DNA of 64,000 nt from Chloroflexota bacterium (GCA_037447295.1 JBBIGZ010000009.1:8400-72399); one strand, 5' to 3'. Counted from the first letter of the stretch, positions 1-64,000 are shown. A program made the numbers and translations. The notes: generated from the sequence alone by a model not told the origin.

Positions 1-92
1 TGTTGTTCACAGGACCCCAACACCAGGATCACCCGATCGTCCAATTGCAAATAGTTTTCCACGTCCATCCAAGACAAATCCTCAAAACGCAT
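1..92 (-). CDS. creatininase-family amidohydrolase, N-terminal 30 codons only (gene runs off the left edge)
   Basis: Open-ended ORF absent from the ORF track. ATG at 92..90 is preceded by GGAGGT at 102..97. Translation MRFEDLSWMDVENYLQLDDRVILVLGSCEQ(H) resembles the creatininase-family N-terminus ending in the G-S-x-E-Q-H metal-ligand motif. Confidence 0.5.
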   Translation of the reverse strand, partial: MRFEDLSWMDVENYLQLDDRVILVLGSCEQ

Positions 93-391
93 CGTTACCT
101 CCGAGAAAGAATGGAATAGCCTTTACCTTTCCTCCCCATCTTCCTTGGGATTACCTTTTCAACGTGTCGAACAACCCTCTAAAAGGACTCAACCCCGCGA
201 TAGTTTTCACTAAAATTTTACCATTTCCTCGCGCCATTGATTCTCGCTATGGATATGCCAAGGATTCTTCTAAAAGGATAAAAGGGACGCGGCGATCCCC
301 GAAACAGCTCTCTGCGGTAACCCACCACTAAAAAATCCCTATCATCCAACCTTTCAACATCTCTTGTTCACCATTCATCCACCGTTTCCTC

Positions 392-454
392 GCACCGTCT
401 ACCATCCACGGCCTACCGTCCACGGTCCACGGTCTACCGTCCACCGTCTACAGT
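392..454 (+). repeat. tandem heptamer array A, 9 units of CYACSGT
   Basis: Units read gcaccgt ctaccat ccacggc ctaccgt ccacggt ccacggt ctaccgt ccaccgt ctacagt, all exactly 7 nt. There is an extra ccaccgt at 379-385. The array is intergenic, 53 nt upstream of the PHP gene ATG. Confidence 0.9.
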
Positions 455-473
455 CATATAAACAACTTGCAGG

Positions 474-482
474 TGATATAAT
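474..482 (+). promoter_or_regulatory. candidate extended -10 (TGaTATAAT)
   Basis: TGaTATAAT lies 25 nt upstream of the ATG at 507, just downstream of array A. There is no convincing -35. Confidence 0.35.
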
Positions 483-506
483 TTTGTCGTCCTTTTTGAA
501 CAGCCT

Positions 507-1202
507 ATGGGATACGCTGATCTCCACATTCACAGCAACTACAGCCTTGATGGCCTTCACAGTATCTCCCAAATTCTGCGCCACGCGGCACAGGTAGAAC
601 ACCTGCGTGTGATCGCCGTGACCGATCACGACGTACTGCGTGGCTCGCTAGAATGTGCCGAGCGTGCCCCGCATTTCGGTCTGCAAGCCATTCCGGGCAT
701 GGAAGTGACCACTGCCGATGGTCACCTGCTAGCCTACTTCATCCAGAAACCCATCCCACCCAATCGGCCCCTGCTGGAAACGCTGGGGAGGATCGGCGAA
801 CAGGGTGGACTGGCGATCCTGCCACACCCGATGCGTTTTTGGTCAACGCACCGCTGGACTGCATTACGGGAAGCCCTGAACCATCCTGAAGGTCGGGCCG
901 TGCTGGTAGGGATTGAAGTGGTGGATTCGTGGGGCGAGAATCGTCATGGGCTGCGACTGGCGGCTTGGTATGGCCTGGCCTGCTTGGGCAATAGCGATGC
1001 CCATATTCTGGAGGCGATTGGACGCATCTGCAGCTATTTCCCAGGTCAGGATGCCGAGGCATTGCGTCAGGCCTTGCTCCGCATCCAAACCCAGGCACGG
1101 GTCTTTGAGCCGATCCCCATCCATGAGGTGGCTCTACGGTACCAACGCACAAAGCAACGCATTAAACAGGATCCGCCCACTCAGCCGATGCTTGGCTCAT
1201 AG
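507..1202 (+). CDS. PHP-domain metal-dependent phosphoesterase
   Basis: 231 aa. N-terminal ADLHIHSNYSLDG and later VTDHD and NSDAH histidine/aspartate motifs are typical of PHP (polymerase/histidinol phosphatase) domains. Confidence 0.8.
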   Translation: MGYADLHIHSNYSLDGLHSISQILRHAAQVEHLRVIAVTDHDVLRGSLECAERAPHFGLQAIPGMEVTTADGHLLAYFIQKPIPPNRPLLETLGRIGEQGGLAILPHPMRFWSTHRWTALREALNHPEGRAVLVGIEVVDSWGENRHGLRLAAWYGLACLGNSDAHILEAIGRICSYFPGQDAEALRQALLRIQTQARVFEPIPIHEVALRYQRTKQRIKQDPPTQPMLGS

Positions 1203-1206
1203 ACCC

Positions 1207-3075
1207 ATGCAACCTTCCGAGCATTTGCAAACTCTATTGGCTGCTCTTCCCACCCGCCCCGGTTGCTATCTGATGAAGAACGCGGCCGGTGAGATCATTT
1301 ACGTGGGAAAAGCGGTCAACTTGCGCAACCGCGTACGCTCGTATTTCCACGCCGAAAGCGGCCAAACGCCGAAGACACGGCGCATGGTGCGCGAGATAGC
1401 CGATATCGAGTGGATCGTGGTCGAAAGCGAACTTGAGGCGCTGCTGCTGGAGATGAACCTGATCAAAAAGCACCGCCCCAAATACAACGTGCGCCTCAAG
1501 GATGACAAACGCTACCCGTATATCAAAGTGCACTGGGCCGATCCGTTCCCCAAAGTCACCGTAACGCGACAAATGATCAACGACGGTTCGCGCTATTTCG
1601 GACCTTATGCTTCGGCCTGGGCCGTACACCAAACCTTGGACGTGCTGCGACGCATTTTCCCCTATCTAACCTGTGATCGCCCAATTACAGGTCACGATCC
1701 CCGACCTTGCCTTTATTTTGACATCAAACTCTGTGCCGGCCCATGCATCGGTGCCATCGACCAGGCCGGTTACCGCCAGATGATCGCTGATCTGATGAAC
1801 TTCCTCAACGGACGCGGCGAGCAAATCTTGGAACGCCTGCAAAAGGAGATGGAACAAGCCGCGGAAGAACTGCGCTTTGAAAAAGCCGCTCGTTTGCGGG
1901 ATCAAATTCAGGCCATTCACGCTGTGATCGAAAAACAGAAAATCGCCTTCGGCCAGGAGATGGCCGATTCGGATATCCTGGCCATGGCGCGCAGCGATGG
2001 CGAAGCCTGTGTCCAGGTCTTCTTCATTCGCGGCGGAAAGCTCATCGGACGGGAATATTTCGTGCTCGAAAACACCGCCGAAAGTGAAGATGCCGAGATC
2101 GTGGCTCAGTTCCTTAAGCAATTCTATTCCGAGGCAGCCAATGTCCCTGAGCAGGTGATGCTGCCACAGGAGATTGAAGAGGCACAGATCATTTCTCAGT
2201 GGTTACGCTCGCGGCGAGGTGGCGAAAAGGTAGAGATCATGGTGCCGCGGCAGGGTCAGGCACAGGAGCTTTTACAGCTTGCGCTGGAAAATGCCCGTGA
2301 AACGCTGAACGTGCTGCGCGCCCGCTGGCAAGCGGATACACATCGCCAGGAAGAAGCGCTGGCCGAGCTACAGCAAGCCCTTTCCCTGCCGCGTCCGCCG
2401 AATCGCATTGAATGCTACGATATCTCGAATACGCAGGGGATGGCGATCGTCGGTGCGATGGTAGTTTTTGAGCAAGGGGTACCGAACAAAGCGCTCTATC
2501 GGCGATTCAATATCGAAAGCGTAAGCGGCCTGCCGGATGATTTCGCCTCGATGGAGGAAATGCTCACCCGACGCTTCCGCCGCTGGCAAGCAGCACAAGA
2601 GACGTCCTCCCAACCCGGTGCAAAAATAGACCACGCCTTCGCCGTCCTGCCTGATTTGATCGTGATCGATGGCGGAAAGGGGCAACTGGGGCGGGCCGTG
2701 CAAGTCTTGCAATCGTTTGGGCTTTATGGAAAAATCCCCTTGATCGCCTTGGCCAAACAGCAAGAGGAGATCTTTTTCCCGGAGCGGAGTGAGAGTCTGC
2801 TTTTGCCACGCACATCACCGGCGCTCTATCTTTTGCAACGCATCCGTGACGAAGCGCACCGCTTCGGCCTGACAGCCCATCGTCAACGGCGCACCAAACT
2901 CGGCCTGACATCGCAGTTGGAGAGTATCCCTGGCATCGGGCCGGCGCGTCGTAAAGCGCTCTTGCGCCATTTCGGCTCCATCGAAGCCATTCGCCGTGCC
3001 TCGGTGGAGGAACTGGCCGCCGTGCCGGGCATGACACGCACTGCGGCAGAGCAAGTCAAAGCGCATTTGGAATAG
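1207..3075 (+). CDS. uvrC: excinuclease ABC subunit C
   Basis: 622 aa from the ATG at 1207. GIY-YIG start (GCYLMKNAAGEIIYVGKAVNLRNRVRSYF), a UVR domain (ELRFEKAARLRDQIQAI) and a C-terminal (HhH)2 (IPGIGPARRKALLRHFGS). The track ORF from 913 is an upstream extension overlapping the PHP gene. Confidence 0.95.
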   Translation: MQPSEHLQTLLAALPTRPGCYLMKNAAGEIIYVGKAVNLRNRVRSYFHAESGQTPKTRRMVREIADIEWIVVESELEALLLEMNLIKKHRPKYNVRLKDDKRYPYIKVHWADPFPKVTVTRQMINDGSRYFGPYASAWAVHQTLDVLRRIFPYLTCDRPITGHDPRPCLYFDIKLCAGPCIGAIDQAGYRQMIADLMNFLNGRGEQILERLQKEMEQAAEELRFEKAARLRDQIQAIHAVIEKQKIAFGQEMADSDILAMARSDGEACVQVFFIRGGKLIGREYFVLENTAESEDAEIVAQFLKQFYSEAANVPEQVMLPQEIEEAQIISQWLRSRRGGEKVEIMVPRQGQAQELLQLALENARETLNVLRARWQADTHRQEEALAELQQALSLPRPPNRIECYDISNTQGMAIVGAMVVFEQGVPNKALYRRFNIESVSGLPDDFASMEEMLTRRFRRWQAAQETSSQPGAKIDHAFAVLPDLIVIDGGKGQLGRAVQVLQSFGLYGKIPLIALAKQQEEIFFPERSESLLLPRTSPALYLLQRIRDEAHRFGLTAHRQRRTKLGLTSQLESIPGIGPARRKALLRHFGSIEAIRRASVEELAAVPGMTRTAAEQVKAHLE

Positions 3076-3107
3076 ACGGTGGACCGTGGACGATAGATCG
3101 TGGAGCA
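3073..3107 (-). repeat. tandem heptamer array B, 5 units, inverted orientation
   Basis: Units read tagacgg tggaccg tggacga tagatcg tggagca, the reverse complement of CYACSGT-type units. The first unit contains the uvrC TAG stop. Confidence 0.85.
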
Positions 3108-3230
3108 TACATCCTTGCTTTAGCCCAGTCCCACCGCCCTCCTGCCTTCTGACCCGCCGATCGTAAACTGTGGAGGGTGAATCGTTGGCAAACCTCCTGC
3201 TCTGATCACCCAACGATTATCCTTTCCCGA

Positions 3231-3236
3231 TAGGAT
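3231..3236 (+). promoter_or_regulatory. candidate -10 (TAGGAT) in leaderless geometry
   Basis: TAGGAT, then 6 nt (gtcttg), then the ATG at 3243. There is no Shine-Dalgarno in the gap. Confidence 0.35.
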
Positions 3237-3242
3237 GTCTTG

Positions 3243-4772
3243 ATGTCGCTTCCTTCCAATCCTTTGCACTATTTGCGCCGCCCTTCCTGGCCCTTTTGGG
3301 TGTTCCTCCTTGGGCTTACTTTCTGGTTCCTGGGGGAAATGATACTCTCAATCCACTGGCGAATTGCCCATGATCAGGCACCGCTATTTTATGAAGCCTA
3401 TCTGATGCGCTCACAAGGATACCTACCCTATCGCGATTTCTTCGATTTCCAGATGCCCGGTACCTATCTGTGCTATTATCTTTTGGGATGGGTGAGCGGT
3501 TTTAGCGATCTCCGCATTCGTATATTGGACTTGGGGTTACTCTTGACATTGCTGGGGATCACCTTTTTTATCCTGAGACCCTTTGGGTTGCGAAGCGCGT
3601 GGTTGGCCTCTGTTCTTTTTGGGCTGAACTACCTACAGGGAGGCCCCTCGATGGCTCTGCAACGCGAATATCTCATGTTGCTCCCTGTAGCGATAGCAAT
3701 ATGGATGTTTGGAGAAGAAAATATCCCTCTCCCCTGGCGGGCCTTCCTGGCAGGAGCAGGTTTTGGTTTGGCAGCAACGATCAAACCCCATGCGGCTATC
3801 GGTTTACCGGCTATCCTGCTAGGGGAATTATTCCTGGTCGGTTTCTCCACCTGGTATCGTATTCTATTACCGGTAGCGGCAGGCTTTTCCCTCCCGATCC
3901 TAATTATGGTAGGGTGGCTGGGTCTAAGCGGCACATGGTCATCCTTTTGGGAGATCACGCGTTATTACTGGCCGCTTTATGCTCGAATCAATGGGGAGAT
4001 GAGGGTAATCCACGGGAAAGAACGCTGGTTGTTCATTCTGCAACAATTGCTACGCCTAGGCGGAAATGGCATCTGGTTTCTTCCTGCTTCTCTTGGGGTG
4101 GTGTTTTCCTGGAAGAGATCGCAATTTTCGTCCAGCCTTTCTCGGCGGCTAGTATCGTTAATCGCGCTGTTACCAGCCTATGCCATCTATCCAGCTTTTT
4201 CCGGTCAGTTTTTCGATTATCACTGGCTGCCATTTGTATATGTGGCGGTGTTGCTGGCCGCGCTGGCGATGGAGGAAAAGTCATCCTATCAGCAATATAT
4301 AGGATTGTTTGTGCTTTGCCTGGCCGTGGCGATCGATTTGCGTCCACCTGCAGTCGTGCTTCGTCAGCTAGAGGGAAAGTCTATTGCCCCTTTGGGTGGC
4401 CGCGTTGATCGTCTGGCCGGCTTTCTGGAGGCTCGCTTGAAACCCGGCGATACCGTTCAGCCTCTTGATTGGACCGGTGGTACCTTGCACGCTATGTTAA
4501 TTGCGCGAGCGCGTCTGGCCACTCCGTTCGTGTTCGATTTTTACTTTTACCATCACGTTTCCAATCCATACATTCAATCGTTGCGCCGCCGCTTTTTAGA
4601 TTCTCTACAGAGCCATCTGCCTCGCTTCATCATTGAAATTACAGCCGAAGATAAGCCCTGGGTCTCGGGAACTGACACCAGTCGGGACTTCCCCGAATTG
4701 CGCGCGTTTCTTCGCGCTCACTATCGGATTCTCCAGCAAAAGGAAGACTATGTGATCTATGAGCTTCGCTAA
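3243..4772 (+). CDS. polytopic membrane protein, probable GT-C (ArnT/PMT-like) glycosyltransferase
   Basis: About 509 aa with roughly 10 hydrophobic segments followed by a soluble C-terminal domain of about 140 aa. The overall layout resembles GT-C glycosyltransferases. The family call is by resemblance only. Confidence 0.55.
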   Translation: MSLPSNPLHYLRRPSWPFWVFLLGLTFWFLGEMILSIHWRIAHDQAPLFYEAYLMRSQGYLPYRDFFDFQMPGTYLCYYLLGWVSGFSDLRIRILDLGLLLTLLGITFFILRPFGLRSAWLASVLFGLNYLQGGPSMALQREYLMLLPVAIAIWMFGEENIPLPWRAFLAGAGFGLAATIKPHAAIGLPAILLGELFLVGFSTWYRILLPVAAGFSLPILIMVGWLGLSGTWSSFWEITRYYWPLYARINGEMRVIHGKERWLFILQQLLRLGGNGIWFLPASLGVVFSWKRSQFSSSLSRRLVSLIALLPAYAIYPAFSGQFFDYHWLPFVYVAVLLAALAMEEKSSYQQYIGLFVLCLAVAIDLRPPAVVLRQLEGKSIAPLGGRVDRLAGFLEARLKPGDTVQPLDWTGGTLHAMLIARARLATPFVFDFYFYHHVSNPYIQSLRRRFLDSLQSHLPRFIIEITAEDKPWVSGTDTSRDFPELRAFLRAHYRILQQKEDYVIYELR

Positions 4773-6282
4773 ACGGGCTACCTATCGAGTTGTCATTTCT
4801 TCTGCGCTTTTGTGGCATCTGGCATGGGTTTATCTGCTGTTGCCCTTAGCATTTTTCGCTTTGGGGTGGTTACGTCCAGCGATAGGGTTGGGCCTTATAC
4901 TGCTCCTCTTGGGAAGCATGGTTGCTTTATGGCGCAATGCCCCCAAGAGTGGCCTGGAAACAAACCTTGGGGATGTGGTAGTAGGTATCCTGCTACTGGG
5001 GCTATGGGTGCTACTAAGCGGCATTGGCGGATATACCTTTCAGAATTGGGATCATCACTGGCGCAATGCTATCTTCCACGATCTGCTACATTACTCCTGG
5101 CCGGTCAATTACAATCCTGTAAAAAGCGGCGCAAAAATGCTTGTCTATTACATCGGGTATTGGCTGCCGGCTGCATGGGTGGGCAAATTGGTTGGCTTGA
5201 AAGCGGCAAACGCTGCTCTTTTCTTCTGGACATGGCTTGGCGTGTTCTTGATTGGAGCCCTTCTCAGTTGGCGATGGCGCCGCCCTTTATGGAAAACTGC
5301 TCTCTATCTCATCTTCTTCAGCGGCATGGATGCTCTGGGTGTTCTTTTGATTTCCAAAGAAGCGTATCCCTCTCTCTGGCCCCCGATCCAGCATCTAGAG
5401 ATCTGGGCCGGCGATTTGCAATATTCTTCCTTCACCACGGCCCTCTTTTGGGTTTTTAATCAAGCGGTTCCGGCCTGGCTCTGCCTAACCCTTCTGTTGA
5501 CACATCCCGGGACCACGCACCTCTTTTTGCTATGGGCTTTGACTCTGTTCTTTGCTCCCTTTCCGGCCGTCGGCCTGCTCCCTTTTCTCCCGCTTGAAAT
5601 TTGGGAACAGGTCCGGCGTGCCGGGCGCTTTTCGCCGCGCCACCTGTTCTCCTTCGTGACCCTTCCTAACCTAAGTGGGGTAGGTCTCGCTTTCGTTGCC
5701 CTGCTCTACTTCTCGGCAAACACGGCCGCCCAGAACCGTGTCGTTCAGGCAATTCCTCCACTTATCCTGCTCCCTTTTTTCTTCCTGGAAGGTGGAGCAA
5801 TTTGGATGATCCTAGGATGGTCACAGCGTCACGATCCTCGTTGGTACCTGATGGGGTTTTTGCTCCTCATATTCCCCTTTTTTCAGGTAGGCAATGGACG
5901 TGATTTTGTTATGCGCGCCTCCATTCCTGCCCTGTTTTACTTGATGCTCTGGACAGGTGATGCGCTTGCTTCGAGATCTTTCCCGCGATTCCTCCGTATT
6001 AGCTTGATCGTGCTTCTCCTCATCGGTGCCCTCACTCCACTTTACGAGATCAATCGCTCGCTCTATCGCACTCTCTCCTATTATTTATCTCCACAACAGA
6101 TCAGGATAGAACCCACACCGGTTGACAAACTGGTGCTCGATGTTCCCCCGGAGGAGGATCACCCCGGCACTCTAACCGCCGATCGCCTCCGATCACTAGC
6201 GAATGTGCGCGGCAAGCTGGCCAATAACTTCATTGCCGACGCTCGAAAATCTTTCTTCTATCGTTTCCTGGCACGGCATTGA
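4759..6282 (+). CDS. polytopic integral membrane protein (function unknown; possibly glycan polymerase or transferase)
   Basis: 507 aa with more than 12 hydrophobic segments. It overlaps the upstream gene by 14 nt. I recognised no diagnostic motif. Confidence 0.6.
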   Translation: MSFAKRATYRVVISSALLWHLAWVYLLLPLAFFALGWLRPAIGLGLILLLLGSMVALWRNAPKSGLETNLGDVVVGILLLGLWVLLSGIGGYTFQNWDHHWRNAIFHDLLHYSWPVNYNPVKSGAKMLVYYIGYWLPAAWVGKLVGLKAANAALFFWTWLGVFLIGALLSWRWRRPLWKTALYLIFFSGMDALGVLLISKEAYPSLWPPIQHLEIWAGDLQYSSFTTALFWVFNQAVPAWLCLTLLLTHPGTTHLFLLWALTLFFAPFPAVGLLPFLPLEIWEQVRRAGRFSPRHLFSFVTLPNLSGVGLAFVALLYFSANTAAQNRVVQAIPPLILLPFFFLEGGAIWMILGWSQRHDPRWYLMGFLLLIFPFFQVGNGRDFVMRASIPALFYLMLWTGDALASRSFPRFLRISLIVLLLIGALTPLYEINRSLYRTLSYYLSPQQIRIEPTPVDKLVLDVPPEEDHPGTLTADRLRSLANVRGKLANNFIADARKSFFYRFLARH

Positions 6283-6390
6283 CAGAGAATTGCCCTCCTT
6301 CGCCTCAAGAACCGAGGCGCTGCGCCCAACTGCACCATTTTGCAGCAACGTGAGAACATGGGCAAGCCGATGCATTAGCGTGCTGAAACC

Positions 6391-6419
6391 TTGTCAGAAT
6401 CGGCGGGCATGGCTATAAT
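6391..6419 (+). promoter_or_regulatory. sigma-70-type promoter of tRNA-Pro
   Basis: TTGTCA (6391-6396), a 17-nt spacer, then TATAAT (6414-6419). The predicted TSS near 6426 is about 11 nt upstream of the tRNA 5' end. Confidence 0.6.
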
Positions 6420-6436
6420 GAGCATACCTTCGAGGA

Positions 6437-6511
6437 CGGGGCATGGCGCAGCCCGGCTAGCGCGCTTGCATGGGGTGCAAGAGGTCCTGGGTTCAAATCC
6501 CAGTGCCCCGA
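6437..6511 (+). tRNA. tRNA-Pro (anticodon GGG)
   Basis: Hand-folded cloverleaf. Acceptor CGGGGCA/TGCCCCG, D arm GCGC-AGCCCGGCTA-GCGC, anticodon arm CTTGC-ATGGGGT-GCAAG, variable loop AGGTC, T arm CTGGG-TTCAAAT-CCCAG, discriminator A. CCA is not encoded. Confidence 0.9.
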
Positions 6512-6519
6512 CAAGAGTC

Positions 6520-6543
6520 GCCGCCTCAGTGGCGGCTTTTTTA
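6520..6543 (+). terminator. intrinsic terminator after tRNA-Pro
   Basis: GCCGCC-tcagt-GGCGGC stem-loop followed by a run of six T. Confidence 0.7.
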
Positions 6544-6565
6544 TCTTTTGACCCATGGAGGTTCT

Positions 6566-6964
6566 ATGCAAGAAGAGATCATGTACGAGGGTGAGGAGTT
6601 GATTGAGATCGTAGAAGAAACCCGCGCCAGCCTTTCCTCGATCATCAGTCTGGTGGCAGGCATCCTTTCCATGGCCCCCTATTTCTTCATGGTGGCAGTG
6701 ATCCTAGGCATTGTGCGCAGCTGGTCCTACCCTCGTTCCTTCCTCTCATCCGAGCCCTTCCTCTACTACCTGCTCTTCAGCGGCATGCTCTTTGGCCTGA
6801 TCGGGGTGATCTACGGCACCCTGGCAGCGCGCAATGTATTTGTGGGCGAAGCCGGTGATAAGAGCGTGGTACTCCTGGCGATCGGTGTGGCCTTGAGCCT
6901 GCTGGGTGCGATTGCCAACATCCAATTCGCCTTGGGACTCTACATCAAGATCATGACCGGCTAA
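6566..6964 (+). CDS. small hypothetical membrane protein
   Basis: 132 aa from the ATG at 6566, with GGAG at 6557-6560. Three to four hydrophobic segments. The track start at 6470 would overlap the tRNA and its terminator. Confidence 0.6.
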   Translation: MQEEIMYEGEELIEIVEETRASLSSIISLVAGILSMAPYFFMVAVILGIVRSWSYPRSFLSSEPFLYYLLFSGMLFGLIGVIYGTLAARNVFVGEAGDKSVVLLAIGVALSLLGAIANIQFALGLYIKIMTG

Positions 6965-6990
6965 TACGGTCCCGTTGTATCTCTTTCGGA

Positions 6991-7037
6991 CGCTACAGAC
7001 CGATGGAAAACCCATCCGACTCTGTGGCGTTTTTTTT
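6991..7037 (+). terminator. intrinsic terminator
   Basis: CGCTACAG (6991-6998) pairs with CTGTGGCG (7022-7029), with an inner CGATGG/CCAT(C)CG extension, followed by eight T (7030-7037). Confidence 0.7.
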
Positions 7038-7042
7038 ATCCT

Positions 7043-7129
7043 CCACCGCCCATGGTCTACTGTTTATCACCGTCCACGGTCTACCGTCCACATCTACCAG
7101 TCCACCGTCTATGGCCCACGGTCTACACC
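7043..7129 (+). repeat. tandem heptamer array C, about 12 degenerate units
   Basis: Units read ccaccgc ccatggt ctactgt ... tcaccgt ccacggt ctaccgt ccacat ctaccag t ccaccgt ctatggc ccacggt ctacacc. The array is intergenic and ends 54 nt before the SCP2 gene ATG. Confidence 0.85.
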
Positions 7130-7141
7130 CCAGGCACGCGG

Positions 7142-7147
7142 TATAAT
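7142..7147 (+). promoter_or_regulatory. candidate -10 (TATAAT)
   Basis: TATAAT lies 12 nt after array C and 36 nt before the ATG at 7183, which has AGGAG at 7171-7175. Confidence 0.3.
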
Positions 7148-7182
7148 CCATTTGCCTTTTGATTCCACCCAGGAGCATCACA

Positions 7183-7587
7183 ATGAGTGCCATTTTCCCC
7201 TCTGCCGAATGGTTAAAAGCCTTGGAAGAAAAATTGAACAGCGATGAGCGTTATGCTCAGGTCGCCCACAACTGGGAAGGTGATCTGCTTTTCATTATCC
7301 AACCACAGGGCAAATTAACCGAAGAGGTACGCATGTATCTCGATCTCTGGCATGGCAAATGCCGCGGCACGGAGATGATGCCTCCTCCCGATCGCCAGGC
7401 CGCTTTCGTCCTCAGCGCGCCCTATGAGCATTTCGTTAGCATTCTGCAAGGGCGACTCGACCCGATGACGGCGATGATGACCAGCAAGCTGAAGGTGCGC
7501 GGCAGTATGGCCTATATGATGCGCCACGTGCCCACGGTGCTGGATTTTGTCCGCTGTTGCCGCGAGATCACCCAGGAGATCCTCTGA
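7183..7587 (+). CDS. SCP2 (sterol carrier protein 2-like) domain protein
   Basis: 134 aa. FPSAEWLKALEEKLNSDERY near the N-terminus and a C-terminal MMTSKLKVRGSMAYMMRH resemble the SCP2 fold signature. AGGAG ribosome-binding site. Confidence 0.65.
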   Translation: MSAIFPSAEWLKALEEKLNSDERYAQVAHNWEGDLLFIIQPQGKLTEEVRMYLDLWHGKCRGTEMMPPPDRQAAFVLSAPYEHFVSILQGRLDPMTAMMTSKLKVRGSMAYMMRHVPTVLDFVRCCREITQEIL

Positions 7588-9398
7588 TGCTCCCCATCCT
7601 AAAAATCCACCTTGGCGAAGGGCGCATTGAGCGTTTGGATGTGCCTTCTGCCTGGCGCAATGACTTTCTGGGCGGCGCTTCTCTGGCGGCTCGTTTGCTC
7701 TATCCCGTCCTCACCGCCGATCTCAATCCGCTTACGCCACAAGCCCCATTGCTCTTCCTCACCGGCCCGCTCACCGGCACCGCCGGTCCGACTGTGGGAC
7801 GTTTCGTCGTCTGTGGCAAAGGTGCTGCCACCGGTCTGTGGGCCGAATCAAACTGCGGCGGCTTTTGGGGGCCGGAATTGCGTTTTGCCGGCTACGATGG
7901 CCTGTGGATCGAAGGGCGTTCCGACCGCCCGGTATACCTCATGATCCAAGATGATCACATCGAGATCCGCCCGGCCGAGCACCTTTGGGGACTGGATACC
8001 TATGAGACTCAAGAGCAGATCAAGGCAGAACTCGGCCAAAGTGGATGGCATGTAGCCGTGATCGGTCCGGCCGGTGAACGTGGGGTGCGCTTTGCCGGCA
8101 TCTATTGCGATCACGGACGCGCCGCCGGACGTACCGGCCTGGGCGCCGTGATGGGTGCGAAGAACCTTAAGGCCATTGCCGTGCGCGGCACGCGCAAGAA
8201 TTTACCCCTGGCCGACCCGGAACGCTATGCCGCGCTACGTTCGCAGGCCAATCGCTGGCTGCGTGAGGATAACGAAGCGCAGGTGCTCCATGCGCTGGGC
8301 ACGGCCGGCGCTGCCAACTATGCCGAATATCTGGGAGCGATGCCAGCACGCTACTACCATCAGGGCACATTTCCTGAAGTAGATGCCATCTCCGGTGCCA
8401 CGATGAGCGAAACCATCCTGAGCGGACAAAGCGCCTGCCATGCCTGCGTCATCGCCTGCGGCCGCGTCGTACGCCTGGGAGACGGGCAAAAGCGCAAAGG
8501 TCCAGAATACGAAACGATCGTCTCCTTTGGCCCAAACCTGCTGAATGCCGATTTGGAATCCATCGTCTACCTAGGCGAGCTCTGCGATCGCTACGGAATG
8601 GATACGATCAGCCTGGGCAACACGATCGGGCTGGCGTTTCACCTTTTCGAGCAGGGGGTACTCACCACCCAAGATACCGGCGGGCTAGAATTGCGCTGGG
8701 GAGATGTGGCCGCCATTCGCCAACTCATCCGCATGGCCGCTTATCGCGAAGGCTTCGGCGATCTCATCGCCGAAGGGTCGCGACGATTGGCAAAAGAGTT
8801 GGGTGTGCCGGAAGAGGCCGTACAGGTCAACGGGTTGGAGGTGGCGTATCACGATCCGCGAGGCGTCTCCGGCATGGCGCTGGTCTATGCCACCAGCCCG
8901 CGCGGCGCCTGTCACAATCAATCGGATTATTTCTTCGTAGATTGGGGGCACGTCCAGCCGGCGCTGGGGATCGAGTATTTCTCCCGTCATGCCGGCGCGG
9001 AAAAAGCGGCGAACGTCGCCCGTCACCAGGATTGGCGGACGGTCTTCAACGCCCTGGTGATGTGCCTTTTCGCAAATATCGAGCCGCAATTACAAGTCGA
9101 TCTGATCAACGCCGCCTGCGGCCTGGATTGGTCGCTAGAAGAGATGATGCATGCCGGAGAACGCGCCTGGAACCTGAAGCGCCTGATCAACCTTCGTCTA
9201 GGTCTGCGCCGCGAGCAGGAAAAGCTCCCCAAAGCCCTGCTGGAGGCCTATGCGGAAGGCGGCGCGGCCGGTTACGTCATTCCCTTCGACGAGATGCTCC
9301 AGGCCTACTATCAGGCGCGCGGTTGGGATTTGCAAAGCGGCGCGCCCTTGCCCGAAACGCTTCAACGATTGAGGTTAGATCAACTAGAGGGAGCATGA
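7587..9398 (+). CDS. aldehyde:ferredoxin oxidoreductase family (tungstopterin) enzyme
   Basis: 603 aa with an AOR-type N-terminal domain. Cys cluster SACHACVIACGR plus a later GACHNQSDY match the AOR family 4Fe-4S and pterin region. The ATG overlaps the upstream TGA (TGATG). Confidence 0.85.
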   Translation: MLPILKIHLGEGRIERLDVPSAWRNDFLGGASLAARLLYPVLTADLNPLTPQAPLLFLTGPLTGTAGPTVGRFVVCGKGAATGLWAESNCGGFWGPELRFAGYDGLWIEGRSDRPVYLMIQDDHIEIRPAEHLWGLDTYETQEQIKAELGQSGWHVAVIGPAGERGVRFAGIYCDHGRAAGRTGLGAVMGAKNLKAIAVRGTRKNLPLADPERYAALRSQANRWLREDNEAQVLHALGTAGAANYAEYLGAMPARYYHQGTFPEVDAISGATMSETILSGQSACHACVIACGRVVRLGDGQKRKGPEYETIVSFGPNLLNADLESIVYLGELCDRYGMDTISLGNTIGLAFHLFEQGVLTTQDTGGLELRWGDVAAIRQLIRMAAYREGFGDLIAEGSRRLAKELGVPEEAVQVNGLEVAYHDPRGVSGMALVYATSPRGACHNQSDYFFVDWGHVQPALGIEYFSRHAGAEKAANVARHQDWRTVFNALVMCLFANIEPQLQVDLINAACGLDWSLEEMMHAGERAWNLKRLINLRLGLRREQEKLPKALLEAYAEGGAAGYVIPFDEMLQAYYQARGWDLQSGAPLPETLQRLRLDQLEGA

Positions 9399-11107
9399 TG
9401 AGCGAAAAACTGCCGTTTATTCCCAAACTCGTTTCGGTAAAACAGATGCGACAGATCGAGGCCGAGGCCAACGCCCGCGGCCTGACCTACGATCAAATGA
9501 TGCAGAATGCCGGCGAAGCAGTCGCCAACCTGGTGCAGCGGCTGGCACAAGAACATCGCCAAAAAGCGGGGTGGCATACTCCCCCAACTGCCCTAGGATT
9601 GGTCGGGAGCGGCAATAACGGCGGGGATACGCTGGTTGCGCTCACCCGTTTGGCCCAGGAAGGTTGGGAGACAGTAGCCTATCTGGTCAAAGAACGCAAA
9701 AAGGGCAAAGAAACCGACCCACTGGTAAAACACCTATTGGAAAGCGGCGGCAAGATCTTCCTCATGGAACAAGACCCGCACTTCCAGCATCTTGGCGAAG
9801 CCGTGCAGCAAGCCGATGTTATCCTGGATGGATTGCTCGGCACCGGTATCACCCTACCCTTGCGCACCGAAATTTCCCTCCTCCTGGAGGCCGTCCAATC
9901 CTTTGTGCGGCTCTCGCCTTGCCTGATTGTGGCCGTGGATTGTCCCAGCGGAGTAGATTGTGATAGCGGCGAAGTCAGCCCTTCTACCCTGTATGCCGAT
10001 TACACGCTGACGTTAGGCGCGGTCAAACAGGGGTTGCTCAAATTGCCGGCCTTCGCTCACCTAGGTCGGCTGGAAGTGGCGGATATCGGCTTTTCAGAAG
10101 ACCTGCCCACCCTGGCCGCGATCCGCGACGAAGTGGCCGATCTCGCCTTTGCGCTTCATCACCTGCCCAAGCGCCCGGCGGAAGCGCACAAAGGGACCTT
10201 TGGCACCGCGCTGATCGTCGCCGGCTCCCTGAATTACACCGGCGCGGCGCTGCTGGCCGGGCAAGGTGCCTATGCGGTGGGCGCCGGTCTGGTGACCTTG
10301 GCCGTACCCTCACCGCTCCATGCGGCCCTGGCCAGCCATCTTCCGGAGGCCACCTGGTTAATTCTACCGCATGAGCTAGGCGTGATTGACGCCTCGGCCG
10401 CGGAAGTGATTTTGGAGAACCTAGGTCGGGTCACTGCCATGCTCCTCGGCCCCGGCTTCGGGCTGGAAGAGACGACGCGCGACTTCATCGAGAACCTGTT
10501 AACAGCCCCGACCCCCATCCGAAAGCCCACGCCGCGCATTGGCTTCCTGACTGCGGGGGAATCTGCTGCTCCCCAACCGTCACCCGAAGCGATCCGATTG
10601 CCGCCCTTGATCGTAGATGCCGATGGGCTAAAGTTGCTGGCGCGCCTGCCGAATTGGTGGCAACGTTTGCCGGGTCCGGCCGTGCTCACGCCGCATCCGG
10701 GTGAAATGTCCATCCTCTGCGGCCTGCCGGTGGCAGAAATTCAGGCCAATCGGCTGGAAACGGCCCGGCGCTTTGCCACCGAATGGGGACACGTGATCGT
10801 GCTAAAAGGCGCGTTCACCGTGATCGCCGCGCCCGACGGACGGACGACTACCATCCCGATCGCCACTTCGGCCCTGGCCCATGGCGGTAGCGGCGATCTA
10901 CTTGCCGGCATGATCACTGGCCTGCGTGCCCAAGGGTTGGAAGCCTATGAGGCCGCTCGTCTGGGAGCCTGGCTACACGCCCAGGCCGGAGTGGAGGCCA
11001 CCCGAAGCCTTTCGCCCGCCAGCGTCCTGGCTGGGGATGTGCTCCATGCGCTGCGCACCCTGCTCCGCGCACTGGAAGATCGGCGTCAGGCCGAGCGACA
11101 ACTTTGA
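9395..11107 (+). CDS. nnr: bifunctional NAD(P)H-hydrate repair enzyme (epimerase / ADP-dependent dehydratase)
   Basis: 570 aa from the ATG at 9395, which overlaps the AOR stop. YjeF_N motif GSGNNGGDTLVA and a C-terminal carbohydrate-kinase domain (HKGTFGTALIVAGS ... GSGDLLAGMITG). Confidence 0.9.
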   Translation: MMSEKLPFIPKLVSVKQMRQIEAEANARGLTYDQMMQNAGEAVANLVQRLAQEHRQKAGWHTPPTALGLVGSGNNGGDTLVALTRLAQEGWETVAYLVKERKKGKETDPLVKHLLESGGKIFLMEQDPHFQHLGEAVQQADVILDGLLGTGITLPLRTEISLLLEAVQSFVRLSPCLIVAVDCPSGVDCDSGEVSPSTLYADYTLTLGAVKQGLLKLPAFAHLGRLEVADIGFSEDLPTLAAIRDEVADLAFALHHLPKRPAEAHKGTFGTALIVAGSLNYTGAALLAGQGAYAVGAGLVTLAVPSPLHAALASHLPEATWLILPHELGVIDASAAEVILENLGRVTAMLLGPGFGLEETTRDFIENLLTAPTPIRKPTPRIGFLTAGESAAPQPSPEAIRLPPLIVDADGLKLLARLPNWWQRLPGPAVLTPHPGEMSILCGLPVAEIQANRLETARRFATEWGHVIVLKGAFTVIAAPDGRTTTIPIATSALAHGGSGDLLAGMITGLRAQGLEAYEAARLGAWLHAQAGVEATRSLSPASVLAGDVLHALRTLLRALEDRRQAERQL

Positions 11108-11134
11108 AAACATGCTCTTTGCAGGAGAAAAACG

Positions 11135-12352
11135 ATGTCTCTAAGCTACTTGGCACGTTCCATTGTCGAATCTCCCACCGTTAGCTTGAACGAAGAGGCG
11201 CGCCTGCTGCGAGAACGCGGTGAGCCGGTAATTCATCTTGGCATTGGAGAACCCAAAAACAAAACCCCCATTCAGGCCATCCTGGCCGGAGCGGCCAAAT
11301 TGACCTCCGGAGAGGTGAAGTATACGCCGGTCGAGGGTACGACCTCGCTGCGCAAGGCCATCATTCGCTATACCGAGGAAAACTACGACCGGCTGGTGGC
11401 ACCGGAAAATGTGATCGTCACCATTGGGGCCAAGAACGCCATCTGGATGGCACTTTTCACCTTGCTCAACCCAGGCGATGAAGTGATCATCCTCGCTCCC
11501 TATTGGGTGAGTTACCCGGAGATGGTGCGCATGTGCCAAGGCGTGCCGGTGATCGTCACACCGGAAGATGGCACGTTCATCCCGCGCTTCGAGGACATCG
11601 AACGCGCCGTGACCTCTTCCACCAAAGCGATCATCGTCAACAGCCCGAACAATCCTTCCGGGGCGATCTACCCTCCCGAACTGATCGCCCAGTTGGTAGA
11701 TTTTTGCGAACGTCGCGGCATTTACTACATTTCGGATGACATCTACCACAAACTGGTCTTCGATGGAAAACGCGCCGCACCGGTCTATCAATTCACGCAG
11801 AAGGACGTGGATTCCAGCCATATTATCGTCATCAACGGCGTAGCCAAGCTCTATGGCATGACCGGCTTCCGCATCGGTTGGGCGGTGGCACCGCGCCCGA
11901 TCATCGAGATCATGCGCCGCGTTCAATCGCAGACGGTCACGACCCCGGCGGCTGTGCTGCAGGCGGCGGCCGAAGGCGCGCTGAACGGCATGCAGAGTAC
12001 CGTAGAAGTGCTGCGCCTGAGCGTGCAAAACAATCGAGATGTGCTCATGCAGGAACTGAAAGCTTTTCAAGGGGTGCGTTGCATTCGTCCGGAAGGCACC
12101 TTCTACGCGCTCCCCGATTTCCGTGCCTATACCCAGGATTCGGTGCAGCTGGCGCGTTTCCTGCTCCAAAAAGCACTGGTAGTGACCGTGCCCGGCCGCG
12201 AATTCGGCATGGAAGGCCATCTGCGCATTAGCTATGCCGGCACAGTCAAGGATGTCACCGAAGGCATTGCCCGCATCCGCTGGGCATTGGACCCCACATC
12301 TCCGAACGAAATCTACATCGGCGACCGCCGAATGGTGAGGGATTGGCTATGA
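11135..12352 (+). CDS. class I pyridoxal-phosphate aminotransferase (aspartate aminotransferase-like)
   Basis: 405 aa. Contains NSPNNPSGAIY and the PLP-lysine region NGVAKLYGMTGFRIGW. Confidence 0.85.
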   Translation: MSLSYLARSIVESPTVSLNEEARLLRERGEPVIHLGIGEPKNKTPIQAILAGAAKLTSGEVKYTPVEGTTSLRKAIIRYTEENYDRLVAPENVIVTIGAKNAIWMALFTLLNPGDEVIILAPYWVSYPEMVRMCQGVPVIVTPEDGTFIPRFEDIERAVTSSTKAIIVNSPNNPSGAIYPPELIAQLVDFCERRGIYYISDDIYHKLVFDGKRAAPVYQFTQKDVDSSHIIVINGVAKLYGMTGFRIGWAVAPRPIIEIMRRVQSQTVTTPAAVLQAAAEGALNGMQSTVEVLRLSVQNNRDVLMQELKAFQGVRCIRPEGTFYALPDFRAYTQDSVQLARFLLQKALVVTVPGREFGMEGHLRISYAGTVKDVTEGIARIRWALDPTSPNEIYIGDRRMVRDWL

Positions 12353-13995
12353 ACAACCTACTGAACATCAAGACCCCGGCTCAAGGCATCGCTACGGCCT
12401 TAAAGAGTGACTACGGATTGGAAAACCACGGCTTCAGCAACCTGAATCAGGTGTACTGGAACTTGCCGCCGGAAGCACTGTATGAGGAGATCGTCTTCCG
12501 CGGCGAAGGGCAGATCGTCCACTCCGGCCCGGTAGTGGTGCATACAGCAAAGCATACGGCACGCTCGGCAAACGATAAATTCATCGTGCGCGAAGCAGAA
12601 AGCGAAGCCCACATCTGGTGGGGACCATATAATCGCCCATTCGCCGCGGATAAATTTGAAGAGGTCTATAACCGCCTGCTGGGCTATTTTCAGGGACGAG
12701 ATGTCTTCGTCCAAGACGTCTATGCCGGCGCCGATCCGAACTATCGCCTGCGGGTGCGCATCATCACCGAAACGGCCTGGCACAGCCTCTTTGCCCGCAA
12801 CATGTTCCTGCTCCCTGCAACGCGGGAAGAATACCAGCGCTTTGTGCCGGAATTTACGATCGTCGCAGCGCCCGGTTTTAAAGGCGTTCCATCCATTGAT
12901 GCCACGCGTTCAGAGACCTTCATCTTGCTGAACTTCGCCGAACATCTCGGCCTGATCGGCAATACGGCCTATGCTGGGGAGATCAAAAAATCGGTCTTCA
13001 CCATCTTGAACTATCTGTTACCGCTGGATGGCGTGCTCCCGATGCACTGTTCGGCGAACGTCTCGCCGGATGATGAAAACGACGTGGCTCTCTTCTTCGG
13101 CCTTTCCGGTACAGGGAAGACCACCCTTTCGGCCGATCCGTCCCGCCGGCTGATCGGAGATGACGAACATGGCTGGAGCGATGAGGGCGTTTTCAACTTT
13201 GAAAACGGCTGCTACGCCAAAGTGCTCAACCTTTCGCCGACCGCCGAACCGCAAATTTACGCCACCACGCGCCGTTTCGGCACGATCCTGGAAAACGTAG
13301 TCTACGACCCGGTCACCCGGCGCATTGACCTGGATTCAGATGAAATCACGGAAAACACGCGGGCCTCTTACCCATTGGAATTCATCGAAAACGCCTTGCT
13401 GGAAAAACGCGCCGGACATCCACGCAATATTGTCTTTTTGACCTGCGATGCCAGCGGTGTGATGCCGCCCATCGCTCGCCTGAGCACCGAACAAGCCCTC
13501 TACCAGTTCATCTCCGGTTACACCTCGAAAATCGCCGGCACCGAAGTTGGGTTGGGCCGAGAACCGGAGATCACCTTCTCGGCCTGTTTCGGTGCACCGT
13601 TCATGGTCCACCATCCTTATAAGTACGCCGAACTGCTGCGACAAAAGATCGAACGCTACGGTGCACGCTGCTGGCTGGTCAATACCGGCTGGGTGGGAGG
13701 GCCATATGGCATCGGCAAGCGCATCAGCATCCGTTACACGCGCGCCATGCTGGCCGCCGCCCTACGCGGTGACCTGGAAAACGTGCCCTATAAGACCGAT
13801 CCGATCTTCGGCTTCCAGGTGCCCACCCAATGTCCCGGCGTTCCCGATGAAGTGCTCGATCCTTCTAGCTCCTGGCCAAACAAAGAGGAATACTGGAAGA
13901 AATATCGCCAGTTGGCGGCACGCTTCATCGAGAATTTTCGCAAATTTGAGGATGTGTGTCCACCTGAGGTGATCGCTGCGGGTCCCAAACTGTAA
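12349..13995 (+). CDS. pckA: phosphoenolpyruvate carboxykinase (ATP)
   Basis: 548 aa from the ATG at 12349, which overlaps the upstream TGA as ATGA. Kinase-1a motif FFGLSGTGKTTLS and IGDDEHGW. Confidence 0.95.
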   Translation: MNNLLNIKTPAQGIATALKSDYGLENHGFSNLNQVYWNLPPEALYEEIVFRGEGQIVHSGPVVVHTAKHTARSANDKFIVREAESEAHIWWGPYNRPFAADKFEEVYNRLLGYFQGRDVFVQDVYAGADPNYRLRVRIITETAWHSLFARNMFLLPATREEYQRFVPEFTIVAAPGFKGVPSIDATRSETFILLNFAEHLGLIGNTAYAGEIKKSVFTILNYLLPLDGVLPMHCSANVSPDDENDVALFFGLSGTGKTTLSADPSRRLIGDDEHGWSDEGVFNFENGCYAKVLNLSPTAEPQIYATTRRFGTILENVVYDPVTRRIDLDSDEITENTRASYPLEFIENALLEKRAGHPRNIVFLTCDASGVMPPIARLSTEQALYQFISGYTSKIAGTEVGLGREPEITFSACFGAPFMVHHPYKYAELLRQKIERYGARCWLVNTGWVGGPYGIGKRISIRYTRAMLAAALRGDLENVPYKTDPIFGFQVPTQCPGVPDEVLDPSSSWPNKEEYWKKYRQLAARFIENFRKFEDVCPPEVIAAGPKL

Positions 13996-14013
13996 GCGCA
14001 TCGGCAAAAGCAG

Positions 14014-14065
14014 GCACCGCCGGCTCGGAGCGGAATTTACCGTTCCCCCGGCGGTGCTTTTTTTT
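14014..14065 (+). terminator. intrinsic terminator after pckA (possibly bidirectional)
   Basis: GCACCGCCGG (14014-14023) pairs with CCGGCGGTGC (14048-14057), followed by eight T. It sits between convergent genes. Confidence 0.75.
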
Positions 14066-14131
14066 GAGCAAAAGCGAAGCAGGGTGCGAAGTTAGTTTCG
14101 GCAGGCCTCCTTTGCCGATCGTCGGTTGCGC

Positions 14132-15196
14132 TCACAATCGCACCGTCACGCGATATTCTCCCACCTGCAAGCCGCGATGATTGAGAACCTTTCCACCGTG
14201 AACGAAAGGAGCAAACTTGGCAATCTGGGTCTCGGTCAACACGCCGAGCTGACGCAAAATTTCCAGAGTGACGGCCGTACGCGCCCGCGAAACGGTGCGT
14301 CCATCGATCAGCCGTATGGGGAGATCGCCATCGGCGATCTTCAGTGCCAGGCCAAGGCCCGGTTGATCGGGCCCCAACGTTCCGGGCAGGATGCCGACGA
14401 TCTGGAATCCTTCGGCACCGCCTTTGGCGAGCACATGCCCGGATGCGATGCGCATCAATTCCGTATCGAATCCGCCTTCTCCATCCACCATCTCCGGATG
14501 ACCGATCATGGCACGGACAATCGCTTGGGCAGCTTCCGCCCGCTGTGCGGGAAGCCGGCGCGGATCGCAAAGGCGGGCAACACCCAACGCGGCATGATAC
14601 AATGGCAAAGCAAAAGTGGGAGCAGAACAACCGTCAATCGCCACGCCAATGCGCTCTTTCGGATAGTCGCAAATTTCTGCCAGTGTCTGCAGAATTTCCT
14701 GTTGCAGCGGATGGTGAATATCCAGATAGTTGTGGATGGCCCAGCCGTGCAAAAGCGCATGGGCAAGCATGCCCGTATGCTTCCCGGAACAGTTGTTGTA
14801 GTTCGGCGTCGGCTCGCGTCCGCTCAAGATCAGGGTGCGCATGGATTGCGCATCCGAAGGCCAGTGAGCACCGCATTGGAGCTCGGCCTCGGATATGCCG
14901 ATCTTCGCCTGCAACGCGCCCACGGTTTCTAGGTGAATGGCCGCGCCATCGTGGGAGGCGCAGATCAGCGCCAGCTCGGCCTCGGTGATGCCAAAGGTCT
15001 GCACACCGCCGTGTTCGACAAACGGCAGCGCCTGGAATGGCTTGGCCGAAGAACGTAAATAGGTGACAAACGAGACATCTCCTGCCGCAGCAATCGTTCG
15101 CCCCTCAGCATCCACGACCGCAAAAGCACCCTGGTGGACGGATTCGCAACGATCACCGCGCCATACCTCTAGCAAAGGGACAAAAGGTTGGTTCAT
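14132..15196 (-). CDS. asparaginase II family protein
   Basis: 354 aa. The N-terminus LLEVWRGDRCESVHQGAFAVVDAEG ... LRSSAKPFQALP resembles the L-asparaginase II (Rhizobium-type) family. Confidence 0.75.
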   Translation of the reverse strand: MNQPFVPLLEVWRGDRCESVHQGAFAVVDAEGRTIAAAGDVSFVTYLRSSAKPFQALPFVEHGGVQTFGITEAELALICASHDGAAIHLETVGALQAKIGISEAELQCGAHWPSDAQSMRTLILSGREPTPNYNNCSGKHTGMLAHALLHGWAIHNYLDIHHPLQQEILQTLAEICDYPKERIGVAIDGCSAPTFALPLYHAALGVARLCDPRRLPAQRAEAAQAIVRAMIGHPEMVDGEGGFDTELMRIASGHVLAKGGAEGFQIVGILPGTLGPDQPGLGLALKIADGDLPIRLIDGRTVSRARTAVTLEILRQLGVLTETQIAKFAPFVHGGKVLNHRGLQVGEYRVTVRL

Positions 15197-16044
15197 TGTT
15201 CTTCCTCGAGAGGGATCACAACGGGTTGACGACGAGTGTGGTAGTACTTTAGGCCATAACGCAGGCGGAAGAAATACTTTTTCTCCGAAGGAAAGTTGAA
15301 ACGCTCCAGCAATTCTTGAGCCATCTGCTCAAATACCGCATCTGCTACATCCGCGGGGACTTTCTGCAGGCTTTCCTGAACCGTTTCCAGGAAGGCGATC
15401 TGGGCCCGGATCACCTGCAAAGGAACAAGCCCGCCTCTACCACAAACGATCAGGTAATCGGCATATTGCGGCTGCAGGAGCTCATGAAGAAGCTCAATCC
15501 ATTGAGGAATATCGGCACTCGCCAGGAACGGCGGTTGATCTTTACACACTGCATCTCCGATGAAAAGCACACGCTCTCGTTCCCAGCGCACCCACACCGC
15601 GCCGTTACTCGGTCCCGGACGCGCCTCAATCACCAAAGGGTGTTCACTCCAATGGAGCACCAGGTTTTCGGAAAAGGAGAGCTCTGGTGGTGTCCAACGG
15701 GTGGTACTCCAACCGCTATGGCTTTCCCATTCGGCGCCGGTCTCCTCGCCGGTCACGCGGCTGGTGGGAGGGCGCGAGCGGAGCATATGTGCCGCCTTCT
15801 CGTGTGCCAGAATCGGGCATTCCATCAGGCGCGCGTTCAAAGCCCGATCGGGGTGAGCATCCAAGAGCACCAACGCCCGCTCGGTGCCGGTGTTCAATCC
15901 CATCAAGGAAGCCCGCCAAGCCCGCACATGATCGGGCAAGAGGGGTACGTCAATATGGACCAGGCCGTGCGGTAGGACAAAAGCGCCTACCGTCACTCCA
16001 GGATAAGCAGTCTCAATATAGACATCCGGTGCAATGTTTTCCAT
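15193..16044 (-). CDS. MBL-fold metallo-hydrolase-like protein
   Basis: Beta-lactamase-fold-like N-terminus (VYIETAYPGVTVGAFVLPHGLVHIDVPL) with a degenerate HxHxDH region (LLDAHPDR). The start is ambiguous: ATG at 16044 or 16062, or TTG at 16089, which overlaps the upstream stop. Confidence 0.55.
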   Translation of the reverse strand: MENIAPDVYIETAYPGVTVGAFVLPHGLVHIDVPLLPDHVRAWRASLMGLNTGTERALVLLDAHPDRALNARLMECPILAHEKAAHMLRSRPPTSRVTGEETGAEWESHSGWSTTRWTPPELSFSENLVLHWSEHPLVIEARPGPSNGAVWVRWERERVLFIGDAVCKDQPPFLASADIPQWIELLHELLQPQYADYLIVCGRGGLVPLQVIRAQIAFLETVQESLQKVPADVADAVFEQMAQELLERFNFPSEKKYFFRLRYGLKYYHTRRQPVVIPLEEEQ

Positions 16045-16085
16045 AAGAATTATGAGTAGCATAGAAATTTTGGCGTTTGAAGGTC

Positions 16086-18182
16086 TCAAGCAGATTCAAG
16101 ATGTCTTGGCAAGGTGAAGAAAAAGGTAGCGCCGTGACCCGGCTCACTCTCTACACCGATCTTACCACCATGCGCCTGCACCGCCAGGCGGCAAAATGCC
16201 AACCCAATGCCCAACCCGCGCACACCTTCTTTACGAGCAAGTCGGGTAAATTTTTCAAAAATGCGCTCCTGATCCGCCGGTGCAATGCCTGGCCCGCTAT
16301 CCTTGACCCAAAAACGCACCTGTTGTGGTGTATCTTCTAGCAATTGGGCACCTAAGAGAATCTGGCTTTGGGTTGGAGAAAACTTGGAGGCATTTTCCAA
16401 AAGGTTGATCAAAACCCGTGCAATCATATCAGCATCCGCTAGTACCCATGCCGAGGCGACCTTGTCCTGTATCTGTATCTCGAGGGTTTGGGCACGCGGA
16501 TCCAGGGTCATGCGAATTTCATTGGCCGCCCTTTGGAGCAGATCTCCCACCCGCACCGGCTGGCGCTCTCCCAAAGGGACACCGGCTTCCAAACGGTGAA
16601 TATCCAGCAAAGAATTCACCATACGCTGCAGGCGCGCTACCGCGTGAGAAGCGATCTCCAGGATCGAAGTAGCCACGTTGTCATCGGTGGGGATCGCACC
16701 CTTCAAAAGTTCCAAACTGGAGATCAAATTTCCCAACGGAGAGCGTAGATCGTGATAGATCATTGCGGCCAGATCGTCCCGCAAAGCATCCAGCTCTTTG
16801 CGCTCATGGATATCATGGAATATCCACTGGATCACATCACGTTGTTCCAATATGCGGCGACGAGCGGACACTTCTACCGGTATTTGCCCCCCATCCTTGG
16901 TCTTCACCACAGATTCGAAGCGCAGCGTGTCTTCTTCGTCCAATGTATCCAGCGATTGAAGCGTGACCCCTTCAGGGACATGATAGAGCTGGTGGACGGA
17001 ACGAGAGAGTAGCTCCTGTGAATCGTAACCGAAGAGCTGCATCGCCTGGCGATTCGCTTCTAGAATATGCCCCTGCAAATCGGTCAGCAGGATGGCATCG
17101 ATATTCTCATCAAACAGCTCTCGATAGCGGCGTTGTGCCATCTGAATACGCTCGGCAAAAAGAGCGTTTTGGATGGCAATCCCTGCCAGACTGCCGATGC
17201 CGGTCATCACCAAAAGCGCATCCGAGTCAAACGTGCCTCCCAAGGGATTGAGCGCCATCAATACTCCGATCGCACCTTCCCGGCCATGGATCGGTACGAT
17301 CGCAGCAGAAAAGATGCTCCGATCATCGAAGAGACCCGCAACGGAAAGGCGCTCTTTGCTGCCGCTGCTGGGCAAGATCACCCCTTTTCCCTGACGCATG
17401 ACCCAACCGATAACACCCTCTTCAACTGCCAGACGACGATCGAGGAGCACTCCGGCGCGTAGGCCATCGGCTGCGCGAAACACCAGCGTGTTGCTCGTCT
17501 CATCCACCAAACCGAGCGCCACCGTTTCCACTTGCAGCGCCTGCATCATTTGTTGCAGAATGCGACGGAAGACGTCTTTCAAGTCCAGGGAAGCATTAAT
17601 CGCAATGGCACATTCGACCAATGCGCTCATCACCCGTGCCTGCCGCTGACTTTCGGTATAGAGGCGCGCGTTCAGCACGGCAATGCCTGCCTGATCGGCA
17701 ATGGCCTGCATCAGTTGGAGATGCTGTTCTGTAAAGGTGTTAGGGATCGGGTGCACCAGCGTCAAAACACCAACGAGCTTCTCGCGCGCCAGCAACGGCA
17801 CGCAGATGGCTGATTTGGCTCCCGTGCCGGCGCTGGAATCATCCGGGCGGCGCAGCCAGCGTTCATCACGGCTGGTATCCGGCACCAGCGCCGCCTTGCG
17901 ATGGCGGATCACCCAGCCGGCCAGCCCACGTTCTACCGTCTCCCGCAAACGGGGCGTGGTGTGCTCGTGATATTGTTTTCCATAGACTAGCGTCGCTTCT
18001 ACCGGTTTGCCGCTATCATCGAGCACGACAATGCTCCCGCGCTCTCCGCCCACGTGCTGCAATGCGGCATAGAGCACCCGCTGCAAAACGGTGCGCAGAT
18101 CCAGTGCCGCGGCCAGTTCACGGCTGATCTGATAGAGTAACTCTAGAGGGGCGATGGGCGAGGCGGGTACATCCATACTCAT
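16086..18182 (-). CDS. cytoplasmic sensor histidine kinase (GAF-GAF-PAS-HisKA-HATPase)
   Basis: 698 aa with no TM segments. H-box IYHDLRSPLGNL and ATPase G-boxes (KDSGPGI, GLGIGLAFCR). No response regulator gene in the window. Confidence 0.85.
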   Translation of the reverse strand: MSMDVPASPIAPLELLYQISRELAAALDLRTVLQRVLYAALQHVGGERGSIVVLDDSGKPVEATLVYGKQYHEHTTPRLRETVERGLAGWVIRHRKAALVPDTSRDERWLRRPDDSSAGTGAKSAICVPLLAREKLVGVLTLVHPIPNTFTEQHLQLMQAIADQAGIAVLNARLYTESQRQARVMSALVECAIAINASLDLKDVFRRILQQMMQALQVETVALGLVDETSNTLVFRAADGLRAGVLLDRRLAVEEGVIGWVMRQGKGVILPSSGSKERLSVAGLFDDRSIFSAAIVPIHGREGAIGVLMALNPLGGTFDSDALLVMTGIGSLAGIAIQNALFAERIQMAQRRYRELFDENIDAILLTDLQGHILEANRQAMQLFGYDSQELLSRSVHQLYHVPEGVTLQSLDTLDEEDTLRFESVVKTKDGGQIPVEVSARRRILEQRDVIQWIFHDIHERKELDALRDDLAAMIYHDLRSPLGNLISSLELLKGAIPTDDNVATSILEIASHAVARLQRMVNSLLDIHRLEAGVPLGERQPVRVGDLLQRAANEIRMTLDPRAQTLEIQIQDKVASAWVLADADMIARVLINLLENASKFSPTQSQILLGAQLLEDTPQQVRFWVKDSGPGIAPADQERIFEKFTRLARKEGVRGLGIGLAFCRLAVQAHGGKIGVESEPGHGATFFFTLPRHLESA

Positions 18183-19345
18183 ACATATTTTACCCCACTA
18201 CCCGTATTGAGGAGCAGAACCCGTTCTTGCGGTGCAATCCATCCCACGCGCTGCAGGTGCTGGAGTGCCGCCAGTGTTGCCGCGCCTTCCGGAGCCGCAA
18301 AGATACCCTCCTGAGCTGCCAACATGCGCTGCGCCTGGAGGATCTCCTCATCGCTAACGGCTACTGCCGTGCCACCGCTTTGACGGATCACGCGCAAGAT
18401 CAAGCGATGCGCAAACGGAAGCGGCACACGCAACCCCGAAGCAATCGTCTCGGCATTCGGCCAAAACTGCGCCTCGTCTGCCCCGCACTCGAAGGCGCGG
18501 ACGATCGGAGCACAGCCTTGCGCCTGGACACTCACCATACGGGGACGCTTTTTGCCGATCCACCCCAAAGCCTCCAGCTCTTCAAACGCTTTCCAAATGC
18601 CCACCAGCCCCGTTCCACCGCCGGTTGGGTAGAGGATCACGTCCGGCACATTCCAACCGAAGAACTCGGCAATTTCAAAGCCCATCGTCTTTTTGCCTTC
18701 CAAGCGATAAGGCTCCTTGAAGGTCGAAACATCGAACCAGCGGAAACGCTGGGCTTCCTGAGCGGCCAACCGTCCGGCATCGGAGATCAACCCCTGCACC
18801 AAGCGCAGATCGGCCGCATGGAGGCGCACCTCGTGTTGATTGGCTTGCGGCGCATCGGCAGGCATAAAAACATGGGCTTCCATTCCGGCGCACGCCGCAT
18901 AAGCGGCCAAGGCTCCGCCGGCATTGCCGGCTGTGGGGATCACCAGAGCATGCGCTTTCAGCTCGCGCGCCCGTGAAACGGCCATTGCCAACCCGCGTGC
19001 CTTGAAAGTTCCGGTGGGATTCAGGGATTCATCCTTGAGAAACAGGTGCTCTATCCCCAGGCTCGCCGCCAGCCTTTTGAGTTCCAGGATCGGCGTATCC
19101 CCCTCTCCTAAGGTCACGCGATTCGCTTCCTGCTGCACCGGCAGGAGCTCGGCCCAGCGCCAGAGGCCGCGCGGCCGATCGGCTACCACCTGGGGTTTCA
19201 GCGTTCGTGCTACTTTCTCCAGATCGTAGCGCGCCAGGAGGGGCGCCTGACAGGAAAAGCAAAAGGTCTGCAAGCGATGTGCATCGAAGCGTTTCCCACA
19301 CTGCGAGCATTCGAGGTGGGTCAATGCGCTAGTGGTTCGGCCCAT
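18179..19345 (-). CDS. thrC: threonine synthase
   Basis: 388 aa from MGRTTSALTHLECSQCGK. PLP-lysine motif ESLNPTGTFKARG. The track start at 19474 would overlap trkA by 146 nt. Confidence 0.9.
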   Translation of the reverse strand: MGRTTSALTHLECSQCGKRFDAHRLQTFCFSCQAPLLARYDLEKVARTLKPQVVADRPRGLWRWAELLPVQQEANRVTLGEGDTPILELKRLAASLGIEHLFLKDESLNPTGTFKARGLAMAVSRARELKAHALVIPTAGNAGGALAAYAACAGMEAHVFMPADAPQANQHEVRLHAADLRLVQGLISDAGRLAAQEAQRFRWFDVSTFKEPYRLEGKKTMGFEIAEFFGWNVPDVILYPTGGGTGLVGIWKAFEELEALGWIGKKRPRMVSVQAQGCAPIVRAFECGADEAQFWPNAETIASGLRVPLPFAHRLILRVIRQSGGTAVAVSDEEILQAQRMLAAQEGIFAAPEGAATLAALQHLQRVGWIAPQERVLLLNTGSGVKYV

Positions 19346-20024
19346 GACTCGATGACTTCTGAACAGGACGTAACATTTCGGCCAATTTTGCTGCCGCCTC
19401 CGGACTGGTGATGGCCAAAATCTCATCACCGACCTCGAAGGTAGTCGTTCCGCGCGGCAGGCATACTTTGCCATGGCGAATGATGGCAGCGATCACGCAT
19501 TCCTCCGGTAGCCCTAGGTCCTTAAGCGGAATGCCGATCGCCTTTGCGCCGGGTGGGACTTTCTCCTCCACCAAGGAATAACGGCCGCGGCGCAGCTTGA
19601 GTAGCGTCATCATATCCCCTAGCGACATTTCCTCTTGAATCAGATGCGCCAGAATATCCGCTTGGCTAAGCGCCACATCCACATGGAACTTTTCGTTGAA
19701 GAGCCAGGCGTTGTGAGGGTTGTTAACACGGGCAATGATGCGCGGTACGTGGAACACCACCCGTCCCAAATAACACACCACCAGATTGGTGGCATCATCG
19801 CTCGTACAGGCGACCAGCACATTCGCCCGCCTCACTCCGGCATTTTCCAGATCCTGGGGATTACACGGATTTCCATGATAAATCGCCTCAGTGGGCAATT
19901 CGTGATGCAAGCGGTTCAGCAACTCGCTCCGCTCTTCGATGACCCGCACACTGTGACCTTCGCGCTGCAACAAATAGGCCAGGCGTGAACCCGTCCTACC
20001 ACCCCCGGCAATACAAACGAACAT
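19329..20024 (-). CDS. trkA: TrkA/KtrA-type K+ transport regulatory protein (RCK N+C domains)
   Basis: 231 aa. Rossmann motif MFVCIAGGGRTGSRLA and a C-terminal TrkA-C-like domain. Confidence 0.8.
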   Translation of the reverse strand: MFVCIAGGGRTGSRLAYLLQREGHSVRVIEERSELLNRLHHELPTEAIYHGNPCNPQDLENAGVRRANVLVACTSDDATNLVVCYLGRVVFHVPRIIARVNNPHNAWLFNEKFHVDVALSQADILAHLIQEEMSLGDMMTLLKLRRGRYSLVEEKVPPGAKAIGIPLKDLGLPEECVIAAIIRHGKVCLPRGTTTFEVGDEILAITSPEAAAKLAEMLRPVQKSSSHGPNH

Positions 20025-20025
20025 G

Positions 20026-20682
20026 CTATGCCTCCTTTTCCAAGCGCTTTAGAAGCACCGAAATCCCTTCAAAGGTCGCACTGACATGGAGCACATCCCC
20101 CTCATCCAGAATGCTTTCTGCGAGGGGCAAAGTGGAGCGCCCGGCCCGGGTAAGGGCCACCGGCAGACAATCCACCCCCTGGAAAAGTTCTTGTAGTTTT
20201 TTGCCTTTCCAGGCCGGGGGAATAATGACCTCGTACACTTCAACTTCACCGTTTCCGGCCGAAAAAATCACCTGCCCGCTGGAGGCAGAGAGGAGCTCTT
20301 CCAAGCGTTGTGCGCCCCAGGCCGTAGAGCTGACAATCTGCAGGTTGAATGCTTCCAGCATCGGGCGCAGGCTCGGGTCGTAATTACGGGCTACTACGAG
20401 CGGCACATTGTAGAACGTCCGCGCTACATGCGCTACCACTGCATTGAGGGCATCAAAATTGGTCACTGCGGCCAGGCCATCGGCCTCTTCCACTCCAGCA
20501 TGCAGCAGCGTACCTTCTTTCAAAACATCTTCTGTCACAATGCGGCCGCGAAAATCACTTGGCAAACGAGCAAAAGATTCCCGGTTAGCATCAATGATCG
20601 TAACGTAATGGTTGCTTTTGAACAGCCGATAGGCCAATGCTGCGCCAACTCGGCCACAGCCAACAACAATGTATTTATTCAT
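20026..20682 (-). CDS. trkA: TrkA/KtrA-type K+ transport regulatory protein (second copy)
   Basis: 218 aa from MNKYIVVGCGRVGAALA. An alternative GTG start lies at 20691. The gene ends 1 nt from the downstream trkA. Confidence 0.8.
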   Translation of the reverse strand: MNKYIVVGCGRVGAALAYRLFKSNHYVTIIDANRESFARLPSDFRGRIVTEDVLKEGTLLHAGVEEADGLAAVTNFDALNAVVAHVARTFYNVPLVVARNYDPSLRPMLEAFNLQIVSSTAWGAQRLEELLSASSGQVIFSAGNGEVEVYEVIIPPAWKGKKLQELFQGVDCLPVALTRAGRSTLPLAESILDEGDVLHVSATFEGISVLLKRLEKEA

Positions 20683-20746
20683 GGCATCCACTTCTCCATG
20701 TGCATCAGATTAAACCTTGAAAATCACTTCCGTGCTTCTAGGCAAC

Positions 20747-22690
20747 TCACACCTGATAAGGCACATCTACGATGACAACATCTGGATAAGAGAGCAACTG
20801 ATCCCGCAACAAATCGGCTGTGCGCATGTGCAAGAATTCATGCCAGCGCTTTGATGGCACAAATTGGGGTACAACAATGGTGATCACCTCGTGAGGCTGA
20901 CGATGCGCAATCACTTCCTGCAAATAGTCCAGCAATGGCTCGATGAACAAGCGATAAGGAGAATCCAACACCACCAATCGCGTGCCATCTCCCCAGCGCT
21001 CCCATTTACGGCGCACCTTTTCTGTCTCCTCCGGTTCGATGGAAACATGCACAGCGGTAATATCATCCGAAAGGTATTGTGCATAGCGCAAAGCGGCCAG
21101 TGTACCGCGATGGACACCGCTCAACGGAAGAATAACCCGGTGTCGGACAGCCGTTGGCGGCGCCTCGCCGAATTCCTCCAGCGAAAGTTTGCTCGCCAGT
21201 TCACGGTAATGGCGATGAATGGCAAGGAAGAGCGCAACCAGTATGGGCAAGATCAAAAGCACCAACCAAGCCCCATCGGTGAACTTGGTAATGGCGAAAA
21301 TAAACATGACGATAGCGGTACAAACGGCTCCGAACCCGTTGATTATCATCTTAACATGCCACAGAGGATCATAACGAAGTACCGAATTCCCTTCCTGTTT
21401 CTCTTCACCTGGACGCAAATGGCCGCTTTTCCACCACCGACGTGCCATGCCGGCCTGCGAAAGCGTAAATGACAAGAAAACGCCGATTGCATAGAGAGGG
21501 ATCAAGCGGGTCACGCTAGCACGAAAAGCGATAATCAATGCCGAAGCCAGCACCGCCAGCAAAATGATGCCATTGGAATAGACCAGGCGGCTTCCACGAT
21601 AGGTGAGCTGACGCGGCAGGAAACCATCGCGGGCAACGATGGCGCTTAAGCGGGGAAAATCGGCAAAGGACGTGTTGGCCGCCAGAATCAAGATCAGCAT
21701 CGTCGCCGCGATCAGCGCCAAGTAGAGCACTCCCTGCCCACCGAACACCGTCCGCCCCAATTGCGAGATCACCGTTTCGGTTTCTGAAGGCACCGCATGG
21801 ATGTGCATGGCCAGGAACGAAATGCCCAGGAAGAGCGTGCTCAAGATCACCGCCATCCAGATCAGAGTAATCCCAGCATTGCGGCTGCGCGGTTCCTTAA
21901 AGGCCGTGATCCCATTTGAGATGGCTTCGATCCCGGTCAACGCGGCGGTGCCACTAGAAAATGCGTGCAGGATCAAAAACGGCGTAATGGTTTGGACGAT
22001 ATGTTCCAGTTCGAGCAGCGGCGGATTCACCACCACCCCCAACGAACCTCGAACATACAGAAACAACCCGGTGAAAATCGTCAGGTACATCATGCTGACA
22101 AAAAAGTACGTGGGAACAGCAAAAACAGCACCCGATTCTTTGACCCCACGCAAATTGATCAGCATGATCATCCCCACAAACCCCACCGCGAGCAGCACTC
22201 GATATGGGAAAAGCGAAGGAAATGCGGAAGTCAATTGTGCTACGCCGGAGGATACCGAAACCGCCACGGTCAGCACATAATCGGTGAGCAACGCCGCAGC
22301 TGCCACCAACGCCGGAAACTGTCCAAGATTATCATACGCAACAGTATAGGCTCCGCCGCCGTTTGGGTAAGCGTGGATTGTCTGTTCGTATGAGAGCGCT
22401 ACAATCACCAATAGGGCAACAATCGCCAATGAAATTGGGAACACATAGCCGAAAGCTGCGGTGCCCGCCGCCGCCAGAATGACCATGATCTCCTGTGTGG
22501 CATAAGCGGTCGAGGAAAGTGCATCGGAGGAGAATACGGCTAGACCAATCGCCTTGCCGATGGTCTGATGGGGAGCATCCGCCGTCGAAAGCGGACGGCC
22601 GATCAGCCAAGAAATGAATGTCGGCCACGGCTTGTGCTTGGTGGCGCGATAGATAATCGAAGAAGGAGCGTCATGACCAGACGGGATCAT
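20747..22690 (-). CDS. APC-superfamily permease with a cytoplasmic C-terminal domain of about 190 aa
   Basis: 647 aa with about 12 TM segments. N-terminal motif IGKAIGLAVFSSDALSSTAYATQEI, followed by a soluble tail. Confidence 0.7.
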   Translation of the reverse strand: MIPSGHDAPSSIIYRATKHKPWPTFISWLIGRPLSTADAPHQTIGKAIGLAVFSSDALSSTAYATQEIMVILAAAGTAAFGYVFPISLAIVALLVIVALSYEQTIHAYPNGGGAYTVAYDNLGQFPALVAAAALLTDYVLTVAVSVSSGVAQLTSAFPSLFPYRVLLAVGFVGMIMLINLRGVKESGAVFAVPTYFFVSMMYLTIFTGLFLYVRGSLGVVVNPPLLELEHIVQTITPFLILHAFSSGTAALTGIEAISNGITAFKEPRSRNAGITLIWMAVILSTLFLGISFLAMHIHAVPSETETVISQLGRTVFGGQGVLYLALIAATMLILILAANTSFADFPRLSAIVARDGFLPRQLTYRGSRLVYSNGIILLAVLASALIIAFRASVTRLIPLYAIGVFLSFTLSQAGMARRWWKSGHLRPGEEKQEGNSVLRYDPLWHVKMIINGFGAVCTAIVMFIFAITKFTDGAWLVLLILPILVALFLAIHRHYRELASKLSLEEFGEAPPTAVRHRVILPLSGVHRGTLAALRYAQYLSDDITAVHVSIEPEETEKVRRKWERWGDGTRLVVLDSPYRLFIEPLLDYLQEVIAHRQPHEVITIVVPQFVPSKRWHEFLHMRTADLLRDQLLSYPDVVIVDVPYQV

Positions 22691-22724
22691 ATGTCATCTA
22701 CCAAAGGCTCAAATATACCCTATT

Positions 22725-25700
22725 TTACTCTTTTGGGTTTTGCTTCAAAGGCACTTGCAAATAGAACGTGCTACCTTTGCCAAGCTCGCTCTCTACCCAC
22801 ACCTTTCCCCCATGTCGCTCGGCAATCGAACGTACAATGGCCAACCCGAGACCACTCCCGTGCTGCGCACGCGCCTCGCGCTGGCGCGCCCGATAGAACT
22901 TTTCAAACAAGCGTGGTAGATCGCTCGGGGCGATTCCAATACCGGTATCTTCCACCTCGAAGATCACCGTTTCGCCTTGCGGATAGAGGCGAACGGTCAC
23001 CCGTCCCCCTTCCGGGGTATATTTCAAAGCGTTTTCGACCAGGTTGTAAACAGCCTGATGTAAAAGTGCTTGGTCAGCTTCAATGAAGGGAGGCAATGCC
23101 GCATCCACTTCGAGTGAAAGAGCAATTTGCTTTTGCGTTGCCTGCAATTGGAGGGTATTGAGCACATGCTCAACGGTATCACGCACCGGGATCGTTTCCA
23201 CCTGTAGACCGACGCCGAGTTCAATCCGTCCGAGGTCAAGCAAATTGTTGACCAAGCGGGACATGTTTTCGACCCCAGTGATGATCTTACGTACGTAGCC
23301 CTGCTGCTGTTCGTTCAACTCACCGACCATTTCAAGCATCGTAGCATAGCCGCGCATCAGGGTCAACGGTGAGCGTAGATCGTGGCTCACCGTGGCTACG
23401 AACTCAGATTTCAAGGCATCCAACTGCTTGAAGTGAGTCACATCCCGCAGAATACACACCCGCCCAACGGGGCGTCCCTCGGCCACCACCGGTGAAGCGA
23501 TCGCCAGATAGGTGCGTTCATCGTGGAACGTCAATTCCGCCGATCGCGTCTCCGCAGATGGAGTAGCCAGGAGATCCAGGAGCACCGGCTGGTGGATCAC
23601 TTCGTGGATTGGAGGGCGAACCCCCTTGGCGGTCGGCAAATTCAGCACCTGACGGGCCGTCGGATTCGCCAGGAAAAGACGATTTTGTGGATCGGTAACC
23701 AGGATCGGGTCAGGGGAGGAATTGAGAATTGCCTCCAGCTGGCGCCGACCGGCTTCGACCGTCAGGAAGAGGTGCGCGTTGGCCGCCGCTAGCGCCGCCT
23801 GGCCGCCCAAGGTGGTAATAAAGCGCACATCGGCCTCGGTGAAATTGCGCGGTCCCTCATAAGCTGCCCACATGACACCATAAAAGCGCTGTTCATGACG
23901 TAATGCAACCGCCAGCAATGCCGCCGGCAAATTCTCGGCCGGCACATCTTGGAAAGGGTGCCCGCGCATTAGGTTTGGAAGAACAATTCGCTCCTGCATT
24001 TGGGCTAGAAGGAGAATCTTCTCATCCAGCTCGGCATAACGCTCGGTATTTTCTCCCAGCGCAAAACGTGTGGGCAATTCAACCGGCGTCTCCGGTAGAA
24101 CGGTGGGCGAAAGCACCACACACACCACACTGGCTCCCCCTTCCAAAACCGCCTCCAACACGGGACGGAGCGCATCTTGCATTTCCAGGCTAGAGGCTAC
24201 TCCCTGACTTACCTTGAGCAGACGGTTCAATTCATCCAGGCGAGCGCGCAGGCTGAGGCGCATTTGCTCAAAGGAACGCCCAAGCTGGCCGATCTCATCA
24301 TAGCCACTCACAGCGAGGGGATGATCCAGTTGGCCCTGGGCAATACGATTGGCCTCGCGTGCCAGGTTCTTCAGTGAAGCACTCATCACTCGCAACCCTA
24401 CCCGTAACACCCCAAGGGCCAGAATAGTCAATAAGAAGAGGATTAACCCCAAAGGAGCAGCAATGTTCAGTGCCAGTTGCTGCGCCTGCTGTGCCGGCAC
24501 GGTCAGAACCACACTCCAGGAACGTCCCGGAACAGGCTGAATGAAAACCAATTGACGGGTGCCGTTTGGTGCCACCTGTTCAAAGAAACGCTCTTCAGAG
24601 TTCGTTTGCTCATAGGGCGAAGGCTGCATGATCTGCGTTGGATCTGGATGATACAGGATACGATTTTGTTCATCCACCAGCATCCCTGTCCCTTGCAACG
24701 ACTCCAGACGGCGCAAACCATCCAGTACCGGCTGGACGAGCGGATTGCGCTCCAAGGAGGTACGGGCGATCAGCACCCTCTGACTCTTGCCCTGGGCATC
24801 CACAATACTGCCGATAAAACTGACCCGTGCCGTCTTCTCATTAGGGAGAGGCGGCAACGTGTAGCTCTGGAACATCACACCACCGGCCGCAAAGGAAAGC
24901 GCTGCCTGTTCTTCCGGATAGAGAGGAAACTGCTTCTGTAAGGCGAGGGGATAGGCGGTAAAAATCGTTTTCCCATCCAACGAGAGCACCGCCATCTGAT
25001 CGAAATAGGGGGTCGATTGCATAAACTGTGCCAAGCGCGCCGAAAGTGCCGGCCCTTCTGCTTGCAATATAAGCGGCTCAGCGGTGATCTGAAAAACCAA
25101 ATTCTGCCCGGTTTCGAGGAAAAACGGAATATTCTGAGCGACCGTGCTGGCCGTACTGGAAAGGCGCTCGCGAAACATTTCGCGCGCCGAATTTCCGGCT
25201 ACCGTCCACACCGCGCTCACCAGAGCAACGAACAAGGCCGCCAGGAAGCTGCCGGTCCAGAGCAGGAAACGTGTCTCTAAGCGAGATTCGGCCGGCGAAG
25301 GCTCCAACGGGGTATCCCCCCAAAGCCGAGGAAAGGTCCAAAAGAGAATTTGGGTAATGAGGCCGGCTACGAACATCTCGCCACCAAACGCCAAGGCAAC
25401 CGGCCCCAAACGACTCAGGATGTAATCCACCCGCGCCGGCAGCGAGCCGATCTCCAGAGATAACGTGCTCAGGATATAAAGCGAGAGGTGTAGAGGGATC
25501 AATAACAGAGCAGTAACGAGAGGTTGTCTGAACAGACGATAAGCCGGAGTGCGATAGCGCTGCCGAATGCCGGCCGAGGCGATGATGCCCAAGATAGCAA
25601 ATTCAATGGGAATAAACGGATTATGAGCATCGAAAGGCGTTCGTAACAAGCCGGCTATTCCGGCCACCAATCCTCCCCCCCATGGGCCTAAAATCCCGGC

Positions 25701-26009
25701 CGCCACCAGCCAGGGAATTGCCGAAAGTGGCATGAGAATGGCCGCACTTTCATCCAGAGGGACTTCCGGCAGAGGCAAGGCATTCGCGGCGTTCAGCCCC
25801 AAGCCGAGAAACAGGTTTCCAAAGACCGCCATCCCTAACAAGACGAAAAAGAGCGCCCAGGCACGCCCATTCCACGCCGGCTGATACCTGCGAAAAACGT
25901 GCAACAACCACCCCGCCAGTCCTATCCAGAGTAAGAAGAAAAGCCAACCGATGGGAGATGGCGGATTAACGTAGAATACTCCTTCGAGCAATGTGGGCAA
26001 GAAACGCAT
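22725..26009 (-). CDS. membrane sensor histidine kinase (multi-TM, periplasmic Cache-like, HAMP, GAF, PAS, HisKA, HATPase)
   Basis: 1094 aa. Many N-terminal TM segments, a HAMP-like region (IAQGQLDHPLAVSGYDEIGQLGRSFEQM), H-box VSHDLRSPLTLMRGY and G-boxes (EDTGIGI, GSGLGLAIV). Confidence 0.85.
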   Translation of the reverse strand: MRFLPTLLEGVFYVNPPSPIGWLFFLLWIGLAGWLLHVFRRYQPAWNGRAWALFFVLLGMAVFGNLFLGLGLNAANALPLPEVPLDESAAILMPLSAIPWLVAAGILGPWGGGLVAGIAGLLRTPFDAHNPFIPIEFAILGIIASAGIRQRYRTPAYRLFRQPLVTALLLIPLHLSLYILSTLSLEIGSLPARVDYILSRLGPVALAFGGEMFVAGLITQILFWTFPRLWGDTPLEPSPAESRLETRFLLWTGSFLAALFVALVSAVWTVAGNSAREMFRERLSSTASTVAQNIPFFLETGQNLVFQITAEPLILQAEGPALSARLAQFMQSTPYFDQMAVLSLDGKTIFTAYPLALQKQFPLYPEEQAALSFAAGGVMFQSYTLPPLPNEKTARVSFIGSIVDAQGKSQRVLIARTSLERNPLVQPVLDGLRRLESLQGTGMLVDEQNRILYHPDPTQIMQPSPYEQTNSEERFFEQVAPNGTRQLVFIQPVPGRSWSVVLTVPAQQAQQLALNIAAPLGLILFLLTILALGVLRVGLRVMSASLKNLAREANRIAQGQLDHPLAVSGYDEIGQLGRSFEQMRLSLRARLDELNRLLKVSQGVASSLEMQDALRPVLEAVLEGGASVVCVVLSPTVLPETPVELPTRFALGENTERYAELDEKILLLAQMQERIVLPNLMRGHPFQDVPAENLPAALLAVALRHEQRFYGVMWAAYEGPRNFTEADVRFITTLGGQAALAAANAHLFLTVEAGRRQLEAILNSSPDPILVTDPQNRLFLANPTARQVLNLPTAKGVRPPIHEVIHQPVLLDLLATPSAETRSAELTFHDERTYLAIASPVVAEGRPVGRVCILRDVTHFKQLDALKSEFVATVSHDLRSPLTLMRGYATMLEMVGELNEQQQGYVRKIITGVENMSRLVNNLLDLGRIELGVGLQVETIPVRDTVEHVLNTLQLQATQKQIALSLEVDAALPPFIEADQALLHQAVYNLVENALKYTPEGGRVTVRLYPQGETVIFEVEDTGIGIAPSDLPRLFEKFYRARQREARAQHGSGLGLAIVRSIAERHGGKVWVESELGKGSTFYLQVPLKQNPKE

Positions 26010-26026
26010 GGAATAATCGCTTTTTC

Positions 26027-26032
26027 ATTATA
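26027..26032 (-). promoter_or_regulatory. candidate -10 (TATAAT on the minus strand) for the 22725..26009 kinase gene
   Basis: The reverse complement of attata (26027-26032) is TATAAT, 17 nt upstream of the ATG at 26009. Array D lies just upstream. Confidence 0.3.
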
Positions 26033-26063
26033 ACCTAAAAACCCATAACTGCTTGTGCTTTGC

Positions 26064-26112
26064 GTAGAGATAGACCGTGGACCGTAGGTGGTGGACTGTG
26101 GACCGTAGGTTG
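26064..26112 (-). repeat. tandem heptamer array D, 7 units, minus orientation
   Basis: Units read gtagaga tagaccg tggaccg taggtgg tggactg tggaccg taggttg. It sits in the divergent region between the kinase gene (minus) and the Ser/Thr kinase gene (plus). Confidence 0.85.
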
Positions 26113-26195
26113 TGCTTCCAAGCAAATAAGCACAATAAAAGGCCCTGGTAAAAATTTCAATTGAAATCGGAACAACCGAGATCGATCGTGGCCCA

Positions 26196-26204
26196 TGCTA
26201 TAAT
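26196..26204 (+). promoter_or_regulatory. extended -10 (TGcTATAAT) in leaderless geometry
   Basis: TGcTATAAT, then 6 nt (cgcact), then the ATG at 26211. The predicted TSS coincides with the A of the start codon. No Shine-Dalgarno. Confidence 0.5.
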
Positions 26205-26210
26205 CGCACT

Positions 26211-27236
26211 ATGCACGCAGGGATTACGCTTGGCAAACGCTATCAGCTGCTCGAACAGATCGGACGCGGCGGAATGGCCTACGTCTTCCGCGCGCGGGAT
26301 TTGCTGCTCGATCGCTATGTAGCAGTCAAAATCCTGCGCGAGGATTATTCCCACGATCCGCTCTTCCAAGAACGTTTTCGTCAAGAGGCGCGGGCAGCCG
26401 CTAATCTCAGCCACCCGAACATCGTCACCGTGCACGATTTCGGACTGGATGGCGGCAAGCTCTATATCGTCATGGAATACGTGCCCGGTACCGATCTGAA
26501 GACGCTGCTGCGCCAACGAGGACGTTTTAGCGTGCAAGAGGCCGTTCCACTATTGGTACAAGCCTGCGCCGGGATCGGCTATGCCCATCGAGCCGGGTTG
26601 GTCCATTGTGATGTCAAACCGCACAACATGCTGGTCACACCGGATGGACGGCTAAAAGTCACCGATTTCGGTATCGCCCGTGCATTGGCTACCTTACACC
26701 CCGAAGAAGAAGATGTAGTATGGGGCTCACCACTCTATTTTTCACCGGAACAAGCGGCAGGGCAAGTGCCTACTCCAGCCTCGGATGTGTACTCGCTAGG
26801 GGTTGTGTTGTACGAATTGCTCGCCGGCACCCCGCCCTTCCGCGCCGATAGCCCTCAAGAGTTAGCGCGTCTGCACCTCTATGCCGAACCAACCCCGATT
26901 CGCGAATATGTGCCGGATATCCCTGAACCGCTGGAAGCGATTATCCATAAGGTGCTCTCGAAGGAGCCTTCGGCGCGCTATCGCACCGCCGATCAACTGG
27001 GGCGGGTGTTGGTGCGCTTCGCTATGGATACAGGGACGCCAACCGCCAAAATGAGCACATTTCCGGATACATCCCCCGCGAACGGGGCTCTCCCCGCCCC
27101 ATCTTTGCCCACCACTAGGCGTGTTCTTCCTGCGATTGACTGGGGCACGATCGGACTAGCATTGCTGGCGCTGATTGCCGTAGGTGGATTGATCCCATTC
27201 TGGATGTGGGTCTATTTCGTTTATCACCCAAAATGA
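26211..27236 (+). CDS. Hanks-type Ser/Thr protein kinase with a C-terminal membrane anchor
   Basis: 341 aa. Contains GRGGMAYVFRA, VAVKIL, HCDVKPHNML, DFGIAR and SPEQ, then a Pro-rich linker and one TM segment. Confidence 0.9.
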   Translation: MHAGITLGKRYQLLEQIGRGGMAYVFRARDLLLDRYVAVKILREDYSHDPLFQERFRQEARAAANLSHPNIVTVHDFGLDGGKLYIVMEYVPGTDLKTLLRQRGRFSVQEAVPLLVQACAGIGYAHRAGLVHCDVKPHNMLVTPDGRLKVTDFGIARALATLHPEEEDVVWGSPLYFSPEQAAGQVPTPASDVYSLGVVLYELLAGTPPFRADSPQELARLHLYAEPTPIREYVPDIPEPLEAIIHKVLSKEPSARYRTADQLGRVLVRFAMDTGTPTAKMSTFPDTSPANGALPAPSLPTTRRVLPAIDWGTIGLALLALIAVGGLIPFWMWVYFVYHPK

Positions 27237-27907
27237 TCCTGTCACCTTCAATCCTTTCCGCCGATTTTCTGAACCTGGGCGAGGCTCTCCATCAATGCGA
27301 ACAGGCTGGCGCCGATTGGATTCACATCGACGTGATGGATGGTCACTTCGTCCCCAACCTGACCATGGGCATTCCATTGGTGGAGGCCTGTCGGCGAGGG
27401 ACTTCTCTGCCTCTCGATGTGCATCTGATGGTCGAACGCCCAGAAGCGCTCCTGGAGTCTTTTGCCCGCGCCAGGGCATCGATCCTCACCGTTCACCTGG
27501 AAGCCTGCACGCACATTCATCGCACCCTGCAGGCCATTCGTTCCCTGGGATGCAAGGCCGGAATAGCCATCAACCCCGGCACATCGCCTGTTCTTCTGGA
27601 GCCGATCCTACCCCTGGTGGACCTGGTGCTGGTAATGAGTGTGAACCCGGGCTTTTCCGGCCAGGCCTTTATTCCCCAAAGTCCGGCCAAGGTGCGTCAG
27701 GTGCGCCAGATGTTGGATGCGATCGGTTCCCCCGCTTGGCTGGAGGTGGATGGCGGCATCAATGGACAAACTCTACCGCTGATGGCCGCTCAAGGTGCCA
27801 CAGCATTTGTTGCCGCCAGTGCCATTTTTCAATCTCCGTTGGGGATCCGGTCGGCCATCCACGAATTGCGCCGTCTTCTGGACGCACAAAGCACTCGTAC
27901 AAATTGA
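27233..27907 (+). CDS. rpe: ribulose-phosphate 3-epimerase
   Basis: 224 aa from MILSPSILSADFLNLGE. Contains HIDVMDGHFVPN and MSVNPGFSGQ. The ATG overlaps the kinase TGA as ATGA. Confidence 0.95.
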   Translation: MILSPSILSADFLNLGEALHQCEQAGADWIHIDVMDGHFVPNLTMGIPLVEACRRGTSLPLDVHLMVERPEALLESFARARASILTVHLEACTHIHRTLQAIRSLGCKAGIAINPGTSPVLLEPILPLVDLVLVMSVNPGFSGQAFIPQSPAKVRQVRQMLDAIGSPAWLEVDGGINGQTLPLMAAQGATAFVAASAIFQSPLGIRSAIHELRRLLDAQSTRTN

Positions 27908-27909
27908 CT

Positions 27910-27992
27910 CTACGGTCTACCGTCTACAGTCTATGGTCCACCACGGTCTACTGTCTACGGTCTATGGTCCACCCCGGTCCACGGTCCATCTC
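27910..27992 (+). repeat. tandem heptamer array E, about 11 units
   Basis: Units read ctacggt ctaccgt ctacagt ctatggt ccaccacggt ctactgt ctacggt ctatggt ccaccccggt ccacggt ccatctc. It starts 3 nt after the rpe stop and includes two 10-nt variant units. Confidence 0.9.
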
Positions 27993-28061
27993 CTCCCCCC
28001 TGTCCATCACGGCAGTGACGGGCGAAACAACAAAATTGTAGCACTTACTTGAGAGGTATCC

Positions 28062-28988
28062 TTGTTCGAGCTCTTATTTCTCGGCACATCTGCTTCTGCT
28101 CCCTCGGTAAAGCGAGGGCTTTCGGCACAAATTGTTAAGCATGACGAATATCGTTTCCTGGTGGATTGCGGGGAAGGCACACAGCGCCAAATTCTGCAAT
28201 CCGGTATAGGGTTTCGTCATCTGACCCACGTGCTGATCACTCATGCCCATCTCGATCACATCCTAGGGTTAGGTGGCTTGCTTTCCACCTTTATGCGCTG
28301 GGAAACAATCGATGAATTGCATCTTTATGGCTCAAAGGGTGCACTGGACCGTGTGCGCACACTGGTCTATGACGTCGTGCTGCGTGGCAACCGCCCTCCG
28401 ATGGCACTCTATTGGCACGAAATCGGGCCTGGAGTATTCTTCGAAGCTGAGGATTTCACCATCCGTGCATTTCCAGTCACCCATCGCGGACCGGAATCGC
28501 TAGGGTATCTCTTTGAAACACGTCCACGGCGACCCTTCTTGGCCGAAAAAGCGGCCGCGCTGGGAGTGCCCTTTGGACCTGAACGACGAGAATTGGTGGC
28601 CGGGCGAGCGATCACTTTAGCCGATGGCCGACGCATCGAACCGGATGATGTGCTCGGAGAATGGCAACGCGGCACGCGTTTGGTGCTGGTAGGCGATACC
28701 GGACGAACGGACGATCTGGTGGAAGTCTGTCGCGAGGCCGATGCGCTGGTGATCGAGGCTACCTATTTAGAGAGCGAGGCCGAAATGGCGCGCCAGTTTT
28801 CGCATATCACCGCTCGACAGGCGGCAGAGCTGGCGGCGCGGGCCGGAGTGCGTCAGTTAATCCTCACGCATATTTCGCGCCGCTACCGAGAAAAAGATGT
28901 GCTTGAAGAAGCCCAGGCCGTCTTTCCGAATACGGTGGTAGCGCGGGATTTCGATACGTTCTTTATCAAACGAAAGGACGAGTCATAG
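28062..28988 (+). CDS. rnz: ribonuclease Z
   Basis: 308 aa. TTG start with GAGAGG upstream. FLGTSASAPS and MBL motif ITHAHLDHILGL. Confidence 0.9.
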   Translation: MFELLFLGTSASAPSVKRGLSAQIVKHDEYRFLVDCGEGTQRQILQSGIGFRHLTHVLITHAHLDHILGLGGLLSTFMRWETIDELHLYGSKGALDRVRTLVYDVVLRGNRPPMALYWHEIGPGVFFEAEDFTIRAFPVTHRGPESLGYLFETRPRRPFLAEKAAALGVPFGPERRELVAGRAITLADGRRIEPDDVLGEWQRGTRLVLVGDTGRTDDLVEVCREADALVIEATYLESEAEMARQFSHITARQAAELAARAGVRQLILTHISRRYREKDVLEEAQAVFPNTVVARDFDTFFIKRKDES

Positions 28989-28990
28989 GA

Positions 28991-29968
28991 ATGTCTCTTG
29001 GGATTTCTGCGATCGGTGTTTTGACCTCTGGCGGAGATGCGCCGGGGATGAATGCGGCTATTCGTGCCGTGACGCGCACCGCGCTCCATCACAACGTGCA
29101 GGTGATCGGTGTGCTGAACGGCTTCGAGGGCCTGATCAACGGCGAATTCCGTCCCCTAGGCGCGCGTGATGTGGGCGGCATTCTGCCGCGAGGCGGGACT
29201 ATCCTGCAAACGCGCCGTAGCGAACGCTTCCTGGATCCCCGCTATCAGCGCGAAGCGATCCGCAAGATCAACGAAGCAGGAATCGAAGGCCTGGTGATCA
29301 TCGGCGGAGAAGGTTCGATGCACGGCGCCTATGCACTCTCGCAGCAGGGAGTACGCGTGGTGGGCATTCCGGCCAGCATTGATAACGATATCTGGGGAAC
29401 CAACATGGCCATCGGAGTAGATACGGCCTTGAATACCATCATGGATGCCGTAGATAAGCTGCGCGATACCGCTTCTTCCCACAATCGCGCCTTCCTGGTT
29501 GAGACCATGGGACGCGGTTGTGGTTACCTGGCCGTGATGGCCGGTATCGTCTGCGGCGCAGAAATGGTGTTGATCCCGGAAGTGGAAACGAAGGTCGAAG
29601 AAGTGATCGCTGCTGTGGAGGATGCCTATCGGCGCGGCAAGGCACATGCCATCATCCTAGTAGCCGAAGGCGCGGCGATCAAGATTCACGACCTAGCGCG
29701 CGTCATTGACGAAGCCGATGTGGGATTCAAAACGCGCATCACCATCCTCGGACATATTCAGCGTGGCGGCTCTCCCACAGCCTACGATCGCTTACTGGCC
29801 TCGCGCATGGGCGTCAAAGCAGTAGAGACGATACTTGCTGGCGAACATGGGGTGATGGTCGGTTTAAAGGGGCGCCTGATGGAAACTGTACCACTTGCCC
29901 AAGCGATCGAGCATCAGCGGGCCATTAACATGGAATATTACCAGATGGCCCGCATTCTGGCGCGCTGA
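28991..29968 (+). CDS. pfkA: ATP-dependent 6-phosphofructokinase
   Basis: 325 aa. Contains GVLTSGGDAPGMNAAIRAV, IGGEGS, PASIDNDI and MGRGCGYLA. Confidence 0.95.
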   Translation: MSLGISAIGVLTSGGDAPGMNAAIRAVTRTALHHNVQVIGVLNGFEGLINGEFRPLGARDVGGILPRGGTILQTRRSERFLDPRYQREAIRKINEAGIEGLVIIGGEGSMHGAYALSQQGVRVVGIPASIDNDIWGTNMAIGVDTALNTIMDAVDKLRDTASSHNRAFLVETMGRGCGYLAVMAGIVCGAEMVLIPEVETKVEEVIAAVEDAYRRGKAHAIILVAEGAAIKIHDLARVIDEADVGFKTRITILGHIQRGGSPTAYDRLLASRMGVKAVETILAGEHGVMVGLKGRLMETVPLAQAIEHQRAINMEYYQMARILAR

Positions 29969-29980
29969 AGCAATTTGGGA

Positions 29981-30415
29981 CTAAGTAGCCTGAGCCGAAG
30001 CAGGATCGTCGTACCGGTCCAAGTAAGATTGCAGGATCATCGTCGCAGCCCATTCATCCAGGTGACCGCGACGTTTTTTCTGCCGAACCCCGGCGGCCAG
30101 GCGCGCCGCGCGGGCTTCCTGCGTGCTAAAGGCCTCATCCCACAAGCGAACCGGAATCTCTGCCTGCGCCTGCAGCGCTCGGGCAAAATTCAATGCTCGC
30201 CTTCCGGCCAAGTTCGGTCGGCCTTCGTCATCCAAGGAAATCCCCACGACGATCAATTCTACCTCGTGCTCACGTGCCAGAGCCAGCACTTGGGCCACAT
30301 CGGCATCACGCGAAGTATGGCGGATCACGGTCAATGGACGGGCCAATGTGCCGCTTTCATCCGAAATCGCAATTCCCAAACGTTTTTCACCGTGGTCAAC
30401 GGCCAAAATGCGCAT
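29981..30415 (-). CDS. ruvX: Holliday junction resolvase-like / pre-16S rRNA nuclease RuvX (YqgF)
   Basis: 144 aa from MRILAVDHGEKRLGIAISD, the YqgF signature. The track start at 30478 overlaps the upstream gene. Confidence 0.85.
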   Translation of the reverse strand: MRILAVDHGEKRLGIAISDESGTLARPLTVIRHTSRDADVAQVLALAREHEVELIVVGISLDDEGRPNLAGRRALNFARALQAQAEIPVRLWDEAFSTQEARAARLAAGVRQKKRRGHLDEWAATMILQSYLDRYDDPASAQAT

Positions 30416-30423
30416 AACGGCCT

Positions 30424-31899
30424 TTAGGGAGCAAAGCGAACGGTCACTTGGATTGGAAGCACCGGCATCCAAGGCCAAAAAGGAGGCCAGATCTCCAACT
30501 GCGGCGGTTCAGCAAAAGGAAAAGTACGCAATTCCTGCAAAGCACGGTCCACCGACCGACCACGCACGGCAGCAAAGACCTGCTCCGCATCAATCCGCGC
30601 CCGCAGGCGGCGCTGGACCTCAAGCGTGAAGCGCAAACGGAACACCCCTTGGCCGAGGTCTTCAACCGAGGCGGAAAGCAGGCGATAGCGTAAGCTCTCG
30701 GCATCCGGAATTTGATCGGCCGGAAGCAGGGCATTCAGCCGGGCCTCAAGGATGGGCCGAAGGGCCTTTGCCGGCAACATCCACACCTGAAAACGCAAGC
30801 GTAGGCGTAGGGTAAGCTGCCTGGGATACGTCTCAAGCGGTGGCATGGTTTGATCTTCGAGCGTTTCGAGCACCTGGAGCGTCTCAGGAAAGAGCAAATC
30901 CCCTTCATCCAGGCGGCTCTGGGCTTCCACCTGTGCCTGATAGCGCAATCGTGCAAGCATCTGCTCCCGCAATTGTTGCACTTCCTGCGGAGAAACGGCC
31001 AAACGTTCTTCCTCCGCTCCCCCACGCGTCGGCTGGGGATTGCTCACGGCCAGCGAAAAAGCCAAAGGTCCCTCCACGGCCCGGATGGCCTGGACCGGCA
31101 CATTGCCTGCACTACCTGCCTCCAACGCTTCAATGGGCACATCTACAAATTGGCCGGCGCTCGCCGGTAATCCGGCAGTGTTCAAGGTCACAAAGCGGAT
31201 CGGCGGCTCACCTGGCACGTAAACGATTGTCCCTGCTGGAATACTCTGAGGAAGCGAAGTCAAATTCGTAAAACGGATCTCCCCCTGAGCCTTTGACGTG
31301 GGCACCACGATGCGCTGTCTGGCGCTCAACTTCTCTTCGACACCGAGTTCGAAAGCAATCGGGACCAGGGACAGATCACCGCCAAAAGAAGCTGTGCGTG
31401 GTTGGGAAGATGCAGTCAGGAGCAAAGTTTCGCGCTGGATATGCGCCTGGGGAGTGACAAGGAGGGTGACACGCGGCAGAAAGAGCGAAAGGAGAGCCAG
31501 GGTAGCTAAGACAGCGGGCAAAAACGCAAGAAAACGCTGCAAGGGATACGGCGGCCATTCTGAAAGGCGCCTTGGCCGCGGCACGCGACGCGGCCGAGGA
31601 AAGCGCGGCGCAGGATAGGAGGGCCATGTTTGACGTTGAGCCCGGCGCGCCGAAGAAAAAACTGGGATGCCCAGCCTTTGGGCGATCAGGCGCACGTCAT
31701 GTCGTCGGGTGACGATCCCCAACTGTGTTCCCAATTGGCGGGCATGATGTTGCAAAAACTTCAGGTCCGAGATGCTCAGAGAAACCTTTCTGTGCTCTGA
31801 CCAAACCAACAGCACCCGTGGCGTTTTCACCCAGTTCAGACGATCGCGCAGCGAATGGCGATCCTCGTGTTCCTGGAGTTCGATCAGGAAGGTGTTCAT
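30424..31899 (-). CDS. membrane-anchored hypothetical protein with a baseplate J (gp47)-like central region
   Basis: 491 aa. N-terminal cytoplasmic domain of about 100 aa, an Arg/Pro-rich linker, one TM segment (FLAFLPAVLATLALLSLFL), then GEIRFTNLTSLPQSIPAGTIV ... VDVPIEALEAGSAGNVPVQAIRAVEG, which resembles baseplate J-like domains by eye. Confidence 0.45.
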   Translation of the reverse strand: MNTFLIELQEHEDRHSLRDRLNWVKTPRVLLVWSEHRKVSLSISDLKFLQHHARQLGTQLGIVTRRHDVRLIAQRLGIPVFSSARRAQRQTWPSYPAPRFPRPRRVPRPRRLSEWPPYPLQRFLAFLPAVLATLALLSLFLPRVTLLVTPQAHIQRETLLLTASSQPRTASFGGDLSLVPIAFELGVEEKLSARQRIVVPTSKAQGEIRFTNLTSLPQSIPAGTIVYVPGEPPIRFVTLNTAGLPASAGQFVDVPIEALEAGSAGNVPVQAIRAVEGPLAFSLAVSNPQPTRGGAEEERLAVSPQEVQQLREQMLARLRYQAQVEAQSRLDEGDLLFPETLQVLETLEDQTMPPLETYPRQLTLRLRLRFQVWMLPAKALRPILEARLNALLPADQIPDAESLRYRLLSASVEDLGQGVFRLRFTLEVQRRLRARIDAEQVFAAVRGRSVDRALQELRTFPFAEPPQLEIWPPFWPWMPVLPIQVTVRFAP

Positions 31900-31908
31900 A
31901 CCGGAAAA

Positions 31909-33201
31909 CTAGTGGGCGCGCTGTGCTTCCTGTGTGGCGCGCTGTGCCATTTGCTTGCGCAAAGCCCGAATATCCTGTGGAATGGTGAAAAGCGCGCCGA
32001 GGTAGATCAGGAAACACAACAACCAAGCACTGACTCCAATCCACAGGATGGCAGTCCCCAAATCGTAGCGATCGGCGATCATCCCGGCCAATAGCGGCGC
32101 AAAGGCGGCACCGGTGTTCTCGATGAAATATTCCACGGCCTGTGCCGTCGAACGCACCTCAGGAAGGGTAATATCAAAGACGGTGGAAACCACATTCGGC
32201 GCCGAGAAAGGCATAAAGAAAGCGGTGAGCATCATCCAAGTAAAGAACAGACTGCGTTCATGAACTGGAGTGTTTATGGCTAAGAAGAGGAAGAACGCGC
32301 CGGCGATCACCCCCAGGCTAGAAACCAGCACACGGCCGCGCGGCGTTCGCTGGAACATAAAATCGCCCAGCGCACCGCCGATAAAGTAACTGGTCGAAAG
32401 AACGAGAATGAGCGGTGCCATGGTGAAAAGGATGCTTCCCTCATCATAGCCGCGCTCCTGAGCCAGATAGGTGAAAAACCACACGCTGATCACGTTCCAG
32501 GGAAAGACACCGAAGAAACCCTGCAGAAAGACAAACCACATCGTACGCTTTCCCAGCACATCCTTGAGCGCCGCAAGAGAAAAGCGATATTGGCCGATCT
32601 CCAGATCTTGTAACTCCGGTTCCGCCTGACCGCGCGGCATTTCGCGCACGAAAAAGAAGATCAACAGTGCCACCACAATCCCCAGGCTGCCGGTCAGGTA
32701 GAAGACCGAGCGCCAGCCGCCCAGCACTGGAGCAACCATCAGGGCCAGAATCATCCCCAGCAGATAGCCCATAGGTTGTGCCAGCTGTAGCAACCCGTAG
32801 ACGCGACTGCGCATCTGCGGGCCGAAATAATCTGCCACTAGGCTATATAGGCCGGGATAGGAGGAATCATCGATGCCGGTAGATGCACGAGCAATAAAGA
32901 ACAGAAGATAGCGACGAGCAAGGGCACTGAACCAGGTAGTCGATCCCCAAATGAACGAGGCCAGCGCCAATAACTTGGCACGCGACCAGCGATCGTAGAG
33001 ATATCCCCACACGGGATATAGAAAAGTGCCGACCAGCAAAGCGCCTGTCATCACGGCCCCCATTTGGGTCTTGTTGATGCCGAACTCATCCATCACCTGT
33101 GGCAGGAGTGGATTGATCAGCTGTTTATCAATCTGGTGTAGGAGCATGAAGGCAAAAAAGATAGCAATGACCAGCCAGCGATAGCGGGGAGGAAGGTTCA
33201 T
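31909..33201 (-). CDS. MFS transporter
   Basis: 430 aa with 12 predicted TM segments. MFS loop motif YDRWSRAKLL. AGGAG ribosome-binding site. Confidence 0.8.
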   Translation of the reverse strand: MNLPPRYRWLVIAIFFAFMLLHQIDKQLINPLLPQVMDEFGINKTQMGAVMTGALLVGTFLYPVWGYLYDRWSRAKLLALASFIWGSTTWFSALARRYLLFFIARASTGIDDSSYPGLYSLVADYFGPQMRSRVYGLLQLAQPMGYLLGMILALMVAPVLGGWRSVFYLTGSLGIVVALLIFFFVREMPRGQAEPELQDLEIGQYRFSLAALKDVLGKRTMWFVFLQGFFGVFPWNVISVWFFTYLAQERGYDEGSILFTMAPLILVLSTSYFIGGALGDFMFQRTPRGRVLVSSLGVIAGAFFLFLAINTPVHERSLFFTWMMLTAFFMPFSAPNVVSTVFDITLPEVRSTAQAVEYFIENTGAAFAPLLAGMIADRYDLGTAILWIGVSAWLLCFLIYLGALFTIPQDIRALRKQMAQRATQEAQRAH

Positions 33202-33302
33202 GAGTTATCTCCTGGTTGTAATATGTCGAAGCGTCCGTATTGCTCTCACACAAACGGCTCTTCGAAAGCGTTTAGTAAGGGATCAGGGAAACGACGTCCG
33301 AT

Positions 33303-33914
33303 CTATGGACAGGCACCTGGGAACAGGAAGGGGAAGAAAGTGCACCAGCGATAGGTGGCATCCACCCACCATAGGAACGCGCCGCAGGCACAAATCACCA
33401 GCAACAGAGCAATTCCGCCGAGCAAAAGCGGCAACGGAAATCTACGATCGCGCGAAGCCGCTGAAGGTGCTGCCGGAGAAGGCGCAGGAGATGGAGGCGG
33501 GTAAGGTGCCGGAGCTGCCGGCCGCGGCGAAGAAGCAACCGGTGGAGCCACAGGTGGAGGCGCCGCTGGCGCTTTAGCGCTCGCAGAAACGACCGTCGCC
33601 CCCGGATCAAAGGCCACAGCCTCAAAGACCAAGGTAATCGTCTCGCCCAGGGAAACAACATCCCCTGGCTTGAGCACGTAAGGAGCACTCAACCGGCGCC
33701 CGTTGACAAACGTGCCGTTGGTCGAGCCTAGGTCTTCCAGCACAAAGCGACCTCCTTGCAGTATCAGGCGGGCATGACGGCGCGAAACTTCGGGATCGTT
33801 GATCACAATGGCATTCGAAGGATCGCGACCAATTATCAGCTGCTCCCCATCCAACGGATACACCGTTCCAGGAACAGGCCCGGAGCGCATAATAAGCTGA
33901 AACTGTGGTGGCAT
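33303..33914 (-). CDS. FHA-domain protein with a Pro-rich linker and C-terminal TM anchor
   Basis: 203 aa. FHA core IIGRDPSNAIVINDPEVSRRHARL ... DLGSTNGTFVNGRRL, then a poly-Pro/Ala stretch and one TM segment. Confidence 0.9.
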   Translation of the reverse strand: MPPQFQLIMRSGPVPGTVYPLDGEQLIIGRDPSNAIVINDPEVSRRHARLILQGGRFVLEDLGSTNGTFVNGRRLSAPYVLKPGDVVSLGETITLVFEAVAFDPGATVVSASAKAPAAPPPVAPPVASSPRPAAPAPYPPPSPAPSPAAPSAASRDRRFPLPLLLGGIALLLVICACGAFLWWVDATYRWCTFFPFLFPGACP

Positions 33915-33971
33915 ATCTCCTCCATTTTGTAATCGGATTTGAAAATAGTATATCCTCTCTGCGAATAAACT

Positions 33972-34739
33972 TCAATCGGTCAAAAGTACCGCTTCCGTCG
34001 AGGGCTTTTCCAGTTTCACCTTTTCCACCTCGAAGACCTCCTGAAAAGACTGCACGACCCTTTTCTTGACTTCCTCCATGGAGGGTGCACTCGGCAACAG
34101 ATCGGCCATGCTCACCACCGCATAATCGGCTAGCCCACAGGCAACGATGCCCTGCCAATACTCCATATCCGGAGCGACATTGAGAGCAAATCCGTGACGC
34201 GAAATGCCGTTGGCGTCCACTTTGACCCCAATCGCAGCGATCTTAGCCGGCTTCTGCCGGTCTTCCGGCCGACAACGCAGGCATCGTGACCAGACGTCGG
34301 CCTGCACCCAAACGCCGGTCAGACCGGGAATCTGTCCACCGACGATGCCGAAATGCGCCAGCGCCTGAATGAGCACCTTCTCAAGTCGGCGCACATAGCC
34401 GACATAATCAGCCTGTGGCAAACGTTGATGGGCATCTACCGTCCCCAGTGGCAACAAAGGGTATCCTACCAGCTGTCCAGGACCATGATAGGTCACATCC
34501 CCGCCGCGATCCACCCAGAAGATTTCCACGCCGCGACGGGCGCGTTCGGTCTCATCCCACAAGAGATGCTCATTCCGGCCGCGTCGACCAAACGTATAAA
34601 CGTGGGGATGTTCCAACAGCAGCAAGGTGGCAGGTATTTGTCCGTGGGCAATCTGAGTGGCGAGCTGCTCCTGCAACTCCCAAGCACGGCGGTACTCGAT
34701 CAGCCCCAAGTCAAGCACGCGCAGGAGAGGATAGGACAT
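33972..34739 (-). CDS. lipB: octanoyltransferase (lipoyl(octanoyl) transferase)
   Basis: 255 aa from MSYPLLRVLDLGLIEY. Contains RGGDVTYHGPGQLVGYP and AAIGVKV. The track start at 34832 runs through heptamer array F. Confidence 0.9.
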   Translation of the reverse strand: MSYPLLRVLDLGLIEYRRAWELQEQLATQIAHGQIPATLLLLEHPHVYTFGRRGRNEHLLWDETERARRGVEIFWVDRGGDVTYHGPGQLVGYPLLPLGTVDAHQRLPQADYVGYVRRLEKVLIQALAHFGIVGGQIPGLTGVWVQADVWSRCLRCRPEDRQKPAKIAAIGVKVDANGISRHGFALNVAPDMEYWQGIVACGLADYAVVSMADLLPSAPSMEEVKKRVVQSFQEVFEVEKVKLEKPSTEAVLLTD

Positions 34740-34745
34740 AGAAAA

Positions 34746-34751
34746 ATTATA
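34746..34751 (-). promoter_or_regulatory. candidate -10 (TATAAT, minus strand) in leaderless geometry for lipB
   Basis: The minus strand reads TATAAT-ttttct-ATG, with the ATG at 34739. No Shine-Dalgarno. Confidence 0.45.
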
Positions 34752-34780
34752 CTCCCGAATGGATGTGCAGCTGGGATGGG

Positions 34781-34815
34781 AGAGCCGTGGATCGTAGACC
34801 GTAGGCGATAGACTA
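34781..34815 (-). repeat. tandem heptamer array F, 5 units, minus orientation
   Basis: Units read agagccg tggatcg tagaccg taggcga tagacta. It lies 42 nt upstream of the lipB ATG, in the same orientation as lipB. Confidence 0.8.
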
Positions 34816-34876
34816 CCAACATAGAACATCAAAGGAAAAGGATCTGGCAGCGTTTTCGGTAAATCGCCTCTTCACT

Positions 34877-35293
34877 ATGGACATCGCCAATAACGTCTGG
34901 CATATCGCGCCCGTTCCCCCTGACTATATCGATCATCCCGCTCCTTTTCCAGAAGAAATTCCGTTTCGTCTGATCACACTGTATTCTTATCCCAACGATC
35001 TTGTGCTCGATCCGTTCGCCGGCTCCGACCAAACCCTAAAAGTGGCCCGCTGGCTGAATCGCCAGTATGTTGGATACGAGATCATCGAAAAATACGTGGA
35101 GTTATGCAGGCGGCGAATTAATGAACATCTCTCTCTGCGCCCTCAGCAGCTGGTGGCCGTTTTTGAAAAAATCGATCTCGAGGAACCGGTTATATCCAAA
35201 CGAAAGAAGTCCTTCGAAAAGCAAGAGCAAGAGAACAACGAACAGCTTTATCTCTTTGAACCGAAAGGAATATACAAAACTCCTAACCGCTGA
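34877..35293 (+). pseudogene. 5'-truncated N4/N6 DNA methyltransferase remnant
   Basis: 138 aa covering only the C-terminal half of a DNA methylase (HPAPFPEEIPFRLI ... VLDPFAGSDQTLKVA). There is no upstream DPPY/NPPY catalytic region. The SAM motif FxGxG reads F-A-G-S-D instead of the usual DPFxGSGTT. Local GC is about 40%, against about 58% in flanking genes. Confidence 0.6.
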
Positions 35294-35402
35294 GGCTCAA
35301 TATGCCCATAGAATCCGTCGCAAGAGAGATAGCAAATGCCTTTGAGAGGCAATTTTCCTTTTGCCCCTCTGCACACCGAACGAACCAAACACCCAAAACC
35401 CG

Positions 35403-35499
35403 GCAGGGAAAGGAGGGGCTGTATCACCTAGTGTATAAGCTGAGCCCCACCCTGCTATCTACAGACAATGGGTGGGACAAGTTCCGCTCCTTTCCCTGC
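35403..35499. other. 97-nt element bounded by perfect 13-nt inverted repeats (structured RNA, MITE-like relic or long terminator)
   Basis: GCAGGGAAAGGAG (35403-35415) and CTCCTTTCCCTGC (35487-35499) are exact reverse complements. Internal pairings are possible: GGGCT/AGCCC, and CCCACCC (35446-52) with GGGTGGG (35470-76). The element is followed by accTTATTTT. Confidence 0.4.
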
Positions 35500-35516
35500 A
35501 CCTTATTTTCACCGGC

Positions 35517-36548
35517 TTAGATCGTTGCTTTCAGGCTCAAGTGATAGCGCTCACGGATATTTGGCAATAGATATTCCTCAAAAAAGCGATCGACATCGTA
35601 TTGAGGTTGCCAACCCCAATCGGCGCGTGCTGCCGAATCATCCACCGCGGCCGGCCAGGAATCCACGATCCCTTGACGGCGCGGGTTCGGCGCATAGGTG
35701 ATTTCTGCTCCGGGGAAAGCCCGCACAGCCCACCGACGGAAATCTTCCGCCGCAAGGCTGAAGCTCCCCACATTGTAACTGCAGCGCGAAAGGCGTTCGA
35801 GTGGAGCATCCATCAGCATCAGGATCGCTCGCACCGCATCCGGCATGGCCATGAAAGGTAAGCGGGTCTCCGCATCCACGAAACAGGCATAGGGCTTGCC
35901 CTGGGCGGCAGCATGGAGCATCTCCGGACCATAATCGCTCGTCCCCCCGCTGGGAACCGTGAAGGCGCTGATCAGACCGGGGAAGCGCAGCGCACGGAAA
36001 TCCACCATGGCCGGCGGATGCGCATCAAGATGCTTCTGTCCATAGTAATGGGAAAAATATCGCCCAAGATGTTCCCCGCTCAGCTTATGGCAACCATAGA
36101 GTGTATGGGGTTCGGTCCATTCGTCCTCCCGGACGGCGACCGTTTGCTCCTTCACCTTCCGATCCGGCAACCCATAGACGGCGATCGAACTGGGAAAGAA
36201 GAATTTCACGGCCCGACCGCGGCGCTCAGATTTGCGCGCTGCCAGCAGCAGCAATTCAAATGTGCCATCTACGTTGACACGATGAGCTTCTTCCGGCAGG
36301 ATTTCTGTCTTTGAGGATAAAAATGCCGCCAGGTGGAAAATGCCGTCAAAGTCCATCTCATAGAGTCGCTTGATCCGCAACAACAGATCTCCCTGGATAT
36401 GCTCCTCCACCAGCGGCTTCAACTCTTCTGGCAAAGGCGCCAGGTCCAAGGTCACGATGCGAACGTTTCCCATCTTCCCCAGCTCCTGCACCAATGCCTG
36501 CCCGATCTCACCACATGCTCCGGTCACCAGCACAGTTTCTTTTGCCAT
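35517..36548 (-). CDS. NAD-dependent epimerase/dehydratase (extended SDR; L-threonine 3-dehydrogenase-like)
   Basis: 343 aa. Contains VLVTGACGEIGQALVQEL and YGCHKLSGE (YxxxK). AAGGAG ribosome-binding site. Confidence 0.75.
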   Translation of the reverse strand: MAKETVLVTGACGEIGQALVQELGKMGNVRIVTLDLAPLPEELKPLVEEHIQGDLLLRIKRLYEMDFDGIFHLAAFLSSKTEILPEEAHRVNVDGTFELLLLAARKSERRGRAVKFFFPSSIAVYGLPDRKVKEQTVAVREDEWTEPHTLYGCHKLSGEHLGRYFSHYYGQKHLDAHPPAMVDFRALRFPGLISAFTVPSGGTSDYGPEMLHAAAQGKPYACFVDAETRLPFMAMPDAVRAILMLMDAPLERLSRCSYNVGSFSLAAEDFRRWAVRAFPGAEITYAPNPRRQGIVDSWPAAVDDSAARADWGWQPQYDVDRFFEEYLLPNIRERYHLSLKATI

Positions 36549-36605
36549 TGCATTCTCCTTATGCTAGAATGGGTTCGCTTGTATTTTACAACGCTTTTCT
36601 GCAGA

Positions 36606-36611
36606 TAGGAT
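36606..36611 (+). promoter_or_regulatory. candidate -10 (TAGGAT) in leaderless geometry
   Basis: TAGGAT, then 6 nt (gcggcc), then the ATG at 36618. An alternative extended -10, TGcTAGAAT at 36562-36570, would give a 40-nt leader with no Shine-Dalgarno. Confidence 0.35.
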
Positions 36612-36617
36612 GCGGCC

Positions 36618-37361
36618 ATGCAGCGGAAAGTATTCTGGTTTCTTTTTATGACCTGGGCGCTCGGTGCCTGCCTGAGCACTTCTCCGCCGCCTAATCTGCC
36701 TGCCCCTTTGGCATCGCCCACAGCGAGTCAAACACCGACCCCGATCTGGTTTCCCCCAACCCCAACCTTTACTCCTCTACCGATACAGACGGCCACTCCT
36801 ACTGCGGATTGGTTCAGCACGGTCAACGGCATATGGCTGACAGATAGTTTCACCGACCCACAAGCCTGGACCATGCAAGGGGGCATTAGCCTGCAGAATG
36901 GCTTTTTAGTGCTGGCCGCGCAGCCAACTTTTAACCTGGTTACCATGCGTAATGCCCCCACTTTCGATAATTTCTACCTGGAAGTAACCGCCGAGCTCAG
37001 CCTGTGCCGAGGCGAGGATCTCTATGGCGTGCTCTTCCGCTCCGAGGCAAAAGGCGCCTATCGGTACGGCCTGGATTGCAAGGGACAGGTGCGGCTGGAT
37101 CGCTTGAGTGGCGGACTTCGCTATCCGCTATACCTTCCCACCCTAAGTGGGGATGTACCACCTGGCTCTCCTGGCATCGTGCGCCTGGGCATCTGGGCAA
37201 AGGATCGCACCTTACGATTCTTCCTCAACGGTCGCTTTCAGTTCGAGGTCCAAGATGGGACGCTCAGCCGCGGCCTGATCGGCTTCTTCGCCCGACCGGC
37301 CGGCGATACCCCCCTTACAGTCCGTTTTGCTAATCTGGTCGTCTATTCCCTTCGCCCGTAA
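36618..37361 (+). CDS. lipoprotein with a concanavalin/LamG-like (DUF1080-like) domain
   Basis: 247 aa. Lipobox WALGAC, a Pro/Thr-rich linker, then a beta-rich domain (FYLEVTAEL ... GVLFRSE ... LRFFLNGRFQFEV). Confidence 0.55.
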   Translation: MQRKVFWFLFMTWALGACLSTSPPPNLPAPLASPTASQTPTPIWFPPTPTFTPLPIQTATPTADWFSTVNGIWLTDSFTDPQAWTMQGGISLQNGFLVLAAQPTFNLVTMRNAPTFDNFYLEVTAELSLCRGEDLYGVLFRSEAKGAYRYGLDCKGQVRLDRLSGGLRYPLYLPTLSGDVPPGSPGIVRLGIWAKDRTLRFFLNGRFQFEVQDGTLSRGLIGFFARPAGDTPLTVRFANLVVYSLRP

Positions 37362-37400
37362 GAAAATTTAGAGATCGGCACCGCGGATTGAAGATGACAC

Positions 37401-37409
37401 TGGTATAAT
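37401..37409 (+). promoter_or_regulatory. candidate extended -10 (TGgTATAAT) for the ABC operon
   Basis: TGgTATAAT lies 100 nt upstream of the ATG at 37509, which has AGGAGGAG as its ribosome-binding site. Confidence 0.4.
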
Positions 37410-37508
37410 AAAGCACACCTTCGCCGAAAGGAGGTGAAACCTATTCCCGATCTCCCATCTTGCTCATTTCCGTTCCATTCCCCGGTCAACCTTTCTTAGG
37501 AGGAGAGT

Positions 37509-39287
<1,779 letters not shown>

Positions 39288-39310
39288 TCCTCTTTGAGAG
39301 TCAAACCACT

Positions 39311-39340
39311 TGCAGGATGGTGGTTCGCCACCATCCTGCA
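39311..39340 (+). promoter_or_regulatory. intercistronic 13-bp stem-loop with a UUCG tetraloop
   Basis: TGCAGGATGGTGG-ttcg-CCACCATCCTGCA is a perfect stem. It lies 24 nt after the SBP stop and 19 nt before the permease ATG. No T-tract follows it. Confidence 0.6.
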
Positions 39341-39358
39341 CCTTTACCAGGAGTGAAG

Positions 39359-40441
39359 ATGATCTGGCAATATGCCCTGCGTCGCCTAGTAGCTTCCATC
39401 CCGGTACTTTTCGGCATTCTGCTGGTCACGTTTGCGCTGGCGCGTCTCATCCCCGGCGATCCATGCCGTGCCATTTTGGGGGAGAAAGCCACGCAAGAGG
39501 TCTGCGATCGCTTTATCCGCGAACATGGTCTTGACCGGCCGATCCCGGTGCAATTTGGCATTTACATCAAAGAAGTCCTGCGCGGCGAATTCGGCTCGTC
39601 GATCCGCTATGGGCTTCCAATCACGCGCTTGCTGATCGAGCGTCTGCCAACAACCATCGAACTGAGCCTGGCAGCGCTTCTGGTCAGCATTCTGGTAGGC
39701 ATTCCCCTGGGGGTTATTTCTGCCGTTCGGCATAATTCTTGGGTTGACGTTTTGACCATGCTCTGGGCGAATATCGGCGTCTCGATGCCGGTTTTCTGGC
39801 TTGGATTGATCCTGGCCTATATCTTTTCCTTGCTCTTGAAAGATACTCCTTTCTGGCTCCCCCCTTCCGGCCGCCTGAGTGCCGGCATGATCAGCACGCC
39901 GTTTTACGAGGTTTGGGAATGGAGCCTCCCTGAAAGCGGTTTTCTCCCGATAGCCGCTAAATTCTTATCCAATCTGCACATCCTGAATGCTCTCCTGACC
40001 CGTAACTGGGCTCTGTTAAAGGATGCCATACAGCATCTGATCCTGCCGGCGCTGGCATTGGGGACGATCCCGATGGCGCTCATCGCCCGTATGACCCGCT
40101 CTTCGATGTTGGATGTGTTGGGCCAGGATTACGTGCGCACAGCACGGGCAAAAGGTCTGCCGCAGTCCATCGTTGTGCTCAAACACGCTTTCCGCAATTC
40201 TCTCCTGCCCATCACCACGGTGATTGGGCTCTCTCTGGGAAGCCTGCTGGGCGGCGCCGTGCTGACTGAAACGATCTTCGGCTTTTCCGGCGTCGGGCGC
40301 ACGCTCTACGATGCGATCACCGCGCGCGACTATGGCATCGTCCAGGCCTTTACCGTGGTGATCGCCATCTTCTTTGTCATCATCAACCTGTTGGTGGATA
40401 TTTCCTACGCCTATCTCGATCCTCGCATTCGATTGGACTGA
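39359..40441 (+). CDS. ABC transporter permease (DppB/OppB-like)
   Basis: 360 aa from MIWQYALRRLVASIPVLFGILLVTF, with AGGAG at 39349. Has the BPD_transp_1 EAA-loop region. Confidence 0.9.
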   Translation: MIWQYALRRLVASIPVLFGILLVTFALARLIPGDPCRAILGEKATQEVCDRFIREHGLDRPIPVQFGIYIKEVLRGEFGSSIRYGLPITRLLIERLPTTIELSLAALLVSILVGIPLGVISAVRHNSWVDVLTMLWANIGVSMPVFWLGLILAYIFSLLLKDTPFWLPPSGRLSAGMISTPFYEVWEWSLPESGFLPIAAKFLSNLHILNALLTRNWALLKDAIQHLILPALALGTIPMALIARMTRSSMLDVLGQDYVRTARAKGLPQSIVVLKHAFRNSLLPITTVIGLSLGSLLGGAVLTETIFGFSGVGRTLYDAITARDYGIVQAFTVVIAIFFVIINLLVDISYAYLDPRIRLD

Positions 40442-40447
40442 TCTCCG

Positions 40448-41389
40448 ATGACGGCCACTTCCACTTCTCTAGACGCTGAAGGACTTTCATTACGCTCCGT
40501 AAGTCTGTGGCATATCACTTGGCGCCGCCTTTTCCGCCGCCGTTCGGCGATCGTCGGGATGGTAATCCTGGGCATTTTGAGCCTGATCGCCCTGACGGCC
40601 CAATGGATTGCGCCCTACGATCCCTATCAGGTGTTGATCGGCGTGGAGCCGGTGCAGCGGCGTGAGAAGCCATGTATTCACCTGCTCGGTTGCCCAAAGG
40701 ATAAGCCACAGCACATCATGGGAATCGACGGTAACGTGCGCGATCAGTTCAGCCGCATTCTCTATGGAGCGCGCCTGAGCCTGATCATCGGCTTCGCCAC
40801 GGTGACCTTTGCCATCGTCATCGGCACGGTATTGGGAGCAGTGGCCGGCTATTTTGGTGGTTGGCTGGACAATCTCATCATGCGCGTGATGGACGTTTTG
40901 TTGGCCTTCCCGGCGCTCCTGCTAGCAATTGCCATTGTCACCGTGCTCGGGCCAGGATTGATCAACGCGTTGATTGCCATTGGCATTGTCTCCATCCCGG
41001 CCTATGCGCGCGTGGTGCGCGCCAGTGTGCTCTCGGTGCGTGAGATGGATTACGTTTCGGCCTCGCGGTCGCTGGGAGGAAATACTTTCCATATCCTTTT
41101 TCGCCGCATCCTGCCCAATGCGCTGACGCCGCTGATCGTGCAAGGAACGCTGGGGATTGCCTCGGCGATCCTGGATGCGGCCGCGCTCTCCTTCCTGGGC
41201 CTGGGCGCACAACCCCCAACGCCGGAATGGGGCTCGATGCTGGGTGCGGAACGCAACCAGATCTTCAGCGCTCCCCATCTGGTCTTCTTCCCCGGCCTGG
41301 CGATCATGTTGACGGTGCTGGGCTTCAACCTGCTCGGCGATGGCCTACGCGATGCGCTCGACCCGCGCTTGGCGCATGTGAGTGGCTAA
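40448..41389 (+). CDS. ABC transporter permease (DppC/OppC-like)
   Basis: 313 aa with the OppC-type N-terminal TM segment and a binding-protein-dependent transport core. Confidence 0.9.
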   Translation: MTATSTSLDAEGLSLRSVSLWHITWRRLFRRRSAIVGMVILGILSLIALTAQWIAPYDPYQVLIGVEPVQRREKPCIHLLGCPKDKPQHIMGIDGNVRDQFSRILYGARLSLIIGFATVTFAIVIGTVLGAVAGYFGGWLDNLIMRVMDVLLAFPALLLAIAIVTVLGPGLINALIAIGIVSIPAYARVVRASVLSVREMDYVSASRSLGGNTFHILFRRILPNALTPLIVQGTLGIASAILDAAALSFLGLGAQPPTPEWGSMLGAERNQIFSAPHLVFFPGLAIMLTVLGFNLLGDGLRDALDPRLAHVSG

Positions 41390-41490
41390 AAAGTTCTCGG
41401 TCGTCGCTTCCGCCTGCTGCAACTGCTTGCCCATCGTTTGCGACCGCAACATACGCTTGTTTTTCGCAATCGCCTGCCATGCGATCTTCT

Positions 41491-41525
41491 CCACGGTCCA
41501 TTGTCTACCATCCACGGTCCACCGA
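41491..41525 (+). repeat. tandem heptamer array G, 5 units
   Basis: Units read ccacggt ccattgt ctaccat ccacggt ccaccga. The array ends 45 nt before the ATG at 41570. Confidence 0.85.
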
Positions 41526-41544
41526 TCTCAGCCGGCAGGTTTCG

Positions 41545-41553
41545 TGTTAGAAT
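41545..41553 (+). promoter_or_regulatory. candidate extended -10 (TGtTAGAAT)
   Basis: TGtTAGAAT lies 17 nt before the ATG at 41570. AGGAG at 41560-41564. Confidence 0.4.
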
Positions 41554-41569
41554 TGAGATAGGAGTGCCT

Positions 41570-42160
41570 ATGAGCGAGATGGTTGAGGTCATTGTTGATA
41601 GCGTACGCGCCAGCCTGATGTCCCCTCAACGGATTGTCGTGCTGCGCGAGATCGGCGCGGAGCGCTATCTGCCGATCTGGGTCGGCCCCTATGAGGCAGA
41701 GGCCATCACAATCGCATTACAGGAACAGGAAGTGATCCGCCCCTTGACCCATGATCTGCTGAAAAACGTCTTCGGTGTGCTGAATGCGCGCATTAAGCGC
41801 GTCGAGATCGTCTCCTTGCGCAACGATATCTTTTACGGGAACATCGTGGCCGAGGTCAACGGTCGGGAGGTCAATATCGACTCTCGCCCTTCGGATGCCA
41901 TTGCCCTGGCCTTGCGCGCCAAAGTGCCGATCCTGGTCGCACTGACGGTGATGAACATGGCCAGCATCACCCCTGAAGAGGGAATGGAGCAACGCGCAAC
42001 GCCCCGGCCCTCCTCTCCTTCTCTTGAACCTCCCCCCCTAAAAGAGGGCGAGGAAGATCGCCTTTCCATCTTTGAAGACTTCCTGGAAAAGCTGGATAAG
42101 GGGGGAGAGGACGAGGAGAAGCCCGATGAGGAGGACCCGAATGCGCCTCAAAAAAAGTGA
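41570..42160 (+). CDS. bifunctional nuclease (BFN/DUF151) family protein with an acidic tail
   Basis: 196 aa. VVLREIGAERYLPIWVGPYEAEAITIALQ ... RPLTHDLL ... DSRPSDAIALALR is the DUF151 signature. The C-terminus is Glu/Asp-rich. Confidence 0.75.
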   Translation: MSEMVEVIVDSVRASLMSPQRIVVLREIGAERYLPIWVGPYEAEAITIALQEQEVIRPLTHDLLKNVFGVLNARIKRVEIVSLRNDIFYGNIVAEVNGREVNIDSRPSDAIALALRAKVPILVALTVMNMASITPEEGMEQRATPRPSSPSLEPPPLKEGEEDRLSIFEDFLEKLDKGGEDEEKPDEEDPNAPQKK

Positions 42161-42184
42161 ACGCTCCACGGGCCTTTCCTCAAC

Positions 42185-42230
42185 CATCCGCTAATGACTC
42201 CATCTCGCGCACATTAGCGGATGATTTTGT
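42185..42230 (+). terminator. probable intrinsic terminator
   Basis: CATCCGCTAATG (42185-96) and CATTAGCGGATG (42212-23) form a perfect 12-bp stem with a 15-nt loop, followed by ATTTTGT. Confidence 0.55.
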
Positions 42231-42233
42231 CGT

Positions 42234-42261
42234 TAGACAGTAGACGGTGGACGGTGGACAG
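42234..42261 (-). repeat. tandem heptamer array H, 4 units, inverted orientation
   Basis: Units read tagacag tagacgg tggacgg tggacag. The array lies 116 nt upstream of dnaB. Confidence 0.8.
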
Positions 42262-42286
42262 ACCCATCACCCGATCATCTGACTAG

Positions 42287-42350
42287 GCGACGAAGCGACC
42301 ACTCAACCATCCGACCACGCGACGAAGCGACTACTCGATTACCCAACTAC
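42287..42350 (+). repeat. diverged 32-nt tandem duplication upstream of dnaB
   Basis: gcgacgaagcgacCactc (42287-304) and gcgacgaagcgacTactc (42319-336). In addition, aacCatccgacca (42305-17) recurs as aacTatccgacca (42361-73). Confidence 0.75.
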
Positions 42351-42376
42351 ATGAGTGAGTAACTATCCGACCAAGC

Positions 42377-43735
42377 ATGACCTCCCCTTCCCTTGAAACC
42401 GGCGTTCCCAGCATTCCCCATAGCCGCGAAGCCGAAGAAGCGGTGATCGGGGCGATCCTGATCAACCCGGAGGCTTATTACGACGTAGCCTCTTTCCTCC
42501 AGCCCGATGATTTCTACATCCATCGCAACCGTTGGATCTGGGAAGCCTTCACCCGCCTGCACGAACAGCGGCAGCCGATCGATCTCCTGACGGTGGCCGA
42601 AGAGCTGGATCGCATGGGGCATTTGGAAGAGGTGGGTGGTACCGCCTACCTGACGGCACTGATGAATCAGGTGCCGACCTCGCTCCATGCTGAAGCCTAT
42701 GGGCGCGTGGTAGCAGCCCATTCCATCCGCCGCAAGATGATCCAAGCCGCCAATCAAATCGCTTCCCTGGCCTACGATGAGGAGCAAGGGGTTGAACGCG
42801 TCCTGGACGAGGCCGAGAAAGCCCTCTTTTCGGTCAGCGAGCGCCGCCTGCGCCACGACGTGCGCCCGATCTCGGCGGTGCTCAGCGAGTACTACGACCG
42901 CATTGACGAGCTGGCGCGGCGACCGGAAGGCATCTACGGCGTGCCGACCGGTTTCATCGATCTCGATCGCCTGCTGGCCGGCCTGCAGCCTTCTGACCTG
43001 CTGATCGTCGCCGGTCGCCCCGGCCAGGGTAAGACCGGTTTTCTGCTCTCCATTGCACGCAATGCCGCCCTGCTTCACAAAAAACATGTGGCCATTTTCT
43101 CGCTCGAAATGTCCAACGAGCAGCTGGTGCAACGCTTGATCGCCCAAGAAACCGGGATTGACTCCCAGCGCCTGCGCACCGGACGCCTGACCGAAGATGA
43201 ATGGCCACTTTTTACCCACGCCATCGAGGTCTTCTCCGATACGCACATCTTCCTGGATGATACACCGGCGATCACGCCGCTCCAGTTGCGCACGAAGTGT
43301 CGCCGGTTACACATGGAATATGGCCTCGACTTGATCATCTTAGACTATCTGCAGCTGATGGGTGGCGATATCCGCGCCGAAAACCGCGTGCAGGAAGTCT
43401 CCTACATTTCGCGCAATCTCAAAATCCTGGCGCGTGAGCTGAACGTGCCCGTGCTGGCGGCTGCCCAGCTTTCGCGCGCCGTTGAGCAACGTGCCGATAA
43501 GCGCCCGGTGCTCTCCGATCTGCGCGAATCCGGTAGCTTGGAACAGGATGCGGATATCGTCATGTTCATTTACCGTCCCGATCAATACGAGAAGGATACA
43601 GCGCGCAAAAACATTGCCGAGATCATCGTCGCCAAGCACCGCAATGGCCCGGTAGGGACCGTGGAGTTGGTCTTCCTGCCCTCACTGGCAAAATTTGAAA
43701 ACGCCGCGACTCGCATGGTGAACCCGAATGAGTGA
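42377..43735 (+). CDS. dnaB: replicative DNA helicase
   Basis: 452 aa. N-terminus IPHSREAEEAVIGAILINP, Walker A GRPGQGKTGF, Walker B IILDYLQLM, and RESGSLEQDADIVMFIYR. No intein. Confidence 0.95.
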   Translation: MTSPSLETGVPSIPHSREAEEAVIGAILINPEAYYDVASFLQPDDFYIHRNRWIWEAFTRLHEQRQPIDLLTVAEELDRMGHLEEVGGTAYLTALMNQVPTSLHAEAYGRVVAAHSIRRKMIQAANQIASLAYDEEQGVERVLDEAEKALFSVSERRLRHDVRPISAVLSEYYDRIDELARRPEGIYGVPTGFIDLDRLLAGLQPSDLLIVAGRPGQGKTGFLLSIARNAALLHKKHVAIFSLEMSNEQLVQRLIAQETGIDSQRLRTGRLTEDEWPLFTHAIEVFSDTHIFLDDTPAITPLQLRTKCRRLHMEYGLDLIILDYLQLMGGDIRAENRVQEVSYISRNLKILARELNVPVLAAAQLSRAVEQRADKRPVLSDLRESGSLEQDADIVMFIYRPDQYEKDTARKNIAEIIVAKHRNGPVGTVELVFLPSLAKFENAATRMVNPNE

Positions 43736-44375
43736 TCGTCCTTTTGAGGGTTTCTCTTCTCAGGAAACCTTTACTCCCCTGCCGGACACCTTCTTCCGCC
43801 AATTGCTGGCCCAGATGGACGATCTGGATGAGCTGAAGGTGACGCTCTATGCCCTTTGGCGCATTCAAAACATGCAGGGAGCGGTGCGCTTTCTGCGAGA
43901 GGAAGATTTTCAGTCCAGCGGGGCGGGAGATCTTCGCCACGGCCTGGAACGTGCCGTCTCACGCGGGACGTTGCTGCGGGTCGAGCATGAGGCGGGGCGC
44001 TTTTACTTTCTCAACTCGCCGCGCGGCCGTTTGGCGGCAGAAGCGCTTCGGAGCGGGCGCTGGCATCCGTCCTCGTCCACCCCTCCTCCACCCCCTCCGC
44101 TCAACATCTTCCGCCTATACGAGGACAATATTGGCCCCCTCACCCCTATCCTGGCCGATGCGCTACAGGATGCCGAACGGACGTATTCTACCGAGTGGGT
44201 GGCCGAAGCGATTGCCCTGGCCGCAAAACGCAACAAACGAAATTGGAGATATATCGAAAGCATTCTGAAACGTTGGGAGGTTGAAGGCCGTGCCCAAAAG
44301 CAAGATCGAGGAGAGCCTGGAACGGATCGCGGCGCGCATGTCCGCCGAAAAATTGACGAGTTCCTCCGTAAATAG
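43728..44375 (+). CDS. DnaD-domain replication protein
   Basis: 215 aa. The C-terminal IFRLYEDNIGPLTPILADALQDAERTYSTEWVAEAIALAAKRNKRNWRYIESILKRW matches the DnaD/phage-associated domain pattern. It overlaps the dnaB stop by 8 nt. Confidence 0.7.
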   Translation: MSDRPFEGFSSQETFTPLPDTFFRQLLAQMDDLDELKVTLYALWRIQNMQGAVRFLREEDFQSSGAGDLRHGLERAVSRGTLLRVEHEAGRFYFLNSPRGRLAAEALRSGRWHPSSSTPPPPPPLNIFRLYEDNIGPLTPILADALQDAERTYSTEWVAEAIALAAKRNKRNWRYIESILKRWEVEGRAQKQDRGEPGTDRGAHVRRKIDEFLRK

Positions 44376-45699
44376 AAGCGACCTGCCCGGAGACCCAAAC
44401 TGTCCACACTGCCACGGCCTGGGCTATTTGCGCGCCGATGTGCCTCCGGGGCATCCACGCTTCGGGAAGCTGGAGCCCTGCGTCTGTCGCACGCGGGAGA
44501 TCACGCAGGAAGTACACCAGCGTCTATTCGCCCTTAGCCGATTGAGCGAGCTGAGCCAAATGCGCTTTGAGACCTTTCAGCCAAAAGGGCGCGGCGGGCT
44601 TTCCCCTCTCCAGGCGCAATCGCTGGAGATGGCACTCAACCAGGCACAACAATTCGCTCATTGCCTGGATGGCTGGCTGCTGCTGATGGGAGGCTATGGC
44701 TGTGGCAAGACGCACCTGGCGGCCGCGATCGCCAATTTTGCCGTCGAGCACGGGGTGCCGACGCTCTTCCTCACCGTTCCCGATCTGCTCGATCAGTTGC
44801 GCTTTGCCTACGAGGCCGAAGAGACTACGTTTGAAGAGCGCTTCGAGGAAATTCGCAATGCCACGCTGCTGGTGTTGGATGATTTTGGCACCCAAAATGC
44901 CACTCCTTGGGCACAGGAGAAGCTCTTCCAGATCGTGAACTACCGCTATACCAACCGCCTGCCCACGGTGATCACCACCAACCTGAGCCTGGATGAGATC
45001 GAACCGCGCATTCGCTCCCGTTTGCAGGACCCGGAGCTGGTCACCAAAGCGATCATCCGCGCCCCCGATTATCGCCGCCCGACGAGCGATATGGGACACC
45101 CGGAACTTTCCTCCCTGGATCTCCATGCCGGTCAAACCTTTGAGACCTTCTCTATGCGGGAGGATGAGGAACTCGATGCTGAGGCCAGGCGCAGCCTGAA
45201 GGAGGCACTCAAAGAAGCGGAAAAATTTGCCCGTCAGCCGCGCGGCTGGTTGGTGTTGACCGGGGATTACGGCTGCGGCAAGACGCATCTGGCGGCAGCG
45301 ATTGCCAATCAGCAGGCGCGTTCGGGCGATCCGCCCCTCTTCATCATGGTGCCCGATCTGCTCGATCACTTGCGTGCTACCTTTAGTCCTTCCAGCCCGG
45401 TGACCTTCGATCGCCGCTTTGAAGAGATCCGCACCGCTCCGCTGCTCATCCTCGATGACCTGGGCACCCAATCCATGACCCCCTGGGTGCGCGAGAAGCT
45501 AGCGCAGCTCTTCAATTACCGTTACGACGCCATGTTGCCAACCGTGATCACCATCGCCGCCGATGCGCTGGGGGAACTGGATATGCGCATCCGTAGCCGC
45601 CTGCTCGATGAGCGACTGGTGAAGATCGTGGCGATCACCGCGCCGCCCTACCACGCCCGCAAAACCGCCCGGCGCAAAAAGAAGACGGAAGAACGGTAG
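44338..45699 (+). CDS. tandem-duplicated DnaC/DnaI/IstB-like AAA+ ATPase (putative helicase loader) with an N-terminal Cys4 motif
   Basis: Two complete modules. Module 1 has GGYGCGKTHLAAAIAN and LLVLDDFGTQ. Module 2 has GDYGCGKTHLAAAIAN and LLILDDLGTQ. The N-terminal motif is CPHCHGLGYL ... CVC. The start is uncertain: ATG 44338, GTG 44290 (with GGGAGG at 44275-80) or TTG 44281. All three overlap the dnaD-like gene. Confidence 0.75.
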   Translation: MSAEKLTSSSVNRSDLPGDPNCPHCHGLGYLRADVPPGHPRFGKLEPCVCRTREITQEVHQRLFALSRLSELSQMRFETFQPKGRGGLSPLQAQSLEMALNQAQQFAHCLDGWLLLMGGYGCGKTHLAAAIANFAVEHGVPTLFLTVPDLLDQLRFAYEAEETTFEERFEEIRNATLLVLDDFGTQNATPWAQEKLFQIVNYRYTNRLPTVITTNLSLDEIEPRIRSRLQDPELVTKAIIRAPDYRRPTSDMGHPELSSLDLHAGQTFETFSMREDEELDAEARRSLKEALKEAEKFARQPRGWLVLTGDYGCGKTHLAAAIANQQARSGDPPLFIMVPDLLDHLRATFSPSSPVTFDRRFEEIRTAPLLILDDLGTQSMTPWVREKLAQLFNYRYDAMLPTVITIAADALGELDMRIRSRLLDERLVKIVAITAPPYHARKTARRKKKTEER

Positions 45700-45778
45700 C
45701 CACATTCCACCGTCCACTGTCCACCGTCCACGGTCTACCGTCTACCTCCCACCCACCGTCCACGGTCCCTTCTACACA
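45700..45778 (+). repeat. tandem heptamer array I, about 10 units
   Basis: Units read ccacatt ccaccgt ccactgt ccaccgt ccacggt ctaccgt ctacctc ccacccaccgt ccacggt ... ctacaca. The array starts at the base after the TAG stop. Confidence 0.9.
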
Positions 45779-45795
45779 CCACCCCTTTCCTGAAG

Positions 45796-45801
45796 TAAAA
45801 T
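45796..45801 (+). promoter_or_regulatory. candidate -10 (TAAAAT) in leaderless geometry for pdp
   Basis: TAAAAT, then 6 nt (tcaacc), then the ATG at 45808. No Shine-Dalgarno. Confidence 0.4.
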
Positions 45802-45807
45802 TCAACC

Positions 45808-47127
45808 ATGCGAGCCGTTGATATTATCCTCAAAAAACGCGATGGGTTAGAACTGACGCGAGAGGAGATCGAGTTTTTCGTTCAAGGTTTCACCCGCGGC
45901 GAAATTCCGGATTACCAAGTGGCCGCTTGGGCCATGGCAGTCTTTCTGCGGGGTATGACCGAACGGGAAACCGCCGATCTGACCATGGCCATGGCGTTTT
46001 CCGGTCAGGTGCTCGATCTCAGCAACGTCGTGGGGATCGCCGTAGATAAACATTCTTCCGGCGGCGTGGGGGATAAGACCTCGCTGGTGGTCCTGCCCTG
46101 GGTAGCCGCTTGCGGGTTACCGGTTGGTAAAATGTCCGGGCGCGGGCTCGGCTTCAGCGGCGGGACGCTGGATAAGATGGAGTCCATTCCCGGCTACCGC
46201 GTCGACTTGAGCACTCAGGAATTCATCGAGCAACTGCGCAGGATCGGCATTGTGCTCACTGGTCAATCCCTCGATCTGGCCCCGGCAGATGGCAAGCTCT
46301 ATGCCTTGCGCGATGTCACCGCCACGGTGGATTCGATCCCGCTGATTGCCTCTTCGATCATGAGCAAAAAGATCGCCGCCGGCACCCAGGCAATCGTGCT
46401 GGACGTGAAATGCGGCAACGGCGCTTTCATGGAGACCCTTGAACGCGCCCGCGCCTTGGCGCGCCTGATGGTCGCCATCGGCAAACAGGTCGGTCGGTGC
46501 ACGGTAGCCATGCTCTCGGATATGAATCAACCCCTTGGTCATGCCGTCGGCAACGCGCTGGAGGTGCGCGAGGCCATCGATACCCTGCACGGCAAAGGCC
46601 CGAAGGATTTTTACGAACATTGCCATCACATCGCCGCCCATATGCTTGTGCTTGGAAGGAAGGCAAACAGCCTGGAAGAAGCACATCCCCTGCTTGATCA
46701 GGCCCTGCACTCTGGCGCCGCCTGGGAGATGTTTCGTAAGCTAGTACAAGCACAGGGTGGAGATGTGCGCTATGTGGATGAACCTCAGCGCCTGCCGCGT
46801 GCTCGCTGGATCGAACAGGTTCCGGCGCCGCGCAGTGGGTACCTATCTACCATCCATGCCCGCACCATCGGGGAAACGGCGGTGCTCCTCGGCGCCGGCC
46901 GCGCCCGCAAAGGCGATCCGATCGATCACGCCGTGGGATTTATCATCCCGCACAAAGTGGGAGACTGGGTAGAAGCAGGGGAGCCGCTCTTTGAAATCCA
47001 CGCCAATCGCCAGGAAGACCTGGAGCCGGCACGCCGCAGGTTGCAGGAAGCCTTTTCCTGGAGCGAAACGCCCGTCTCCCCTCTGCCACTCTTCTACGGG
47101 ATCGAGGACGAAAGTACCCTGGAGTAG
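45808..47127 (+). CDS. pdp: pyrimidine-nucleoside (thymidine) phosphorylase
   Basis: 439 aa. Contains KKRDG.ELT, DKHSSGGVGDKTSL and SGRGLGFSGGTLDK. Confidence 0.9.
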   Translation: MRAVDIILKKRDGLELTREEIEFFVQGFTRGEIPDYQVAAWAMAVFLRGMTERETADLTMAMAFSGQVLDLSNVVGIAVDKHSSGGVGDKTSLVVLPWVAACGLPVGKMSGRGLGFSGGTLDKMESIPGYRVDLSTQEFIEQLRRIGIVLTGQSLDLAPADGKLYALRDVTATVDSIPLIASSIMSKKIAAGTQAIVLDVKCGNGAFMETLERARALARLMVAIGKQVGRCTVAMLSDMNQPLGHAVGNALEVREAIDTLHGKGPKDFYEHCHHIAAHMLVLGRKANSLEEAHPLLDQALHSGAAWEMFRKLVQAQGGDVRYVDEPQRLPRARWIEQVPAPRSGYLSTIHARTIGETAVLLGAGRARKGDPIDHAVGFIIPHKVGDWVEAGEPLFEIHANRQEDLEPARRRLQEAFSWSETPVSPLPLFYGIEDESTLE

Positions 47128-47129
47128 GT

Positions 47130-48680
47130 ATGCTGGCGAGGGTCTATTCCTGTGCCGTGATCGGCCTGGATGGTGTGATCATCGAAGTGGAGGTGGACTA
47201 TACCGCCGGCATGGGTGGGGTCGTGATCGTCGGCCTGCCGGATGCTGCCGTTCAAGAAAGCCGCGAGCGTGTACAGACGGCCATCCGCAATGCTGGGCTA
47301 CCCTTCCCGCGACGGCGCGTGGTTGTCAACCTGGCCCCGGCCTCGGTCCGCAAGGAAGGCGCAGCCTACGATTTACCGATCGCGTTAGGAGTGCTCATCC
47401 TCACCGGGATCATACCGGCCTCTGCGATCGAGGAGACGCTGGTCGTGGGCGAACTTTCGCTGGACGGGTTGGTGCGCCACGTGCGCGGCGTGCTCCCCAT
47501 GGCGGCAGCGGCACGCGAACAGGGATTCCGGCGTATCCTCGTTCCCGAAGCCGATGCCGCCGAAGCGGCGCTGATCCCAGATTTGGAAGTGATCCCGGTC
47601 ACTTCCTTGGCGGCGCTGGTACAGCATCTCAACGGCACACATCCGATCCCTCCTTATCAGGCCTCACCCACGGAAGAAGAGCAACCGTTACTCTATACGC
47701 CGGTGGATTTTGCCGAAATCAAAGGACAGGAACACGCCAAACGCGCCCTCGAGGTGGCGGCTGCCGGCGGACATAACGTGCTCATGATCGGCAGCCCCGG
47801 CGCCGGCAAAACCCTGCTGGCGCGCGCCTTACCGGGCATCCTGCCACCCATGACGATCGAAGAAGCGCTGGAAGTGACCCGCATCTACTCGGTAGCCGAT
47901 CAGCTGCCCCCTGGCGTGCCGCTAATCCGCCAGCGCCCGTTCCGCGCGCCACATCATACGATCAGTCACGCTGGGCTGGTGGGAGGCGGCAATATTCCTG
48001 GACCGGGCGAAATCTCCTTGGCGCATCGCGGGGTGCTTTTCCTGGATGAGCTGCCGGAATTCGGCATGCGCGTGTTAGAAGTGTTGCGTCAACCAATGGA
48101 AGATAAAGTGGTCACTATCAGCCGCGCCCAAGGCTCCTTGACCTTCCACGCCAACTTTCAGCTGGTGGCGGCGATGAATCCGTGTCCCTGCGGTTACTAC
48201 GGCGATCCGCTCAAGGCCTGCACCTGCGCGCCGGCCGCGGTTACAAAGTATCAAAAGCGCATCTCCGGCCCCTTGCTGGATCGCATTGATATCCATGTTG
48301 AAGTGCCACGGGTGGATTATGACAAACTGGCGGCCGATCGGCTGGGCGAACCTTCGGCGGTGATTCGCGAGCGCGTGCAGCGCGCCCGCGAAATGCAACA
48401 GCGACGCTTTGCCCCGCTCAACGATGGCAGAGACTCGCCGATCCTCTCCAACGCGGATATGGGATTGAGCGAAGTGCGCCAATTCTGCCGCTTGACCGAG
48501 CAGGGGGAACAACTCATGCGGTTGGCCATGGTCCAGATGAACCTTTCTGCACGCGCCTATCATCGCCTGCTCAAAGTGGCGCGCACCATCGCCGATCTGG
48601 CCGGCAGCGAGCAAATTCAGCCCACCCATTTGGCAGAAGCACTACAATACCGCCCCAAGCCGGGATTGCTAAACGCCTAA
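47130..48680 (+). CDS. comM: YifB/ComM family Mg-chelatase-like AAA+ ATPase
   Basis: 516 aa. ChlI-type N-terminal domain, Walker [20 protein letters not shown], and a Zn-like [15 protein letters not shown]. Confidence 0.9.
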
Positions 48681-48790
48681 CCTTTGCATCTCATCTTGCA
48701 CAGTTATTCGGCCGGCAAGGTGAGAGCGAATCTTGTACTAATCATAGGCGCGTAATTCAGCTAGGGTTCTCTAAAGCGCAGGAGGCAACT

Positions 48791-50125
48791 ATGCAATTCC
48801 CTGATTCCCCTCTTTCTCTGTGGCTTGATACGTACGGTCCTTACACTCCGCAGTCCCCCTTACAGGGTGAGGTCAAAGTGGATGTGGTCATCATCGGCGG
48901 TGGCTTTACCGGGGTCATGACTGCCTATGAGCTAAAACGCGCTGAGCCCGCTCTGCGAATCGCCCTATTGGAAGCTCGAACCATCGGCTATGGTGCTAGC
49001 GGGCGCAACGGCTCATTCGCCATGACGGTAGTGGGCTTAGGCTTCGGCGTCATGCCAAAGATCATGGGGCGAGAACGTTTCAAAGCCGCACACCAGTATA
49101 TGGTGCGCGCCGTCGAAACACTGGATGAGCTGATCCAACGAGAAGGCCTGGAATGCGAGCGCATTCGGCCAGGATTCCTGCGCGTGGCCACCACCCAGGC
49201 CTATGTGCATCGCCTACAACATGACGTAGAAACGATGAACGCGCTGGGGTTTGATGATATTTACTGGATCAATCGGGAAGAAGTACAAGCACGGGCCAAC
49301 TCCTCACGTTATCTGGGTGCCTTGTGGGAGCCGCGGCTTCTGCTGGTGAATCCGGCCAAGCTAGTACGGGCAGAAAGAGAACTAATTTTGCGCCTAGGAG
49401 TTGAAGTCTATGAAAACACACCGGTTCTTGAAATCACTTCACGTCCCAGGTTTCAGCTCAAGACGCCCCAAGGCAAAGTGAGCAGTGAAAAACTAGTCTT
49501 TGCGACAAACGCCTATTCCCATCTCTTTCCTGAATTGCGTCGCAAGCAAATCCCAGCTTTCACTTACATGATCGCCACAGAACCACTGACCCAGGAACAG
49601 TTGGCACCCATCGGTTGGGCAAACCGCGAAGGCATCGAAGATGCTCGCAATCTGATCCACTACTACCGCTTAACACTCGACAATCGCCTAGTGATGGGGG
49701 GCGGGCCGGTGGGGCTCACCTTTGCCAATAACCTGAACGGGGATCGCAACCTCTCTGCATGGAAGCATCTGGAAGAACACATCCGCTTTTTGTTCCCTTC
49801 TCTGGCAGGAGTGCGCATTACTCACCGCTGGGGTGGTCCGTTCTCGGTTACCATGGACTTAACCCCAGCCATGGGCTATCTCGGCGACCGGCGCGCAGTC
49901 TACAGTCTGGGGTGCATTGGGCATGGCGTTTCTGCCAGTCACCTGAATGCTCAAACCATCCGAGACTTGATCCTGGAACGTCAAAGCGATTTGCTGGACT
50001 GCCCGTTTGTCAACCGGCGCGTCATCCCATGGCCGCCTGAACCTCTCCGCGTTGCCATAGCCTTTGCTTTACGCAGCTATCTGCAGGCTGAAGATTGGTT
50101 CTACGAAAGAGAGCTTGCCGCCTAA
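48791..50125 (+). CDS. FAD-dependent oxidoreductase (DAO family)
   Basis: 444 aa. Dinucleotide-binding motif [24 protein letters not shown] ribosome-binding site. Confidence 0.8.
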
Positions 50126-50167
50126 GCGCCCGAAAGAAGATCATCGCCCACAGCCACCGCCCGCGTC

Positions 50168-50223
50168 CCATGTTCCACGGTCCACCTTCCACGGTCTACG
50201 GTCCACGGTCCATCGTCCCTACG
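50168..50223 (+). repeat. tandem heptamer array J, 8 units
   Basis: Units read ccatgtt ccacggt ccacctt ccacggt ctacggt ccacggt ccatcgt ccctacg, all exactly 7 nt. The array ends 2 nt before a TTGACA -35 box. Confidence 0.9.
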
Positions 50224-50225
50224 CG

Positions 50226-50254
50226 TTGACACCGCTCCTCACTCCGAGTACAAT
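50226..50254 (+). promoter_or_regulatory. sigma-70-type promoter of mscL
   Basis: TTGACA (50226-31), a 17-nt spacer, then TACAAT (50249-54). AAGGAGGAG lies at 50274-82 and the ATG at 50285. Confidence 0.65.
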
Positions 50255-50284
50255 CCTGAGAAATCCCACACCCAAGGAGGAGTC

Positions 50285-50683
50285 ATGCTCAAGGAATTCA
50301 AAGAATTCGCCCTACGCGGCAATGTCATCGATCTGGCTGTCGGTGTCATCATCGGCGGCGCATTTGGCAAGATTGTCAGCTCACTGGTTGGTGATATCCT
50401 CATGCCACTGATCGGCCTATTGACCGGCGGCATCAACCTCAGCGGCCTGGAATTCACCGTCGGTGAGGCTGCCGTGCGCTATGGCGCATTTCTCCAGGCT
50501 GTTGTGGATTTCCTAACCGTAGCCTTTGCGATTTTCTTCTTCGTGCGTGCCTTCAACCGCCTACGTGCCCGGCCTGAGCCGGCTCCCGCTCCTGCCGAAC
50601 CGACCACCAAGGAGTGTCCCTACTGCTTTAGCACCATTCCCATCAAGGCCACACGTTGTCCCTACTGCACCTCCACACTTTGA
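50285..50683 (+). CDS. mscL: large-conductance mechanosensitive channel with a C-terminal CxxC...CxxC extension
   Basis: 132 aa. [31 protein letters not shown] is the canonical MscL N-terminus. The tail reads [24 protein letters not shown]. Confidence 0.9.
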
Positions 50684-52854
50684 TGGATTGGCTCACTTCC
50701 CTCAACCCGCAACAGGTTCAAGCTGTAACCGCCGGCGATGGCCCGATCCTGGTCATCGCCGGCCCTGGCTCCGGCAAAACACGCGTCCTCACCCACCGCA
50801 TCGCCTATCTCCTCCATGCGCGCGGGGTGCGCCCGTGGGAGATCATGGCCGTGACGTTCACCAACAAAGCGGCACGCGAAATGCAGGAACGGCTTCAAAG
50901 TTTGCTCGGCCCTTCTGCTCTCAACGGCATGTCGCTGGGCACGTTCCATGCCCTCTGTGCTCGCATTTTGCGCCGCGAATCCACCTACCTGCCCCTGGAT
51001 TCGAACTTCGTCATTTTTGATGCCGACGATCAGGAACGGGTGATCAAAAACGTCATCCGCGAGCTGAACTTGGACGAGAAAACCTACCGTCCGGCGGCTG
51101 TCCATGCCGCTATCTCACGCGCCAAAAACGAGCTACTCTTTCCCGATGATTACCCTACTCAGAACTACCGCGATCAGGTCATCCAGCGCATATACCGCCG
51201 CTATCAGGAAATGCTCCGCCAATCCAATGCGGTGGATTTTGACGACCTCCTACTGTGGATGGCCTATCTGCTCTCTGAATATCCTGAAGTCCGCGAAAAA
51301 TACGCCCGCCGTTTCCGCCATATCCTCGTGGATGAATTCCAGGACACCAACCTGGCCCAATATACCCTCCTACGTCATCTCGCCTCGATCCATCGCAATC
51401 TCTTCGCCGTGGGCGATCCAGATCAATCCATTTACCGCTGGCGCGGTGCCGATTACCGGAACATCCGCCGCTTTGAACAAGATTTTCCGGACGTACAGAT
51501 CATCCTGCTAGAGCAAAATTATCGTTCTCGCCAGAACATCCTGGATGCGGCCTCCGCCGTCATCCGTCACTCGCAAACCCATCGCCCACGCCGCCTCTAT
51601 AGCGAACGTGGTCAGGGCGAAAAAATTTACTACTACGAGGCCCGCGACGATTACGAAGAGGCCTCCTTTGTCACCGAAACGGTGGCCAACCTGCTCACCT
51701 CGCGCCAATTCCCGCCGGGCGAAATCGCCATCATGTACCGCACGAATGCCCAATCGCGCCTGCTGGAAGAGGCCTTCTTGCAAATGCGCCTGCCCTATCG
51801 TCTGGTTGGCGCACAGCGCTTCTATGGCCGCCGCGAGATCAAGGACCTGATCGCCTTTCTGCGCCTGGTACACAACCCGGATGACATCGTCAGCCTCGAC
51901 CGAGTGATCAACATCCCGCCGCGCGGCATTGGCGATCGCACCCTGCTTGCGCTGCACACCGTTGCTCGGCAGGCCGGCGTCTCGCCGGGAAAAGTGTTGA
52001 TCGATCTCGCCCGCGGCTCGGCCTCCACCTACTGGCAGGCTTTCAGTGGCCGTTCGGTGGTGCTCCTGGCCGATTTCGGCGCCACCCTCGCCCGCTGGCG
52101 TGCCCTGGTCAACACCACAACCCTGCCGGAGCTCTTCGATCGCATCCTCATCGACCTCAACTACCGAGAATACATCAACGATGGCACCGAAGAAGGCATG
52201 GATCGTTGGGAAAACGTCCAGGAATTGCGCCGCCTCACGCGTGAATACGAAACGCGCACCCTGGAAGAATTCCTGGAAAACATTGCCCTCGTCTCCGATC
52301 AGGATACCATCACCAACAACGATGCTCCCACCCTGCTCACACTCCACGCCGCCAAGGGTCTGGAATTTGCCGTCGTCTTTCTGGTTGGCCTGGATGATGG
52401 TCTGCTCCCTCATAGCCGCTCCTTTAGCGATCCAGAAAGCATGGAAGAAGAGCGTCGTCTCTTTTATGTGGGCATCACCCGTGCCAAAGAACGCCTTTAC
52501 CTGGTGCGTGCCCTCCAACGCGGCAGCCGCGACTATCGAGAGGAAACCATCCCCTCGCGTTTTCTGGAGGATATTCCACCCCATCTGCTGGATGGCCGCT
52601 CTCGCAGCGGACGTGGCCTCCGAAGCGTTTCTGCCCCCTCGAGCCAAGCGCAGTCGTTTGGGACCTCGAGCGGATTGGCTGCGCCTCAAGCTCGTTTCGC
52701 CGCCGGAACACGGGTGCAACATCCCCTTTGGGGCGAAGGGCTCGTCCTCCAGAGCCGTATTCAGGATGGCGAAGAAGTTGTGGATGTCGCCTTTGAGAGC
52801 GTCGGCTTCAAACGTCTGATCGCCTCCATTGCCGGACTCGTCCCCATTCCATAA
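50683..52854 (+). CDS. pcrA: ATP-dependent DNA helicase PcrA/UvrD (SF1)
   Basis: 723 aa from [15 protein letters not shown]. Contains AGPGSGKT, VDEFQDTN and the later SF1 motifs. The ATG overlaps the mscL TGA. Confidence 0.9.
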   Translation: MDWLTSLNPQQVQAVTAGDGPILVIAGPGSGKTRVLTHRIAYLLHARGVRPWEIMAVTFTNKAAREMQERLQSLLGPSALNGMSLGTFHALCARILRRESTYLPLDSNFVIFDADDQERVIKNVIRELNLDEKTYRPAAVHAAISRAKNELLFPDDYPTQNYRDQVIQRIYRRYQEMLRQSNAVDFDDLLLWMAYLLSEYPEVREKYARRFRHILVDEFQDTNLAQYTLLRHLASIHRNLFAVGDPDQSIYRWRGADYRNIRRFEQDFPDVQIILLEQNYRSRQNILDAASAVIRHSQTHRPRRLYSERGQGEKIYYYEARDDYEEASFVTETVANLLTSRQFPPGEIAIMYRTNAQSRLLEEAFLQMRLPYRLVGAQRFYGRREIKDLIAFLRLVHNPDDIVSLDRVINIPPRGIGDRTLLALHTVARQAGVSPGKVLIDLARGSASTYWQAFSGRSVVLLADFGATLARWRALVNTTTLPELFDRILIDLNYREYINDGTEEGMDRWENVQELRRLTREYETRTLEEFLENIALVSDQDTITNNDAPTLLTLHAAKGLEFAVVFLVGLDDGLLPHSRSFSDPESMEEERRLFYVGITRAKERLYLVRALQRGSRDYREETIPSRFLEDIPPHLLDGRSRSGRGLRSVSAPSSQAQSFGTSSGLAAPQARFAAGTRVQHPLWGEGLVLQSRIQDGEEVVDVAFESVGFKRLIASIAGLVPIP

Positions 52855-52867
52855 AAGGGAGTTTATC

Positions 52868-54559
52868 ATGCTCAATATTTCGCCTGCCGAAACCATCCAT
52901 CTCACCTGGAGCGATCTGGAACCCCACTTCCAGGAACTGCAATCCCGTCCCCTAAGCGCCGCCACCATCGAAGGCTGGTTGCTAGATTGGTCGCACCTTG
53001 CCCAGGTTGTGGACGAAATGGAAAGCCGCCTCTACATTGCCACCACCGTCAACACTGCCGATGCCGAGGCCGAAGCCCGCCTGAACCGTTACCTGGAAAC
53101 CATCTTTCCCCACCTCAAGACCGCAGAGCAGCGGCTTAAGGAAAAACTGTTGGCCAGCGGCCTGGAGCCTAAAGGCATGGAATTGCCCTTGCGCGCCATG
53201 CGCACCCATGCTGCCCTCTTTCGCGAAGCCAATTTGCCCCTGCAGGCCGAAGAGCAGAAGCTTTCGGTTGAATATGACAAGATCATCGGCGCCCAAACGG
53301 TCGAATGGGAAGGCCAAGAGGTCACCCTCAGCCGCCTGAAGACCGTTCTCCAGGAGCCCGATCGTGCCCGCCGCGAAAAAGCCTGGCGACTGATCGCCGA
53401 ACGCCAGCTGGCCGATCGCGCTGCGATCAACGATCTCTGGACACGCTTCATGTCCCTGCGCCTGAAGATCGCCGCCAACGCCGATCAGCCGGATTACCGC
53501 GCCTACCAATGGCAGGGCAAACTGCGCTTCGATTACACCCCCGAAGATTGCAAAACCTTCCATCGCGCCATTGAGGAGGTCATCGTCCCCCTCGCCACGC
53601 AAATCTACGAGCGTCATCGCCAAAAGCTCGGCCTGGATCGCCTGCGCCCCTGGGACCTGGTGGATGGCTGGTATAGCCGCCCAGTTGAAGATGGCACTCG
53701 GCCGCCCCTGCGCCCCTTCCAGGATGTGGAAGAGCTCAAAGAGAAAACCCAGGCCATCTTCGATCGCCTGGACCCACAGCTCGGTGAGTATTTCCGCATT
53801 ATGCGCCAGGAATCCATGTTCGACCTAGACAACCGCAAAAACAAAGCACCGGGTGGCTATTGCACCCACCTACCGCTCAGCCGTCGCCCGTTCATCTTCA
53901 TGAACGCCGTCGGCATACACGATGATGTACAAACCTTGCTCCACGAGAGCGGCCACGCCTTTCACGATTTCGAGCGCCAGGGATTGCCTTACTATCATCA
54001 ATGGGGCTCACCGATGGAATTCAGCGAGGTCGCTTCGATGGGCATGGAACTGCTCGCCTCCCCCTACCTGACCGAATTCTATACGCCCCAGGATACCCGC
54101 CGCGCCTTCCAGGAACACCTGGAACGCTCGATCCTCTTCTGGCCGTTCATGGCGGTGGTGGATGCTTTTCAACATTGGGTCTATGAAAACCCCTCTCAGG
54201 GCGCCGATCCCGCTCAATGTGATGCCAAGTGGGCCGAGCTCTGGCAACGCTTCATCCCGGCGATCGATTGGAGTGGCTTGGAAGACGTGATGATGAGCGG
54301 CTGGCATCGCAAATTGCACATCCACCAAGTTCCCTTCTACTATGTGGAATACGGCCTGGCACAGCTCGGCGCCTTCCAGGTATGGGGTCAAGCGCTCAAA
54401 GATCAGGCAGAAGCATTGCGCCGCTATCGCCAAGCACTGGCGCTCGGTGGCACTGTGCCCTTGCCGCAGCTCTATGCCACGGCCGGCGCCCGTTTTGCCA
54501 TGGATGCTTCCATCCTGCGACAAGTTGTAGAACTCGCACATCCCTTCTTGGAACTTTGA
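52868..54559 (+). CDS. M3-family oligoendopeptidase (PepF-like)
   Basis: 563 aa. Zinc motif LLHESGHAFH. AAGGGAG ribosome-binding site. Confidence 0.85.
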   Translation: MLNISPAETIHLTWSDLEPHFQELQSRPLSAATIEGWLLDWSHLAQVVDEMESRLYIATTVNTADAEAEARLNRYLETIFPHLKTAEQRLKEKLLASGLEPKGMELPLRAMRTHAALFREANLPLQAEEQKLSVEYDKIIGAQTVEWEGQEVTLSRLKTVLQEPDRARREKAWRLIAERQLADRAAINDLWTRFMSLRLKIAANADQPDYRAYQWQGKLRFDYTPEDCKTFHRAIEEVIVPLATQIYERHRQKLGLDRLRPWDLVDGWYSRPVEDGTRPPLRPFQDVEELKEKTQAIFDRLDPQLGEYFRIMRQESMFDLDNRKNKAPGGYCTHLPLSRRPFIFMNAVGIHDDVQTLLHESGHAFHDFERQGLPYYHQWGSPMEFSEVASMGMELLASPYLTEFYTPQDTRRAFQEHLERSILFWPFMAVVDAFQHWVYENPSQGADPAQCDAKWAELWQRFIPAIDWSGLEDVMMSGWHRKLHIHQVPFYYVEYGLAQLGAFQVWGQALKDQAEALRRYRQALALGGTVPLPQLYATAGARFAMDASILRQVVELAHPFLEL

Positions 54560-54566
54560 GGCAACC

Positions 54567-55163
54567 ATGAACTGGAAATTGCTTTGGGATCTCTTTCTCG
54601 TCTTCACCCGCGTGGCACTGTTCTCCTGGGGAGGCGGTCCGGCTTCCCTGGCGCTAATGCAACGAGAAACGACCTCCGCCCTGTGGGTTCCACCGGGACA
54701 ATCCGATCCCGTCCCCTGGGTGACGCCGGAGGAGTTCGCCGATGCCGTGGCCGTGGGGAATGCCTTGCCGGGGCCGATCGCTCCCCAAGTTTCAGCGTTT
54801 ATCGGCTATAAGCTGGCCGGCCTGCCCGGCGCCATCGCTGCGGTCACCGGCACCGTGCTGCCCACCACCATGCTCATGCTGATAATGGTGATCTTCTTCT
54901 TCGGCATTAAGGATAGTCCCACCGTCCAGGCCATGCTCAAGGTTGTGCGCCCGATTGTGGTCGGTTTTTTGCTTTGGACGGCTTACGATATGGCCCTGAG
55001 CGTCTTCGGCGCGCGCAAACTGGGCTGGCCAATGGCTCTCTCCCAAGGCTGGGATAAGCTCCTGATCACCTTCTTCGCCTTTGCTCTGCTCACCTACACA
55101 AAGATCAACCCGGTTTTCCTGATCCTCAGTGGTGCTGTGTTTGGCTATCTCGTTTACAGGTGA
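54567..55163 (+). CDS. chrA: chromate transporter (CHR) family protein, single half-size domain
   Basis: 198 aa. FSWGGGPASLALMQRE and a later GNALPGPIA are typical of CHR domains. Confidence 0.75.
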   Translation: MNWKLLWDLFLVFTRVALFSWGGGPASLALMQRETTSALWVPPGQSDPVPWVTPEEFADAVAVGNALPGPIAPQVSAFIGYKLAGLPGAIAAVTGTVLPTTMLMLIMVIFFFGIKDSPTVQAMLKVVRPIVVGFLLWTAYDMALSVFGARKLGWPMALSQGWDKLLITFFAFALLTYTKINPVFLILSGAVFGYLVYR

Positions 55164-55166
55164 CCC

Positions 55167-56120
55167 ATGAAAGTCTATCACCCTCCCAAAATCCCCTCTT
55201 CGGAGATCACCCCTTCCCATCTCTATTTCTCCCGTCGCGATGTGCTGAAGATGGCCGCCATCCTGGCCGGTGGGCTGGGATTGGCGGCCTGCGCGCCGGC
55301 CCTGGTGCAATCGCCAACGCCTGCGCCCCCCACATTCCGAACCTCGGGACAAACCGATGAGCGCGGCGATGCCCTGACTCCATATGAGATGATCACGAAT
55401 TACAACAACTACTACGAATTCAGCGAACAAAAGGAGGCTGTCGCCCGCCTGGCACAGAATTTTGAAACCCATCCCTGGACCGTGGAGGTGGGTGGTCTGT
55501 GCCGCTTTCCGAAAATCTACGATATCGATGATCTGCTCAAGCGCTTCCCGGCCGAGGAACGCATTTACCGCCTGCGCTGCGTGGAAGGCTGGAGCATGAT
55601 CATCCCTTGGAACGGCTTTCCGCTGGCCGCTTTGCTCAAAGAAGTGGAGCCGCTCGCTTCGGCGCGCTATGTGCGCTTCGTTTCCGTCTACCGGCCAGAA
55701 CAGATGCCTGGTCAGCGCTCCCGTTTCTACCCATGGCCGTATTACGAGGGGTTACGGCTGGATGAGGCCATGCATCCTTTAACGATACTGGCTACGGGTC
55801 TCTATGGCGCGCCGCTCCCGCCCCAAGACGGCGCTCCGATTCGGTTGGTCGTCCCGTGGAAATACGGCTTCAAGTCGGCCAAGGCGATCGTCAAGATCGA
55901 GCTGGTTGAAGAGCAGCCGAAAACTTTCTGGTCCACGATCGCGCCACACGAATACGGCTTTTACGCTAACGTTAACCCAGATGTGCCGCACCCGCGCTGG
56001 TCACAGGCGACGGAACGACGCATCGGTGAAATCGGAAGACGGCCGACTCTGCTCTTTAACGGTTATGCTGAAGAAGTGGCAGCGCTCTATGCCGGCATGG
56101 ATCTGAGCAAGTATTACTGA
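55167..56120 (+). CDS. msrP: protein-methionine-sulfoxide reductase catalytic (molybdopterin) subunit
   Basis: 317 aa. Tat-like signal [21 protein letters not shown]. Contains [10 protein letters not shown] and RLRCVEGWS. Confidence 0.9.
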
Positions 56121-56731
56121 TGTGGCGGCAGATTCCCCTTTCCTGGCTGATCCACGGCTATGCCTGGGGTGGTCTTTTGCTTTTGCTCCTGCAAGCACTA
56201 AGCGGGCGGCTGGGCGTCAACCCGATCCAAAGCCTGGAACTCCGCACCGGGCGCGGGGCGATGATCTTTTTGCTCCTTTCGCTGGCCTGCACTCCGCTGC
56301 ATCGTTGGTTTGGCTGGCAGGAGGCTTTGCGTCAACGGCGGCGACTCGGCCTCTATGCGCTGCTCTACGCCACCTTACATGCCCTGATCTTCGTGCACCT
56401 GGATTATGGCCTGGCCTGGAGCACGTTTGTCCGCACCGTGCTCGAAAAACGCTACCTGCTCTTTGGCATTGCGGCATTTCTGTTCCTGGTTCCCCTAGGC
56501 GCGACTTCGTTTGACATCTGGAAGCAGCGCTTGGGTCGCAATTGGAAGCGGTTACATCGTCTGGTCTACATTGCCTTCCTGCTCGTACTGATTCACGTTG
56601 CCCTTTCCCAAAAAGGGAATCTCTTGAGCTTGCAGGGACAAATCCTGCGTCCGTTGCTTTACGCCATCCTGGGGGGCATCCTGTTGACGGCGCGCCTGCG
56701 ATTAAGATTTGGAAAACGAAACCATTTCTGA
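56120..56731 (+). CDS. msrQ: protein-methionine-sulfoxide reductase heme-binding membrane subunit
   Basis: 203 aa with 6 TM segments and the conserved His pattern of the YedZ family. The ATG overlaps the msrP TGA. Confidence 0.85.
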   Translation: MWRQIPLSWLIHGYAWGGLLLLLLQALSGRLGVNPIQSLELRTGRGAMIFLLLSLACTPLHRWFGWQEALRQRRRLGLYALLYATLHALIFVHLDYGLAWSTFVRTVLEKRYLLFGIAAFLFLVPLGATSFDIWKQRLGRNWKRLHRLVYIAFLLVLIHVALSQKGNLLSLQGQILRPLLYAILGGILLTARLRLRFGKRNHF

Positions 56732-56738
56732 GCGTCCC

Positions 56739-57974
56739 ATGTCCAAACCATCTCCACGTCTCGTGCTTTTCGCTTTACTTTTCTTCTTGCTTTCTTTGGG
56801 TCTCTATCTCAACGGGCATCGCGATCGGCTGGCCTGGGAATATGAGCGCCTGGTGACCTATGGACGCGGGGTGATCGTGCCGGTGAAACCATTTCCGACA
56901 CCGCTAGCAACGGTCGAAGCCCTTCCTTCGCCCACGCCGCCCCTTTCACCCACCACATCGAACACGCCAAGCGCTCCCGCACCTTCGGCTACTCCTACTC
57001 CTACCCTCCCGCCCTTACCATCCCAAGTTTTTCTGCCTGCTCCGACCTGGGAAAAGCAGGATATGAACAACTGCGGACCGACCACCCTGAGCATGGCACT
57101 GCGCATGTACGGATGGCAAGGGGATCAGTTCGATATTTCCAAGATTATCAAGCCGGAACGCGCCGATCGCAACGTCAACCCAGAAGAGATGGCCTACTAC
57201 GTGAACAATTACGCCGGCTGGCTGCGAGCAGAGTTCCGCGTCAATGGGAATATCCAGCTGCTCAAGCGCTTGCTAGCAGCTGGTTTTCCGGTGATCATCG
57301 AAGAAGTTTTCATTTTCGAGGAGAGCTACTGGCCGAACGACGATCATTGGGCAGCGCATTACCTACTCCTCACCGGTTACGACGATCCAAGCGGCACGTT
57401 TATCGGCCAGGATTCTTACCACGGTGCAGATCAGGTGATCGACTATGCCCAACTGGACGCGAACTGGCAACCGTTCAACCGTCTCTATTTCCTGATCTAC
57501 CGCCCAGAGCAGGAAGAAACCCTGCGTTCCATACTAGGAGAGGATTGGGATATCGATACCAACCGTCAAGGCGCGCTGGAACAAAGCCGCAAAGAGACGG
57601 AAGAGTTTCCCCAGAACGCCTTTGCCTGGTTCAACTACGGCACGAACCTGGTCTATTTCGAGCGCTATGCCGAAGCCGCACGCGCCTACGATCGAGCACG
57701 CCAGATCGGGTTGCCGCAACGGATGACGCGCTACCAATTCGGGCCGTTCATCGCCTATTTTCACTCCGGGCGCATACCCGACTTGCTGGCGCTGACCGAA
57801 TATACCCTGCAGCGCACCTCTAACTCAGAAGAGGCCCTGCTTTGGCACGGTTGGGGGCTATACCGCCAAGGTAACTTGAAGGGCGCCATTGCCGATTGGC
57901 GACGCGCGCTCAAGGCCCGCCCCGGCTACCCAGATGCGATATACGCCTTGCAATTTGTCGGCGAAGCCCCATGA
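56739..57974 (+). CDS. secreted or anchored C39-like cysteine peptidase domain protein with C-terminal TPR repeats
   Basis: 411 aa. Signal anchor, a Pro/Thr/Ser-rich linker, QDMNNCGPTTLSMALRMYGW (C39_2-like catalytic Cys region), and TPR-like repeats at the C-terminus. An alternative TTG start lies at 56709. Confidence 0.65.
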   Translation: MSKPSPRLVLFALLFFLLSLGLYLNGHRDRLAWEYERLVTYGRGVIVPVKPFPTPLATVEALPSPTPPLSPTTSNTPSAPAPSATPTPTLPPLPSQVFLPAPTWEKQDMNNCGPTTLSMALRMYGWQGDQFDISKIIKPERADRNVNPEEMAYYVNNYAGWLRAEFRVNGNIQLLKRLLAAGFPVIIEEVFIFEESYWPNDDHWAAHYLLLTGYDDPSGTFIGQDSYHGADQVIDYAQLDANWQPFNRLYFLIYRPEQEETLRSILGEDWDIDTNRQGALEQSRKETEEFPQNAFAWFNYGTNLVYFERYAEAARAYDRARQIGLPQRMTRYQFGPFIAYFHSGRIPDLLALTEYTLQRTSNSEEALLWHGWGLYRQGNLKGAIADWRRALKARPGYPDAIYALQFVGEAP

Positions 57975-58031
57975 ATGCACCGAAGATGCAAGTATAATGG
58001 GCTTACCCCAGCCCCCACAAAAGGAGTTCCC

Positions 58032-59396
58032 ATGATCGATTACACCCGAATTGACGCCTATCTGGAATCTCATCTGGATGCCAGTCTGCAAGAGCTGGCA
58101 CAACTGGTCGCCCAACCCTCCGTTGCCGCGCAGAATTGGGGACTAAAAGAATGCGCAGCGCTGGTCGCCGAAATGCTGGGTCGACGCGGGTTCCAGGTGG
58201 AAATCCTGCCTACAGAAGGCGCGCCGGTGGTGCTCGCCGAGCGCAAAGGACGTAGCGAGAAGACCCTGCTCTTCTACAATCACTACGATGTCCAGCCGCC
58301 GGAACCGCTAGAACTTTGGGAAACGCCGCCTTTCGAGCCCAGCATTCGGGATGGCAAGATGTATGGACGTGGCGTGAGCGATGATAAAGGTCACCTGGTG
58401 GCACGGCTCTTCGCCCTGGATGCCTTGCTGGATGCCGAAGGAGAATTACCCTGTAACGTGAAGTTCATCATCGAAGGGGAAGAGGAAACCAGCAGCGTGC
58501 ATTTGCACGATTTCATCCTGCACCACAAGGATCGACTGAAGGCCGATGCCTGTGTTTGGGAATTCGGTTATGTGGATCATCGCGATGTGCCGATGCAATA
58601 CCTCGGCTTGCGCGGCATTTGCTACGTGGAGCTCTCCGTTGAGACGGCCAGCACCGATGTGCATTCCGGCCTCGGCGGTTCGATCTTCCCGAACGCCGCC
58701 TGGCGACTGGTGTGGGCGTTGAACAGCCTGAAAGGGGCAGATGAGCGCATTCGCATCCCCGGCTTCTACGATGCGGTGCGACCGCCATCGCCGCGCGATT
58801 GGGAGCTGATGGCCGCACTGCCCGATGTGGCGGAAGAATACCGCCAGCGCTATGGGGTGCGCGAATTCATCAAGGGCCTAAAAGGTGGCACGGAATTGCA
58901 CATTGAGGAGGTCTTCAGCCCCACCTGTACCATCTGCGGCCTGACCAGCGGCTACCAGGGAGCCGGTGCAAAAACCGTCTTGCCGGCCCGGGCCTCGGCG
59001 AAGGTGGACTTCCGCCTGGTGCCCGATCAGCATCCCCAGGATATTCTGGAAAAGCTGCGCGCCCACCTCGACCGGGAGGGCTTTTCGGATGTCCAAATCC
59101 ACTTCCTCGGCGGAGAGCCACCGGCGCGTACCGATCCGGACGATCCGTTCGTCAACCTGGTAGTAGAAACAGCGCGCCCGGTTTATGGGGTGCCGATGCA
59201 AAAGGTGCCGATGACCGGCGGCTCCGGGCCGATCTATCCCTTCGTCCACGATCTCGGCTTGCCCGTCGCCACGGCCGGCCTGGGCTACCCGGATACGCGC
59301 GCCCACGCTCCGAACGAGAACATCCGCATTGACCTGTATCTAAAGCACGCTCGTCACATGGCGCGCGTCATCGGCGAGTTCGCTCATTCGAGCTGA
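58032..59396 (+). CDS. M20-family metallopeptidase/dipeptidase
   Basis: 454 aa. Contains LLFYNHYDVQP, GRGVSDDKG and IIEGEEE. AAGGAG ribosome-binding site. Confidence 0.85.
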   Translation: MIDYTRIDAYLESHLDASLQELAQLVAQPSVAAQNWGLKECAALVAEMLGRRGFQVEILPTEGAPVVLAERKGRSEKTLLFYNHYDVQPPEPLELWETPPFEPSIRDGKMYGRGVSDDKGHLVARLFALDALLDAEGELPCNVKFIIEGEEETSSVHLHDFILHHKDRLKADACVWEFGYVDHRDVPMQYLGLRGICYVELSVETASTDVHSGLGGSIFPNAAWRLVWALNSLKGADERIRIPGFYDAVRPPSPRDWELMAALPDVAEEYRQRYGVREFIKGLKGGTELHIEEVFSPTCTICGLTSGYQGAGAKTVLPARASAKVDFRLVPDQHPQDILEKLRAHLDREGFSDVQIHFLGGEPPARTDPDDPFVNLVVETARPVYGVPMQKVPMTGGSGPIYPFVHDLGLPVATAGLGYPDTRAHAPNENIRIDLYLKHARHMARVIGEFAHSS

Positions 59397-61504
59397 CGCG
59401 CCGCCTGCAGCGTCAAGCGGGTGACGCCGATCAATTGCTCATACGGAATGGGAGGCGAACCGCCCCGCCGCAAGGCCTGGAGGAAAGCCTCCCATTCGGC
59501 ATACCAGCCCTTATCCTGCGCCGAACGAAAGACCTGCCGCCGCCCATCCTGCGTCCATTCCAAGCGACGGAAATCGTCCAAAACAGCGATCGCTCCACCG
59601 CAAAAGACCTCCAACCGTTCCTTGGGATAGGAACGATCGCCGTTTGCCAGGTAATCCAACACGGCCAGGGAGCCATCCTCAAAACGCAGGGTGAGGGTGA
59701 AGTTATCCCGGTGGTACTTGCCGCCATCTGGCAAAGCCCGAATGCTGACCAGCTCGGGCAACCCATCGGCCAGAAAAGTCAAAAAGTCCACGAAATGGCA
59801 AGCCTCGCCGATCAACCGGCCTCCGCCTTGGCGGGGATGATGCAACCAATGATCACCGGGCAGATAGCCGGCATTGACGCGATAGTGAGCGAAAAGCGGT
59901 TCGCGTCGAGTGCTCAGGAGTTGCTTCAGTCGCCGGGCCAGAGGGGCAAAGCGCCGGTTGAAGCCGACGGTCAACAGGGTTTGTGCCTGTGATAAGGCTC
60001 GCTCCATGGCCTCGAGCTGCGCTTCGTCGATCGCCAAGGGTTTTTCAACAAAGACGTGCTTGCCGTGTTCTAGTGCCTGCAGCGCCAGCGGAACATGGGT
60101 ATCGTGGCGCGTCAGGATGGCGACCAGGTTGACTTGGGGGTCTTCGATCACTTCTCGCGCTTCGGAAGTGGCATAGGCAAAGCCAAATTTGCGGGCGATC
60201 TGCGCGGCATGGACTCCGCCGCTGGAAGCGACACCGAGACGGGTGAGCTGCGGAAAGCGCCTGAGCACAGGGAGGAGGGTATTCTGGGCGAAATTGCCGG
60301 CGCCAATCAGACCGAGACGGAATTCCTTGAGCGGTTCAGCCGCAACGGGGAATTCCACACGGCGCTCGGTGGGAAGATCGAGGCTGGGTGTGCCATAGGT
60401 GAGCAGGACGCCCAGGAAAGGTTCGCCAAGCCGGCCGCGGATTAGATCATAGGCCTGAGGCGCCTGTTCAATGGGGAAGCGATGCGTGATCAGCGGCTGC
60501 ACCCGCAACTTGCCCTCGGCCATCAGGTTTAAGACGGCCTCGAAATTGCGTCCCTCCGTCCAGCGCACGTAGGCATAGGGATAATCCTGACCCTCTTCTT
60601 CATAGCGAGGATCATAGCGACCGGGGCCGTAAGAACGCGAGTTGACGAAGGTGAGCTCCTTTTCGTAATAGAGCTTGCGGGGTAGAGTCTGTCCGACGGC
60701 TCCTACAGCCACCACGCGTCCGCGCAGGCGGGCAATGGTGCCGGCCAGCTCCACCGGGTCGTTGGAAGGGGTATCGGCGCAAAGGATGACGGCATCGAAG
60801 CCGCGCGCTTGGGTAAACGCTTCGGCCGCGGCTTCTGCTTCGGTGCGCAGGACAGCCTGAAGTCCCAGCGAGGATGCGAGGGCGACGCGCTCCGGAGCCA
60901 GATCAATGCCCAGGACGCGGCATCCGGCCGCGGCGGCGATCTGCAGCGTGAGCAGTCCCAGTAATCCCAATCCGATGACCGCTACCGATTCGCCGATCTC
61001 GCTTTGGGCCAGGCGAAAGCCGTGTAAGGCGATCGCGCCCAACGTGGTGAAGGCGGCAGATTCAAAGTCAACGTTTGCGGGAATGGGGGTGAGCAGGTTG
61101 CGGGGAATGAGATTGTATTCGGCATGGACGGCGTAATTGCCTCCGGCACAGGCAACGCGTTGGCCGATATGGAAGCCTTCCATGCCCTCGCCAAGCGCAA
61201 CGATCACGCCGGCGGAAGAATATCCTAGAGGCATGGGTTGATCCAGTCGCTCGAAGGCCGCTTGTAGGGTAGGAATTAGGCCTTCGCGCTGCATTTTTTG
61301 GATCACCTGGCGCATCAAGTCGGGGCGGGCACGTGCTTTGCCGAGCAAGGATTTTTGGGCAAATTCGACCAACGTGCGTTCGGTGCCGGCCGAGATCAGG
61401 GAGTTGACCACGCGCACCAGCGCCTGACCATGCCGCGGTGTGGGAATGGGCACTTCGGCTACAAAGGTTTCACCGCTTTTGAGATTTTGGAGCAGCTGTT
61501 TCAT
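59384..61504 (-). CDS. bi-domain oxidoreductase (Zn-type alcohol dehydrogenase/MDR N-terminus fused to a Gfo/Idh/MocA C-terminus)
   Basis: 706 aa. MDR-like N-terminal half (GxGxxG at VIGLGLLGL) and a second Rossmann motif (LIGAGNFAQN) with a Gfo/Idh/MocA-like C-terminal half. The 3' end overlaps the convergent M20 gene by 13 nt. Confidence 0.75.
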   Translation of the reverse strand: MKQLLQNLKSGETFVAEVPIPTPRHGQALVRVVNSLISAGTERTLVEFAQKSLLGKARARPDLMRQVIQKMQREGLIPTLQAAFERLDQPMPLGYSSAGVIVALGEGMEGFHIGQRVACAGGNYAVHAEYNLIPRNLLTPIPANVDFESAAFTTLGAIALHGFRLAQSEIGESVAVIGLGLLGLLTLQIAAAAGCRVLGIDLAPERVALASSLGLQAVLRTEAEAAAEAFTQARGFDAVILCADTPSNDPVELAGTIARLRGRVVAVGAVGQTLPRKLYYEKELTFVNSRSYGPGRYDPRYEEEGQDYPYAYVRWTEGRNFEAVLNLMAEGKLRVQPLITHRFPIEQAPQAYDLIRGRLGEPFLGVLLTYGTPSLDLPTERRVEFPVAAEPLKEFRLGLIGAGNFAQNTLLPVLRRFPQLTRLGVASSGGVHAAQIARKFGFAYATSEAREVIEDPQVNLVAILTRHDTHVPLALQALEHGKHVFVEKPLAIDEAQLEAMERALSQAQTLLTVGFNRRFAPLARRLKQLLSTRREPLFAHYRVNAGYLPGDHWLHHPRQGGGRLIGEACHFVDFLTFLADGLPELVSIRALPDGGKYHRDNFTLTLRFEDGSLAVLDYLANGDRSYPKERLEVFCGGAIAVLDDFRRLEWTQDGRRQVFRSAQDKGWYAEWEAFLQALRRGGSPPIPYEQLIGVTRLTLQAARQLE

Positions 61505-61555
61505 CTGTGAGCCTCAAATCAAGGATGACATTGTCTAGTATAATTCGGGGGTTGA

Positions 61556-64000
<2,445 letters not shown>

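Follow-up and report, generated by a model that had tools for sequence, protein, structure and literature searches.

The STRR heptamers of heterocystous cyanobacteria, reportedly described by Mazel and co-workers in 1990, are built from the units CCCCAGT, TTGGTCA and CAACAGT. In the survey of long simple sequence repeats (SSRs) by Mrazek et al. 2007, according to the summaries in PMC4679880 and PMC4692102, heptanucleotides were the most abundant class, 7-nt indels separated strains, and polymerase slippage was proposed as the cause. According to later articles, TAACTGA direct repeats occur in Beggiatoaceae, cyanobacteria and some Bacteroidetes (MacGregor 2015, PMC4679880), GGGAATC and GGGGAYT are heptameric intergenic SSR repeats of Xanthomonas and Nostoc, respectively (Rehm et al. 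2015, PMC4692102), and the ctxAB promoter of Vibrio cholerae carries TTTTGAT heptads whose copy number varies between strains (10.1101/2021.05.14.444153). REP/BIME sequences, which are also short abundant intergenic repeats, are imperfect palindromes of 20-40 nt, and their REP families are tagged by CTAC/GTAG and CGTC (PMC3733652). Ever since the 2007 survey it has been asked why bacteria prefer 7-nt tandem units, and there are hardly any functional data.

We analysed a 64-kb stretch of DNA (the window) from a metagenome-assembled genome (MAG) of an uncultured member of the Anaerolineales (Chloroflexota), in which a preliminary description had placed ten arrays of a CYACSGT heptamer. All ten were present where it had placed them (Table 1). 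Dispersed, strain-variable intergenic heptanucleotide arrays are already a known kind (Mrazek et al. 2007, through PMC4679880 and PMC4692102; STRR; TAACTGA; GGGAATC), and the novelty is the CYACSGT unit and its Anaerolineales host, within the known class of bacterial heptanucleotide repeats. The arrays probably represent a lineage-specific, STRR-like heptanucleotide microsatellite family (long SSRs or variable-number tandem repeats, VNTRs) that is made and resized by slippage.

Ten heptamer arrays in non-coding DNA

When the window was scanned with the two-unit pattern CYACSGTCYACSGT, allowing at most one mismatch, 34 matches were obtained where dinucleotide shuffles predicted 0.16 +/- 0.39, and 33 of the 34 fell within the ten arrays. 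The sole match outside them was a two-unit near-match within a histidine-kinase gene (17926-17939), and at this threshold the window held no array beyond the ten, a density of about one per 6 kb. Eight of the ten were reported by Tandem Repeats Finder, with a period of 7, 14 or 21 and, in addition, a higher-order repeat of 31 bp; rows for the two shortest, at 3073-3107 and at 41491-41525, were absent. Multi-unit duplications are indicated by such internal periods of 14, 21 and 31 bp. The period of exactly 7 that had been noticed in the cleanest arrays was confirmed, with nine units in 63 bp at 392-454 and eight units in 56 bp at 50168-50223. Heptanucleotide long SSRs or VNTRs are recognised by head-to-tail units of 5-11 nt in tracts longer than chance allows, and such tracts were found here.

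Table 1. Coordinates of heptamer arrays and of the promoter and terminator-like features beside them in the window.
Feature	Position	Strand	Setting and basis
Array 1, 9 units, 63 bp	392..454	+	CYACSGT reads on +; 175-bp gap 5' of PHP-domain gene (507-1202), uvrC next; Tandem Repeats Finder, pattern scan
Extended -10 box TGATATAAT	474..482	+	22 nt after array 1, 24 nt before ATG 507
Array 2, ~5 units	3073..3107	-	C-rich strand on -; first TAG is the stop codon of uvrC; G-rich in sense of both flanking genes; pattern scan
Intrinsic-terminator-like hairpin and T8 run, CCGATGGAAAACCCATCCG...GCGTTTTTTTT	6999..7037	+	Directly 5' of array 3; kept in relative; read from sequence, ends approximate
Array 3, ~12 units, 87 bp	7043..7129	+	Fills space from the terminator to the SCP2/aldehyde-ferredoxin-oxidoreductase operon promoter; Tandem Repeats Finder, pattern scan
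TATAAT -10 box	7142..7147	+	12 nt after array 3; kept in relative L121
TATAAT -10 box	26027..26032	-	Minus-strand histidine-kinase gene with start codon at 26009; 31 nt separate box and array 4
Array 4, ~7 units, 49 bp	26064..26112	-	Divergent gap; C-rich strand coincides with the sense of the nearer gene, which is on minus
Array 5, ~11 units, 83 bp	27910..27992	+	Starts 3 nt past stop codon of ribulose-phosphate-epimerase gene; includes a higher-order duplication of 31 bp as well as two 10-nt variants
TATAAT -10 box	34746..34751	-	6 nt upstream of lipoate-ligase ATG (34739, minus; leaderless-type); 29 nt to array 6
Array 6, 5 units	34781..34815	-	Divergent gap, faces minus-strand gene
Array 7, 5 units	41491..41525	+	5' of bifunctional-nuclease gene (41570-42160)
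Extended -10 box TGTTAGAAT	41545..41553	+	22 nt after array 7; kept in L243, L245
Terminator-like hairpin CATCCGCTAATG...CATTAGCGGATG then ATTTTGT	42184..42229	+	Directly 5' of array 8; kept in L243 and L245; read from sequence, ends approximate
Array 8, 4 units	42234..42261	-	Between terminator-like hairpin and dnaB upstream region; G-rich in flanking genes' sense
Array 9, ~11 units	45700..45778	+	From DnaC/DnaI-like gene stop codon to promoter of pyrimidine-nucleoside-phosphorylase gene; Tandem Repeats Finder, pattern scan
TAAAAT -10 box	45796..45801	+	17 nt after array 9, 6 nt before ATG 45808 (leaderless-type); kept in four lineages
Array 10, 8 units, 56 bp	50168..50223	+	Ends 2 nt before -35 box of mscL promoter
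mscL promoter TTGACA-17-TACAAT	50226..50254	+	11/12 consensus positions; ATG at 50285

Genes were mapped by combining open reading frames (ORFs) and Pfam hits with the gene calls of near-identical contigs. The first 50.7 kb contained 21 gaps of at least 40 bp, 2874 bp in total (5.7%), and all ten arrays lay in these gaps, occupying 10 of the 16 that reach 100 bp or more. This bears out, for one window, the proposal of a dispersed tandem heptamer family confined to intergenic DNA. As a unit length of 7 is not divisible by 3, such arrays would survive only outside coding sequence, and the 64-kb window conformed to that restriction. Translation of the arrays yielded STVHGPRSTVY-type peptides, which accounts for the pseudo-ORFs of this type noticed earlier. 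Annotation pipelines should mask the arrays because they create spurious ORFs (STVHGPR-type) and break short-read assemblies.

Unit composition was determined over 40 clean 7-nt units. Position 3 was A in all 40, position 2 was either C (24) or T (16) and no other base, position 4 was C and position 6 was G in 35/40 each, and position 5 could be any base (C15, G17, A4, T4). Variation was concentrated at positions 2 and 5, with A3, C4 and G6 retained; this retention could reflect recognition by a protein or, equally, inheritance through unit duplication. CCACGGT (12), CCACCGT (6) and CTACCGT (4) were the commonest units, and the two 10-nt variants previously picked out within array 5, CCACCACGGT and CCACCCCGGT, were both found. 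The ACNGT core was not avoided elsewhere in the sequence (observed/expected 1.13), and single heptamers occurred outside the arrays only 2-8 times. The arrays had also been called partly self-complementary. The ACGGT and ACCGT cores are indeed reverse complements, but a structural consequence was undetectable, as RNA folding of the arrays relative to shuffles gave z-scores of -3.0 to +1.5 and no consistent or common structure. Rfam 15 at gathering score returned no array match (its sole hit in the window was a tRNA at 6437-6511), and full-text literature searches for the unit returned neither a description nor any mention of an Anaerolineales host, in agreement with the initial failure to recognise the unit as one already described.

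Length variation at orthologous sites

The arrays recurred with the same flanks in at least five independent assemblies (Logan contigs of SRR11582170, SRR11582154 and SRR11582144; NCBI MAGs GCA_034431795.1 and GCA_037439505.1), and orthologous arrays were also found in other species. Their lengths differed. Array 4, 49 bp in the window, measured 63 bp (+14 bp, +2 units) in three assemblies that were 98-99% identical. Where the window has 87 bp at array 3, a 94% relative has 24 bp (-63 bp) and keeps both the flanking terminator and the TATAAT. Array 5 was 83 bp in the window as against 46 bp (about -37 bp) in a 93-94% relative, and array 6 had at least two extra units in a 93% relative. A difference of +7 bp was also seen in the 94% relative, besides those of -63 bp and about -37 bp. 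At the array 9 site the spacer between stop codon and -10 box was 96, 21 and 124 nt in three species, and the phosphorylase promoter was accompanied by 2 (L243/L244), 7 or 12 (L245) recognisable units in three species. Equal-length orthologous arrays carried substitutions at 3/35, 1/83 and 1/35 positions, similar to the genome average; array 2 was of equal length in the 94% relative, with 3 substitutions. Copy number differs at the same locus between strains or close species, as expected of long SSRs/VNTRs and as had been predicted for these intergenic sites. Orthologous arrays differ in length between relatives and therefore behave as variable-number tandem repeats.

These data show that the arrays are real, intergenic, length-variable at orthologous sites and persistent across species at the same sites. 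Under the microsatellite reading, slipped-strand mispairing or unequal exchange would add and remove units, often several per event; we infer slippage because the indels come in unit steps and higher-order periods are present. This reading draws as well on the ordinary rate of substitution within arrays, on their strictly non-coding position and on the lack of any signature specific to a function, and it agrees with published descriptions of heptanucleotide repeats (PMC4679880, PMC4692102). The arrays would take up the free DNA that follows the upstream gene's stop codon or terminator and precedes the next core promoter, and most of them may be near-neutral spacers whose influence on the adjoining promoter would not go beyond tuning or insulation.

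The CYACSGT arrays occur in many phyla, and the general feature is period 7, not the unit sequence, as many different units are used. Across 774 kb of other Anaerolineae, tandem repeats most often had period 7, built from other units. Genomes of other phyla that bear the arrays had 63 unrelated heptamer arrays in the same 8-kb blocks, where periods 7, 14 and 21 dominated. On viral contigs the CYACSGT unit was about as frequent (8 loci) as permuted control units (4, 3 and 14).

Where arrays on opposite strands lay within 200 bp of each other in other phyla, their order was (G-rich)n-spacer-(C-rich)n, by 30 vs 1 and 36 vs 0 in two counts. The 36 ordered pairs include five pairs of unrelated heptamers, and the G-rich array is 5' of the C-rich one on both strands.

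Possible links to promoters, transcripts and mobile elements

In seven of the ten cases a -10 box follows the end of the array at 12-31 nt, and these seven arrays all have their C-rich strand as the promoter sense strand, a small count (7/7) that was noticed post hoc. Between 40 and 51 kb there were four promoter-like hits, of which two abut arrays. The same promoters keep adjoining arrays although the upstream neighbour differs: the mscL promoter does so with or without the DAO gene and also with a MITE-like insertion, and the phosphorylase promoter does so in an 86%-identical relative with a different upstream gene and drifted units. The spacing and polarity, the persistence beside these promoters and the retention of A3, C4 and G6 within units count against the microsatellite reading. 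A promoter-related role of the arrays is unproven. A phase-variable contingency locus (SSR switch), in which the repeat sits within a reading frame or separates the -35 and -10 boxes and unit changes turn expression on or off, was rejected as a class for the arrays. They were located 5' of the -10 box, and either 5' of the -35 position or at it, never between the hexamers or in coding sequence.

One form that a promoter-related role could take is cis-regulatory, in which a regulator or nucleoid-associated protein would recognise the C-N-A-C-N-G-T unit and occupy the array just 5' of the core promoter, with occupancy set by unit number. The ctxAB TTTTGAT heptads of V. cholerae and the heptamers reported to affect the recO and recF promoters of Nostoc are models for such a platform, and in Nostoc heptamer repeats have modest promoter effects of 1.5-2.9-fold (10.1101/2022.06.06.494920). 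The spacing and uniform polarity of the seven arrays, the abutting promoter-like hits, the retention of arrays at the phosphorylase and mscL promoters across species despite upstream changes, and the conserved A3, C4 and G6 with their degenerate-palindrome core, ACNGT, all point this way. However, one promoter is unchanged with anything from 2 to 12 units, the arrays at 3073 and 42234 are opposite in polarity and lie beside terminators, far from promoters, and the array at 27910 is without a recognisable downstream promoter. Moreover, on crude gene calls, the CYACSGT arrays of other phyla also occupy convergent gaps (21 clusters) and have no orientation bias towards genes, and similar gaps in other genomes are filled by unrelated heptamers. 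A binding platform of this kind is a tentative reading that we consider rather unlikely.

Less expected still would be that the arrays, instead of being passive slippage products, are the trace left by a period-7-specific, directional process, or by heptamer-array-binding machinery, common to several phyla. It is suggested by arrays being held immediately 5' of core promoters with fixed strand polarity in this Anaerolineales lineage, by their persistence at promoters while units turn over, and by the placing of the G-rich array 5' of the C-rich one in inverted pairs (36/36 in one count).

It is improbable, too, that the arrays act as RNA. Rut sites, which are recognised by Rho, are unstructured RNA with C>G, and an unstructured, C-rich (CYACSGU)n 3' tail could serve as a Rho loading (rut) site at which read-through would be stopped ahead of the next promoter. 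Judged from their sequence, the arrays are candidates, being apparently unstructured and C-rich (C>G) in the upstream gene's sense in 6/8 co-directional gaps, and several begin at, or no more than 3 nt from, the upstream stop codon. The C excess is modest, however, with CCACGGT accounting for 12/40 to about half of units; the array at 42234 is G-rich in the RNA sense, and an array in a divergent gap, as two of them are, cannot form a 3' tail. A rut site would be redundant at 7043 and 42234 because intrinsic-terminator-like hairpins directly precede these arrays. Heptamer arrays are also abundant in cyanobacteria, which are not known to possess Rho. In other lineages a post-transcriptional regulator might act on the tract in the 5' UTR, which has been proposed for TAACTGA repeats. 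Some C-rich arrays of other phyla stop 2-20 nt short of a Shine-Dalgarno sequence or ATG (L056, L062, L015 and L008), a likeness to TAACTGA repeats (PMC4679880). The window arrays, however, are outside the 5' UTRs of the mapped promoters because they are located upstream, not downstream, of the -10 boxes. Assignment of the window arrays to a TAACTGA-type 5'-UTR set, whose repeats stand in forward orientation a few nt 5' of the start codon, was likewise rejected, as the -10 box separates array from start codon at seven sites.

An origin from a mobile foldback (MITE-like) element seems very doubtful; heptamer arrays would be its terminal inverted repeats and would survive as its ends or remnants, the single arrays of the window being half-elements or decayed copies. 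The fixed order of the inverted pairs in other phyla would suit such an element, as would spacers that often extend the palindrome (by up to 22 bp) and a palindromic core of ~130 bp common to three Chitinophagales/Saprospiraceae loci. The window, however, is without any inverted pair, the spacers of most pairs are unrelated in sequence and some are only 1-10 bp, orthologous sites differ by unit steps rather than by presence or absence of a whole element, and neither target-site duplications nor transposase association was seen. Finally, an origin as artefacts of short-read metagenome assembly deserves practically no credence: assemblers do break at these repeats, and several array-bearing contigs of the genome scan have an end within an array (e.g., L032, L039, L080 and L084), but the same arrays with their flanks are present in separate assemblies (three Logan runs and two NCBI MAGs), and orthologous arrays are present in other species.

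If the arrays are only neutral microsatellites, the finding is an ordinary one. The window is nevertheless a well-resolved case from a little-studied phylum, with traceable orthologues and clear flanking terminators and promoters as well as dense arrays. It offers a convenient system for slippage rates and for the effect of unit number or orientation on neighbouring promoters, and the arrays could be strain-typing markers for these Anaerolineales.

Comparison with described repeat families

Like REP/BIME sequences, the arrays are abundant short intergenic repeats, and the CYACSGT unit contains CTAC (the reverse complement of GTAG) and CGTC. Identity with REP/BIME was rejected, since the arrays are tandem heptamers that fold no better than shuffles (z -3.0 to +1.5). 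The ctxAB TTTTGAT heptads share with the window arrays a tandem 7-bp unit directly 5' of a core promoter and a copy number that varies between strains. They differ in being a single AT-rich locus with known binding proteins and a measured expression effect.

Further likenesses are described in PMC4679880 and PMC4692102. TAACTGA repeats are also intergenic, scattered over phyla and subject to 7-nt-step indels, and are often mixed with other heptamers; their sets are short, at 2-6 copies, and mostly sit in the 5' UTR with the start codon only a few nt further on (PMC4679880), whereas the window arrays have 4-12 units and lie upstream of -10 boxes. GGGAATC and GGGGAYT repeats likewise vary extensively in length and sequence at the same intergenic sites between close organisms, and occasionally form inverted pairs; they are rich in G tracts and can form G-quadruplexes (PMC4692102), whereas CYACSGT is without G tracts. 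As summarised in the same articles, the long SSRs of Mrazek et al. 2007 resemble the window arrays in having 5-11-nt units beyond expectation in strain-variable intergenic tracts, and that survey predates the genomes of the window's lineage.

The arrays had been likened to STRR sequences in architecture but not in unit, and both halves of that comparison stand. The main units CCACGGT, CCACCGT and CTACCGT are not CCCCAGT, TTGGTCA or CAACAGT, the host belongs to the Chloroflexota and is not a cyanobacterium (best protein matches are to Anaerolineales/Chloroflexota MAGs), and, unlike STRR, the window arrays mix units with mutually reverse-complementary cores (ACGGT and ACCGT). The minor unit CTACAGT is one base apart from STRR3 (CAACAGT), and as in STRR, tandem 7-nt units are present in many dispersed, non-coding copies, with one unit family dominating a lineage.

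Unit, location and length variation of the arrays

All ten tandem heptamer arrays reported in the preliminary description were confirmed at their positions. Searching for two adjacent units with no more than one mismatch gave 34 matches in the 64-kb window against 0.16 expected from dinucleotide shuffles, and the single match outside the arrays (17926-17939) falls within a histidine-kinase gene. Tandem Repeats Finder (TRF) detected eight of the ten arrays, with a basic period of 7 plus higher-order periods (14, 21 and 31 bp) and matches of 66-100%, and returned no row for two of the shortest, 3073-3107 and 41491-41525. A3 never varies across the 40 clean units; position 2 is restricted to C or T, position 5 accepts any base, and C4 and G6 are each retained in 35. 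The unit, first described as CYACSGT, is therefore better written C-Y-A-C-N-G-T, and is a degenerate-palindrome core (ACNGT) with a strand-asymmetric CY spacer.

The gene map of the window was built from ORFs, Pfam hits and the genes called on contigs that are near-identical or related to it. In the first 50.7 kb it leaves 21 gaps of at least 40 bp, totaling 2874 bp or 5.7% of that sequence. The proposed confinement to intergenic DNA was borne out, as all ten arrays lie in gaps, where they occupy 10 of the 16 that reach 100 bp; both convergent gaps of this region lack arrays. Past 50.7 kb the window's genes are densely packed and arrays are absent. Several reading frames run open through the arrays and yield the STVHGPR-type pseudo-peptides already attributed to them, and in one relative a 56-aa ORF is annotated across array 41491. 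The window is chromosomal DNA from an uncultured member of the Anaerolineales (Chloroflexota); its PEP carboxykinase, ribulose-phosphate epimerase and pyrimidine-nucleoside phosphorylase have 97-100% matches in Anaerolineales MAGs. The mechanical ORF 6470-6964 begins inside a tRNA gene (6437-6511; Rfam, 59.5 bits), and the genuine gene at this place probably starts near 6569. GC skew is negative over 1-58 kb irrespective of gene strand and positive from about 60 kb, and G+C falls to 0.48 in 62-64 kb; this change (58000-64000) could mark a replication-related switch in skew or a segment of foreign origin.

Logan assemblies of three runs contain the same arrays and flanks, as do two NCBI MAGs with 98-99.96% identity to the window, which answers the earlier concern over an assembly artefact, and other species also carry arrays at orthologous sites. 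Unit number, proposed for comparison between strains, differs between relatives at orthologous arrays. Array 7043 is shortened in the 94% relative GCA_034432895.1, yet the terminator hairpin on its 5' side and the TATAAT on its 3' side are intact there. In the gap upstream of the phosphorylase gene, the spacer between the preceding stop codon and the -10 box measures 96 nt in the window; GCA_034432895.1 has 21 nt there, with two units, and GCA_037478835.1 and GCA_034432875.1 have 124 nt, with 12 units. At the phosphorylase promoter of an 86%-identical relative, where the upstream gene is different, the arrays are formed by the drifted units CTGCCGT and CCGCCGT. Equal-length arrays diverge by substitution about as much as the genome does on average. 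Taken together, these comparisons show the arrays behaving as microsatellites that are long-lived and variable in length. We consider that they are probably slippage-driven heptanucleotide microsatellites confined to non-coding DNA.

Coordinates of arrays, short-spaced promoters and inverted repeats (window positions unless a retrieved locus, L-number, is given)
Feature	Location	Length or sequence	Strand	Comparison
Array	392-454
Array	3073-3107	35 bp		equal length, three substitutions in GCA_034432895.1
Array	7043-7129	87 bp		24 bp in GCA_034432895.1
Array	26064-26112	49 bp		63 bp (two more units) in three assemblies, 98-99% identical
Array	27910-27992	83 bp		46 bp in GCA_034432895.1
Array	34781-34815	35 bp		at least two units longer in GCA_034432895.1
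Array	41491-41525
Array	42234-42261	28 bp		one more unit in GCA_034432895.1
Array	45700-45778
Array	50168-50223
Short-spaced promoter	26196-26213	TGCTATAAT-6-ATG
Short-spaced promoter	34737-34751	TATAAT-6-ATG	minus
Short-spaced promoter	45796-45810	TAAAAT-6-ATG
Inverted pair	L008:3911-4078
Inverted pair	L010:5579-5664
Inverted pair	L044:5257-5419
Inverted pair	L037:4109-4280
Conserved palindromic core	within L099:44-216
Conserved palindromic core	within L103:2-229
Conserved palindromic core	within L114:5935-6110

The region around dnaB also holds other repeats. Between array 42234 and the dnaB start, the window carries direct repeats of 8, 16 and 32 bp (GCGACGAAGCGACCAC...; 42276-42336), which are kept in one related locus (L243); the locus of GCA_037478835.1 (L245) has CCGACCA/CCGACTA-type octamer repeats instead. 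In L245 a short hairpin, CCCAGGGCTTCAGCCTGGG, is inserted mid-array upstream of dnaB (6385-6410).

Promoters and other functional readings

At seven arrays a -10-like hexamer lies 12-31 nt downstream of the array end; four are exact TATAAT and the others are TAGAAT, TAAAAT, and TACAAT paired with a consensus TTGACA. The C-rich array strand is the sense strand of the adjoining promoter in all seven cases, and terminator-like hairpins stand directly 5' of arrays 7043 and 42234. At the mscL promoter, the array is directly upstream of the -35 box in three species, where its upstream neighbor is a DAO gene, a Mg-chelatase-like gene, or a 273-bp element with 33-nt inverted ends. A sequence-specific role upstream of promoters is the reading that this placement brings to mind, and we regard it as unlikely. 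Against a required role, one promoter tolerates anything from 2 to 12 units, two arrays of opposite polarity are distant from promoters, and no recognizable promoter follows array 27910.

The surroundings of the mscL array vary. The DAO-family oxidoreductase gene just upstream of it in the window (48791-50125) is absent from that place in L243 and L245, where a Mg-chelatase-like gene is followed by mscL, a case of gene gain or loss beside an array. The insertion of the 273-bp element (L245:12883-13155; ends ATAGGACACGGATGAAC.../...TATCCGTGTCCTAT) is immediately 5' of the mscL array, and the element's left-end sequence resembles that of an AT-rich insertion of about 430 bp adjoining the histidine-kinase array in another relative (L205:8460-8890).

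Several array-adjoining promoters are of the leaderless type, the -10 box standing 6 nt before the ATG. This spacing is seen at three promoters of the window, which suggests that leaderless mRNAs may be common in this organism. The arrays were rejected as a source of -35 hexamers, since the hexamer 16-18 bp before the -10 box is close to TTGACA only at 45773 (TACACA), and the good -35 at 50226 is outside array 50168-50223.

ACGGT and ACCGT are complementary, as was pointed out earlier, but no structural consequence was detected: folding of the ten arrays gave z-scores of -3.0 to +1.5 and no common fold, and RNA or DNA hairpins were rejected. Rfam gave no match at the window arrays or on 12 array-bearing loci. 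A role at the RNA level, such as Rho loading, appears improbable.

Restriction-modification site clusters and a Chi-like recombination signal can both be set aside. Outside the arrays ACNGT is not avoided (observed/expected 1.13, the top value among 16 such palindromes). GACGGTGG is similar to Chi of E. coli (GCTGGTGG), but the heptamers have just 2-8 occurrences outside the arrays, without strand skew or over-representation. GGNCC (observed/expected 0.62), GANTC (0.70) and TCNGA (0.72) are under-represented in the whole window and may be restriction-modification targets. A truncated ORF for an N6/N4 DNA methylase (34877-35293) is shared by the window and one relative (L209), and a 45-aa ORF takes its place in two others (L205 and L206).

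Distribution and inverted pairs beyond the window

A scan for four exact units, with one genome per species, retrieved at least 119 blocks. Among the matches listed, these come from Bacteroidota (Saprospiraceae, Lewinellaceae, Chitinophagales), Gemmatimonadota, Acidobacteriota, Chloroflexota, Planctomycetota and others, many genomes yielded several blocks, and most arrays in these blocks are pure CYACCGT. Unrelated heptamers form another 63 arrays in the same 8-kb blocks, whose tandem-repeat output is dominated by periods 7, 14 and 21. Among about 80 other Anaerolineae lineages (774 kb), picked by a protein and not by repeats, the commonest tandem period is 7, with other units, and the CYACSGT family is limited to two weak arrays. 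In viral contigs the family pattern occurs at 8 loci, against 4, 3 and 14 for three composition-matched permutations. These data argue that the general feature is the period of 7 and not the CYACSGT sequence.

Three broader proposals were rejected. The unit is present in many phyla, but that it is unusually widespread finds no support in viral contigs, where composition-matched permuted units reach a similar frequency. A super-family Y-N-A-C-N-G-W, embracing the unit, TAACTGA, CAACTGA and the cyanobacterial STRR3 (CAACAGT), is enriched only about 2-fold among co-occurring heptamer arrays (7/67 and 3/27, about 5% expected). By crude ORF-based gene calls, arrays across phyla show no orientation bias: they lie in co-directional gaps as well as in divergent (20) and convergent (21) ones.

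In other phyla, opposite-strand arrays less than 200 bp apart follow one order on either strand: G-rich units, a spacer, then C-rich units. Across loci L001-L119 and L203, the G-rich-first order was found 30 times against 1 in the pattern scan and 36 against 0 in the TRF-based scan, where five pairs are unrelated heptamers. The spacer, of 1-190 bp, often extends the palindrome, up to 22 bp. Pair order and palindromic spacers could reflect either a foldback element or some directional process. A palindromic core of about 130 bp, TTGCACA..TTTCAGCAC..GTGCTGAAA..TGTGCAA, is conserved at three Chitinophagales/Saprospiraceae loci, where inverted CYACCGT arrays flank it; it has no Rfam match and is possibly a MITE-like foldback element. 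No inverted array pairs were found in the window.

Comparison with known heptamer families

Several distinct heptamer arrays stand side by side in single intergenic regions of six loci (L020, L038, L072 and L075, all from the Chloroflexia MAG JBAURA01, and L002 and L065), including CAACTGA, GGGATTA, GAAACGC, CGTAATT, GATACTT and ATGCAAC. In cyanobacteria, strain-variable dispersed intergenic heptamers are known as STRR, and Microcystis has a mixture of several heptamers, which these regions resemble.

Dispersed intergenic heptamers that vary between strains have been described as TAACTGA in Beggiatoaceae and some Bacteroidetes (PMC4679880), as GGGAATC and GGGGAYT in Xanthomonas and Nostoc (PMC4692102), and in Geobacter (PMC2700814); in Nostoc, heptamer repeats are reported to have modest promoter effects (10.1101/2022.06.06.494920). 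As summarized in PMC4679880 and PMC4692102, Mrazek (2007) found heptanucleotides to be the most abundant class of long SSR and proposed polymerase slippage as the cause. A full-text search for the present unit strings gave no match in any searchable text, consistent with the preliminary description, which did not recognize the unit as a described repeat family, and a search for STRR unit strings gave chance matches only. Strain-variable dispersed intergenic heptamers are therefore an already documented kind of repeat, to which the CYACSGT unit is a new addition.
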